This document shows, in pieces, positions 1 to 64,000 of a DNA stretch of 64,000 bases (its first letter is position 1; the number at the start of each line of letters is the position of its first letter). Source of the DNA: Chara braunii (Eukaryota > Plantae > Charophyceae); the NCBI GenBank assembly GCA_003427395.1, contig BFEA01000030.1, positions 2,779,728 to 2,843,727 of the forward strand, given 5' to 3'. The translations under genes and the position numbers were made by a program. The notes beneath the pieces were generated by a model. It was not told where the DNA came from and searched no databases. It worked only from the letters and a program-made list of their open reading frames with translations.

Positions 1-410
1 CCACCATAGCCGACCACCCCCAACCCTTCTTCCACCTCCATCACCTACACCCATCCACCATAGCCGTCCACCCCCGACCCTTCTTCCACCTCCCTCACCT
101 ACACCCATCCACCATAGCCGACCACCCGAAGCCCTTCTTCCACCTGCATCGCCTACACCCATCCACCATAGCCGACCAACCCCAACCCTTCTTCCACCTC
201 CATCACCTACACCCATCCACCATAGCCGACCACTCCCAACCCTTCTTCCACCTCCATCACCTACACCCACCCACCATAGCCGACCACCCCCAACACTTCT
301 TCCACCTCTATCACCCACACCCATCCACCATAGCCGACCACCCCCAACCCTTCTTCCACCTCCATCACCTACACACTTCCACCATAACCGATCGCCCCGA
401 CCCTTCTTCC
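1..410. repeat. Tandem minisatellite, ~54-bp unit, ~7.5 copies
   Basis: Unit ccaccatagccgaccacccccaacccttcttccacctccatcacctacacccat repeats head-to-tail from base 1. Confidence 0.95.
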
Positions 411-1759
411 CTATCGTCTCCTTCACCCACTCGAAAGTCATGAGGATCGCAAGGGGGGTACACGGGATTCTGGGTAGAGGAAGGTCAAGGGGGGCAAGGT
501 CGATTAGGATGTGAAACTTCTTGATCCCTCTCTCTCTCTCTTTCTCTCTCCCTCCCTCCCCCCATCTCTCTTTCTCCTCCCCCTTTCCTTCGAAATCTCT
601 AACCCTTTCCCTTTCCCTCACTCCTTCCTCTCTGTGGCATATGACTAACCTCAACCCTCGCCTGTTACATTGCTAGGGGACGAACGGAAAAGGAACTTGG
701 TCCTCACTTGGTCGAAAGCGAGGGCAAGGGGAGGGCTGCCGGTCCCTTGTGCCACCAGGAAGGAAAGGATACCAGACTGTTGGGAAAATCTGTGAAAGCG
801 GGAAGAAGTGTTGTTTGTGTGACAAGGTAAGTTTGACTCAACCATCTTCCCCGATTGCATGACTAAGGTGAAGGCATGGTTTGCTTGGGGAAAGAGAAAG
901 ACAACCAAAGGATCATCGAAGGCAAAGGAAACTTAGACTTGTGGGAAGGGGCGGTGTGTTGACCCCAATGAGTATTGTATCTGGACAGTGCTTTGTGCGG
1001 TGTTGAGCAGGTGAGTAGCTTGGGAGGGGATTTGAGCGCGACCAAATCCGCCGGAAAACCGACAAGGGAAGGACTTGAGCTTTGCGTGGACTGTGGACGT
1101 GGGAAGGATTTGGGTTTTGCGTGAACTTTGGATGTGGGAAGGACTTGATGGTTGAGAGTCTGAGTGCGCGATAGACCATAGGATGTGACATTGTATGATG
1201 ATTGAATGCAATGGCTACCTTGACTGCAATGAGAGCCCGAAAAGACTAAGGGCATCTATGGTTGATGTGAATGTTGTGCCGATGCCTTAAGCAAAAAAAT
1301 ACAGGGGCTAGGGGCATGGACGGCGCGACCGCCCCCCGATGATGCCGTAGGAATTGCCATGCTTAGTGAAATGGTGTATGGCCCAATGAATGACGCTTGG
1401 CCTACACACGAAAAGAGTATGAACTCTCAATGAACTCCCTGGACGGCCTGCGCATTGGAAGGAGCAATTGCCTGGTCAGACTCAAATGAGTCAAAAAAAC
1501 GCCACGAGTGATCAAAGAGCTACCATCTAGGCGCGAGAGCGGAGCTACAACCCCCAACGTAAAGCCCTCTCGCAAAAGGCCCATCCCCATCTATCTCATA
1601 GCACTTGGTGGGGGTGCCCTAGGGACAAACGACCCGCAACCTGAGCGTGAGCGTGGGCGGGTCGAGCCAAGTGGGACCCGCAGTGGGGTCGACCAAGGCT
1701 CGAAAGTCCTTTAGGGTACGGCCCCTACAACGTTCTGATTTTTTCTTTATAAAGGGCAT

Positions 1760-2083
1760 CCATTGGGGTCTATCTTTCTAGGGCACGTGTGAAATCGTAT
1801 GGATCCGGGTAGGCTTAGCGTACCTTGGGTCGATCCTCCCTCTTTCCGAGTCATCAAAGGCAATGGCCTTATCGCAACCCCTTAGGGTCATTGCTACGAA
1901 CTCCTTCTCTTTCTTCATGAGGTTTTCATCCCCTATATCCATCTTGGCCAACCTATTGGCCGTAATTCTTTGTCCCTCGGTCTCTTTCCTCCTTCGGATG
2001 ATATCGGCAATCTCCTCCCTCGATATCGAAGTTTCCCCCGTTCTATCCCGGCTAACCACGGCAGGCTTCACTTTTTCCGCCAT
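1760..2083 (-). pseudogene. pol fragment: region preceding and starting the RT domain
   Basis: AIAFDDSERGRIDPRYAKPTRIHTISHVP*KDRPQW resembles the Gypsy pre-RT 'I.T..H.PW' segment. W is replaced by TAG at 1778-1780 and similarity is lost below ~1760. Confidence 0.7.
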
Positions 2084-2109
2084 GGTTTTATGCTTCTTGA
2101 TTCCGCCGG

Positions 2110-3462
2110 CTAGGGGGATTCCTCCAAAAAAGACAGTCTCACGTATCCACCGAACTCCTCCTCCTCGTCCTCCTTCCCGTACCCTATCCCGTTGATTACA
2201 ACCCTGTCTCCGACATCCTCGACCTCTAACCGGTCACCCGGGGGTTCCCTACCTGAAAGGAGTGTCTCTTCCAGACGGATTTGACATACCCTCGACTGTG
2301 CCCCCTTCCGTCTAGGAATGTTGGTCCGGTTCCGCTCATCTTGCGTGTCCATAGTCCTTAGGACCACCCGGATTCCATCCGGACTTTGGATTGAGAGGGT
2401 CTGACTTCCATCATGTAGGTCAACCATGGTAGCGTAAACCGCGCTTAGCCAGGTTCTACCGAGGATCAACTCGGAGGAACACTCTTTTACCGAAAATATT
2501 GGGACCGAGGCCTCAACGTTTGCGATCTCGATCACGGGGTTGTGACACCCCCCCTCTGCCGGTTGTAGCTTGTTATCTGCTACAACCATTGACATTGACA
2601 CCACTCTATCTATTTCCAATCCTAACTCCCGGGCAATGGAGTCCCTACATACCGTGGATTCGGACCCATTGTCCACCAGAGCCCTCATCTTCTTCCCACT
2701 CACCACCGCTTGGAGTTGGCCGCTCCCTAATACATAGAACTTTTTTGCCTCCTCTCCCGAGAAGAAGTTAGCATGCATCTCCTCCATGGTGATTCGGGAG
2801 GACTGCACTTCTTCCTTGGCTGGACCATCCCCCGGTACCGTGGGTCCTCCAGCGAGCGGTACTCTCACTTTCTTCGTGATGCTTAGGAGTTCTTCCCTAG
2901 CGCTTTTGCTGGCCGCTAAGTATTCCAGAAGCGTGCACTGCATAGGCTGCATCAGGGTCCTCCGTAGGGGAGCTACCATGTCTATCTCATCCAAGGTGCA
3001 TTTCATTTCGAACTTTTTTGCCCCCCTCTTCCTAGGCGATTTGGGTGAAGCGGGCTCCTCCTTTCTTTCCTCCGCACCTTTGGCATCGGTCATCGGTTGG
3101 TCATCGTCACCGCTCCTTCTTCCTCCATCTTCCGCCACGCTCTCTTCGCTTTTAAACGTCTCTGCCCCAACCTGGGTTCTTACCCTTAGGCAAGGCCCCT
3201 CCTCTTCGGGCCGGGTCTCAACAAACTTGATGCTGGACACTTGGGGTTCCCTAATGGACACGCCTCCTGATGATCCTGTCATTTGGACATGGGAAGAGTT
3301 GGAGGTACCCCCAATCTCAGGCTTCTTCCCCAACCTCGCCTCTTGGAGGGCTATCCTCTTGTCCACATTCACCTTCATTGAGGGATAGAAGGAGACTGCT
3401 TCCCCATCATCCCCCCAAACTACCCACTTATTTTCGTTTAATTTCACCACCCCTAACCTCAA
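2110..3462 (-). CDS. gag-pol region with retropepsin-type aspartic protease
   Basis: Catalytic motif ALVDNGSESTV, followed by IARELGL and LILGRTWL. Confidence 0.9.
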   Translation of the reverse strand: MRLGVVKLNENKWVVWGDDGEAVSFYPSMKVNVDKRIALQEARLGKKPEIGGTSNSSHVQMTGSSGGVSIREPQVSSIKFVETRPEEEGPCLRVRTQVGAETFKSEESVAEDGGRRSGDDDQPMTDAKGAEERKEEPASPKSPRKRGAKKFEMKCTLDEIDMVAPLRRTLMQPMQCTLLEYLAASKSAREELLSITKKVRVPLAGGPTVPGDGPAKEEVQSSRITMEEMHANFFSGEEAKKFYVLGSGQLQAVVSGKKMRALVDNGSESTVCRDSIARELGLEIDRVVSMSMVVADNKLQPAEGGCHNPVIEIANVEASVPIFSVKECSSELILGRTWLSAVYATMVDLHDGSQTLSIQSPDGIRVVLRTMDTQDERNRTNIPRRKGAQSRVCQIRLEETLLSGREPPGDRLEVEDVGDRVVINGIGYGKEDEEEEFGGYVRLSFLEESP

Positions 3463-3474
3463 GGCTTCCGTAAG

Positions 3475-5237
3475 GTAAGGGCATTCTCGTTTGATATGAC
3501 CCTCCTCATTACAGTAGATACACCCGCTTCGAGTCGGCGGGTTGTTAGGGCGGGGCGCGACTTGCGGTGGCGTTCCCGTCGCCGCGGGAGACCCAGGAAG
3601 CGGTGGCGTTCAAGTCTGACTCACCTCCGGTCGAGCACCCATGGCCCTAGGTTGGGGAGGGTCTCCCCACCTTCCATCCCTTGCATCTTTCCACCGGTAT
3701 CTTCCCCATTCCGAGGCCCGATTATCTCTGGCATCTCTATCGGCCCTCCAACTCACTTGATTGTCGGGCTCGTTCCGCCAACCCGGGGGTCCTCCTCCCA
3801 AGCGCTGGGCGGGAGGCCCCAGAGGCTGCCTCTCGCTACTACTAGATTCGTTGCTCTTTTGGGAGCGCATACTCCAGAGTGCCATGTCTAGACTCTCCTT
3901 CATATATTCTCGTACGTCTACACCTCCTCAGGTGAAGACTACTTCGGCGACCCTCTCAAAATTAGCGGAGTCCCTAGGGGCTTTTTCGAGGACCTCCTTC
4001 CGCTTCTCCTCAGGCAGGTGCAACATGAACATCACGCACTTGTCGACTTCCGAAAGCATCCCTCTATCCACCAAGGCCTGGGACAAGCGTTTGAACCTCC
4101 GAGTAAAAGCCACCAGGCTTTCTTGTTCTCCTCTCGTCACCCGACGCAGCCGCTCTATCTGGGGATCATGTCGTCACACGCAAAGATCCTCAGTAGGCTG
4201 CTTTTGAAGGTCTTCCACCTTCCATCAGACGGGTATAAAGCCCTGATGGCCTGGTCCAGCTCCGGGTCCGAATGTTGTATGAAGTGGTCGATCCACTCTT
4301 TTTCCGAAAACTTTTTCCGGTAGGTGTAACTCTCTCACTTTTCCACGAATCCGGTCACATCCCTTCCGTTAAAGTAGAGCGGCTCTAGCCCCAAGTTTAC
4401 ATCGTAGTACGGGACTCGGCGATCGTCATATCGACAGAAGTAAGGTCCGTCTGCCGGCCCGTCTAGTGCTGGATCATAAGGTTTGTACCAGGACGGGTCC
4501 AAATCCTCCATCCGGGGTCGATATTTCGGAGGTCCCCACGGTTCTCCCTCCCTGCGACCCCCATAACCCGGTTCCTCTCGTTCCCAGTGCATGGCCTCCG
4601 GGGCCCTAGCCCCTCTCCAGATATCTCCGGGTCCTCCCATATTTCTGCCTACCGTCTCTTCTCGTACCCAAGCGGGACCGACCTCACTGCTTGCCCATAT
4701 TCGCAGTCCTCCCCCAATTTCGGTTGGCCGTCCGTCCCCAAGTTCTCTCCTCCTCGGGCCACCTTCCTCGCTCCTCCTTGGTGCCCAACACCCAGTCCTG
4801 TCATGAGGGCACTCTTGTGCCTCGCCGATTCTCTCTTCCACGTGGTCCGTCCATCGGGTTTCGACAGGGAAGCCCCTTGTGGCTTCGGCCACCCTTTCTC
4901 TCATAGGGACACGTGGTTCCACCTCCCGGTGCAAATGCTCATTCGAGCTTGCGCGTGGTTTCGTAGCTTCCTCCCCGATGGGTTCTTCCTGGCTTCTTAG
5001 GGCCCTGCCCATAGCCTCTACCCCTTCGGCCGTCTTGCTCAACCTCGCCCCTAATTCGGCGTCTTTCTCGGCTCGCCCTATAGCGGCGGTCCTTGGAGAT
5101 TGGGCTACCCCTTGTTCCATCAAACTTTCCATGCACCAGTTCTCAGTCGCTCTCCTCACTAGAGTCACTCCCTTGGCTGGTCGTTCCACTACTCTCCTCC
5201 GAGCCTCTTCCTTCTTTACTCGATCCTGGGGTCTCAC
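3475..5237 (-). pseudogene. Gag (capsid plus CCHC zinc knuckle), disrupted
   Basis: FNGRDVTGFVE gag N-terminal motif; ESLVAFTRRFKRLS resembling the major homology region (3928-4140); CIYCNEEGHIKREC knuckle at ~3480-3522; internal stops and frameshifts. Confidence 0.85.
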
Positions 5238-5999
5238 TATCGCCTTCGGACTCCTCGCTAGTCACCGCCCACCAAGAGTCCCGCAGTTTCTTCTCCTCGC
5301 TAGAGGTCAGCGCAAGATTGGCAATCTCCAGGTCCGAGATGCCCCTAATCCCTTCCTGCTTGCACCGCCTAATCAGGTCTCTATCCACCTCGCCGGCCTG
5401 TCCGGAGAACAGGGGTCTGATGAAATCTCCTACCAAAGCCCACCACTTGAAATCCGTGAGCCCTAGGGACTCCCAACACAGGGTGAACAACTCGTGCCCC
5501 TTTTCTTCCCCCAGGGGGAATTTTTCAATCACCGGTCCTCTAATTTGGACTCTTCTCACCGCTGCGTCGTCGGGGTAGAGCAATCGGTAGATCCAAGCAG
5601 GGATCTCCTAGGTCCAGCCGTGGGCTGCCCGCGGGATTTCTAACCGCCCTCGGTATTCAATTTTTTCTATCTCTTGCCTTCCAGCCTCTCCCCTTCTCAA
5701 CCTTCTAAGTCGGTCTCGGGTTTTCTCTGCTATACTTAAAGGATTCTTCCCTTCCGCCAATTCCGTGGCAAAGAATTGCCTGTCGTCGGGAGACAAATAG
5801 ATCTCCGCTCTTCGCATGCGGGTACCGTCCTGCGAGACTATCGAGAAACGGACCAGTGTTGCTTGCCCGTATATTTCGAAGAATTCCGCGGTGACCTCCC
5901 CTTCTTCCTCAATTTTAGGGAGGGTCACTCCATACCTAGATCCCGTCTTCCAGGCCCGTTCCACGGTTCCAATAGGGTCCCCCTATCGTACCTAATCAT
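5143..5999 (-). pseudogene. Accessory ORF, family B (divergent copy, disrupted)
   Basis: AEIYLS...IEYRGRLEIPRA...ELFTLCW matches the family-B motifs seen in the 6883-9574 ORFs. Confidence 0.5.
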
Positions 6000-6007
6000 C
6001 GGCCGGC

Positions 6008-6555
6008 TCACCTCACCCGAGCCAACCTCTCCGCTGCCTCTACGAGCGCGTCCTCACACCTCCCTCGAGAGCCTTCGCCTTGCTCGAGAATCGTCTGATG
6101 CAACGCCCGCTCGTATTCACCCGACCTATCCCAGAAGCGCTCTACTAGGTGCACCCTGGCCTCGAGAGGGTTTCCAAGCCACCTAGAGTCCTCCTTAAAC
6201 CTTCCCTCGACCTCTGACAGGGGTTCACCCTGGCCTCGAGAGGGTTTCCAAGCCACCTAGAGTCCTCCTTAAACCTTCCCCCGACCTCTGACAGGGGTTC
6301 TCGCCACGTTCTAGTGAACCGTACTCCTCTCACCCCCCTAACAGTGATCGAAAACCTTGGTAGGGTGGTCCTGGACCTCCTTTTCCACAAGGCCAGTCGC
6401 CGGACCTCGACGAGGAAGCTCTTTTTGGCCCTAATCACTTGGTCTTCCCCAAGGCCTGGGCTAAGTTCCGCTACCCCCACTATCCCAACTTCGGGCCCGT
6501 CGTCCCTTGTCTCTAACTCCCTGTTTATCGCGCTCGAGGTATAGGTGGCTCTCAT
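6008..6555 (-). CDS. Accessory ORF of unknown function, frameshifted by an internal ~73-bp duplication
   Basis: Starts at an ATGA overlap (6552-6555). Duplicated segment ~6154-6300 encodes EPLSEV.GRFKEDSRWLGNPLEARV twice. Confidence 0.5.
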
Positions 6556-6752
6556 GCCTCCCCACCTCCGGAGAGTAGCTCCTCTTTTAAGTCATTTAGT
6601 ACCTCAACCACTGCAGACTCTAACAATTTGATCCTCCGTAAGGCTCCTGGCCTCGCCCTCCTTTCCTCTTCCCAACAAAGGGCTAATACCTGGTATAATT
6701 CTGCCCTAACCCTCTCTAAGCCCACTAGTTCATCGCCGTCGGGCTCCCTCAT
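6552..6752 (-). CDS. Small helical accessory ORF (66 aa)
   Basis: Bounded at both ends by GAGGCATGAG stop/start overlaps; amphipathic helical sequence. Confidence 0.55.
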   Translation of the reverse strand: MREPDGDELVGLERVRAELYQVLALCWEEERRARPGALRRIKLLESAVVEVLNDLKEELLSGGGEA

Positions 6753-6882
6753 GCCTCAAATTCCTCCGTCGGCACGCTACAGCTATCCGTATGAGATCCG
6801 ATGGGTGCAACCCTTCTACCCCTGCCTCACAGATTTTGCCTAGGTATCTCCAGGTGACGGTCGAGACCCTGACGTGTTGGCC

Positions 6883-7416
6883 CTAGCCCTCAAAGGCGTA
6901 GTCCAGTCCTTCTAGTGAGGACCAATTATCCTCGTACGAACTCTGTAGGCACCAGGTCAATAGGGAATGCAGGTCCGACCTTGTGAACCGAAATTGGCGC
7001 AGGATCGCTATCCTACGTCCTACCACCTTCTGAACTGCTTTCGAGGGATAAACCCGCTCGAGAATAAATCGAGGGACCCTGATGGGGTCACTGTCGAAAA
7101 ACCTAGGTATCTCTTCCCAACCCGCGTAGGTTACACGGTAGACCCTAGGGCATTCTTCTCGAGGACTCGCTTTTTCCACAAGCCTTTCTAAACGCTCTTG
7201 GACCGCCGGCGCGTTGCGAACCACCTCCAGAAACCCTTCCTTAGAAAGGAATACTGTAGCTTCTCCAACTACCAACCCCTCTCCGCTGCTCACTGTCGTC
7301 CGGACGAATGTTCTCCCTCGGAGTATCTCCGCTACCTCCTTCAAGATGGCCCTCGTCGGATCCCTCCGACTTTCCTTGGGCAAGGAGACCTGGACAACTT
7401 CTCCTTCCTCACTCAT
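6883..7416 (-). CDS. Accessory ORF, family B
   Basis: EATVFLSKEG...VTYAGWEEIPR...VPRFILER...LHSLLTWC. Confidence 0.6.
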   Translation of the reverse strand: MSEEGEVVQVSLPKESRRDPTRAILKEVAEILRGRTFVRTTVSSGEGLVVGEATVFLSKEGFLEVVRNAPAVQERLERLVEKASPREECPRVYRVTYAGWEEIPRFFDSDPIRVPRFILERVYPSKAVQKVVGRRIAILRQFRFTRSDLHSLLTWCLQSSYEDNWSSLEGLDYAFEG

Positions 7417-7457
7417 AGGTTATATCGAAGCCCAAAGAGTCTCGGGGATCCCACTTA

Positions 7458-8190
7458 TCATCGGGCCTCGTACCCCCGCCGGTTTGCCACCTGCTCTTCC
7501 CCGAAGAGGCGGGTGTACGGGACGTCAGCGACGTGAGCTCTGATCCTCTCAAACCCTCTCAATCTTCCGAATATAGCGGATAACTCCCCTCTTGGGGGAA
7601 TCCCAGCGTCCGCGCACCGTGTGTAGAGCCAGAACAATCCCCTAGTCTGCAATCCGGACTCCCGAGCTGCTCTAAGTACCGCCACTACTCTTTCCTCTGG
7701 GTCTCTTAAGAATGAATGAGTTTGTTAAGAATTGGGGTAAGCTCGCGTGGAGGACACCGGACGCACGAGGGACCTCGCCGGGTTTTGTGAAGGACACTTG
7801 TGACCACGACTCGAAAGTCCCTTCCTCGTAATCACCTAGCACCAGGCTCGTCGCTAACAGCCCCGCGGACTCACGGTACTCGGTATGGGTCTCTTGGCCT
7901 GTTACCAATCCTCTCCACACTTCTGTCCACGTCTTCTCGTTGAGGAAGATCGTAGCCCGAATCTCTAGGAAACGACCGAGGTCCGGCGGGCCTCCTCCTT
8001 GCACTTCTTCCTTCCAAGTGAGCCTGCGAGCTCGAACCCACACGTAGGCCCCTTCTCGGATGACTCCGCCTTTCTCAACGCTCATCCAGTAAGGAGTCAC
8101 GCGAGGGTCTCCCGGAATCAAGACTTTACCCGCGTCACTAGCCTCTATTGCCTCTACCACCCCGTTTTCACTGAGCACAAGTCTCACCAT
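7458..8190 (-). pseudogene. Accessory ORF, family B (frameshift at ~7680)
   Basis: GAYVWV...ATIFLNEKTW...FTKPGEVPRAS in 7672-8190, continuing GLQTRGLFWLYTRCADAGIPPRGELSAIFGRL in 7458-7685. Confidence 0.7.
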
Positions 8191-8855
8191 CTACCAACCC
8201 CATTTTGAAAACCTACCGGTGGTATTTTTCTGGTGAGAGGGTAAAGGGTTTTTTCTAGGGCCCCCAATCTCCTAAAAATACCCCAAAGCTTCCCGCGTGG
8301 AGGGATACCCTGATCGATGCAATGCGTGTACAGCGTCCACAGGGCTCCAAAGGGTAATCCCAAACTCCTTCCCCTCTCTAGGAGTCTCACCACTCTTCCC
8401 TCATTCTCTCTCTCGAACACAAAGTTTGGGACCCACACGGTCACAGGGTAACTTGCCCTTGGGAGTTCGCCTGCCCTAGCGAACCTCTCGGTTTCCAACG
8501 CCTCAAACTCAAATACCCTTCGGACCCTATCTATCCACCTCCTCCTGACTTCTCTAGCTTCCCTGATCAAAAAGTCCAGCCCACCCCCTTGGCCCAAGAC
8601 CAGGGGTACAATAATCTTCGACCAAGCCTCCGGCTTAACGAAGATCACCGAGGTGACTTTAAGCCGTACCTCAACCGCTTTTTCCTCAGCCTCTTCCGAT
8701 TCTATCCACACGAAATTACCTCCAGCCGTAATCTCCCCTCCTTCTAACCTTCTCCAATCGGGGATTCTTCCATTGCTCGGGACCAGGCTACACATCCCTC
8801 GTTCGTCTAGAGGAGACTCAACGAACCTACCGACGCCCCGGTCCAATAGAACCAT
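8184..8855 (-). CDS. Accessory ORF, family B
   Basis: GNFVWI...SVIFVKPEAW...FARAGELPRAS...VPNFVFER...GLPFGALWTLYTHCIDQGIPPRGKLWGIFRRL; ATG at 8855. Confidence 0.7.
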   Translation of the reverse strand: MVLLDRGVGRFVESPLDERGMCSLVPSNGRIPDWRRLEGGEITAGGNFVWIESEEAEEKAVEVRLKVTSVIFVKPEAWSKIIVPLVLGQGGGLDFLIREAREVRRRWIDRVRRVFEFEALETERFARAGELPRASYPVTVWVPNFVFERENEGRVVRLLERGRSLGLPFGALWTLYTHCIDQGIPPRGKLWGIFRRLGALEKTLYPLTRKIPPVGFQNGVGRW

Positions 8856-8860
8856 TCGTT

Positions 8861-9574
8861 CTACCCTTTGACGGACCCCAAACACCCTTTGGTATTGATA
8901 GTCCGTCCACCCTCACAGTCTATCTCCGACTTAAGAGAGATCCTCTCCCTGATCCGATCTGCCCTAACGCAGTAGGAATAGAACCAGTGGAGCGAGCGAA
9001 AGGACAGGCCCCTCCTTCTCTCTCGCCTAATAGACTTCACTACTTTTTCGTACTCAGTCCCTTCTCCACACACCCTCCTGAAGACGTAAGTAGGGAAGAT
9101 AGCCTGGACGCAACCCGCGGCTCGAGGATATTCCTCGTCCCGGGCGCAAGTTACCTGCAAGCGGAACGGTAGGCTATGCTGAAGGGGCACCTCCTTGAAG
9201 ATCCGCCTCAGGATAGGCCCCGCGCGTAACTCCCAGTGGTCCTCCCGATACCACCCTAAGGCCCAGTGGGTGACGTGCTCGACCCACGCCTCCCGACTTA
9301 GATAGACCGTGCCCTCGGCATGAACCGCCGCTCGCCGGGCCTTCCCCCTGTTCCTAGGTCTATTCCTAGTCCACTGATCTCCTTCCCAATTGCCCATTGC
9401 GAACCGTGCCCAGAGGAAGACCCCCTTCTCAAGTTTCACCCCTCTCCCGCGCCCCGCTAGGTATCTCTCAGTACGATGATGCAAAGGGACGCTAAAGCAT
9501 TCGCGATCTTTGAGAAGGTCCGCCTTCTCGATTTTCACTCTGCCGTTTTCCCCCGCTTCTACAATCCTAACCAC
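8861..9574 (-). CDS. Accessory ORF, family B
   Basis: GVFLWA...GTVYLSREAW...CARDEEYPRAA...FPTYVFRR...GLSFRSLHWFYSYC. Confidence 0.7.
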   Translation of the reverse strand: MVRIVEAGENGRVKIEKADLLKDRECFSVPLHHRTERYLAGRGRGVKLEKGVFLWARFAMGNWEGDQWTRNRPRNRGKARRAAVHAEGTVYLSREAWVEHVTHWALGWYREDHWELRAGPILRRIFKEVPLQHSLPFRLQVTCARDEEYPRAAGCVQAIFPTYVFRRVCGEGTEYEKVVKSIRRERRRGLSFRSLHWFYSYCVRADRIRERISLKSEIDCEGGRTINTKGCLGSVKG

Positions 9575-9939
9575 GCCCCTCCTGGCTTCGCACCACCTTC
9601 TTAACGATCTCTATCAATACCTTCCACTCGTCGGACCCGTCGAGGTAGGCCTCCGGTATGATCGGGGCCGGCTGCTCACCTCCTCGGTAGGTACGATAAC
9701 CTAGAATATAGAAATACCGGGTCTCGTAGGCCCCCAGGAGTTCCTTCTCCAATTGCGCGAGGCCCACAACCTCCTCCCAACTACTAAGAAAGCCGTCCTA
9801 GATCCGTTCCCTCTTCAACGTAGAGGGCGATGTCCCAATCCCCGGTCCACAGGAAGAACCCGTGGCACCATACGTCTACCCCCCCACAGTCACCCACGCT
9901 GATGCCCCCTGGCTCAAACTCAAAAACCCCTAAGCTCAT
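9567..9939 (-). pseudogene. Accessory ORF, family A copy 3 (frameshift at ~9785)
   Basis: MSLGVFEFEPGGISVGDCGGVDVWC...LWTGDWDIALYVEEG plus YFYILGYRTYRGGEQPAPIIPEAYLDGSDEW. Confidence 0.8.
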
Positions 9940-10298
9940 ATGTTCTCCACTAACTCCTCTATGATCGAGACTAGCACTCTCCACCCGTCTGACCCATCTA
10001 GATACGCTTCCGATATAACCGGGGCGGGTTGCTCCCCTCGTCGGAAGGTGCGGCACCTCAGAGTATAGAAATACCGGATCCCATACCCTCCTAAAAACTC
10101 CCTCTCTAGCTGTGCTTGGCCAACCGCTTCTTCCCAACTATTTAGGAAGGCTTCCCCACGGTCGGTCCCTTCTTCCACGTAAAGTGTTATATCGTAATCT
10201 CCTGTCCACAGGTAAAAGTTGTAGCACCACACGTTTACACCACCACCGCTGCCCACGCTAATGCCCGCTGGCTCAGACTCTAGGACCCCCAAACTCAT
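9936..10298 (-). CDS. Accessory ORF, family A copy 2 (~120 aa)
   Basis: MSLGVLESEPAGISVGSGGGVNVWC...LWTGDYDITLYVEEG...AYLDGSDGW; ATGA overlaps at both ends. Confidence 0.8.
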   Translation of the reverse strand: MSLGVLESEPAGISVGSGGGVNVWCYNFYLWTGDYDITLYVEEGTDRGEAFLNSWEEAVGQAQLEREFLGGYGIRYFYTLRCRTFRRGEQPAPVISEAYLDGSDGWRVLVSIIEELVENI

Positions 10299-10648
10299 AG
10301 GCGCCCCACTATCTCCTCTATAATCGCTACTAATATTCTCCACCCGTCAGACCCGTCGAGATAGGCGCCCGGAATCACCGGCGCAGGTCGGTCGCCCCTA
10401 GGATAAGTTCGATACCCTAAGGAGTAGAAGTAACTGAATCCGTACCCTCGCAGCTCACCTCTAGCCCCTCTGGAGTCGTTGACCACTGCCTCCCATCCGC
10501 GGAGGAAACTCTCTCCCTGGTCTCGCCCCTCTTCTACATAGAGGGCCACATCAAAGTCTCCCGTCCATAGGCGGAATGTATAGCACCACACGTCGACCCC
10601 ACCGTAGCTTCTTACGCTAATCCATTCTGGGACCGCTGCTAGGCTCAT
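10295..10648 (-). CDS. Accessory ORF, family A copy 1 (117 aa)
   Basis: MSLAAVPEWISVRSYGGVDVWC...LWTGDFDVALYVEEG...AYLDGSDGW. Confidence 0.8.
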   Translation of the reverse strand: MSLAAVPEWISVRSYGGVDVWCYTFRLWTGDFDVALYVEEGRDQGESFLRGWEAVVNDSRGARGELRGYGFSYFYSLGYRTYPRGDRPAPVIPGAYLDGSDGWRILVAIIEEIVGRL

Positions 10649-11259
10649 TCACCCTAATCAACGAGAGATGACTTTAGTCCTCCTTCCCTATTTGGCCACT
10701 CGAGAGACTACCCCTACCCTGCAAGGAAAATGCCTGTGAGCCCAGAAGGATCAAATGGACCAGAGAAGGAACGCCGTCTCACTCGGCTACCTTCTTGTCC
10801 TCCCCCGCTGGGAGGTCCTCCCACTTCCAGGTATAAGGAATAGTCGCGAACACAGGTTATCCCCGAAGAAAGTTGGCAACCCCTCCTCCGGAGTCGGATC
10901 GTAGTCACACACCTGTGCCCTATGTCCCCCACCGAACCGATCCCTAGTCCTAGTTAGCCTATCCGGAACCACGCCTCTACTCGACCCACCTCAAGCGTGG
11001 AATTATCCGGGTCCCAGGACTTGATCCGCCTATCAATCGGTGATCACTACCTTATCTATTTCCTCTCCCCATTCACCTCATCGTGAACTCTTCTCACTTC
11101 GTTCCCTCCTTTCTTCTTTGCCTCCGACTGACTCTTTTCTCTCTTGGAATCACGGAATGCAATCGGGGTATCCGAAAAAGGGGTAGGAGAAGCAAAGATT
11201 TAGGAAGAGTCTCTCAGGTTGGGCAGATAATCATACGTACCTTGTGGTCCTTGGTTCCT

Positions 11260-11892
11260 TCAATACTCATTCTCGTAATCCCAATAATCCCCTAGGTCCG
11301 AGTCCGAGAAATCGGCAAGGCACTGGTCCACCCAAGACCCATCCTCCGATCCCTCGTCCAAGGCGCCCCACGTATCTCTCACCCCTTCTCCCTGGGGCAG
11401 CCCCTCCCCCTCACTCACAACGGCGGTTGTATTTCCCTCGCTCCCTTGCCCTGGAACCAGAAGCACCACTCTCCTTACCCCCAAGTCCCGAACGGTCCTC
11501 GCTTGAGGACCCCCATCCCAAGCGGGAGGCGTCTCTCTCGCAGGCCCCGCACACAACCCACGTGGGTCGAGAATCGAAAACCCAAAACCCTCCCGCGAAA
11601 CCCTTTCCGGTGCGGGAGCCGCCCCTTGAGCGGGCGCCCTCCACAACTCGTGCGGGTCAAGGATGTTCGGCGACCTCCTTGGATCCCAAATAGATATCGC
11701 CCTCGGACCCTCTCGAACCCCCCTTTCTTCTCTCCCCCTTGAGTCCACTCTCCCTCCTCGCGTCCGGACCCTACCACACTGTCTTCCCCGACGACTCATC
11801 TTACCACCCTTTGGTTGCTTTTCACCCTCGTTCAAACCCCAGCAAACAAACTGTGTTAGCCCTCTTAGTTCGTCGATTTCTGAAATAAACAC
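11260..11892 (-). CDS. Possible leader ORF (Arg-rich N-terminal region, acidic C-terminus), function unknown
   Basis: 210-codon ORF on the element strand just downstream of the PBS; low complexity. Confidence 0.3.
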   Translation of the reverse strand: MFISEIDELRGLTQFVCWGLNEGEKQPKGGKMSRRGRQCGRVRTRGGRVDSRGREERGVREGPRAISIWDPRRSPNILDPHELWRAPAQGAAPAPERVSREGFGFSILDPRGLCAGPARETPPAWDGGPQARTVRDLGVRRVVLLVPGQGSEGNTTAVVSEGEGLPQGEGVRDTWGALDEGSEDGSWVDQCLADFSDSDLGDYWDYENEY

Positions 11893-12302
11893 ACCAAAAA
11901 CATCACACTCCCCAGCAAGGACTAACCTGAATCATCCTGGAGCAGCAGGGCCGAAGTCGCAAGCGGGGCCAGAGCGGACCTGCAAAAATCGAGAGTTCCC
12001 GACACCCCCAATCCCTAGCACCCAACACGCCCAGCAACCCCTCCTACGCAGAAATAAGACCCCAACAGAACCCCCACCGATGCTGCGGAAGAAAACGAAA
12101 GTCGCCGCACGGATGGTCGAAGAAAAAAGCCCGAAGAAGTCACGCTGAAAAGGAAAGCCATGGCCGAAAGCCCAGAGAACTTTGATGCTGAATCCCGGAA
12201 AACTTGAGGCCAAAAACCCAGGAAAAAAAAATCCTACCTGTCACGCCAGTCCTCCCTCACCCTGCAGTTACTGAGCCGGCCGAGGCCTCGGGAGTAAGCC
12301 CA

Positions 12303-12320
12303 TCCCCGGCAACGGCGCCA
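12303..12320 (-). promoter_or_regulatory. Primer-binding site complementary to the tRNA-Asp 3' end
   Basis: Minus strand TGGCGCCGTTGCCGGGGA is the complement of the plant tRNA-Asp(GUC) 3' end ...TCCCCGGCAACGGCGCCA. It lies 3 nt from the LTR-terminal CA (plus-strand TG at 12324). Confidence 0.9.
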
Positions 12321-12323
12321 CTT

Positions 12324-12691
12324 TGTCGGCCAGGGGCGTTCCCTCCGGGGTGCGTCGCGACAGCCTGTCTTCGACCGCTATTGCGGCCGACCCGGGGCGC
12401 GTCCTCAGCCCGACCAACGGCGCGCATCGTGCAGCCTGCCCTGTTGCCCAACTCGCTTGTCCCCACTCGTCGGATGGGCCCCCGGACCGCCCCCGTCGGT
12501 ACTCGTTCGCGGGCTCCGTCACCGGTACGAAAACAGGTGGGGTCCCATCAGGTCTCCGACCCCCTTTTTCCTGTTTCGCACAGGTCGGTCTACAGTCTTT
12601 CGCCAACCTCTACGATCTAGATCCCGCGTTTGTTAGATGTGCGGCGGAGCCTCAACAACCATACGTCTTTCCTTCCTTCGCCTCCCCATTT

Positions 12692-12766
<75 letters not shown>

Positions 12767-12829
12767 NNNNNNNNNNNNNNNNNNNNNNNNNNNNNNNNNN
12801 NNNNNNNNNNNNNNNNNNNNNNNNNNNNN

Positions 12830-12876
<47 letters not shown>

Positions 12877-13587
12877 CTTCTCTCTACGAGAAACTTGTCT
12901 GTTGGGGAGGCACCTTCAGCGAAGACTCCACCTGGAACGCAAAAGAAACAGGAGTCTGAACGTTGCCTAAAAGGCAGCGCAAGTCGGGCAACAAATTAAG
13001 ATGCACTTTCCCCAAAGACCACACCAGAAACTTTTGATTTTAAAACAAAAACAAGAATAGAAACGAAAATCGTAAGGGCAGCTCGGGTCGAGCCACATAT
13101 TAAGATTCGCCTTTTCCAAAGGCCCAGCCAGATACTTTCGACCCGAAAAAAAACAGGATCCGAAACGAAGTCGAAAGGCAACACAGATTTAGATGCACTT
13201 GCTCCAAAGACCCAACCAGATACTTACTACTCAGGAAAAAAATCAGGATCCGAAACGAAGTCAAAAGGGCAGCTTGCGTCGAACCACAGATCGAGATGCA
13301 CTTGCTGCGAAGACCCAACCAGATAATTACTACTTCAGAGAAAAGCATGACCCTAAACGAAGTCGAAAAGGCAGCACAGGTTCTCGGCGGAGACCCGAGC
13401 TTAGTTGGTTCTCTCGTCGAGGTGGCCTCTGTTTCTTTCTCGGTACGCCTCTATCTTTCCTTCCTTCTTTCTCTCAATCTCTCTCTCTCTCTCCCTTTTT
13501 CTCTTTCTCTTTCTCTCTTTCTTTCCCTCCTTCTCTCTCTCTTTATCTCTCTCTCTTTACTTCTATCTGTGTCTCCTTCTCTCTCGC

Positions 13588-13624
<37 letters not shown>

Positions 13625-14665
13625 TTCCGTCTCCAGCCACCCTCTCCTTCGCGGCCGATACGCCCGTTCCTTACTTCGAGCTCGTGCGCGGGCACGCCTT
13701 CCTAAGACGGCCCATCCGGACTAGCGTCACCTCGAATTGAAGCGCAGGCGTGACCTCATGTAAGGGCCGATCTGGATGAAGGTTCCTCCTCTCCGCGGAA
13801 GAAGAAGCCCCTCCGAACTCGAGCGTGGACCCAGCGTGATGCTAAACAAAAGCCCAGTGTGCAAGAGCTGGTGCGATCTCCGACGGTCGCTTTTGAACGG
13901 AAGCACTCCTGAACTCGAGAGCCAATTCCACCTCGAGTGATGGCCTGCCCAGCTGAAGAGACGCCCCGGAATGGGAACACTTCTGCGCTCGGGAGCTGGT
14001 GCCACCTCGTGTGTGGGCGCTGGCAATACCGTGTGCGTTGTGACTGCAAGCTTCGAGCGGTGCTAGCACCTCGTACGAGGGCTCGCACGACGGAAAAAAC
14101 GCTCCGGATGTAAGCGCCGACGAGACCTCCCGAGTTACTCCTTAGCGTACTGAACAGTAGCGCTTCCGAACTCGAGCTCTAGTTTCACCTCGCAAAATGG
14201 CTCGCCCGACAGGGCGAACGACCGGAATGGCAGCCCCTCCGAACTAGAGCCCCGGAACCTCCTCGTAAGATGACCCGCCCGACTGAACAAACGTTCCGAA
14301 TGCAAGCGCTCGCGATACCTCTTGCGACGCTCCTAGCGCGACTGCGAGCGACGCTTCTTGTGGCTGAACGAGCGACGGTAATGCCTCGTACGATGGCTCG
14401 CACCAGCCGAACGGACGCTCTGCTCCTCTCTCTCTCTCTCTCTCTCTCTCTTGAATGCGAGGCCAGTACCGAGCGTCGTTAGAGCACTCGAACACCCCGT
14501 GCGTCTGCATGCGCCCCCCCCCCTCTGGCTTCTCGAGCCCCCACGAGTCTCCGTACACGTCCTTGCCCCCCACAATCTTCGTGCGCAGTTCGACGAGCGA
14601 CTCGCCTCGATGCACCTAAAGAGCTCCCCTCCCTCTCTCTCTTTTTCTCTCTCTCTTTTTTTTTT

Positions 14666-14696
<31 letters not shown>

Positions 14697-17103
14697 CTCT
14701 TTCTCTGGCTTTGTTTCTTTACGTCGAGCGCAGTTCTTCGCAGCTAGCTACTCACGCGGAAATCTGGTCCGTGCGTGCGCTCGGTGCATACACCTCTCCA
14801 CAGAGCGTGCGCAGTTCGTGACGTCGAGCGTGGATTCCGATCACCTCCGTGTCCCCCCCTCTAGCTTCTCATCTCTCTTTATACTTCCTAGTCCGTCTCC
14901 CTTCGATCCTCCTCCCCTCTCTTTCTGCCAATCCCTCTCTTTTCTCGATCCTCCCGAAATATCTTCCTCTTTTTCTCTCTTCCCGCCGTTTGTCGTGCAA
15001 ATTTTTTAGGCTTCCCACTCGGCCGCGCCAATTTTGTTTTTCCCTCACTACCGCTCCCTTCTTTCCTACCTTGATCCGCCCATACATCCTCTTCACCAAT
15101 GGAATCCCTTTCCGCGGTCGAGGCGCTTTCAGAATCGCATCCCGAATGGCACTGCACAAGTATATCAATCGTCACCCACTGATGGCCTTCGGGGCAAATG
15201 TACTAGTACGCGCGTCGGGGCTTGGTTGCACTCTCACACACCCCTGTTCTTCTCTTTGCGCTCCTCCCACAACCTCTTATTTTCCTGCTTCAATTGGTCC
15301 GTTCTCCTCCGCCGCCTTCCGTACTGCACAACCGACCTCTGGGCGGTTATCAAGATGGTCTGGGCGTGCTCTCCTTTCCCCAGTTAAGTTATCAAGAGTC
15401 CGAGAGCGCGCGCGCCCTCTATCAACCTCAACCGAACACGCCCACCGCGTTTCGGTTACTGATTCTCTTACCCCTACTCAGTAGCTGGCGTCTTGCAGCC
15501 CGAGCCCTCAATTTCTCCGCGTCTTCCTCTTTTGCCCAGCCATTCCCTTTTCCAATCCTAACATCCACCGGCAAGGAGATCCCGACGTCCCTCCTTTCTT
15601 CCTCATTCCCGCAGCTCGAGGAGTGTCGCCCCTCCCCATAGTTACCAAGGCCGGCTCGCCTTCCCGTCGGTTGAATCATCCTCCTCGAATTCTCGAAGCG
15701 CAGTCAGTGCGAAAGATACCTGAACATTCACCCACGAAGAAGACCAATCCTGGTCTAGAATCGCTGCCCTCCCTCAACGTCGATCATCTTGACACCTATT
15801 CCCGGTGATCGGTTTGCTAATAAAAATCCGATTTTGGGTTTTCCTCCCCTTCACATTCAGGAAACGGTTAGAGGTGGAGCGTAGCGACGCATTTTTACCC
15901 TTTCTGTCACCCTCATCATCCCAGGCCCAGGGCCCTGAGGCTATTCGTTCGACGATCCAAAGCGCCCGCCCCACAGAGGGGTTGTTTTGTCGCTGACCTC
16001 AACTCGTAGGCACTCTCGATGATATTCATCGGTTCTCGTGGCCAATCTTTTTAAAGAGCTCAGGGATCCTCACCCCAGGTAGCCCGTAGTTTTTGCTATC
16101 TCTCCGTGCCCCGTGTCCTTTCGATTTCTCCCCATAGCTTCAATGTGGGCTGCTACTCCCGCACTCGAAACCTCAAATTTCTTTCTGTCCGCTTCAGGCT
16201 CAGCTTGAGACCAGGTATCAACCGCTCTCTCATGCCTCGTCTATAAAAAACATAAAATACTCACCTTTCCAAAAAAAAAAAAAAAAAAAGCCGCACGCAT
16301 ACAAGCACCAAAAACCAAAAATAAAGAAAACATTCTTTAAAGAGGGTCCCTCCCTTTTCGGCGGTCAGAGTTATTCGCTTGCTTTCTTCCTTCACACGGC
16401 TGTACCAGCAATGCCCCTGAATCCCAGATTCCCTCCTCCTCGCACCGGCTCCTCATGCGAAGCCCTGATCCGCAGTCCGCCGTCTTCCAATCGTCACACC
16501 CGAAACGCCCAGGTTCTTTTCGTGGTCAGTGCGACCTCCTGTCCCGGGCACGGCCCCCAACCCTTGGCTCGGTTGGAGAAGCCCCTGGCTATTGACCTAG
16601 GACTCCCACTTCGACCGTCCTCATCTTGCCATATCTCGTGCGGCCGCGGAATTTGGATTATCGGCCATATTGCACGACGAAGATCGCTGCCCCACCCGAT
16701 CTCCTGGAACTGCAGCCCAGGCCAGGTGCGAGATGACCCCGCTACGTACAGTTGTGGTAGTTTGGTAATCTTTCGGAACCGTCGTCTTGGCTTTTCACTT
16801 GCCCTTCGTTTTTTACCCGACCAAGGCCTCCTCCGACACGCGCCATCTGCCCCGCATCTTCAATCTTTGATACTGAAACTCCCACCTTTTTGGATCCGCT
16901 CGTGCCCGTTTGCGACCAAGGTTAAGATCTTCACTCCAGACAACAAAAAGGTTAGGACGGAAATCCGGACGCCTGAAGACGTCCGTAGATACCACATCCA
17001 CATGCATGCATACGTCAAACCCACGCAAAAATAGCAAGAGGAAATAAAAAACTCTTTCCATTTTAGAGAAAAAAACCTTCGGCTGGTGGGCAGCCGCCCG
17101 ACA
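12324..17103 (-). repeat. Putative 5' LTR (~4.8 kb)
   Basis: Plus strand starts TGTCGG next to the PBS, has an inverted CCGACA at 17098-17103, and sequence character changes after it. Contains (CT)n tracts. The second LTR is absent from the window, so the outer boundary is unconfirmed (alternative CCGACA at 16833-16838). Confidence 0.6.
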
Positions 17104-17853
17104 CCGTTAGGGGTTGAGTGCCTTGAGACAGGGTGTTCCCAGCAGGGTGTGTCGTTAGCAGTCGGGCATCCTCCTAGCGATGCTACGCGCATGTACGAAG
17201 TGGGTGACGCGTTTGCCTGGTGGCCGTCTTGGCCAGCAGACAGGTGCAAGGTGGTTGTTTGCGCACTCTCCCTTGCGTAGCAGTGGTGGGAGAACCGTCT
17301 CCTATTGCGGTGGATGGAAACTTGGAACCGTGTTCGATGTTGAGAGTGCGAGAGGGGGTGTCGCTGGAAGTCTGTCGTCAAGCCTCATGCGCTTGCGGGG
17401 GCGGTTGCGGACCCCCCACGTCGGCTTGGTTGTCGCCTGTGTGAGGGATGTGGAGCATGGCAATGGGACAACGATTGCTCCCAACAGTTCAACGACCAGC
17501 ATTGTGAGGCCATTCATGCCTGTAAGGCAGGCAGGGGATGTCGGAATTGTTCCACGACCACGTCCTTGTCCGAGGTCGGGAGCGTTGCTCTGTTGCTGCC
17601 GTGGTGCAGTTGAAGGCCAGGACTCGGCTTCCAAGGCTTCCGGTGGACAGAGCACATCGACCATCGTTGTCGTGGGAGTGGATTGGACGAGACGGTGTTG
17701 TGATCCCTGTTTTGTGTGGGTAGCGGTGTTGTGTGTCCTTGTCACGCTGGGGTTGCTTGTCTTCGTGCTGTTAGCCATCATCTTCTTGCTTGTGTTGTTT
17801 ACGATTTCTGTGTTGCTGGGAGGCAAGTAGACGAGGTTGTTCGTGATCTTGTC

Positions 17854-19571
17854 ATGAAAGGGGGGCGGTGGACACACGACCTCAGCAGGTCATACGGCGA
17901 CTGGAGACCTCCGCCACACGGGGCAAGGGATGACGGTGGCAGCTTCTCATCACAGTTGAGCCAAGGTCTGTCACAAATCAACCAGGACACAGGGATGACA
18001 GCACGCGCACCTCCATCACCTTTTGCTGTTGGTCATTTGCCGGAATGGTCGAAGACCCCCATCCCCCCGGAAAGGATGGGGTCACCATTCCAGTCCTCAT
18101 ACACGCCACCTGCATCGTCGTTGTCCACCCCTCATGGTGGACATCAGCACTTCAGCAGCCCGACGATGCCGACGGTCGTTCCGCAGCCGCTGTCCATGCA
18201 TCCACCACGTGTCTCGGCCGTTTCCCTACCAACAGCACTATCAATGGATGGAGCAAGGGAATCACATGCGGAGTGGTCATGGACGCACTCGCATTCTGCC
18301 ATGCCATCAACTGGTGACAATAGCAATGGCACGGACAGTCGGTGGGCAGTGTACGGGCAGATGGTGAGTGGCCATCGTCCGTCCAATGAGGGAGTATCGA
18401 GCATGAAGCCTCACGACAATGACGGGGGAGCATTGCTGCAGGATTACGGTCGTCGACGACCGAGGACCGAATCTCCCACCTATCGAGACATGCGAGACAT
18501 TACTTTGTCACCTCCCCTTAGATCGTCGAACCTTTCTCCGCGATGTGCGGTCGACATGGATGGTGGTGATGACGACATGGACGGTTAGCAGCGGGCAAAC
18601 GACATTCCGAGCGTGGAAGAGGGGACGCGAGCGCCAATACCGCGGCCAGACAAGAGCAGACGAGGCCTTGGGTTTTGGAGGAGAAAGTCGACCTTGCCGA
18701 ATGCATGAGGGAGGATGACGCGCTTATGGCAGCCGCTGATTGCAGGCACAAATGTATGAAAATTTCAGAGAGAAACGAGTGGGTGTCGAAGAGGATGGGG
18801 GAGAGGGGGTGGAAGAGATCGGTCGAGGACTGCAGGAAGAAATGGTCGGAGTTAACGAACAAGTTGAGGGTCATCAGGGACAAGTGTGGGGCATCGGGCA
18901 AACCCTCATATTGGGAGATGACATTGGAGCAGAGAAAGAAGGAGGGGATGTTCCCTGCCTTCGAACAGCCTGTGTGGGAGGCCATGGCTTGGTACTCCAA
19001 CTTGTCGTCGCTAAGGTGTGACAATACGCTCGCCTCAAATGCTTTGCAGACAAGGGACGGAGGGAGCTCCGGTAGAGGTACATCGGAAGGGGGAGGGACA
19101 CCTCAAGGCGGATGAACAACGCAAGTAGGGATGACAACAACCGACGGGGCGTCAGATGGTCGTCCTGCATCAGCAGGGGGCGGGACATCAGATAGGCAAA
19201 GAACGTCGCAGGGGGCAGGAACTTCTCAAGGAGGAGGGACGGACGAATCAGAGAGCGCACGAAAGACACGTCGCACAGGCGGTGGGAAAGGTCGGGTTGC
19301 AGGAGAGAGCGGATCAACGGTTTCAACCATCGCCGAAGCAATCCATGTGTCGACGCGGGCGTACTGCGAAGGACTGGACAAGGCGTTGGACAAGGCCGTT
19401 GGTGTGCTCGCGAAGGCGAGCACCGAAGGAGCGAATGTTGTCGCTGGCAAGATAGGTGACATGGCCACCCAGATTGGTGAGGTGGCGACCGCCATGCATA
19501 AGGGAAATGCGGTGCTGGAGCTGCTGGTGGGTGTCATGGCACGACGAGGGAGCACCGACGGAGGGCGATAA
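17854..19571 (+). pseudogene. Harbinger Myb/SANT-like (trihelix) DNA-binding protein
   Basis: EWVSKRMGERGWKRSVEDCRKKWSELTNKL...PSYWEMT at ~18770-18930; C-terminal amphipathic helix; stops and a frameshift. Confidence 0.85.
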
Positions 19572-19876
19572 CGAGACAATGATAGTTCGTGGCGTTGGGA
19601 ACGGTACGGTTTCCGAGGCGTTTATATATATATATATACAGTTGCCTGGAACCCGTGCCCGTTTTCCATGGGCCGCAGACGACATCTGTCGGTGGGCCGA
19701 TGGTGGCGGGGGGCGGCTATACATAGGGCGGTTGTGTGGTCTGCAGCAGTGTGTGAAGTGCTCTTCGCGTAGGCATCGCGCAGAAGGGGAGGGTTGTCAC
19801 TTTCCGTCCTTCAATGTTCTCCACGGGTGACGGACGTCGTGGCCGTCGTGAGGGAGAGGGTAGACGTCACCAGAGG

Positions 19877-19999
<123 letters not shown>

Positions 20000-20080
20000 N
20001 NNNNNNNNNNNNNNNNNNNNNNNNNNNNNNNNNNNNNNNNNNNNNNNNNNNNNNNNNNNNNNNNNNNNNNNNNNNNNNNN

Positions 20081-20166
<86 letters not shown>

Positions 20167-20169
20167 AAG

Positions 20170-20643
20170 ATGCCGAACGTCGTGGCCGTCGTGAGGGAGA
20201 GGGTCGACGGGAAGGAGGTCGTCGTGCAGGAGACAAGGCTCGAACGAGGGAGCGAGCGCCACCACCAAATGGATTGGGGCCCTGGCGTACAAACCGACCA
20301 GACGCGTGTCTATTACTCACTGGTGAACGGCTTGATGGCCATGCGGATGGTGGCATGGCTGGGCTACGATGGGGACAACAACCTCGTGGAGGTTGTTCTC
20401 CTGGTGCGGAAACTATCCAATGTTGTCCCTAACATGTGGCAAACGCCGAACCCTGACGTCGTGGGCGACATGGTGAGGTACCTCATCTCCGCCATCGCCG
20501 AGGAACATGTGGCGGCCATGGATGCGAATGCGTCGTTTAGTGCGGAATTGGAGCCTCCCCTTCGTGGGAGGGGGTACCGTCATGGCGCTGTCCAGATGTG
20601 GTGCCCAGAGGACGACATCAGGGCCGCGTGTAACAGGTGGTGA
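20170..20643 (+). CDS. Unknown ORF or exon between the Harbinger Myb and transposase genes
   Basis: 157-aa ORF with globular composition; no family recognised. Confidence 0.35.
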   Translation: MPNVVAVVRERVDGKEVVVQETRLERGSERHHQMDWGPGVQTDQTRVYYSLVNGLMAMRMVAWLGYDGDNNLVEVVLLVRKLSNVVPNMWQTPNPDVVGDMVRYLISAIAEEHVAAMDANASFSAELEPPLRGRGYRHGAVQMWCPEDDIRAACNRW

Positions 20644-22209
20644 GGTCGAGTCTTCGTATGCAGCGGCAGGCGCATGGATGACACTATTGAGGTGCCGCTA
20701 AAATGGCCTTCCACTTGTGCATGACGTGCGATTAGTGGGGACCGTCGATGGAGGGGAGGAGGGTTGATTGGAATGGTTCGCGGACCTCCTATCCTGTGCA
20801 TGACGGGCGTATGTGCACATGTCTTCGCAGTGCGTTGATGGAAATTGGGTTCGGGTTCTTCCACATGGATGAACCGGAGATGGGTCAATCCTTCCTGTTA
20901 AGGAAACAATCAATGCCCATCTCCTGTTATGTCGATTCATGATAATTTCTTGGTGCGATGGCACGGTTCACGAATGAGGAGAGAGGATATACGACCTGTA
21001 ATTTTGTTGTCCATTTGCATGGTTTGTTTTTTGTGTCTAGGTGTGTCGAAGACAGTACTATGTGTGTGCATGTGTTTGTGTGTCCTTGTCCTTGTTTATT
21101 ACAATAATGTTAAAATTTGTTGTTGGAGTGCCTAAACTTTGAAAGGCTCAAATTCATTTCGCCAGTGTCGTTTTCCACATTCGAACCGTTCTTCTGCTTT
21201 CGTTTTTTGTGTGAATGGACGAAGTCAAGCGGACATAACAGGATTGCATGTTGTTGCTGCAAATGTGTTGAGGTGCTGAACACCACCAATTGTCGATGCT
21301 GATATGTGCATGCCCTGACCCTGTTCAAAACAAGAAGACAAAAAAAAAAAAAAAAAAAAAAAAAAANNNNNNNNNNNNNNNNNNNNNNNNNNNNNNNNNN
21401 NNNNNNNNNNNNNNNNNNNNNNNNNNNNNNNNNNNNNNNNNNNNNNNNNNNNNNNNNNNNNNNNNNNNNNNNNNNNNNNNNNNNNNNNNNNNNNNNNNNN
21501 NNNNNNNNNNNNNNNNNNNNNNNNNNNNNNNNNNNNNNNNNNNNNNNNNNNNNNNNNNNNNNNNNNNNNNNNNNNNNNNNNNNNNNNNNNNNNNNNNNNN
21601 NNNNNNNNNNNNNNNNNNNNNNNNNNNNNNNNNNNNNNNNNNNNNNNNNNNNNNNNNNNNNNNNNNNNNNNNNNNNNNNNNNNNNNNNNNNNNNNNNNNN
21701 NNNNNNNNNNNNNNNNNNNNNNNNNNNNNNNNNNNNNNNNNNNNNNNNNNNNNNNNNNNNNNNNNNNNNNNNNNNNNNNNNNNNNNNNNNNNNNNNNNNN
21801 NNNNNNNNNNNNNNNNNNNNNNNNNNNNNNNNNNNNNNNNNNNNNNNNNNNNNNNNNNNNNNNNNNNNNNNNNNNNNNNNNNNNNNNNNNNNNNNNNNNN
21901 NNNNNNNNNNNNNNNNNNNNNNNNNNNNNNNNNNNNNNNNNNNNNNNNNNNNNNNNNNNNNNNNNNNNNNNNNNNNNNNNNNNNNNNNNNNNNNNNNNNN
22001 NNNNNNNNNNNNNNNNNNNNNNNNNNNNNNNNNNNNNNNNNNNNNNNNNNNNNNNNNNNNNNNNNNNNNNNNNNNNNNNNNNNNNNNNNNNNNNNNNNNN
22101 NNNNNNNNNNNNNNNNNNNNNNNNNNNNNNNNNNNNNNNNNNNNNNNNNNNNNNNNNNNNNNNNNNNNNNNNNNNNNNNNNNNNNNNNNNNNNNNNNNNN
22201 NNNNNNNNN

Positions 22210-23260
22210 GGCAAACAAGGAAAGCCTGCATCCCCCAGTACATAGCGGCCAATTCTTGTCCCGTCAGTGAGCGTGTGTGCACCAACACTGAACACTCCTA
22301 CACCGTTTTGAGCGTCGGAGTACAAAGGAGATAGCCGCAACACCCGAGAGTCATGGTTGGACCCTTGGCACCCGATGTACACATCCAAAATTCTGCACTC
22401 GTGGCCGCAGACCACTTGCGCAATGATCGAAAATTGTCCCGTCCTGTCGTAGTAGCATTCGTCACGCTCCTTCCTCGGCTTTTTAATGTACAGGTGAGTG
22501 CAGATACACTGCAATCTATCGCACCCACACAACCTGGAAAACCCTTCCGTTCAAATGCATCCAGTGTCTCCTGGAGACGGCGACCCCGCAGGAAGGAGAT
22601 GACATGACCGTATTCCCTGATGATTGTGTCGGCCACCTCTTCGTTGCTTCGCAGTACACTGGCGAGTCCCATGCCCAACCCATGAGCAAACTGTCTGTAG
22701 AAACTGCCAGTGGCCCATCTGATCAGCGCGCATGCAAATTTCTGTTCCGCAGGCAGTGGCTGCCTCCAATTCGTCGTTGCCCGCTGAATATGAGGTGCTA
22801 TTCGGCGCAAGACGTCCTCGAACACTGGACAAGGGAGCCTACAAAACCTTTTGAAGACCTTGTCGTGTCTCCTACCCACACGTTGGGGATCCTTCCACAC
22901 ACCACTGCTGCGATCAAGTACCCAAATCCTTCCACTACTCTCGCCTCTCTCGTGAATGGCACTCAAAGCCGCATGGAGGAGATGAAGGTTGTGACCAACA
23001 CCATACGTCAACAGTGCCAAAACAACCGGCATTCGAGGATCCCACATAGGCAATGACGATGCAGCCTCGATAACGGTCATAGCCGCCTTGTTCCTTTGTT
23101 TCATCCACTCGATGATGACGAAAACCAACATGAACAACATGTCGTCCCACTCCGCACTCGCATCCGAGCATGCACCGCTGCCAGGTCCGCTGTCGAGTTC
23201 CATTGTTTCGTGCGTGCCAGGAATGTCCCCATCTCCATCGCCGAAACCTGCTTCCATGGC
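22210..23260 (-). pseudogene. PIF/Harbinger (HARBI1-like) DDE transposase, frameshifted; C-terminus lies in an assembly gap
   Basis: FKRFCRL; GFPGCVGAIDC/THLYI; SIIAQVVCG; GSNHDSRVL; YVLGDAGFP. Confidence 0.93.
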
Positions 23261-23848
23261 CACACGATCAACCACTTTCAAGCGGTGAACGTAAATGGCG
23301 ACGACGCGTCCCACAACACGATTGGCGATGGCGTTGCAACGGCGGAGGGAGAGCCAACGGTCAGTGGTCCCCGACCCAAAGCCAAACGGTTAACGAGACA
23401 CTCCAGCGACCGTGAGGTTCCACGAGAGTCACGTCCTGTCGCTGGGACCCGTTCTTCTGTCGCCCACACCTCCTATTCCCGTCACACCATGTTGTGCTTG
23501 TGTCGTGCATGGACATCCGGTGTACCCAAAACCGAACCCGTTCAATGACGGCAGCCACCGTAAACTTCCCATTTTGGGAAAGGCCGATTGCGATTTCCTA
23601 TTTGGGCAAGCAGGTCGTTTGCGGACGCTAAAATTCCGTGGTGCGGTGGGGTCTCGTGTTCCTGGAAACCTCTGTGCGCGGTGGACGAACCCCGTCCTGC
23701 GCGGACAAATTGTCTGCCTTTCCGCGAGCCTGTGGGGTCCAGCCCCTATTCTCGGCGATCCCAAACCGACAATGACAAAAGCGAAAAATGAGCGACAAGA
23801 TGAAAAACACAGCCGAGGGACAAGTCTGATTACGCACCACGAACCGCG

Positions 23849-26128
23849 TTTTTTTTTTTTTTTTTTAGAAGGTTTGTAAATTTATTACCAATGAACAAGA
23901 GGCTGGGAAAACCTCACAATCAACCTGGAGGAAAAACTGGGGCCATTGCCCAACTTACGCTTATGGTGGAAACTGAGTCCAGCGTCTCATACTTCTCTTC
24001 ACCCGTCTTCTACCAAAAACTCATGAAGCACCGGCTGGTATTCCCAGCTCCTCAAGCAAAAGAAAAGGTAATCTATCACTGTTTCCAAGAACGTTCCAGG
24101 GAGCAATCCCTTACTTCGTTCCATGAGAGTCTATCTGCGACTCCCCGTCCCTATCTGAGACTTCGCCTATTCTCCTACACTGTGCTCCCTTGACATTCAA
24201 TCCTTAGGCCCTAAGCCACGGGTCAATCTCCATCTTTAGTTCAGTGCTAACTGTAGATAACCGGTTACCAATCGCCCAGGTCGTCGAAAACCAGATCTTG
24301 CCTTTTTTCTGCCAGTTTGCCCACATTATGTTCCTTATCTCTACTTTAACCGTATTCTGCGTCTGCTCCAATGACCAATGCTCGTCCTTAAACAAGGCGT
24401 CATTCCTGGCCTGCCACAGTATCCTCATACAGACGCCTCTACAGATCTGGGCCACATATCCCCAACCTCTATCATACGGTTTCAGCATTTCTGCTACGCC
24501 AGTCAGAATCCACAAATCAATCCACTCAAAGGCCTGTTCTGGGGGTTGGGTTGTGATACTCCTCCAATGGCGTCTCCACCATTGCCATAATCTGATTGAA
24601 ATGGGGCAGTGTATCCACAGATGTACTATAGACTCCCAGGCCTACCTACACCGTGAGGAAGTCTGAGAGACCGTCATACGTCTCGAGGCCAGCCAGGTGG
24701 CTGAGGCCACTACCTGGAATGATTGAAGCCATAGCAGAGTTGCAGTCTTCTGGTTGGTCATACGCTTCAATTGGGCCCACAGGGATCTCAGATCATCTGT
24801 TGATAACAGATTCGGGCAGTAATCATTCCACCGCTTAAGTGCCAGTGTGGCAGGTGTTTTTGCAATTTTAGCCTGCTGTTGTTCTCTCCCTACCTTTGAT
24901 GAGTAGAAGGGTAACGGTATCTGCTTTGCTTCCCTTCCTTTCTCCGTCCATCCGTATAGATAGGGCTCAATCTTCAATATTGAACTGAGAACGCCTCCTT
25001 GACACATTTCTTTTCCCTTCGCATCCACTGTTATCCAGACTCTTGCTTCCTCCAGATCCCCTAACAATCTTTCTGTCCTTTCTTCTACTAGTTGCAGAGG
25101 CCGTGAGAAGGGTAGTGAGCAGTTCATTTGCAGACGTGGTTTCCACTCTTGAATCTTCGTGTCCTGCGTCAAGCTTGGACCGATAACTCTCCAAAACTTC
25201 TCTTCTGTTGTTGGGGCTCTGAACCATGTGTCCGTCTTCAGGCATGCGGCATCCTTTAGAAGTGCTATCCACTGCTGTGGGATGGCCGCTTTTAATGCTT
25301 CAAAGTGAACCCGCATATTATGTAACTGTGGGAGAAGACCCCGAAGTGTGGTAAGGGTAATCCAGTCCATAGTAACATTGTCCCACAAATCCCTTACCTT
25401 CAACACTCCTTTTGATATCCAACTCCCGCCAAAGCACCCTGCTGTATCAGCTGCTGAGAAGGTCGATCCGTCGGATTGCAGAATGTACACATTCTCAAAG
25501 AGTAGCTGATTTAAAATCACGTCTTTCGAAACCGGAGGGTTAATAAGCTCTGGGTGTAATTTCCTCCAGGCTTTAAGAATGTCTCCCCAAAGGCGGGATT
25601 TTGGACGCTTGTTACCAAATGAAGGCAACAGAAGACAAGACCAAACTGTACTTCCATCTTTCAGCACTCACTCAGTTCCTAAAATATATTCAGCCAATTC
25701 AATCCATATCTTATGTTCCCCTTTCCCAAATGACATAGCCTTCACTGACCATCTTGCCAATAAGGCCAAATTCTATTGTATGGGATCTGTTAGCCCCAAA
25801 CCCCCTTCTGATCTGGACTGTGATACCGTCCCCCAGACAACTTTGATGAGATAGCGCTCTCCTTCTTTTAATGATGACTTCCATATATAGCTGGCTGCTG
25901 CTTGTTTAACATTTTTATATGCTCGATCACTCAGCAAGTGCACCACCAGTGGGAACCATAAGATGGAAAATGTCGTTGTTGTTAGTATCAAAGTTCGACC
26001 AAATAATGACAATTGGTGCCCTCTCTCCCGGTTTGCTATCCTAGATACCACTTTTGTTTTCAAGATGTCGTCTTGTCTTGAAGCAGCGTTCCCTAAAGAA
26101 ACTTGAATCCCCAACAAACGTTCCGATT
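23849..26128 (-). mobile_element. L1/Tx1-type LINE, 3' part (post-RT region, cysteine-rich C-terminus, 3' UTR, poly(A))
   Basis: LLGIQV...LSLFGRTLI...KVVWGTVSQSRSEGGLGL; ILWQARNDALF; T-tract at 23849-23866 is the poly(A) tail. Confidence 0.9.
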
Positions 26129-26949
26129 AACTGACATTTCGTTAAAACTAACATTTTTTTCTAAAATCGCGAAATCGAAGTCCTTATTTTTTTTCCACAA
26201 CAAGCCTTTTTTATTTTAATAAATGTGACCTATATGATCCTATAGTACTATGCTGCACATGTGCAAATTTTATGTTAGTTTTGTTTGATTTTCTTCAGTT
26301 TGCTCTTTTTTTGTGACTCGGTCATTAGTTTACCTTCAAAATTAGTTACTTTTTCGGAACTTTGTCCGTGTCCATCATTTTTGTGTCGTGTATTTGTTGT
26401 TATTATTTGATGTTTTGTTGTTTTTTTTCCCATGCACATATCCACTTCACGTGTATGGAGCACTTCATGCTTCGTTTTTTTGTTCTTTGTGTAGTTTTCC
26501 CTATTTTATGTGCGACATTAACTCATTTTATTCTTTATTTCTCTGTTTTTTCTTCCTAGCTTGTGTATTTTGTGCATTCATTATTCTGTTGTAATGTTCA
26601 GTGCAATATAAATACTTTGCTATTTTGCACTTGTCTGTTCATGTTTAGTGTGTTACTTGTGTGTTTTACTTCTGGCTACGACTAAATTGTCATTGATTCG
26701 TTCTCTAATAAGTAACTTCGTTTTGTACCAAACAACTTTATTCAGTTGATTGGTGTGTTTTCGAGTATTGTACAATCCCTTTTCGGAATTAGCATACATT
26801 TTGTATCGTATTCGTGATATTGTGTTTGCTGCACACACGCATAACATATACACACACACATACACACATCAAGATACAGAGACACATACACATACACATA
26901 CTCACACACACGCACACACACAGTGTTTTATTTGCAAACACATGCATCT

Positions 26950-27270
26950 ATGTATAAGATGAATGTTTCCGTTGCCACATTAAGGACAGTCGTACACGTC
27001 TCTGCTTCAACCAGTGCATGGGGTACAAAACTTTTCTCTCCAAACTTTGCTAAAGATGAATGTGTCCGTTCCCAGAGTAAGAACGATCGTGCACCTCTCT
27101 GCTTCAACCAGTTCAAGGGGTACAAAACTTTTCTCTCCATATTTTGCTAAACATATGCATCTACGACATAGTTCATGGAGTTCAAAACTTTTCTCTCCAA
27201 ACTATGCTAAAGACGAATGTGTCTGTTGCCACAGTAAGGACAGTCGTACACGTCTCTGCTTCAACCAGTC
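26950..27270. repeat. Three degenerate direct repeats (~100 bp)
   Basis: aagatgaatgt..cgttgccaca.taaggacagtcgtacacgtctctgcttcaaccagt recurs at ~26956, ~27052 and ~27210. Confidence 0.75.
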
Positions 27271-27356
27271 GAAAATATCACTGCTTTCTTCCCCCCACGT
27301 GTGTACTTTTTTCTATCGAAAATAACGTCTAATGTGTCATCCCGATGTTCGACGGT

Positions 27357-28115
27357 TCATGATATCTCGTCATAATTATCAAACAGATAATGAACCTGAC
27401 TGTGCACTAAGCATTCTATCTTCATGTTGAACTCTTTCCTTAGAGCATGATCATGGGATATTCGAGTTTTGAAACGCCCAAGCGATCTGGCGATTGTAGG
27501 GTTGTTGAATGCTTCCTGAGATGTAAGTGTGCCATTGTGAAATTCCTCTCTAGCAATGAACAACGCGTTTATTTTTTTATCTTTCACCTTGGCCGCTGTG
27601 AAAAGTGTCACAACGGTGGTATTACGATTCAACAGCCGGATTCGTCCATAAAAATCTACAAAGATCGGAAACTGTATGTGTGGTTTCCTCATGCAAAACC
27701 AAGCACATTGTTTGGCGTGTTTCCTGTCCTGCTGTGACCATTGCTGCTTGACACACAACGTTTTCCACTCGTCGATCATCTCCGTTGGTGTAACAGGGTC
27801 TTCAGTACTGTCCTCGCCGCCGGGTTCTACATCGACTTCTTTCTCCAATGAGTACAAGTACCAGAAGTCTTTGCCGACGTCACGACAAATCTCTATGCCG
27901 TTGCCTCCCATGACCCAATACATGGGGATTTCACCGTCTGGCGCGACATTTTCGACAAGGTGCAAATAGCGAGAGTCTATGCTCACAATATCATTTTCCC
28001 ATATATTTTTGTCGAATATTATGAGATCCAAGGCCGGTGTATTTGAATTGTTGCCTTGTGATGAAGTGGCAGTCGATGATGCGTTGTCGTGCGACGCATT
28101 GTGGTCGACATTCAT
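27357..28115 (-). CDS. Unknown cargo ORF or exon (252 aa)
   Basis: Uninterrupted ORF with globular W/C-rich composition; preceded by a possible splice acceptor. Confidence 0.55.
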   Translation of the reverse strand: MNVDHNASHDNASSTATSSQGNNSNTPALDLIIFDKNIWENDIVSIDSRYLHLVENVAPDGEIPMYWVMGGNGIEICRDVGKDFWYLYSLEKEVDVEPGGEDSTEDPVTPTEMIDEWKTLCVKQQWSQQDRKHAKQCAWFCMRKPHIQFPIFVDFYGRIRLLNRNTTVVTLFTAAKVKDKKINALFIAREEFHNGTLTSQEAFNNPTIARSLGRFKTRISHDHALRKEFNMKIECLVHSQVHYLFDNYDEIS

Positions 28116-28335
28116 CTTGCAAAACGAAAATAATGTAGCATATGTTTACATTTTGTCACTACTGTGCACATTCAGTCACTTTTTTGTTTTTTTATACTGA
28201 CCGTGCTTAATAAACGAAAAAAAGAAAAAAATCGTACAAGCATTCATACGATTATTAAAGAGTCATTGTACACATACACACACACACACACACACAACAC
28301 ATACAGACACACACACATACAGACACACATACACA

Positions 28336-28379
<44 letters not shown>

Positions 28380-28474
28380 NNNNNNNNNNNNNNNNNNNNN
28401 NNNNNNNNNNNNNNNNNNNNNNNNNNNNNNNNNNNNNNNNNNNNNNNNNNNNNNNNNNNNNNNNNNNNNNNNNN

Positions 28475-28514
<40 letters not shown>

Positions 28515-28695
28515 ACACATTCATACACACGCTGCAATGGTTAATATCCAGTAGTTGTATATCTTATCTCGCATCCTTCTTCACATCCATCTCTACTTTG
28601 TGGATGTTGATATTTGTCTATTCAATCAACATGCCTCAATTATTAAATATGTTTTTATGCGTGTGCGCATATAATTCACTTCATGATTACGACTG

Positions 28696-31189
28696 TCATT
28701 GCCCGCAGATCCTTTTCACAACATTCAAAATTGACACCCATTGTGATTCATTTTTTGACCCATCTAACATGCACGGAGGAATTGGCGGTTGAGGCATGCT
28801 ACTAAACTCCTTTATGAATGCAGAATAATTTAAAAGTTGTTTCCCTTCTCGCATCAATTCTGTTTTTTTACCCTCATGAATTTCCACAGCTCTCTTATAA
28901 CGCTCCCAGTAGTCTGGCTGCTTTGTCACCGGTCTTGTCGTTCATAAATTCGCACGTCATCTACATCAACCTCTGTGAATCTCATGACAACCACTAGTAA
29001 TTTTGTTTCTTCCACTTCACATTTGACCATCGACATGTTTTCATATGGAAATGTTCTGCCGTTCGTGATTGTTTCTAATGCTTCTGGCACCGCTTGATTG
29101 ATAACAGTCACCATTGGCCCCGGAACACCTCTTGTATCCCCCGGTTACAAAAATAATTATCGTTTGTTTCACAACCCTGCGTTGCATTTGCGGAGGCCAC
29201 AAGTCGCATGTTTTAGCCATCTTCGACATCTTGCGTTGCATTTGCGGAGGCCACAAGTCAAAAGTGGGATATATCATGCTCTCGTTAAGCGTGCGGAGCC
29301 CAACCGCTGTCATTCGTTGCATGTGCCGAAATGAAATAAGTTGACTGTAGCATATGGGTGTTCCCCATTTGTCAACATGACGGCTCATATTTACCTCCAC
29401 GTCCATAGTCGAAGTATCCGACCTTGCGGTTGCTGTAGAGATAATATAACATGAACGGAAGTTAGCTACGTCTGTCATCGTATAGCCCCTACAAAACCAT
29501 CAGATTATGAGGTGGCAACATGTGTACCGATGATGACTGATGCGCACTTCATGTTCGAATGTTACATCAAACAACATTCATTGTTGCGTTAGAATGTGCC
29601 TGATGAACCGCCTCCAATGATTTCATTCTGGTCGCTCCTCCTTCCATTCATCCACGAGGGCACCTACACCTTGCAAGCCTTTGAAGAAATCCCCACTTTC
29701 CAATATAACCTTTAGGCTACGTGGTTGAAATGGCATGGAAGGCCCCGCCCATCTCCCCTGCTTATGCACAAGTTTTTGTTCCTTATAAACTTAGACTCTG
29801 CCAACCATATTTGATACAATTCGCGATATGCTTTCTGCAATGACCTATGGTGATTGAGTTTTGCAACGAGACCTCGTCTGATATCTGGCATGGCACCTTC
29901 GAAAAAGTCTGTTTGTTTTGTGCAGCAATTGCATCTAGCATAGTCGGTTGACCTTGTCAGGTGAACATGCCAGAAGAAATCACGCTACATCTTTCCGAAT
30001 ACTTGCGAAGAGCAGCTTCTATGTCCTGTTTCTGCAACCGTCTTTTGATGCTTTCATACACGTCTGTTTTGGTAGCATACGTTGGAGGCAGTCTGATGCG
30101 CAGCCTAACTGCGTAGTCCTTGTTCACGTCTGTCTGATCAGGCATTGCATCGGCCTCCTCCATGATCAAAGTCTGGAATGTCTGGAAAGTCATTGCATAA
30201 GTTGCTGATATGGTGGAGTGACCTTTTCTTCCATGAATCGGCAGCACCGTACCGTTTTCATGCAAATCATGGTAGAACGCGTACGTGTTTCTTGAGAAAC
30301 CGATTATGTAGCACCATGCCTTAATACAAACCCTGTGCTTTTCCACAACAGGTTTGACCACCTTCGTTTCATCTTCGATGCAAGTAAAACTGTCTAGTTG
30401 TCTCATCCACCACTTCCTCCTTTCTTCGGGGCTCACCTTGTACACCTCTTCCGTTATCATTCTAGAACAACACTACATTTTTTTGCAGCACGGCTGTGCA
30501 TTCTTCCATGGTGCATTTCTCCAACAAATCTGCATCTGATGTCTCGCTTCTTCGCTTTTGATTCACATACGTGTATTTCCTCTTCCCCGTACCCGACCCC
30601 AACTCTGTCAGAAGGGATGGTGGCTCACTGACACATTGTTGTGTCGTGTGGTCTTTGCTCTCATCGGAAGGTTCATCCGGTGGAAAAGATGCGTTTCCTT
30701 TCCACCATTGTCCTCATCCGAATTGCAGCGAACGGATGAGTCTTCGTCACAGCGGATGTCTGGAGGCGACAGATGCTTGCTTGATGCCTGACATGGAGGA
30801 GGAGCGGATCAGTCATGCTTGACTGCCTTGATTAAATCCTCCAGTCTCAACCTTCGGACTACAGTGTGGGACGGGTGACTCTCATAGTGAAGAACTGTTT
30901 TTCTCTTCTGAGGAGCTCGAATTGAACGTGGCGAGGAGTTACGGTTTCGGCGAAGTTTCCCCAATGAAGGGGACCTGCTCTCAGAGCTGGAGAAGGTTTG
31001 TTCCGGCGATGGAGTTCCTCGGTATGCATTGGATGACTGTGATGGATGCGGGCAGCTCCCCTTCTCACCGTTGACGTTCGATGTGTGCATGGTTTCTGCA
31101 AAGCATTCGAAGACATTGTTAACGGAAAATTCCACTATCGCTGGACCTCCGAACACGCCGACCATAGAAAAAAAACTGATCCTGATCAC
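28696..31189 (-). pseudogene. Sola-like (DUF7869-type) transposase remnant; catalytic core apparently deleted
   Basis: CCKKC (~30475-30490); VCIKAWCYIIGFS; HGRKG; ADAMP; LPPTYATKTDVY; then in a shifted frame YARCNCC...HHRSLQKAYRELY...KNLCI (~29945-29764), where the first catalytic Asp would be expected but is absent. Confidence 0.6.
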
Positions 31190-31379
31190 GCCACCAAGTT
31201 CTTACGGTATAACGAGCTGAACGCACCAGTACACTTGGCAGCGGGGGCAGAGGATGTCGGTGCTGCAACTGGTCGTTGCAACTCTTCTTGCACCCTGGTT
31301 CGCCACCAGGAATAATAAAGGTGGAGAGCGGCAAACCATACTAGCGGCAGGAAGCGACGTGGGTTTCCCGGCCTGCGGT

Positions 31380-33140
31380 GGTCGGTCTGTCGTCCCCGAG
31401 CCTCCACACCATGGGATGGTCCGGCGGCCAGGGGGCGCCGGACCATTCGATGGTCCGAAGCCCCCGAGGCGCCGGACCATGCGATCGTCTGGAGTCCCCG
31501 GGGCACCGGACCATGCGACGGCCCGGAGTCCCCGAGGCGCCACATTGTGGTATGGTCCGGCGTCCACGGGGCTCCGGAGACGTCGCATGGTCCGGCGTTC
31601 GCGGGGCTCTGGAGACGTCGCATGGTCCGAAGTCCCCGAGGCGCCGTACCATTCGATGGTCCGGAGTCCCCGAGGCTCCGGAGACGTCACATGGTCCGGA
31701 GTCCCCGAGGCGCCGGACCATTCTCATGGTCTGGAGTCCCCGAGGCGCCGGACCATTCGATGGTCCGGAGTTCCCGAGGCGCCGGNNNNNNNNNNNNNNN
31801 NNNNNNNNNNNNNNNNNNNNNNNNNNNNNNNNNNNNNNNNNNNNNNNNNNNNNNNNNNNNNNNNNNNNNNNNNNNNNNNNNNNNNNNNNNNNNNNNNNNN
31901 NNNNNNNNNNNNNNNNNNNNNNNNNNNNNNNNNNNNNNNNNNNNNNNNNNNNNNNNNNNNAGGCGCCGGACCATTCGATGGTCCGGAGTCCCCGAGGCGC
32001 CAGACCATTCGATGGTCCGGAGTCCCCGAGGCGCCGGACCATTCGATGGTCCGGAATCCCCGAGGCGCTGGACCATTTGATGGTTTGGAACCGAGGCGCC
32101 GGACCATGGGATGGTCGGGTGTCCCCGAGGCGCCGGACCATTCGATGGTCCGGCGTCCCCGGGCTGCCGGACCATCCCATGGTGTGGAGGCCTCGAGGCG
32201 CCAGGTCATGGAATGGTCCGGCGTCCCCGATGTGCCGGACCATCCTATGGTCTCTGTTGGACCCCGAAACGCCGACCACTCCATGGCCCGGAGCCCCCGA
32301 GGCGCCGGACCACCCCATGGTATGGAGCCTCCCCCCCCGAGGGCCCGGACCATCGAATGGTCCGGCGCCTCGGGGTCGCTGGACCACCCCACGGTCCGGA
32401 CCCCCTGATGCGCCGGATCACCCCACGGTCTGGAGCCCCCAAAGCCCCAGATCACCGGATGTATCGGCCCCCCGGGGGCGCCGAACCACCCCATGGTCTG
32501 GGCCCCCGAGTCGCCGGACCACCCCATGGTCTGGAGCCCCCGACGCACCGGACCATCGGATGTATCGGCACCCCGTGGGCGCCGGACGACCCCATGGTCT
32601 GGACCCCCCGAGGCGCCGGAACAGCCCATGGTCTCGAGGCCCCGACGCACCGGACCATCGGATGTATCGCCGTCCCTGAGGCGCTGGACCACCCATGGTC
32701 TCGATCCCCCAAGGCATTTTACCACCCATGGTCTGGAGCCCCAGAGGCGCCGGACCACCCCATGGTCTTCAGCCCCCGAGGCGTCGGACCACCGGATGTA
32801 TCGCCGTCCCCGAGCCGCCGGACCATGCCATGGTCTGGAGCCCCCGAGGCGCCGAACCACCGGATGTTTCGGCGTCCCCGGGGCACCGGACCATCCCATG
32901 GTGTGGAGCCTTGGGTGTTCGCCCATCCTCGTCGCGCCGGACCATCTCATGGTCCGGAGCCACCGAAGCGTCGTACCATCCCCGTGGTGGGGAGCCCTTG
33001 GGGACACCGGACCATTGGATGCTCCAACTTCCTCGAGGCGCCCGACCATCCCATGGATTCTTGCTCCGCGGCGCCTCCGTGGCTCCGGAATATGGGAGGC
33101 CCCCGAGGCCTCGGACCATACCATGGTTCGGAACGCGTGA
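31380..33140. repeat. GC-rich tandem array of ~33-bp palindromic units
   Basis: Unit gaggcgccggaccattcgatggtccggagtcccc contains the stem ccggacca...tggtccgg. Confidence 0.92.
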
Positions 33141-33806
33141 GGCGCCTGACCATTGCATGCTTCGGCACAAACTATGAAATATACATTCTTTGTGTTTGCT
33201 AGAGTTTTAATCAGCATCGTTTTTTCCGATACGTTGTTACAATTTTCTTTCCCTTTTTTTGTTTTTTGTTTTTTTGTTTTTTTCGGAATGAAAAAAATGG
33301 GGAAAAAAAAAAACCCACGTACACACGCAGCAGGGGAGTGTTATATCAGAAGCCGGGAAAGGAGCCCCATGTCCCATACAAATAAACATAACTGTCTGAA
33401 AGGCGAACAACGCAGACCCCCGATGGAGATGGCTCCAAACTAGTGCTGAAGGGCTACACCAGCTGGAAAGCGGGTCCAGCGTCCCAGTTTTGTACACCAC
33501 ACTGCTGTTTGATTTGACTAGCAGCGATCCTCCCACCTTCACACCAGTTCGCCTTCTCGACCTCCCACCCTGCCTTTGTCCTTGGCATGTACATAACACA
33601 AATGTCCCAGTTTTGTACAAAAAAAAAAAAAATAACATAAGAGGACACGGAGGCGCGACTGCAATAGACAGGTACTGGGGCATACCACACGAACCCACCT
33701 ACGTAGTACACACTGCAGAATGTACGCCCTGTACCCCGACACCACACGCTTCCCGCCATGGTTGAAAACAATCTGACTATGGAACTGTTTGACAATGTTC
33801 CAGGAT

Positions 33807-34700
33807 TCAAGTGGACCTCCACGAGCAGCCAAAGCCATACAACGCGTTCATCGATGAGCCGACTGTGAGGCACTGCGGTTCGTTGATGGTCGCATTCTTT
33901 GTGAACACTGAAATGTATTTCATGCGAACGAACCCTCCACCCCCTGTCAACGATTTCCCTATTGCATCACAGATACACGTCACTTTTTTATCCACCTCTT
34001 GCCAAATGTCGATATCGTCGACTTGACCGGCTAACACTATATTCATCCTATCGTTCGGACATCGGCCTTGCACTAAGCATATGCCCTTCTTTTGGAAACT
34101 CAACTTGTTGCGCAAGACATATACAACTGTGTCGGTTAAAGTTCGACTTTTGTTCGAACAAGCCACGCACAACACCCTACCGAATATGAATTTGGCTAAA
34201 CGTAATCTGATGCAATAGTACGACACAGCTCGTAGAGATAGGGCCTGGCCGCGGAGCGGGTGCTACTCAAGGTCAGGACTTAGGCGAGCGCAATCCAACA
34301 TTTCTTGCTTCATCGCAGTAGACCAAACACGTGGCGAAGTCGAGGTGTATTCACATTCTTGCAAGCTGCACTCACGATGACAAAGCCACAATGAGGCACG
34401 CAAATGGCGGAGGTACTTTGGGACGAGGACGTTGTTGGGCACTGGGATCAGATTTCCCCACTCCATCATGCTAGCGAATTTATAGTCATTAGCCCATGGA
34501 CAGTCTCGCATTACGCTCTCCCAAAAACTATCGTTCGACATGTCGAGATGCTCATCAACGAAAGGGGCAACAATCATCCATGGATCTGATTCGAAGTCCT
34601 CCCTGGTTGCAGTCAGGATTTTCGTGTTTCTGCCAGAACGTCGTATCGACAGTGCGCAAGGGTGAAACGGTTGTGGTCGACGCTGGAGCCATATCGCACG
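33807..34700 (-). pseudogene. Unknown cargo gene, paralog copy B
   Basis: DPWMIVAPF...WESVMRDCPWANDYKFASMMEWGNL; RVLCVACSN..TLTDTVV; FVRMKYIS...ALYGF. Confidence 0.65.
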
Positions 34701-35107
34701 ATTCATCGTATATGAAATTTTCATCGTCAGTAAGATGTACCCTACACACATGAATGAACACAACATACATCAATTATTGTGCACCCTGCCTTCCCGTGTG
34801 GCCGAATACCACAGGTAATAGACAACTTTGTTCCGATGAGTAACATACATTTCGGGGCATCGAATATTGGCGTATCGACTACAAAAAACATATATCTTTC
34901 TATCACGAGAAACATACATGCCGCTATACCTGAGCTAACCTGCGAACATATTAATGGACTAACAAAATGCTTGTATAGCAATGTGTCCATCAATCGACAT
35001 AACTTACGTTACAGTAGCACATCAACGCAATCCAACATCCCTTACATACACCCGTAAGCACGAACAGTTTCACTCCCCACGCTGCACCGTGACCCTTTCA
35101 CCTACAG

Positions 35108-35990
35108 TTAAGTTGAAAGCAAACGTTGTCTTTTACTGAACCCGTACAAAGCAGACAGCGACAAACCGTAAGTAAGGCGGAGGGGGTCTTTGTATTTTCC
35201 CTTTTCCGAGAATGGAGAGATGTATTTCATGCGAACAAACGTCCCGTTTCTAGCCAAGTACTTCCCCATTGCATCTCTGATGCGCACAATGTGAGTCTCA
35301 ACCTCCAACTTTTCGTCGCCTTATGATACTCTCACGTGCTGCATGAAATCGGACTTGCTCTCCCTACCTAAGCACTTGAGAAGCGAGAGGCAATCTTTAG
35401 TAAGATGTAAACTATTGTGGGTCGCAAAAACGACGGCGTCTGTCAAAGTTGTTGCATTGTTCGTGTAGGCCACACATAATATCCTGCTGACAGGCTGGTG
35501 TCCTATTTTCACATGGACACAACCGTAGGAAATCACACTGGACGAATTCTGACAACTACTAGGCAAAGGGTAGTCACTCAAGAAGTCGCAGAACCTTGCG
35601 CATGTCAACAACTCGAATTGCTTAATCGGGGACTAGGTCCTGGACGAGGTTGTGATGCACTTGAACTCTAGAAAGTCGAAGTTGGCATCGGAGGCCGCAA
35701 AGGGGAATGTCTTTGCGGCAACAAATCCGAAGGCAGCAATTGTATCATGTTTCCCCACTCCAACATGTTAGCAAAGCGATACTCGTTCGCCCATGGACAT
35801 AAGGACATTGCGGACTCCCAATCCTCTTCACACCAATAATGAATAGGCCGATCAGTCCATGGCACGACGCCCATCCACGGATCCATCTCAAAACCTTCTC
35901 GAGTGGCGGCGATGATCTCCGTCCGCTCCCGTGTTCCCTACTTGCCGCTCGTGGTATTAGCGGGAACGCAGCTCTGACCGAGTCGTCCTC
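35108..35990 (-). pseudogene. Unknown cargo gene, paralog copy A
   Basis: DPWMGVVPW...WESAMSLCPWANEYRFANMLEWGNM; RILCVAYTN..TLTDAVV; FVRMKYIS...ALYGF. Confidence 0.65.
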
Positions 35991-36029
35991 GTGGTGGAGA
36001 TGCTTGGCGTTCTCTCTACTCGACGGCAT

Positions 36030-36111
<82 letters not shown>

Positions 36112-36310
36112 TATCTCCTTTATTAGGAGAGGAAATAATAATTTATAAACCATGATATATTAAATAATAAAATAAATAAATAAATAAATAAATAATATAT
36201 TTTTAAAATATAATTATATAAAATTAATATTAATAATAAAAGATAAATTAAATTAAAAAATATATATATTAAAAAATAATAATAATAATAAAATAATATA
36301 ATAATAATTA

Positions 36311-36529
36311 TCTACGTTGCGACTTGTACTCACCCCCGTACGAGTACAAGTTGTACTCATTTCTTGTACACTACTCGTACTCAAGGCCCCGTACGACTTT
36401 TTTTAATTTTTTTTACTGTTTTTATTTTTTTTTTCCAATTCTAATAAGAATCTGCAGATGGTGCTCACGCAAATGTTGCTTGTCTTAGGATGTTATATCA
36501 CACATATGTTTTTCGGGTTTTTTGGATGA

Positions 36530-36560
<31 letters not shown>

Positions 36561-36655
36561 GTACGGGTTGTATGGGGGCATACAGGTTCCCGTACAGATA
36601 CTATCTGTATGTTTTGTACGGAAAGGCCCTGTACGTGTACGTTCGGTAACGTAGA
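36311..36655. mobile_element. MITE with TA TSD (Tc1/mariner-type) in an AT-rich tract
   Basis: TA|TCTACGTT...AACGTAGA|TA inverted ends with multiple internal gtac/cgtac motifs. Confidence 0.65.
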
Positions 36656-37059
36656 TAATTATAAAACAAAAAAAATAAAATAATAATAATTTAATTTAAA
36701 ACCTTTTGTTGATAATATTAAAGTCAAAAAAAAGAAATTATTTTTTTTTATAAAAGATTAACACAGTTAGAAATTTTAATACACTGACGTTCTGAAAATC
36801 TATAAGCACGACTTGGAAAATCGTATACCACTCGCCCTTTCGATACCGATCCAGATTACAAGGCAATCTCACAACTTTAAGACGAAACATCCACCAACAA
36901 ACCAATACGATACAAGCTACCAAATTTACATACCAATATACTACATACACTAGATAACGCTAACTAGTTATGGGAGTACCTAAACCGCAGGCAGTGGGCA
37001 CACGGATAAAACAAAAACAAAAAAATAAACTCACATGACAGACCCCGAAACCCACACGT

Positions 37060-38040
37060 TTTGCAAAAGAAACCCAGTCCGGTCTAAACAACACCTGCTG
37101 AAAACACCAGTCCGTAACGACGTGAATGCCACAATAGAGGACAATGCCCACGCATAAAAGACAAGCAGGAAATAACGCTACCTACTTCCTCCATAGCCAA
37201 CCCTTCCCGTTTAGAATAAACATTACACACATGGCTACAGAAAAAGACAAAACCAAAAGATCCCATGACAGAAAATCGCCCTGACGCATAAGCTACGAAA
37301 CAGACCCAGAGCACGACACGGTGATAGCTCACCTCTAGCAAAAGACGGCTTACACCCAGAGCAGACATTCCTCCCACGATACACCCTTACGACCACTACC
37401 AAGCACCCCCGCCTTCCCAATCTAAACCCCAGGACAGTACTGCCACGAGGCTACAGCGACCCCATGCACTAGGCAGGCTATCAAACACAACACCTCTGAA
37501 AAACAAAACAAGGCATGCCAGTCCCCTACATAGAAAACACCCTTACCAGTAACCTTCACTTTCCTTCATACACGCATTACACCAGTCCGAAACGACGCCA
37601 TAAAGAACAACGCCCATGCATAAGAGACAAACGGGAAACAACGCTACCTACTTCCTCCATAGTCAGCCCTTCCCGCGCACAACAAGCATTGCACACACGG
37701 CTACACGAGCCAACCGGTAAAAGACAAAACCAAAGAATCCTGTGACGAGAAACAGCCCTGGCGCATAAGCTACGAAACAGACCCAGAGCACGACATACTG
37801 ATAGCTCACCTCTAGCAGACGATGACGTACACCCAGAACAGACCCTCCTCCTACGATACACCCATGCATCCACTACCAAACACCCCTGCCCTCCCAATCT
37901 AAACCCCAGGACAGTACTGAGACAAGGCTACAACGACCCCCTACACTAGGCACGCTATCAGACACGACGCCCTGCACAAACCAGTCCTTTACACAGAGAC
38001 ACACCTACTGCTAACCTGCACTCTCCCTCACATACGCATT
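37060..38040. repeat. Tandem duplication, ~475-bp unit x2
   Basis: caccagtccg.aacgacg at ~37106 and ~37580; ctacgaaacagacccagagcacgac and aatctaaaccccaggacagtactg each occur twice. Confidence 0.85.
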
Positions 38041-41000
38041 GCGTCACCTTCCCCCCCAAAAAACGCAGGTACTACACACACCGCCATCCTACCCCCGCGA
38101 ATCCCAGCTTGCACTCAAACCTGCTACACTGCACATTCTTCACATACATATCAATATAATACCTATGTGCCCTCGAATACACCTGCGAACGCAAATGCAC
38201 TCATCTGCTTGCTGCATCGCTGAAGTACCAAACCTGCGTTTTTTCTGGCCCACCTCGCCGTAACACGAGTCCCCTCTGCTTCTCTCCCACGAGCACATCT
38301 GCTCGCGAGCTGCATCGGGTACCTGGGCTCGAGTGTACGCAATACAGTGCATCGTGCTTAGCACTTACACTGTAACCAGCTGACGGTACGCTACACGGCT
38401 GCAACTCCAGCTATGGCGACATCTGACCTTCCTGCGACACCGACCATGACAACTCAGGTTAGACTCGCTAACTCTACACCCCCTATCTGCCTACTATGGC
38501 TTACTCACCGCCCCATTCCCCCTTTGTTTCCCCCACCCCTTCCTAACAGGAGCCTCTACTAAACTAACCCCTCTGATGAGCTGCTATGGGTGCTAGGCGG
38601 CGAAAAGCGCGCTTAAGGGCGTGCACCCCCCCTATGGTTGGGTCCTTAGACCCTCTCCTAACCCCAGCTAACCTGCTAACTTTAATCTTAATTGCTCCTA
38701 TAACTTACATATTGTTGGGTGAACCCTATGCCGGACTAAAAGGACCAACCGGCTTCGTCTACAGTCCCATGCGTTGGGATAGCTGTGTTCTTACACAACC
38801 CCCCCACACACTCGCCCGGATCATAAATCCTGTTGCTATGGTTGGGGTTGAATCCCCACCTCTGTAGACTATGCCACCTGTCCGATCTAACCATACTGTA
38901 AATGCCACAGGAATACCAACCTAATTTTACCAGTATCCGATTCCCGCACATTCACCAAACACCCCTGACCCCCCACCCCCTACCCTCCGCCGCCCACGAG
39001 CTTTACTCCATGGCACTAATATGCGCAACTCCCCCTAAAACTACTTACCTTAGCCGATACACGCTTATGCAAAATTAATTATAAAACCACCCGTTTTTTT
39101 TAATATACAAAAACTATGTGAATATTACTCCAAACCACACCATAGAACCACGCTTACGAGTTCTTAGATAACGAAACTTAACAGGGGAAACGAAAAAAAC
39201 AAAACATAGTAATCCCTGATTGCTTGTCAGAATAACCATCTATATCCTAACCACTCCTATGCTATAAACCCCCCCCTCCCTTTCCCTCTTCACTTCTCAA
39301 GATGCTAAAAGATTGACCGTCCCCTTCCACCTATAAATCTTATTATCTCGCGCTGCCCCAGTTCTGCTACCATCTCTTATTAGGGTTTCCAATAAGTAAT
39401 CTGATTTTCCGAATGAATGACTCTGCCTATAATATTTGTTTTCACAATAACAAAATAAGTATGCATACCGTCTCAGGTATCCTCAAATACTAGTAGAGAA
39501 GACCGTAAATTCCCTTGACTGCCAAACCATTAGCCCCTAAATTACTAGTAGGCATAATATGCAATAGCTATTAATGATGATATATAACGATGTTCCTCAG
39601 CGATTGTGGCGAGTTTTGAATCTGAAAGACGAAAGATCTCGCGTCTACCAAAGCATGATCAAGCCCGTAGATTTCTATATCCAACACATAGAAGCGTTAT
39701 ACTACCGTTGTTTCAGAGAAGCGTCTACCAACGATGACTGTTTTTCACCAAAATAGCACCGCCAATTACCTTTACCAGAGCCCCCCTCAATTGCAATCAG
39801 GAGTGATATTTTGCTACACAACTAGAAGTTACGCACAAAGATAATAATGGTCGTTGTCACCTCACTATCTTCTGGCAAATATACAAAACTCGCACATATC
39901 AATATTACTTTTATACAGATCGACACGCAACACGTGTAGTAATAGCTCAACACTAATCTTTACCGTACACAGTGATAATAAATTTGCTCCTGCCAATATA
40001 CGGATGATGAATATGCATGGGTTAATTGAAATAAATAAATTACCATGCGCATACGAATGTCTTCCCATCAGATTGGACCTCCCAAATGAAAATCTTAGGG
40101 ACATCATAATACGATACATACCTTCAACACTCATACAAATTAGTTGCGAGAAAGCTCTTTATGCCTAAAAAGCTCTGTAGCACCAAGCGCCTGCATTAAA
40201 TCCGAATGAATATTAGAAACGATACCATGCCATACATGGATACGTACCTATCATTGCGCATGTATATATCTTCGCATACGAAAGTACGTATCTCCCCCTG
40301 TGTCTATGCTGACCACCTCATATACATAATTTTTATATACGCTTTGGACAGTAAAACGGGACATACCAGTCTTACGGAACACTAGACCTAGCGGCAACTA
40401 TGGTAACAGGATCAAGCCCGCAAAACACCATAAATACCGTTTACGAAGGTATGATCGCACCATAGAAGCCTTTGACAAATCTTCTAATACAAGTAAAGAT
40501 GTATGGTTTCTACCCAACACGAACCTCTTAGTAGGAAGGTACACTTGATGTTCAGATAATAATAATATTTACTAGGATGCAGGAGAACAATAGCAACGAC
40601 TGCTCTCCGGTAATATTCGCATCCGTCTTTAGATGCGTACTGTACAGTTAGGTAAAATGTCCCATACTCTGAGCTGCACTAATCTCAAGGCACGTACCTA
40701 CGTATAACTTTTTTTTTTTAAAGTTCTTTCACTAAAACAAAACATTACTATACGTCATATGATGACACGTCAACTACGAAGCACATAATGGTGTTTCCAT
40801 ATAAACGCCACAAAACGTCATTTCTTATACATTACTACTGCAAACGTGAAGATGTGTCGGCTACAAGAAGGCGAAATCATATGGAGCGCATACGCAACGC
40901 GATTGGATGAATTTTAATGCCCGTCCCCTCCATGGGCATATGGTCCCTTGGTGAGATAGTGTCGAATACATCTGACTTGTGTTCCACGCCCTAATTTTGC

Positions 41001-41890
41001 GCGATGTAGCAATATTTTCAACAAAAATAGCTTGAGTAAGCCGTTAAGACTACGTCGATTGACATTAAAAGATTCGTGTCAGTACGAGCTACGCAAATTA
41101 CTTACTAATGATGTCACAAATCGAGGAAAGAACGCTAGTTGCACAATAATTGACCCTGAAACGAATAGTACGTACATATCGAATAAGGACATTTCTGGTG
41201 CTCCTATACTTGTCAATTGCTATAAAATTCAAAGCAGGATCTGTGAACAGCATGTAGTTACGGTAGACCTAGTCGCTGATATAAATATGATGCACTTACC
41301 AAATCATCAGCAAAAACACGCGGTCTCTTGGATACTGCCGCATTAGATAATATATAGACCCTAAAAGGTTATACGGATGCACGTTTGCTTTATGATTTCT
41401 GGTGTGCCTGTTTTTCGTAGCAGCAAGCATGGACTGAAGATTGGTAGACAACAACACAAAAGTAATCGTTTGAAGATGTGATGATGAAAGTGCAATAAGA
41501 AAAAACTCAGAAAGGACAATAAGATAGCACGACTAATTTTTCCTAACCTAAGGTGCATTCCTTTCTGATGTAAGTTAGCAAACAGAACCTTTCCCGTAAA
41601 AGCCTTTTTGTTTTCTTTCTTTTTTTAAAATAAACCACCCCCTCTCATGCTTGATTTAACGGGGAAGCCTTACTAAATTACACAAGGACATGGACTGTTG
41701 CACAAAGATACGTGCATTCCTATACAGCCCCTGTATGAATGAATAGGTGTATATTACTGATGCATGTACGTTTTCTCATGTTTTTGAAGGATGCCTGTAT
41801 ATAATTTTGCATCAGTAACGACAAAATGCATTTAGTACCATAACTTCATCGTTGAACAAGGATGTTAACGCACAAAAATTACTTCTCAGC

Positions 41891-42387
41891 TAGGCTACCA
41901 GAGTGGCCCGGGGTCACTTGCCCGGCCGGGCCAAAATAATTAAAAATAAAAAAAAATAAAAAAATATTTTTTGTATTTTTTTTTTTTTTTTAAATTTGGT
42001 GAAGAATTTCGATGTGACCCTGAGGGGTGGAGCAAGGCCCGTAGGGCCACTGCTCGTAGGGAAACGAAACAAAAGAAAGAGAGTTTTTTTGTGCAGTTGT
42101 AACGTGTAACCCATAACTGCTGGAAGCAGTGGAAAGCAGACCTGACTTCGGATCCATAACATATATTGCTGGCCTGCTCCATTGCCGTACAATCTTTGCC
42201 GAACGTCGGATTTGTGCAGATGCACTGAGGCCTTGGGAAAAAGACAAATTAACAAGGAATTCGTATGTTCAATTTTTTTTTTTTATGTGCCCTTCGATAT
42301 TTTCAGGATCTGTGTAGTATCTGTTCTGATCAGTTGGAAAAAAAAAAAAAGATATATTTAGGGGTTCTGGACCCCCCAAAAAAAAAA
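41891..42387 (+). mobile_element. Non-autonomous TIR element end (same family as 62712-63011)
   Basis: taggctaccagagtggcccggggtcacttgcccggccgggccaaaa and tttcgatgtgaccctga match the reverse complement of 62860-63010. Confidence 0.65.
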
Positions 42388-42866
42388 NNNNNNNNNNNNN
42401 NNNNNNNNNNNNNNNNNNNNNNNNNNNNNNNNNNNNNNNNNNNNNNNNNNNNNNNNNNNNNNNNNNNNNNNNNNNNNNNNNNNNNNNNNNNNNNNNNNNN
42501 NNNNNNNNNNNNNNNNNNNNNNNNNNNNNNNNNNNNNNNNNNNNNNNNNNNNNNNNNNNNNNNNNNNNNNNNNNNNNNNNNNNNNNNNNNNNNNNNNNNN
42601 NNNNNNNNNNNNNNNNNNNNNNNNNNNNNNNNNNNNNNNGGGTGCAGGGACCGGGGGTCCGGGTCCAGGGTCGGCGGGGGTCCCGGGGTCGGGGCCGGGG
42701 TGCTGGGTGCTGGGTGCCAGGGGCGGGGTCCCGCGGGGGTGCCGGGTGTCGAGCGGGCGCGGGGGTCTTCAGTGGGGTCCGGGGGTCGGCGCCCCCGCGG
42801 GAGGGGGTCCGGGGGTGAAATCTCGGCCCCGGCTTTGCCCCCAAGGGTCCCCGGGTGACAACCCTG

Positions 42867-44560
42867 CCTCCAACAGTCTGGCGCCTCGACGACGCCGGAC
42901 CATAGTGGGTGCAGCTGCTGCTGATGTTGTTGCTGGTCCAACCACTGCAGCTGCTGCTGTTGTTCGATACCGCGATGTTGTCGCTGGTGCAACTGCTGCT
43001 GCTGCTGTTCGATACCGTTGTGTCGTCGCTGGTGCAGCAGCTGTTGCTGCTGTTCAATACCGCTAGGTTCTCGCTGGTGCAGCTGCTGCTGCTGCTGTTC
43101 GATACCGCTATATTGCCGATGGTGCAGCAGCTGCTGCTGCTGCTGTTCGATGCCGCTATGGGGTTGCTGCTGTTCCAAACTGCGCGAGGCGTCCGATGGT
43201 CTGGCGTCATCGAGGCGCCGGACCCTCCAATGGTCTGGCGCCTCGACGACGCAGGACCATAGTGGGTGCAGCTGCTGCTGATGTTGTTGCTGGTCCAATT
43301 GCTGCAGCTTCTGCCGCTGTTCGATACCGCTATGCTGTCGCTGGTGCAGCTGCTGCTGCTGCTACTGTTCGATACCGCTATGGGGTTGCTTCTGTTCCAA
43401 ACCGCGCCGAACCCTCCAACCGTCTAGCGCCTCGATAACGTCGGACCATAGTGGGTGCAGCTGCTGCTGATGTTGTTGCTGGTCGAACTGCTGCAGCTGC
43501 TGCTGCTGTTCGATACCACTATGTTGTCGTTGGTGCAGCTGCTGCTGCTGCTGTTTGATACCGCTGTGTTGTCGCTGGTGCAGCAGCTGCGGCTGCTGTT
43601 CGATACCGCTATGGGGTTGCTGGTGCAGCAGCTGCTGCTGCTGCTGTTCGATACCGCTACAGGGTTGCTGCTGTTCCAAACCGCGCCGGACCCTCCGATG
43701 GTCTGGCGTCGTCGAGGCGCCGGACCCTCCAATGGTCTGGCGCCTCGACGACGCCGGACCATAGTGGGTGTAGCTGCTGTTGATGTTGTTGCTGGTCCAA
43801 CTGCTGCTGATGCTGCTGCTGTTCCATACCACTATGTTGTCCCTGGTGCAGCTGCTACTGCTGCTGTTCGATACCGCTATATTGCCGATGGTGCAGCAGC
43901 TGCTGCTGCTGCTGTTCGATACCGGTATGGGGTTGTTGCTGTTCCAAACCGCGTCGGACCCTCCGATGGTCTGGCGTTGTCGAGGCGCCGGACCCTCCAA
44001 TGGTCTGGCGGCTCGACGACGCCTGACCATAGTTCTTGCAGCTGCTGCTGATGTTGTTGCTGGTGCAACTGCTGCAACTGCTGCTGCTGTTCGATACCGC
44101 TATGTTGTCGCTGGTGCAGCTACTGCTGCTGCTGTTCGATACCGCTGTGTTGTCGCTGGTGCAGCAGCTGCTGCTGCTGTTCGATACCGTATGGGGTTGC
44201 TGGTGCAGCTGCTGCTGCTGCCGCTGTTCGATACCGCTATGGGGTTGCTGCTGTTCCAAACCACGTCGGATCCTCCGATGGTCTGGCGTCGTCGAGGCGC
44301 CGGACCCTCAAATGGTCTGGCGCCTCGACGACGCCAGACCATATGGGGTGCAGCTGCTGCTGATGTTGATGCTGGTGCAACTATTGCTGATGCTGCTGGG
44401 AACCGCTGTCGACACCGTGCTGTTCGAAACCGCTGTCGGGTTGCTGCTGATGATCTTGCAGGTGTGGTTGCTATTGCCGCTGCTGCTGCTGATGTTGTTC
44501 CTGGCGCAACTGCTGCTAATGCTGTTCGATGCCACTACCGGGTTGATGCTTTTCGAAACG
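42867..44560. repeat. Composite tandem array: (CTG)n-rich units interspersed with ggcgccggaccctccgatggtctggcg units
   Basis: Repeated gctgctgctgctgttcgataccgct; minus-strand frames read SGIEQQQQQLHQR or SNSSSSSCT. Confidence 0.9.
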
Positions 44561-45188
44561 GCGCCGGACATCAGCCTTGCACTGAACAATAGACGGCTTC
44601 CTGTCCGGATGCACAGAGGATACACGGAGATTACGGGCAGAGGTCACACAGAGGTTACACAGAGGTTACACCCGGGTTGCACAAACCCTCCGACGGTCCG
44701 ACGTCGTCGGGGCGCCAGACCATCGGGGCCTCCGCGTCACCAGACCCTCCTTCCTTCTCCTTCCTTTCCTTTCTCTTCCTCTTGCTCTCCGGGTGCTGTG
44801 ACAGAGATTACAGGCAGAGGTTACACAGGGTCTGCCGCCTGGTGGTCGACGTTACACAGTGAGAGAGCTTATAGGCAGAGGCTGCAGAGTGTGAGAGATA
44901 ACAGGCAGACATTGTGCCGGGATTGTACGTGGATGTTACACAGACATTAGAGGCAAACGTTACAACGAGTACACCGAGATTATGGGCAGCGGTTGAACAG
45001 GATCTGCCGCCACGTCGTCGAGGTTACACAGTGCGACAGATTGCAGGCAGTGGTTGCACATGCCCTCCGATGGTTCGGCGCCGTCGAGCCGCCGGACCAT
45101 CGGAGGGCCCGGCGTCACCAGACCCTCCTTCCCCTACCTCCTTCTTCCTTTCCTTCGTCTTCCTCTTCTTCTCCGGATGTTGTGAGGG

Positions 45189-48100
45189 ATGTTACAGGCA
45201 AAGGTTACGCAGACATTAGAGGCGTGTTGGTGTTGGATGCGGTGGTGGTGTTATGCAGCTGCTTGCTCGTCAGGGGTCTCAACACCGAAGGTTGTCGGAA
45301 GGGCGGTCACGTTCCAAGAGAAGTATTGGGCGATCGATTGGGACCTCGGTATGAAAGTTCCCTGTTGCGGGCCATGCATTTTCTTGCGGGATGAGAGTGG
45401 TGGTTACTACCCGTGCGGGGGTATCAAGACTTACTCGTTTGATAAGAACATGCCTGACGAGGAGTACATGAGATTCCATTTGACGACGTGTTTCAACCGC
45501 GACGGTCACGAGGTGCTTGACAACTACAAGCTCATGTCTCTCCAAGTCGACAAGTTCCAAGGTTACGGCATCCGCGCTGCATCAATGCCGCCGTTCGACA
45601 AGTCGCAGAAGAAGGATGCGTCGCAGATGGTGATGCTAACGCCGTTCGAGTTCCTCAAACGCATTAATTGCTATAAGGTGTCGAACCATATCGTGACGAT
45701 TGACAACAGCCTGCAGTTGTCAACTCCCTTCGTGCCTTTCGACTGTGATCTTGGAGACTTCGCAGACATGGTGCGACGTCACAAGCTGTAGGCAATGGGT
45801 CAAGCCGTTTTGCGAACTACCGTACATGTGAGCTCGCCACAGGCGGTAGGCAAGAGTTGTGGGGAGCCGAAAACAGCTGCCCGTATGAGCAAAAGTGGGG
45901 CCGCATCGACACAGGGAAAGAGCGTGAGCAAATCAGCTTCTCTGCTCCAGCCGAAGGGTGTGTCTGCGACGCGGGCACCATCACATGCAGAATATGCGGC
46001 ACGCGTTTCTTTGAATCCGGCTGGTGGGGCCACTGACCATGAGGATGACGACGAAAACACAGAGGAGGACTCGCGCTTCAGACAATGGGACGGTGGGCGG
46101 TGGCCCGATGGCAATAATGCGAAAGACAAGGAAGGGGACGACGACGAACAGCGGTCCCGCGACGACACACACGATGAAGAGGGAAGCTTGGAGGATGACT
46201 TGGCCGAAGGCGATGGTAGTGAAGGCCAAGAGGATGGTGGTCACGAAGGCGATGGGAGTGAAGGAGAAGAAAACGAGGATGCTACAGAACGGGAAGACAA
46301 CTACGAAGGGGGGAGCGAAGGAGATGAGGGTGGGGCGGACGACGACGACGGCGGGAATAGAGGGTCACAGAAAAGGCGGGAACTGTCTTCCCGTGCCACA
46401 AGTCATGATGGTCCGGCAGAAGATGACGATGTGTTGCATGGAACACGGAGGTCTGTGTGCATGCGCAAAAGGAAAATGAGATGTGGGAAAGCAGAGGAAG
46501 AGAAGCAGAGATAAGCTAAGCTCATCAGCCTACAGGCCTCAAAGGAGGCTTACAAGAGATCCTTGGAGGCCCAATCTGCTAAACCAGCAAAGGAAAAGCG
46601 TGAACGAACTCGATCTTCCCAGAGACCAAAGACGAAAGCAAAGGCCGAGGAGACAAAGGAAGTTGCGGACTCTGGGGACGAAGCGGCGGGGGTCGACCCG
46701 AGACATACAGCGTCAAAGCCTGGAGAGTTGACCAACGACACCATCGACACCACGAGATGTTTTTTCCTGGAATACGACGAGGACGGCAATGCGATAGATC
46801 GTCCTACCCAAGTGTTCGTTGATGTGGTCAAAATACTGCCCAACCCTTCGGAAGGCGTGCAATACAACCACAGACCGTTGAACGAGATGTTGGTCACCTC
46901 CATCAGGGATGCAATGGAACACCCGGAAAAGCAGAAGGAGTGGGACAGAAACATGTGGATTCTTGCTCCTGTCGTTGAGGTGCAGAAGGATGGCCGGAAG
47001 CAGTGGGAACGTGTGAAGCTGGAGGAGTGGGATGATGACAAGGTTGCCTCCTACCATTGGTACACAGTGGCCGGCCAACATACAGCGGAGGCAACAAAGA
47101 GGCTGGTCGCTGCAAAATCGTCTGCTGCCCACAACTGGGGCGTGCATTCTTGGAAGGCGCGGGTTGTGTATTTTGACGATGACCATTTGGAGGGGTATGC
47201 GTACATCTCCACGTTTGACAACACCAAGTAGACATGTGCTATCCCGTCGTCGTTTCGAATGACTGTGACTGTTATAAGAGGCCTGTGGCAGAGTATGAAA
47301 GAGCCAAAAGGTGATTGGCATCAGGCAAAGATGGTGGAAGAGAGGACTGCACAGCGTGACCAATATCATGAGTTCGTACGGAAAGCTATACGAATGACTC
47401 ATGACACATCACTCTGGAATCAGTCGTTGGCGAAAAGATTTGTGAGGAATTGGTCAAACCTTTTGAGACCCTACATGTGTCTTGCGGCGAGCGGCAGGGT
47501 TGTGTGGAATCTGGTTGAGAAGTTCTTTGACAAATGGGAAAAAGACGAACTGCCAGGGCAGGACGGAGTGAGACAAGTGGATCAGGAAGGGAAAGCAGGC
47601 GAGGCGGCAGGACCGGGCCCTGCAGCGAAGACGGTGAAAGGCAAGAAAGTGTTGGTGCACTACGTCCAGTCCAACAAAAGCTCATCGGGTTTCTATGTTT
47701 GCATCAATAATCCCCCCGCGAGCGCATGGAAGGTGTTCGACAATTTCACATCAAGGGAGAAGGAAATGACCCTCGAGAAAATACTTGCGAGACACGTTGT
47801 CGTCACGATCGGAAGGGCATTTGTGAAAAAACTGATGAACATGCAAGACCTGTACGTGGAGGTGAGAAGGGAGAGATATATGGTTCGCATGTTTAACTAT
47901 GTCCTCTTCAAGATAGTGCAGAGGTCGGAGGAGGAGTGAAATGCCAAGTTCTTCATTGGCTACGATACCATAATGAGGCGGTTTACACCACAAGGGTTGA
48001 CGACAGAAAAATGGGAAGAAACAAAGTCCAAGATCGTAGCAGAGAAGACTATCAATGTCCCGAAACGATTGGGCGGCGTGGATTAGGCGAAACTAGGAAA

Positions 48101-50651
48101 AAGGAATGTCGGGGGGCACAAGGTGACGACTGCAATATATATGGAGTGTCCGTATTTCCTCAAACTTTTCGTGCATGAGATTCTTGGTGCAGTTGACCAA
48201 TTGAGGGACGACCTGAGACGGATCAGCTCAAATGCTCAGCACATAATGTGGGACAAGCGCAAAGATCACACGACGTATCTTCCTGTCTACATCATACCTG
48301 TGGACGCACTGCACTCGACAAAAGATTTGACTCATGCCGTGAGAAAGCTGAGTTGTCACCTTGCAGTATTGGACTTGGCTCCGTTGAAGAATCTCGACGC
48401 ATGGAACGACCAAAGGTTTCGCGAGCTCCGCCAAATGATGACGGTGTTGTGCGGGTCGCATTGGGCGCTAATCGTATTCAGCGCATTGAAAGTCGAGGAA
48501 ACGGTGTTGAGGAACGTCTTCAGGTGGGACAGTGTGAGAATTCTTCCAAGGCGCTGGCGTCGTTATAGCGAAGCAGCATCATCCTGCACCCAAGTTGGGA
48601 ACCTTCCGTTGAGAGGGCATGACTCCATGACCATAGTCCTGCACGATACAGAGAACGACTTCAAAAAGGTCACGGTCGCAAAGCCTCGAAGGAAGGGGAA
48701 GGTGTTATTTGTACAATGTACAAAAAAGGTAATCGGCATGCGGGGCGATAGCAAACCTGTGTACGGGATATGGGAGAGAGAACCTGCAAAGATGAAAGAC
48801 TTGTGCACCTGGTTTTCGAAGGAAGGGGAAGGTGTCCTGTTACTGGGCAACGTGCAGGCAGGAACAACGTGGGACTTGCTTCGCTCAGGACACCATGTCG
48901 TCGCATGCGATGGTTCCTCAAACCTGATGGAGTACTCCACTTTGTTCATCGATCGTCACGTCAACAATCCGGATAATAGGTGTCACTTTGAACGACCCAG
49001 ACCTCAACATCGTGCAGACCGAGACATGTTTCTGAAGCTCGACAAGAAGAGGGACTCTCTGTGGAGCTATCTGTTCTGCAATGCACCCGCAACACCAACA
49101 GATGCAGATTATCTCCACCGTAAGGTGATAGCGATCCAACATCTGCAAGGATATCACAACGTCAAACGAGGTACAATTGAGATATTTTTGGGGCGATGTG
49201 AACACCTATGGTTTGAAAGGAAGCGAGACAAACTTTATGCCAAGGTTTACTGCGAGGTAATGGATGTTGGGGAGCAGTTTAACATTATGGACAATGAGGA
49301 GGAGACGGAGGATGAGGAGATTGACCTGCCATTGTCGGGCACGCATCACAATGCAGTGATAGAGGAAACACCTTCGCTGTCCGCTTTGGGTGGTCAACAA
49401 GCGATGGAGGAAGATGTTGGCGGCAATATCGCAAGTACCAGGACCGAAAATGTGATGTGCGGAACAACACCGAACACAGCTGGTGCAATGGAAGGCAGCA
49501 CATCCAAGTGCGGCATGAAGGAAGCAACCCCAGGATTCATTTCGCTCGTGAGGAGAGTTTGCAATGACATAGAAGGAGCAACGGACGGCGAGACTCAAAA
49601 TGTTGCGCATGCAGACAAGGAATCAGAGGACGGCCCATATGGGATGGACATAGAGGATGATCACCTTTTTCACATCCCGGACGACGCCCCCAAACAACTT
49701 GCACCTGGTGATAGCATATCATATGACATGAAGGAGATGAAAGGAGGACCTCACTTTCTAGACATAAAGTACAAAGAGTCACATGAACACGAGTGGGGGC
49801 ATCACATCGTATGACATCCAGGTCTTTTCGAGCCTTGTGTGATTGATGGCAGATGGCACATGGCTATCCGAATGGGTGGGAAATGGGTATTTAGGGAAAG
49901 AGTCCTCAGGAGCAGGTTTTATGAAATAGCGAAGGACAGCTTGTCTACCCCCGTGAAGCAGGCGAACAAAGATGCGTCAGACCACAAAATATCAGACAAA
50001 GTGAACTCGTTGTTCGAATTCCTGCATGAAAATCACCTTCACGAGTATAGCGCTGCGTTCTACGACTAGAAATCGAGTCTGTCGTATGGAGCCGTCATAT
50101 GGTCTGTGGACTACTGTGCAACGGACTGTATGTTCGACAGCGACATAGTTCTGGGATGCAGTCAAGGCCTTGAGGGACACACGAGTGCAAGGAAGAAGAT
50201 CGATTCAGCAGCAGCAGGAGATGGTGGCGAGAGTATGGCAGACAAGGAAGGGCATATCAGGATGCAAAACACAAATGGAGATGAATTCGCAGAGCGGCCA
50301 TCAAGCACACCGCAACCAACACTTAGACTGTCAGAAGGCATCAGTGCAGTAGGAGCCAGAAGTGAGACAACACCAACAGCGGGCGGGGAAGTTGTTGCAC
50401 ACGTGCATGGCGAGATTGAAGAGACCAGGGACAAAAAGCATCAGACGAAGAAGGGTCAAAATTTCAGGCACATGAGGGAGTGGAGGCGGTGGCAAGGAAT
50501 GTCGATTCGCATTCCAAGCAGTCGCATACGACTGTCATCACTTCACATGCGCAAGGCACCGACGAAGCTACCAGGGAGCAAAGTGCGCATGAGAAAGAAG
50601 AGGGGAAAGGACCAGTGCATATGGAATGCACTGGTCCAGGAACGTAAATAG
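45189..50651 (+). pseudogene. Large (~1800-codon) cargo gene: N-terminal unknown domain, acidic linker, ParB/Srx-like region, degenerate beta-class DNA amino-methyltransferase-like region, C-terminal unknown domain
   Basis: ORFs starting at 45189, 45795, 46563, 47259, 48123, 49839 and 50106 share one frame and are separated only by in-frame stops. Motifs: NHRPLNEMLVTSIRDAM...VAGQHTAEA; CHLAVLDLAP; EREPAKMKDLCTWFSKEGEGVLLLGNVQAGTT...GHHVVACD. The single-gene call is stronger than the domain calls. Confidence 0.65.
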
Positions 50652-51057
50652 TTTCGGAGTCAACAATCGCAGAAATGAGAGATGATTTGGAGGGTGTCAG
50701 TGCGGCAGAGCATGAAAAGGTTCCAAGCACGGCAAACAGGGAGAGGGGGGAGGAAAATGAGAAAGAAGAGGAGGCGGACAAGAGTCGGAGTGTGATCAAC
50801 TTGGTGGACCAGTCAAGTGAGAACGAAGAAACATCTGACAAGAAAGAAGCGAAAAAGTCGGGAGAGGAGTTTCAAGAAAGAGAGCGTGATTTGAGCGAAG
50901 GGAGTGAGGGAATATGCGGTAGAAAAAGAAAAGCAGGCAAGGAAAAAGAGGAATGCACAATGCGACGTTCAAAAAGAGGCAGGGAGAAGAAAGCACATTG
51001 CAACGTGTAGTGCATGTGTGCACATGGGTGTCTGCCTGCATTCACAGTCGATGGTAG

Positions 51058-51114
<57 letters not shown>

Positions 51115-51391
51115 ATCACCGGTGAGGATGAGATTTTAGAGTATGAAACGATGAGTGAGAGACGTGATTTATATGTCGCTTGTGTCGGTCAAGTACATAT
51201 TACATTTTGAGTACGCTTCGAGTTTTTGACATGTAAATGAAAAAATGGAATGCACAAATTATATATAGATTGTGTCGATCGAGAAAAAAACAGCACGATG
51301 TGTATCAGATTATGCTATTTTTGTATGGAAAGTGCTCGATGAGTTCAAAATTTTCACATTGTTGCTACCTTCGGTGTATGTAAAGATGAAG

Positions 51392-51454
<63 letters not shown>

Positions 51455-51469
51455 ACACACACACACATT

Positions 51470-51546
<77 letters not shown>

Positions 51547-51639
51547 ACGTACGCACGCACATGAACACATAATTGATAATGCAATGACTTCACATGTTAA
51601 CAATAAGTAATCCCATTGTGGTGTGAACCAGGGACATTG

Positions 51640-52479
51640 CTACACGTCCAAGGCGAACGCCGATGTAAATACGGGTGGAGTATTCAATTAGCAACGGATG
51701 CTATCACCGAGTCGGAAGAAAATACATTGCGGCAATGGGAAAATAAGTTCAACAATTACAAAACACTGTCAAGCACCAAGAATCCAGCGATGCGAGAGGA
51801 GTTAAGATTCACGGTTCACGATATGAGTATCCTCATGAGTGGCACACGATGGCTAAACGATGACATTATAAACTTTTACAGCAATATGATAAAGGTTGAC
51901 AAAATGTGTAGGACCTCCCATCGAGAGTGCGATACGCGAGCTAACATGTCCGCGAAGTACGCAAAGGGTTTGATTCCTTGAACAACTGTATGTAACTTTT
52001 TTTTTTTTGTCAAGCTCATGGATGACAACTTCAGATATCACTGTGACAAAGTAGCTAAATGGTTCAGAGACGTATTGATCGCAGATAATGACTTGATTTT
52101 AACCCCATACCATAATATTCATGAAAAGCATTGGACACTTGTTGCAGTAGACCTTCGACGGACAGTTATAGAGTACCACGATTCGATGGAACCAAACTCT
52201 GACATTGCAAAAAAGGTAGTCAATAACTTCGCGAGATTCGTGTACGATCGATCAACACAACAAGGAAAGCAAGTCAACACTAGACATTTCAAGAAGGTAT
52301 TAGAGGTAGTTGGTATCCCGAAAGAAAAAGACATTCATGAGTGTGGAGTATTTGTGCTAGCATACGCATCTCTTTTAGCAAGAGGTCGGTTGCCACCATT
52401 CGAATTCGATATGCACGATATCCAACGCATTAGACGTCGGATCGCACTAGACTCAGTAGCAACTAGAGAGGGTGTGTAG
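51640..52479 (+). pseudogene. Ulp1-like SUMO/ubiquitin-like protease (peptidase C48)
   Basis: WLNDDIINFY; KVAKWF; HWTLVAVD...IEYHDSM; IPKEKDIHECGVFVLAYA. The His-Asp-Cys triad is present and the oxyanion Gln is replaced by Glu. The reading frame is broken at ~51980-52015. Confidence 0.9.
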
Positions 52480-53044
52480 GATGCGACAGATTATAGAGGA
52501 GATTAAAGAGGTTGAAAGGTGACAGTCATTGAATTGTTCGGTTGCAAGTCACTTATGGCAGTTTGCAAATGTACAATGTTATGTACAATATGGAATGCTT
52601 TGACCGACAGATCGCAAATGCAGCGACATATACATCAAACTTGTACGTAGTCATACAACATGTTGAGGTCTACATATGTATGGTCTATGTGAGGTCTGGA
52701 TATGTATGGTCTATGCGAGGTCTGGATATGTATGGTCTATGTGGAGAGTAGAATGCAAAAAGGATGGAAGTCAAGAATGTATCATATACCATAAGCATAT
52801 GTATGGTGTACGCGGTATAATGTGCATATGTATGGTGTATGCGGTATGATGTACCCCTAATGGTATATTGCACATAATAGTTCACCTCCCATATATAATG
52901 CACGTGGTACCATACGACTACAGCCTACCATGGTCTACATATAAAGCCAGAAGTCACGATTTCGGAGGAAAATTTTGTACATTTTTCACTTAAATCAATT
53001 TCGCGATTTCAGAAAAAAATGTCAGTTTTAACGAAATGTCAGTT

Positions 53045-55340
53045 GATTCCTTCTGTCTAACTCTTTCATTCCTCAATCACAGGCAATAGTGAATGGTTCA
53101 GGCAGCAAATAAGAAGACTTTGACCAGTTAATCGAGGCTTCCGACAATTGGCAGTATTCCTCCAGCACTCTCCTAAGCTCAGTTAGTGATGTCTGCGTAT
53201 TCTTACATATCAAAGTCAGGTCGTCTACTAACGCATTCCCCTTCCAGTTAAGCTTATCAGACATATATAGGCCGGTTATTTCATTATTATACCTGATGTT
53301 ATCCAATAGGACTTCCAATTGGATGACGAACAGCAGTGGAGCCAACGGACAGCCTTGTCGCAGAGAACGGGTGAGCATAATTTCCTGCGATAGACAGTTG
53401 TTGACATTTACCACTGCCGAACCTTGAGAGTACATTGCTTTCACTACTTTCAAAAAAATGCGCCAAAATTCATGTTCTTTAATGTAGTGGCAACGAAGGC
53501 CCAACCCACCTTATCATAGGCTTTGCCCATATCGATCAATAGTGTCGCCACATTCCTGTTTTCAGTACCGATAATTTCTAGGGTTTATAGAATTGCCAGA
53601 ATATTTTCATATATCGATCTGCCTTTAACAAAGCCCCCTTGCTCTTGGCCTACTATTTCAGGCAAGTACCTTGCCAATCTGCCCGCTACTGCTTTCGATA
53701 ATATCTTGTAAGCAACATTCAGTAGTGAAATAGGTCGGTAATTTTTTACTTCTTTTTTGTCGCCTTTCTTGTACATTAGTGAAATCACGCCTCTTGTCAA
53801 GCCCTTCGGGAGAGACCTGCCTGTTAATAGCCCATTACTGATGTCTGTGAGGAATGGGCCCATTGAGTCCTAGGTTTCCACATAGAACTCCATCGGGAGC
53901 CCATCGGAACCTGGGCATTTACCCGATTTTATACCTTTCAATGCCTGACCTAGCTCCGTTATTGTGAATGGTCTGTCTAGATCAAGCTTCCCTTGTCTTG
54001 AGATCGTTACCTTCGATCTTTCCCAGTACCTTGAGGTGGTGGTCAGATCAGTATCAAAGTTCGACTCTTGCCTTTTTGTCGAGAATATATCCCTAAAATA
54101 ATCCCTAACATATTCGCACATCTACTGGATGGAGTCTGTGACTGGGAGCAGTGGATCTAGCGGGTGAGCGAGTTGCCTCAGCAAAGGTCTGGACTGACGT
54201 AGAATCAGCGAACGAAAAGTTAATTTCGTCATTCTAATGTAACTTGTGATGCCTCTCGGATTTAACCATTCTAACCACTGGGTTTGTTTTCTTACCTCTA
54301 ACTTTTCTAACGCCAGCAGTAGTTCTTTCCTCTTCTTAGACCAGAAGTGATTTGCATATTGGTCCGTCCTTATCTGTTTTTCTGCTTCTGCGATTGCCGC
54401 TTTCAGATCTTCTCGTCCTTATTTCTTCTCCCGACTTTAATCTGAGAGAAAACATTCATAGTATTTAAAATTGCAGCTAACCCGGTATCAGCCCAGTCTT
54501 CCTCTGTCTGGAATAGCGATTTGGCCTTAACCCAGTATTACATGTGTTTTGTCACCCACTCTTTTATTCCCTTGTCTTTCGGATTGGCGACATTCAACCG
54601 GAAAGAGCCACGCATTCGCTCCACATTGTCTCCAGGTAGGACGTCTATGATCACCGGATAATGGTCTGAAAAAGGGCTAAATTTAAATTCCGCCCATATA
54701 CAGCAATCCCAGATTGCCCCCCTAGCTAGAAAGAAATCTAATCTCCTCCCTGAGGCTAAAGCACTGAACCACGTAAATCCATTTGACTCTGGATTCATGA
54801 CACGATATGCATCTATTAGACTTTGCGACTCCATGAAGTTAATTAATAACTTAGAGTCATCTCTCATCGGATCTAGTCGGGGAGTATCCAATCCTGGAGT
54901 TATAATCGTGTTCCAATCTGGCGCCAATAGTAGATGTTCGGTATCCGGGATAAAGGCTGGGAGATTAGCAAAAAAGAAAATCCTCTCCTTATAATCCACC
55001 GGGGCGTAAATGGACATAACGGCCCAATCCTCTGTTCCTATAGCAAATTTGACCCATCCAAACCTCCTGCCAAATCTGAAAAGGAATCCAGAATCTCAAC
55101 ATCGAGGTCTTCATGGAATAGAACTGTTGTACCCCCTTTAGTCTCATCCGCGGGGGCCCAGTACTGTGGTCCCCTCCACCAGTTTCTTGCTTGCAACAGT
55201 TTGACCGAATCTAGCTTGGTTTCTTGTAAGCAGAGGATCTGCACATTTTCGGAATAGAAGTTAGGAGGTAAGTCTGCTTCTTTTATGCCTCCTCGATGTA
55301 TCCCCTAAACCCTGAGCATTCCACGATCCTATTCTTAACC
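53045..55340 (-). pseudogene. LINE ORF2: AP endonuclease and reverse transcriptase (disrupted)
   Basis: ILCLQETKL; SIYAP; RLDFFL; SDHYPV; KCPGSDGLPMEFY; NYRPISLLNVAYKIL; EQGGFVKGR; LRQGCPLAPLLF; ALVDDLT. Confidence 0.95.
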
Positions 55341-55651
55341 TATTCGGCAGTACCATGGGACAATGTCGGTGGTCCGCCCTGTTTTTGGATAGGGTGGGAT
55401 GACATCAACGATGGATTCTTATTCGATGGCTTATCCTTGCTTCCTTCTCTGTTCAGATACCACGGTTGCAAAAGAGTGTTGGCCAAAGCCGGGCCAAGAA
55501 TCGTGTCCTTCATGTCTGCGTGACGAAACCAGTCTGCTAGATCTTGTCCTGTTGCCCTGTCTGCCAATCAGACTCTCCCTGGATTTTCGTTACCGGTCGT
55601 TACGAAAATTTCCAGAGGAATCCAATGGGGGGCCAAGGTATTCAGATTCTC

Positions 55652-57760
55652 CTAGGTGTCATCTTTGAAATGAATATTCAGAAAAGCAAAATACGGATAG
55701 GTTTTCAAATCCTTCCCTACTGATATTAAGTGTCGACCCATTCGTGGGTCCGGAACGTAGCCTACGGGGCGTATCCCGTTAAGCACTTGAGTGGCCGCTT
55801 CAATGAACTGTTGCTCTGTGGGGGGGCCTTTTACTTGGAAGATCGGCAGATCAAAGTCTATTTCCGATATTTTCTTTGTCAATAAAAGAAGGCCCTGGTT
55901 TGAGGAAGAGCAGATGAGCGGTACCAAGAAATTCTCTGTTTTTTTTTTCTTATTCCTCGAGGCAGTTACTATGGGTAATGCCTTGATTAGGGATTGTCTC
56001 CTCTCTGGGGCGTTCCCTTTACTTTTCAGGGTTCTCCTGCCAGTCACGTCTGATACATACGGAGTGGTCCTAGAAGCTCCCTTCCTTTGTCTCTTCGAAG
56101 GCGAATCAGGGCCTACTGCGTCCCCTGCTGGTTTGCCTGCCACCTGTCTAACTGGAACAACTAAAAGAGGGTCCACCATCAAAATATTTTTCACCTCTGT
56201 CATGCCATCGGTAATTAACCGAATCTCACCTATTGGTGTGGAACCCGCTTCCCCCTCTTCTTCCTCTGAGGGAGGATCATTCAGATCCACCCCTGGGGAA
56301 GAGGGGGTTCCGTGAAATTGAAACAAATAATTCTCGTGCGTGGTGACGAAGGTGGTAGATCCCCATTTGCTCGGACTCTCATCTGATTGTGTGGCTACGA
56401 CTACGAAGCTGGAGAAAGATGTGGAAGGGATAAAAGTAGGGACCGACCGTTTAAAGGGAGGCGGAGATCTCTCAATTTCCCGATCTCTATCTCTCGTTTC
56501 CCAACTGAACCTTACACTTTTATCCATTTCATCCTTGTTCTCCTCCCCGTACTCCTCTAGCTCTCTTAGAGCTTCTGCAACTCTCTCTCGCTCTCCCTCA
56601 TCCTCTCTTTCCCTTTCTCTCCTTCTCTCCAACTCCCTTTCTCTTTCTTTCAGTCTTTCTCTTTCCATCGCAATCTCTTTCTGCCTTTCCATTTTTTTCT
56701 CTCTTTCCAGCCCATCCCTTCTCAGTCTCTCCCGTTCTAACTCTCTTTCCTTTTCTCTTTCCAACTCTCTCTCTTTTTCTGTCTCTTTTTTCTTCTCTCT
56801 CTCCTTCTCCTTTTCGCTTTCCATGTCCTCAATCTCTTTTGCCTTTCTTCTCTCTCTCCTTCTCCTTTTCGCTTTCCATGTCCTCAATCTGTTTTGCCTT
56901 GTCAATATCCATCTGCTTCACCTTCTCTCACTCTCTTTCCCGTTCCTCTTCCTCTTCCCTCCTGCGTTCCCTTTCCCTCTCGTTTTCTTTCTGTTTCTTC
57001 ATGGCTCATCTCTCAAATTCATCAGGGGGGCCCTTCTCGGTGACATCGGGGGGTGGCCTTACCTTCCACCCTCTCGCCGGGCAGTCAGGGTCGTCATCTG
57101 AATGAAAGTATTGTTTGCAGACTGAACACCATTCCGAGGTGGCACATCCAACCTCCATGGTTACAATGGTTTCCTTCCCATCGGGAATCCCGATGACTAA
57201 ATACGGCGTATACTTTTCTGCCACCGCGGGTTCCAGATCAAATCGAATATTATGCAATTCAGGTTCTACCGGATTTTTAGTCATGGGATGTGTCTTGATC
57301 ACCCCTCCGAACGCTTTCCCAATTGCCTCTTCAATGACTAGCATTGCTGCTAAAGGGACTTGGAGACATCTTACCCAGAAGAATGCACATCTGTTCGTCT
57401 CCTTCCAAACCTAGAGTTCAGATTCCGATATCCATGGTCGGATTGTGAGCTTGTGCAATCTGCCATCCAATCTTACCTCGTCATTCCCTTCCAGTCGAAG
57501 GTACTCCGCAACTTCCTTTGTGCTTGTGATATATGAAATGAGATTTCTTCCTTTGTTTTTAAATAGACCTCGTCTGGGCTCAGGACCCAACATCGAACTC
57601 CCTATCCAACTATTCTCGTATGCCCTTATAATCTTCTTCTTCAGCCCAACCGAGAAGGAGTCAGACTCCAGGCCAAACATAATAGTCACTCCGTGCTCCT
57701 CTAGTTATTCCGTCTGTGCGGTATAGGCTTCAGGGGAGATGTTGACTCTAAAATGTAATC
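55652..57760 (-). pseudogene. LINE ORF1 (RRM-like region, zinc knuckle, charged coiled coil)
   Basis: LTIRPW; knuckle CSVCKQYFHSDDDPDC (57006-57344 ORF); E/R/K-rich helix; lies upstream of ORF2 on the same strand. Confidence 0.75.
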
Positions 57761-58599
57761 CTCCCCTCTCTCGATCTAGTCCGAGTGGTCAATAATTAGC
57801 CCTTTTGGTAGGATCCCCTCGTGGTAGCAATCCTGTATTAATTGACGCAAGCGGGCTTTGTCCGGGGATGAGGAGGTTAACGGCCCTCCACCCTCATTCT
57901 CAGGCTCCATCCCTAGTTTGACTTTAGCTAAAAGCTACGGCCAAACTTCTCGACTAACTTTGGATACTATCGAGATATTTAATTTATACGTTAATCACAT
58001 GTAAAAGGATCGGAACAGTCATCCACCCTTGTTAGGACTTGTTAGTCTGTCCGAGCCTCGATTAGCTTTAGTCAACAGTCCTTCCTATCACGCCACGGCC
58101 TCAAACAACCTTAATTGTTGCATAGAGGAATAAAATAGGTTTTGAAGCTTTACCCAAAGGACCTTCCCTGTATTAGCTCTTGTAGACTGTTGCTCTTGAT
58201 GCTCATATCTCGGACCTGCAGCCGCAGGCTCGAGCCACAAACGACTCTTCTTCTCTCCGGGCGAGTGGTTGTCGTCGTAACTTACGCATTAATTCCTCAA
58301 TCAGGAAGTTGATAGGAGACAGTTTGTGTAATAAATAGACAAAGGGAATCGACTAGGGGCATGTTCCGAACGCGACGGCGTTCCTATTCCACTTAAAGAT
58401 TAGTTGAGCATAACCACCCGTCGGCATAGCTCAGCTATGTTGGCTACTAGTCGCGGCACGCTTCTTTCCCCAACGCGTCACGGTAGCGCTCTGGGTGCGC
58501 TAAGTTAGCGCTATTCCGCATGCGGCGTAGCGCTAACCTTCCACGCCAGGGCCCGCCGGCACTTACGGAGAAGGAGTACGTTTCACGTCCATGGNACGC

Positions 58600-59170
58600 N
58601 TTGGGGAAAGAAGNGTGCCGNACGATGTATCTCGTCTNGTCNGTGGCGCGAAAATTTAGTATGAGATCATCANCCGTATCTCATCATTTTATGGNGGGAA
58701 AACNAAAAGATGAACCGTATCTGGTCATTTTGTGCCCGCCTGGACGATGTATCTCGTCTCGTCGGTGGCGAGAAAATTTAGTATGAGATCTGTCTGTCCA
58801 ATCTCGCCATTTTATGGCGGGAAAACGAAAAAATGAACCGTACTTGGTCATTTTGTACCCGCCTGGACAATGTATCTCGTCTCGTCGGTGGCGCGAATTT
58901 TTAGTATGAGATCTGTCTATCCAATCTCGCGATTTTATGGCGGGAAAACGAAAAGATGAACCGCATCTAGTCATCACCATTTTATGGCGGGAAAACGAAA
59001 CGAAAAGATGAACCGTATCTGGTCATTTTGTGCCCACCTGGACGATGTATCTGGTCGGTGGAGCGAAAATTTAGTATGAGATTTGTCTGTCCAATCTCGC
59101 CATTTTATGGCGGGAAAATGAAACAATGAACCGTATCTGGTCATTTTTCGCCCCCCGCCAGAACGATGTA
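58600..59170. repeat. Tandem repeat, ~120-bp unit, ~4-5 copies
   Basis: gatgaaccgtatctggtcattttgtgcccgcctggacgatgtatctcg...ttttatggcgggaaaacga recurs. Confidence 0.85.
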
Positions 59171-59289
59171 CCTCGTCATTCGCGGGAACTTTTAATCAAT
59201 TCAACAATTTAGTTGACGAACATACAAATAATACAACATCCACGTACGTACACATGTCACACCTCAAGGCATTCTCCTACTATATACCT

Positions 59290-59470
59290 TCTTTCCCCGC
59301 ACACAACGCCCGCTCATTATTGTTGTATCTAGTCTGAAAGATGCCCCAAATGCAGCTATAATGACCACACGTATTCGGGGTTTTCCCCGCATACAACGCC
59401 CGCTCATTCTTGCTGTATCTAGTCTGGAAGATGCCCCAAATGCAGCTATAATGACCACACGTTGTATTCG
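59290..59470. repeat. Tandem duplication, ~90 bp x2
   Basis: ttccccgca.acaacgcccgctcatt...gatgccccaaatgcagctataatgaccacacg occurs twice. Confidence 0.85.
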
Positions 59471-62012
59471 GGGCAAGAACTTAGGTAGGTAGCACTTACT
59501 TTCTTACTTTCTACATTTATCAGCCCGCAATGACGTCAAGTGCGGACGAACATACATGCATCTAGCCGTAATCACGTCCAGAGCTGAGTCGAAATCGTGT
59601 GAGCAGCCCCTCACACGAAAACGAGCGGCTGTGCTTTCTTTTTNNNNNNNNNNNNNNNNNNNNNNNNNNNNNNNNNNNNNNNNNNNNNNNNNNNNNNNNN
59701 NNNNNNNNNNNNNNNNNNNNNNNNNNNNNNNNNNNNNNNNNNNNNNNNNNNNNNNNNNNNNNNNNNNNNNNNNNNNNNNNNNNNNNNNNNNNNNNNNNNN
59801 NNNNNNNNNNNNNNNNNNNNNNNNNNNNNNNNNNNNNNNNNNNNNNNNNNNNNNNNNNNNNNNNNNNNNNNNNNNNNNNNNNNNNNNNNNNNNNNNNNNN
59901 NNNNNNNNNNNNNNNNNNNNNNNNNNNNNNNNNNNNNNNNNNNNNNNNNNNNNNNNNNNNTGTCTTTTTTTTTTTTTTTTTTTCCCCATAAACCATTTCT
60001 GACGTTCATACCTTGTTTTTGAACTTAATAATTCGAGATTCTTGGTGCATTTTGCTATGACATTTGCGGCTATGTGTGCACGTGCTTCGGGGTCAGACCT
60101 TTTGATCTGGCTCTGTTGTTCTCATCTCATCTCATCACTTCTGAGCCGCAACTCTTCTCTTCTCTCCTTTTTTTTTCCTTTTAAGACACTTCATTTTTTT
60201 TCCCCTTTTTTTATAACCCATTTTTGACCCGAAGCTCTTTTCTTCCTTCTTTTTTTTTTTTTTTTTCGAGACACTTCCTCATTTTCTTCTCTTTTTTCAA
60301 TAACCTATTTTTCAGCCGCCCTCATTCTTTTTCTCTTTGTTCATAACCCTTCTTTTTCTTTTTAAGACACTTTTTTTTTTTTTTTTTCCTTTTTCATTAC
60401 CCATTTCTGAGCCGAAGCTCTTTTCTTCTCCTTTTTTTTTTTTTTTTTCCAAGACGTACTTCATCATTTTCTTCTATTTTTTAATATAACTCATTTCTCT
60501 CTTTTTTCATAACCCATTTCTCAGCCGCAGCTCTCTTCTTTTATCTTTTTTTTTTTTAAACCTTGTCTTATCCTTTACTTTTTTTTTCCATCTTTTTCTT
60601 TTTTTTTTAACCTTAAAAAAAGCACATCGTTCTTTTTTTGTCCGCTGGCATTTCAGATTAAATTCAGCCCACAACTTCATTATCAGATAAGGAACAAATT
60701 AAAAAAAAAAAGGAAAAAAATACACGACGCGGCAAACGAAGCCCACAACTGTGGCATAACAGACGCACACGCATCGCGTTTTATTTTTTTTCCTTTTTTC
60801 TTTTTTCCTCGTCTTTCTTTTTTCTTTTCTTCTCTCTTTTTATAATAGCCCATTTCTCAACAGTCGCGCTTTTTTTCTCTTTTTATAATTACCCATCTCC
60901 CTCGGCCTTCCAAGTTAAACCCAGCCCAGTTCAGAAAAAAAAAAAACAAGGTCCAGCTCAAACGGCACACTTGTCACTGAAACAGGTCAATGTGTACACG
61001 TGGCAAAGTAAGGGAGACGGGGGAACGGACCAGCGTCAAGAAAAAGAAACANNNNNNNNNNNNNNNNNNNNNNNNNNNNNNNNNNNNNNNNNNNNNNNNN
61101 NNNNNNNNNNNNNNNNNNNNNNNNNNNNNNNNNNNNNNNNNNNNNNNNNNNNNNNNNNNNNNNNNNNNNNNNNNNNNNNNNNNNNNNNNNNNNNNNNNNN
61201 NNNNNNNNNNNNNNNNNNNNNNNNNNNNNNNNNNNNNNNNNNNNNNNNNNNNNNNNNNNNNNNNNNNNNNNNNNNNNNNNNNNNNNNNNNNNNNNNNNNN
61301 NNNNNNNNNNNNNNNNNNNNNNNNNNNNNNNNNNNNNNNNNNNNNNNNNNNNNNNNNNNNNNNNNNNNNNNNNNNNNNNNNNNNNNNNNNNNNNNNNNNN
61401 NNNNNNNNNNNNNNNNNNNNNNNNNNNNNNNNNNNNNNNNNNNNNNNNNNNNNNNNNNNNNNNNNNNNNNNNNNNNNNNNNNNNNNNNNNNNNNNNNNNN
61501 NNNNNNNNNNNNNNNNNNNNNNNNNNNNNNNNNNNNNNNNNNNNNNNNNNNNNNNNNNNNNNNNNNNNNNNNNNNNNNNNNNNNNNNNNNNNNNNNNNNN
61601 NNNNNNNNNNNNNNNNNNNNNNNNNNNNNNNNNNNNNNNNNNNNNNNNNNNNNNNNNNNNNNNNNNNNNNNNNNNNNNNNNNNNNNNNNNNNNNNNNNNN
61701 NNNNNNNNNNNNNNNNNNNNNNNNNNNNNNNNNNNNNNNNNNNNNNNNNNNNNNNNNNNNNNNNNNNNNNNNNNNNNNNNNNNNNNNNNNNNNNNNNNNN
61801 NNNNNNNNNNNNNNNNNNNNNNNNNNNNNNNNNNNNNNNNNNNNNNNNNNNNNNNNNNNNNNNNNNNNNNNNNNNNNNNNNNNNNNNNNNNNNNNNNNNN
61901 NNNNNNNNNNNNNNNNNNNNNNNNNNNNNNNNNNNNNNNNNNNNNNNNNNNAAAAAAAAAAAAAAAAGGAAAAAAAAAGACGTCGAATGAAAAAAAAAGA
62001 GGTCTGTCCTTC

Positions 62013-62272
62013 CGGATATTTATTAAAATTTGGAGCGATAAAGGACAAAGAAGATGAGCCTATTAAAATTGCAGTATTATTTATTTTTTCAAGTTTTTTG
62101 TTTTAAATCTGGATGATTTATTCATGTGTGGCCGCTGCGCAAGAACGACACGCATATGCATGAAGAAATCATCCAGATTTTAAACAAAAAACTTGAAAAA
62201 ATAAATAATAATGCAATTTTAATAGGCTAATCTTCTTTGTCCTTTATCGCTCCAAATTTTAATAAATATCCG
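62013..62272. mobile_element. Foldback/MITE-like long inverted repeat (~110-bp arms)
   Basis: cggatatttattaaaatttggagcgataaaggacaaagaaga... and its near-perfect reverse complement surround a short central spacer. Confidence 0.8.
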
Positions 62273-62711
62273 ATGGCGTGGAGAAGCACAATTTTGGCGG
62301 AAATCGAACGATGATGGCGGGAGTTGCAAATCAAAAAAGACAAACGAAACAATTACTGTATAATGGAGGGAAAAAACAGATGATGGCAGAAGCGATATAG
62401 AAACAAGAGAAAAACGAAATAGTGGCGGGAGTCCCGCAATAATGGCCGAAGTAGAACCGTGATGGCAGGAGTCCCGCAATAATGGCTGGAGTCCCGCAGT
62501 AATGGTGGGAGTAGAAAGATGAAGGCAAGAGAGAGTCCCGCAATAATGGTGGGAGAGTCCCACAATAATGGCGGGAGTGGAACCGTGATGGCGGGAGTAG
62601 AAAGATGAAGGCAAGAGAGAGTGCAAAAGGAAGAGGAAAAGAAAAAGATGGCGGGAGTGGGGAAAAAAAAACAGGGAAGAAAAAAAGTAGGAAAAGAAAA
62701 AAGTTACCAGG

Positions 62712-63011
62712 TAGGCTACCAGTCGGGCCACTCGGGACTCCTCGTTTTCCTAGGCGGCCTGACCTCGAAAGGACAAGGGAAGGTCTTAGCACCAAAAAAA
62801 AATAAAAATAAAAATGAAAAAAAACTATATGATGCAGAAAAATAACCTGAGCAACTTTTGCGTCAGGGTCACATCGAAACTCTGTACCAAATTAAAAAAA
62901 AAAATCAAATAACAAATATAATTCAAAAAATATGTACACTTTTTAATGACCTTTTATCAGTTTATTTTTGGCCCGGTCGGGCAAGTGGTCCCGGGCCACC
63001 CTGGCAGCCTT
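62712..63011. mobile_element. MITE with AGGCTRCCAG inverted ends (hAT-like)
   Basis: taggctaccag at 62712 and ctggcagcct ending at 63010; homologous to the 41891 element; TSD not evident. Confidence 0.6.
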
Positions 63012-63329
63012 AAAAAAAGAGCGAAAAAAACTAATATTGGGCGAATAGACAGATTATGAGGCTAATCAAATAATAATAATAGTAAAATAATAATAATAGT
63101 AAAATAATAATAAGAGAAAACGTAATAACAGCGGGAGTCCCAAAATAATTGTGGGAATGGAACGATGATGGCCGGAGTGGAAAGCCGAAGGCGAGTACAA
63201 CAAAAAAAAGGAAAAAAAAAAAAGAAAAAAGAAAAAAAAGATGCGTAGCGATTGGCCTCGATATTTCACTATCTGTTTTTTTTTTTTTTTCCCTCTTTTT
63301 CTTTAACTTCTTGTTCTCATTCTCTTTCT

Positions 63330-64000
63330 CTAAGAGGCCGAAGAAGGGTTGTCCATGTCCAATCCAGCGGGTCCAAAGCCAGATGATGGATCAGAGAGCC
63401 AGGTTGGAAGGCTATGTATTGTTCATTTTCCTCGAGCACTCTGATTCTGAACAACCATTCTTTGTGGCATTCGATGGTTACATCCTAATTGTTTTTTTGG
63501 ATTGTGTTGTCCCGTCGTACTTGGAAAATGTTTACTGCCACTGTTCCATCCTGGGAGCAGCAGGCCACCCTGCCTATTTCTCCTTGTCTCCCCCTCACTG
63601 CCACCCAGTCCGATTCTCGCAGGGTAGGGCCTTTGTGAAGGATTCTCCACCAATGTAGGGGGATCCTTTCCACAATCGCCTCTAGGGCTTCCTGTGGCCG
63701 GTGGCAGTACCTCAGTCGTTCCCGTAGCTGGTCGGGACCTATCCTGTTTTTTTTCTCCGTGTCCCATATGTCTTTTACTCTCGTTATCCCTCATTTGATC
63801 CATCCTTACCAAGGAGAGTCCATGCAATGAAGTGTTTGTCCCCTTGAGTCTACCACCCATCTGTTGCGAAAAATGGGTTGCCTTGCTACTTCTTCCCATC
63901 TGTTCGGTGTGTTTTTATCCGACAGAGGGAGACTCCTCCATGTTTTAAGGATGGAGGGCCAGGACGGGTCATTGCGCAGATCCGCCCTTGCTGCTTGTCT
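63330..64000 (-). mobile_element. Second L1/Tx1-type LINE fragment (post-RT region of ORF2)
   Basis: GITRVKDIWD...EAIVERIPLHWWRIL...SDWV aligns with GVLKVRDLWD...EALKAAIPQQWIALL...DTWF of the 24642-25667 ORF. Confidence 0.75.

Follow-up and report, generated by a model that had tools for sequence, protein, structure and literature searches.

A probable giant Sola1 transposon family of Chara braunii carrying ParB-methyltransferase-like and Ulp1 genes

Sola elements mostly measure 2–9 kb, with some above 15 kb, and members of the Sola1 group (Repbase; Sola1-1_AP, and Sola1-1_PPa of Physcomitrium) share a DDD transposase with DNCGGQN and GHT motifs and a 4-bp target-site duplication (TSD). The closest described relative of the element reported here is Sola1-1_Ec32 of the brown alga Ectocarpus, which is 21,549 bp long, has AAC termini and a 4-bp TSD, encodes a transposase with DGxxQ and DN..NKN motifs, and carries on the opposite strand a gene for ParB plus an N4C/N6A methyltransferase (MTase), for which marking of the element's own DNA has been proposed (PMC12477816). 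Sola2-Fanzor elements (DFa, PPa) of 10–15 kb likewise combine a cargo gene with a 4-bp TSD, but have Sola2 motifs (DFKEN, HGKSD) and Fanzor cargo (PMC3627910). Giant Plavaka (EnSpm) elements of Bostrychia contain the accessory genes PAG1-3, among them a ParB-domain gene beside tandem inverted-repeat arrays and an amino-MTase gene (bioRxiv 2025.02.11.637652). Transposon-borne ParB-methyltransferase proteins were first proposed in 2025, in brown and red algae, and no functional test of them was found in the literature searched.

The window analyzed here, a stretch of 64,000 nucleotides of the Chara braunii genome, contains what is very probably a non-autonomous copy of a giant family of Sola1 cut-and-paste DNA transposons (Table 1; other loci are given by L numbers). 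The element proper occupies positions 26129–53044 (26,916 bp, including 522 N); the first-pass annotation had recognized a real element, but its range of 26125–53048 counted in both copies of the TSD. Local blastn bore out the near-perfect 50-bp terminal inverted repeats (TIRs) noted earlier (3 mismatches, E 8e-15), each with the motif AACT(G/A)ACATTT twice, and GATT is found on both sides. The TSDs of the window (GATT), of copy L008 (CATC) and of a sister-family MITE (TCCA) indicate no evident sequence preference.

Table 1. Features of the element and its flanks (positions in the window).
Feature	Position	Strand	Remarks
Host LINE split by the element, 3' half (thumb, C-terminal region)	24207..26124	-	rejoin analysis
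Left TSD, GATT	26125..26128		other 4-mers in other copies
Left TIR, 5'-AACTGAC..., two 11-bp motifs 17 bp apart	26129..26178	+	same end in L006, L008, L005
Family gene, ~260 aa, no assigned function	27360..28145	-	dN/dS 0.16
ORF remnant	29044..29499	-	common to L005, L006, L008
Sola1-type transposase remnant	29626..31099	-	N-terminal part and CxxC..H region kept
Array A, 34-bp unit, 9-bp palindromic arms, 13-bp spacer	31382..33123		upstream of transposase
Second left-arm family gene, copy 1	33810..34769	-	dN/dS 0.11; also in related L003, L007, L103
Degraded second copy of 33810..34769 gene	35138..35937	-	similarity
Nested MITE, ends CTACGTT	36312..36654		independent insertion in L001
5.2-kb segment with internal 475-bp tandem duplication	36661..41880		no match in other fetched copies
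Nested MITE, TAGGCTACCAG end	41892..42060		related to MITE at 62712-63010
Array B, 34-bp palindromic unit within 45/268/312-bp repeats	42867..45070		upstream of cargo gene
Large cargo gene, broken by stops	45186..51007	+	fold and motif evidence
Conserved N-terminal domain, then acidic linker	45186-45788	+	cargo gene part
ParB-like domain	46740-47228	+	weak Foldseek matches
Helical middle	47232-47936	+	cargo gene part
Beta-class amino-MTase fold, then acidic tail	48087-49250	+	Foldseek
Ulp1/C48 SUMO-protease gene	51607..52476	+	Pfam C48 E 7e-19
Right TIR	52995..53044	-	matched to left TIR
Right TSD, GATT	53045..53048		copy of 26125..26128
Host LINE split by the element, 5' half (ORF1-like region, endonuclease and RT)	53049..57704	-	Pfam RVT_1; L1 ORF2p match

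The element interrupts an old, dead L1-type LINE that already contained many stops. The right-hand piece is a reverse transcriptase (RT; Pfam RVT_1) matching L1 ORF2p residues 625–741, and the left-hand piece opens with RLLGI, which we take to be equivalent to YLGI, the next motif expected after the RT piece. The halves are therefore consecutive, as had been claimed, but do not rejoin exactly in frame (a one-base shift within ~10 codons of the junction). A second complete copy (L008, 5144–40908), 36 kb long with gaps and nested elements counted in, has both TIRs and its own TSD, and the paralogous empty site of its insertion is contiguous in L009. Right ends at the same base were identified in L002, L003, L004, L101, and L102, the flanks all differing, and left ends at the same base in L005 and L006, again with different flanks; six further copies or sister-family ends terminate at this base. 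The matching TSDs, the split LINE and the second two-ended copy support the original view that a giant TIR element moved as a unit.

Contiguity across the N gaps could be followed for two of the three. The gap at 28380–28474 is a collapsed (CA)n tract that L008 spans without N, and the flanks of the gap at 31786–31960, which is enclosed by array A, are collinear in L006; for 42388–42639 no bridging copy was found among the fetched copies. L006 carries a gap of its own at the position matching 31786–31960. As all three estimated gaps lie within repeats and the third is unbridged, an assembly misjoin could in principle have joined a left arm and a right arm that come from separate elements, but we consider this extremely improbable, because the TSDs at the two ends are identical, the LINE is split into consecutive halves, and an independent scaffold contains the same two arms with its own TSD.

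The transposase of the window has lost its DDD core (~700 bp) by a deletion at ~29762, with a further ~540 bp deleted at ~29626; with the catalytic core deleted, this copy is non-autonomous. The core is kept in the sister copies L005 and L006 (D(GMDQ), D(NCGG), GHTHxxID; Pfam DUF7869, E 1e-28), whose transposases are both interrupted by stops and neither of which has both arms at one locus; no fully intact autonomous copy was present among the fetched copies. Compared by eye with published supplements, the catalytic motifs of this core match those of Sola1-1_AP and Sola1-1_Ec32. Judged by these motifs, the transposase is of the Sola1 type (DUF7869, DDD). Pfam gave no match for the remnant in the window, and searching for homologues with the N-terminal part of the transposase yielded none either. 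Sola was rightly preferred over Ginger: the DUF7869 core, the Sola1 motifs, the 4-bp TSD and the TIRs all agree with it, and neither TG..CA termini nor a Gypsy-like integrase is present.

Within Sola, Sola3 targets TTAA. Sola2 and Sola3 were rejected, as G-rich termini and an HGK-type third motif are absent, the termini being AAC and the motifs unlike those of Sola2 DFa-2/PPa-1; the terminus of Sola2-1_Ec32 is GGCGG (PMC12477816). Could the element stem from a different superfamily rich in cargo (KDZ/Zisupton, CACTA/Plavaka, Ginger, or Kolobok)? Elements of such superfamilies, among them Bostrychia Plavaka and KDZ, are known to carry Ulp1 and ParB or MTase cargo, Ulp1-bearing MULE and KDZ elements exist, and AA..TT ends are reminiscent of Kolobok. 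We regard such an origin as highly improbable, since DUF7869 with Sola1 motifs is the sole match and no KDZ or Transposase_21 domain is present, the ends are AAC rather than CACT, and the TSD is not TTAA.

The genes of the Sola1 element form two conserved arms placed head-to-head, with the divergent orientation described earlier (left arm minus, right arm plus): transposase and unassigned genes on the left, and the ParB-MTase-like and Ulp1 genes on the right. The spacer between the two palindromic arrays gathers nested insertions and deletions and differs in every copy (a hAT in L008, a Gypsy in L006). In the window, the segment at 36661–41880 matched no other fetched copy, and both MITEs inserted later than the element, so that the arms, but not the whole 27 kb, constitute the family unit. 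The match in L001 at 36.3 kb was discarded as family evidence, as it is an independent MITE insertion. This variable center and the existence of short TIR-only relatives (L006) would fit the TIRs of a small element enclosing unrelated later insertions or captured host genes in a Pack-MULE-like manner. That the arms arose in this way is very improbable: in many copies they keep collinearity as far as the TIR (86–91%), the order ParB-MTase-Ulp1 is preserved in subfamilies of 63% and 26% identity, all internal genes tested are under purifying selection between subfamilies (dN/dS 0.04–0.16), and the cargo recurs beside DUF7869 transposases outside Chara. The pile of insertions that the first-pass annotation named as its possible refutation is confined to the spacer, and the ParB/MTase-like and Ulp1 genes do belong to the family, as their kept order and purifying selection indicate.

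For the family gene at 27360–28145, present in L007 as a tandem series next to a related transposase, the homologue search found nothing outside Chara. Searches and structure predictions used pieces of the broken genes, without joined or read-through proteins. Rfam gave no match, Pfam none for the cargo domains, a single-sequence metagenome scan and a viral scan none, and PDB sequence searches were uninformative. The Ulp1 of the window retains the His, Asp, and Cys triad, with one stop and an altered oxyanion Gln region.

Two structure predictions were made, both on the cargo protein. Its MTase part is predicted to fold like beta-class amino-MTases (Foldseek, E ~1e-6), with motif IV preceding motif I as in N6_N4_Mtase, motif assignments being read from the strand order of the predicted model. 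The best Foldseek matches of the other part are ParB, KorB, Srx, and Noc, all weak (E ≥ 0.048), with a conserved V-x-G-Q-H; in L101, the ParB C-part and the MTase are joined in one ORF (14836–16932). The models are therefore consistent with an opposite-strand ParB plus amino-MTase gene of the Sola1-1_Ec32 type, the ParB part being weakly supported. [DNS]PP[YFW] is absent from all 50 Chara sequences in the alignment that cover the site, which have DLCxP, DLAP, or DISx in its place, and motif I reads LGxxHA across the alignment, not FxGxG. By sequence, the catalytic motifs are degenerate throughout the Chara family, which leaves the "chromatin-modifying" role assigned to the cargo unproven. Marking of the element's own DNA by a cargo protein that is an N4C/N6A methyltransferase active despite unusual motifs would accord with the beta-class fold, the conserved motif IV Asp and acidic motif II residue, purifying selection on this part (dN/dS 0.13), a relative (L048) with near-canonical DSMY and DACCGVGS, and the abundance of CCGG sites in the arrays; against the two altered motifs, we consider it unlikely.

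The palindromic 34-bp unit gave 23 matches in array A versus 0 in shuffles, and every close copy has it in the vicinity of the cargo gene. The arrays are candidate ParB binding sites; at L102, L103, and L007, loci of distant subfamilies, the unit is rare or missing, and a shared site is therefore not demonstrated.

A giant cargo-carrying Sola is not, as first thought, undescribed, given Sola1-1_Ec32 and the Sola2-Fanzor elements. The Chara family shares with Sola1-1_Ec32 its giant size, AAC termini, 4-bp TSD, Sola1 motifs and opposite-strand ParB-MTase-like gene, but differs in its TIRs (50 bp versus 282 bp), in flanks that reveal no bias of the TSD to A, in carrying Ulp1 and two or more other kinds of gene besides, in MTase motifs that are degenerate, in its palindromic arrays, and in having radiated into at least 128 clusters of proteins at 50% identity (those looked up all from Chara). 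At 27 kb (window) and 36 kb (L008), its copies also exceed the usual Sola size. The weak ParB match 7BNR is common to Chara and Bostrychia Plavaka, where the transposase superfamily differs, the fusion partners are a 2OG oxygenase for ParB and SET for the MTase, and the account does not mention Ulp1 (bioRxiv 2025.02.11.637652). VANC anti-silencing proteins of VANDAL (Mutator) elements follow the same proposed principle, in which a protein encoded by the element targets the element's repeat arrays (bioRxiv 2025.02.11.637652); transposase and proteins are unrelated, and the function is shown for VANDAL but inferred for Chara. Outside Chara, L048 and L093 (TSD ATAA) are DUF7869 elements in which the TIRs begin with AAC and a ParB(-MTase) gene is divergently oriented, and L096 has a ParB homologue. 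Chara profiles gave no significant match to the L048 cargo, so that kinship is one of architecture and motifs only.

By analogy with established Sola/DDE chemistry, a DUF7869 DDD transposase would bind the doubled 11-bp TIR motif, excise the element and reinsert it at target cuts staggered by 4 nt; it would have acted in cis as long as the core was present, or in trans once the core was deleted. Separately and tentatively, we suggest that the cargo works as an anti-silencing module. The protein with the ParB-MTase fold may bind the palindromic 34-bp arrays of its own element, which lie upstream of each arm, and read or shield them without catalysis instead of writing methyl marks; Ulp1 may strip SUMO from silencing factors or element proteins. 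More speculative, and rather doubtful, is a deep eukaryote-wide Sola1 lineage with a plasmid-like ParB/parS module, in which the Chara pseudo-enzyme binds its own arrays and, with Ulp1, shields the element from silencing or helps to pair ends 27 kb apart; if true, the 34-bp array would be the first target site identified for such accessory proteins.

Giant Sola1 elements with a ParB-methyltransferase were thus known from Ectocarpus; here a large family of them is described from an alga closely related to land plants, and the streptophyte host, the radiation, Ulp1, the pseudo-enzyme motifs and the candidate binding site are new. Pfam DUF7869 is now tied to Sola1 elements with TIRs and a 4-bp TSD, and the 128 clusters suggest that many "hypothetical" Chara gene models are transposon cargo, not host genes. 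With its numerous diverged subfamilies that evolve under purifying selection, a candidate binding site and natural loss of catalytic motifs, Chara makes the idea that such proteins bind and modify their own DNA directly testable.

The element is bounded by 50-bp terminal inverted repeats (TIRs) with 3 mismatches, each carrying AACT(G/A)ACATTT twice, and is flanked by GATT on both sides. It interrupts a minus-strand LINE, whose right-hand piece is the reverse transcriptase (RT; matching L1 ORF2p residues 625–741) and whose left-hand piece opens with what we take to be the motif expected next after the RT piece. The LINE was degraded already, and a one-base frameshift lies near the junction. Homologues show the host to be Chara braunii (assembly GCA_003427395.1). 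A misjoin at the unbridged assembly gap (see table) is argued against by the matching target site duplications (TSDs), the split LINE and the existence of a second two-ended copy.

That copy, the Chara locus L008, carries the two arms with a TIR at either end, is flanked by a CATC duplication and covers 35,765 bp (13,462 of these N); its flanks, when joined, align across the junction to a paralogous repeat in L009. The right arm is found in L002, L003, L004 and L101 at 86–91% identity, in every case stopping at the identical base, with different flanks (TATA, CTAA, GGGG and TCAC, respectively), and also in L001 and L009, where it ends in a gap or is truncated. In L006 the match to the left arm continues as far as the TIR; L005 has parts of this arm plus the left end. 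In total, 15.7 of the 26.9 kb are matched at at least 75% in other loci, including a MITE and some repeat units. A sister-family MITE of 349 bp has a TCCA duplication. The element thus belongs to a mobile family.

The window transposase retains its N-terminal part and the CxxC..H region; relative to L006, two stretches are missing, one of approximately 700 bp that includes the catalytic core and one of 540 bp. The core is kept, interrupted by stops, in L005 and L006, where DGMDQ, DNCGGQNKN and GHTHxxID identify Pfam DUF7869; these motifs match Sola1-1_AP and Sola1-1_Ec32 and differ from Sola2, which was rejected. The broken transposase was searched as separate pieces, never as a joined protein, and no intact autonomous copy was found among the fetched loci. 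As L008 has lost the transposase wholly, it is common for copies either to be mobilised in trans or to undergo deletion after insertion, two routes that the data do not separate.

Clustered at the 50% level, relatives of the large plus-strand cargo gene number 128; all ten looked up are Chara hypothetical proteins. The N-terminal domain of the cargo protein finds its best structure matches, all weak (E ≥ 0.048), in ParB, KorB, Srx and Noc, and a single ORF in L101 spans both this and the methyltransferase (MTase) domain. The latter, C-terminal domain has a confident predicted fold (pLDDT 85) matching beta-class amino-methyltransferases, among them CcrM, M.RsrI, M.PvuII and rotifer N4CMT (E approximately 1e-6 to 1e-5). 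Although such a fold would suit an active methylase, the main rival reading, we consider that less likely: family-wide, DLxxP or DIS stands at motif IV and LGxxHA at motif I, with the positions assigned from the strand order of the predicted fold, and this points to a pseudo-enzyme. A Ulp1 gene with its catalytic triad follows, and this order is kept in the subfamilies of L102 (63% identity; same TIR start) and L103 (26% identity). Between subfamilies, rough dN/dS values, with dS near saturation, are 0.04–0.16 for transposase, ParB, MTase, Ulp1 and both unknown left-arm genes. These genes are therefore maintained by the element, rather than passive captures.

Upstream of both the transposase and the cargo gene lie arrays of a 34-bp unit whose 9-bp palindromic arms enclose a fixed 13-bp spacer (30/32 matches). 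The unit occurs 23 times in array A versus none in shuffles; every close copy has it near its cargo gene as well, and in distant subfamily loci it is scarce or absent. What lies between the two arrays differs by copy: L008 has a hAT there, L006 a Gypsy, and the window two MITEs along with 5.2 kb matched in no other fetched copy. The first 20 kb of the window look like nested LTR elements.

Feature coordinates in the window and at related loci
Locus	Position	Strand	Feature
Window	26129–53044		Element, 26,916 bp (522 N included)
Window	26125–26128, 53045–53048		GATT duplications
Window	28380–28474		Gap, collapsed CA tract; bridged in L008
Window	31382–33123		Array A
Window	31786–31960		Gap inside one tandem array; flanks collinear in L006
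Window	36661–41880		5.2-kb part of the spacer, with 475-bp tandem duplication; no match in other fetched copies, no Rfam hit, no ORF >130 aa
Window	62712–63010, 41892–42060		Related MITE pair, TAGGCTACCAG ends; also in L003 and L006
Window	42388–42639		Gap; no bridging copy among fetched loci
Window	42867–45070		Array B
Window	2113–3462	-	Gag-type aspartyl protease, algal LTR retrotransposon
Window	22200–23389	-	PIF/Harbinger transposase remnant (DDE_Tnp_4), just past LINE 3' end
Window	58622–59462		123/170-bp and 90-bp tandem repeats upstream of LINE; possibly LINE 5' region or another element's end
Window	62013–62272		Inverted repeat, 114 bp (96%), 32-bp loop, adjoining a gap
L001	2153–2567		Additional Ulp1, inverted
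L003	14441–14731, 17465–21382		DUF7869 elements, diverged families; tandem copies of both unknown left-arm genes, AATA-start TIR-like ends
L007	2487–18146		As for L003
L005	4500–16440		Left arm, apparently chimeric: transposase 76% and 260-aa gene 90% identical, TIR like L102 subfamily
L062	2156–3610	-	485-aa ORF divergent from DUF7869 gene, GNNR motif; possibly another ParB cargo
L102	3506–7264		Second, diverged MTase-Ulp1 cassette immediately upstream of main cargo gene; suggests cassette stacking or nesting

Profile scans for DUF7869 found 199 relatives in metagenomes and 11 in genome bins. The L093 element (10.9 kb, AAC TIRs, ATAA duplication) has a divergently oriented ParB-like gene, matched by the Chara profile and with a homologue in L096; TTGAAATTTCAA palindromes lie close to both ends of L093. 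Both loci come from bins labelled bacterial (CBDBCZ01 and CBDBZY01, respectively), but are probably contaminating eukaryotic host DNA, since their Sola1 genes look intron-split. The L048 element, likewise from outside Chara (8.6 kb, AAC TIRs), has a divergently oriented 922-aa gene with near-canonical MTase motifs.

The first-pass annotation had proposed an undescribed giant Sola-like family; the design of a giant Sola1 with ParB-MTase is already known from Ectocarpus. Sola1-1_Ec32 (21,549 bp, AACCG termini, 4-bp TSD) encodes on the opposite strand a 1104-aa protein with ParB plus N4C/N6A MTase (PMC12477816), and shares AAC termini, TSD length and an opposite-strand ParB-MTase-like gene with the Chara family. 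ParB genes adjoin inverted-repeat arrays in Bostrychia Plavaka elements (bioRxiv 2025.02.11.637652). We came across no description of the Chara family in a literature search that had Repbase outside its scope.

The window element works like a giant Sola1 and very probably is one. The sequences themselves establish where it ends, its 4-bp duplication, that the family has inserted repeatedly, which genes it carries, the selection on them and the absence of the catalytic core from this copy. From DDE chemistry, the Sola1 enzyme would act on the doubled TIR motif by cut-and-paste. More tentatively, the putative ParB-MTase-fold protein may bind the element's own palindromic arrays as candidate sites and, with Ulp1, counter silencing while writing no methyl marks. 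New here are the streptophyte host, Ulp1 and further genes, an MTase with degenerate motifs, an array that is a candidate binding site, and how widely the family has radiated.
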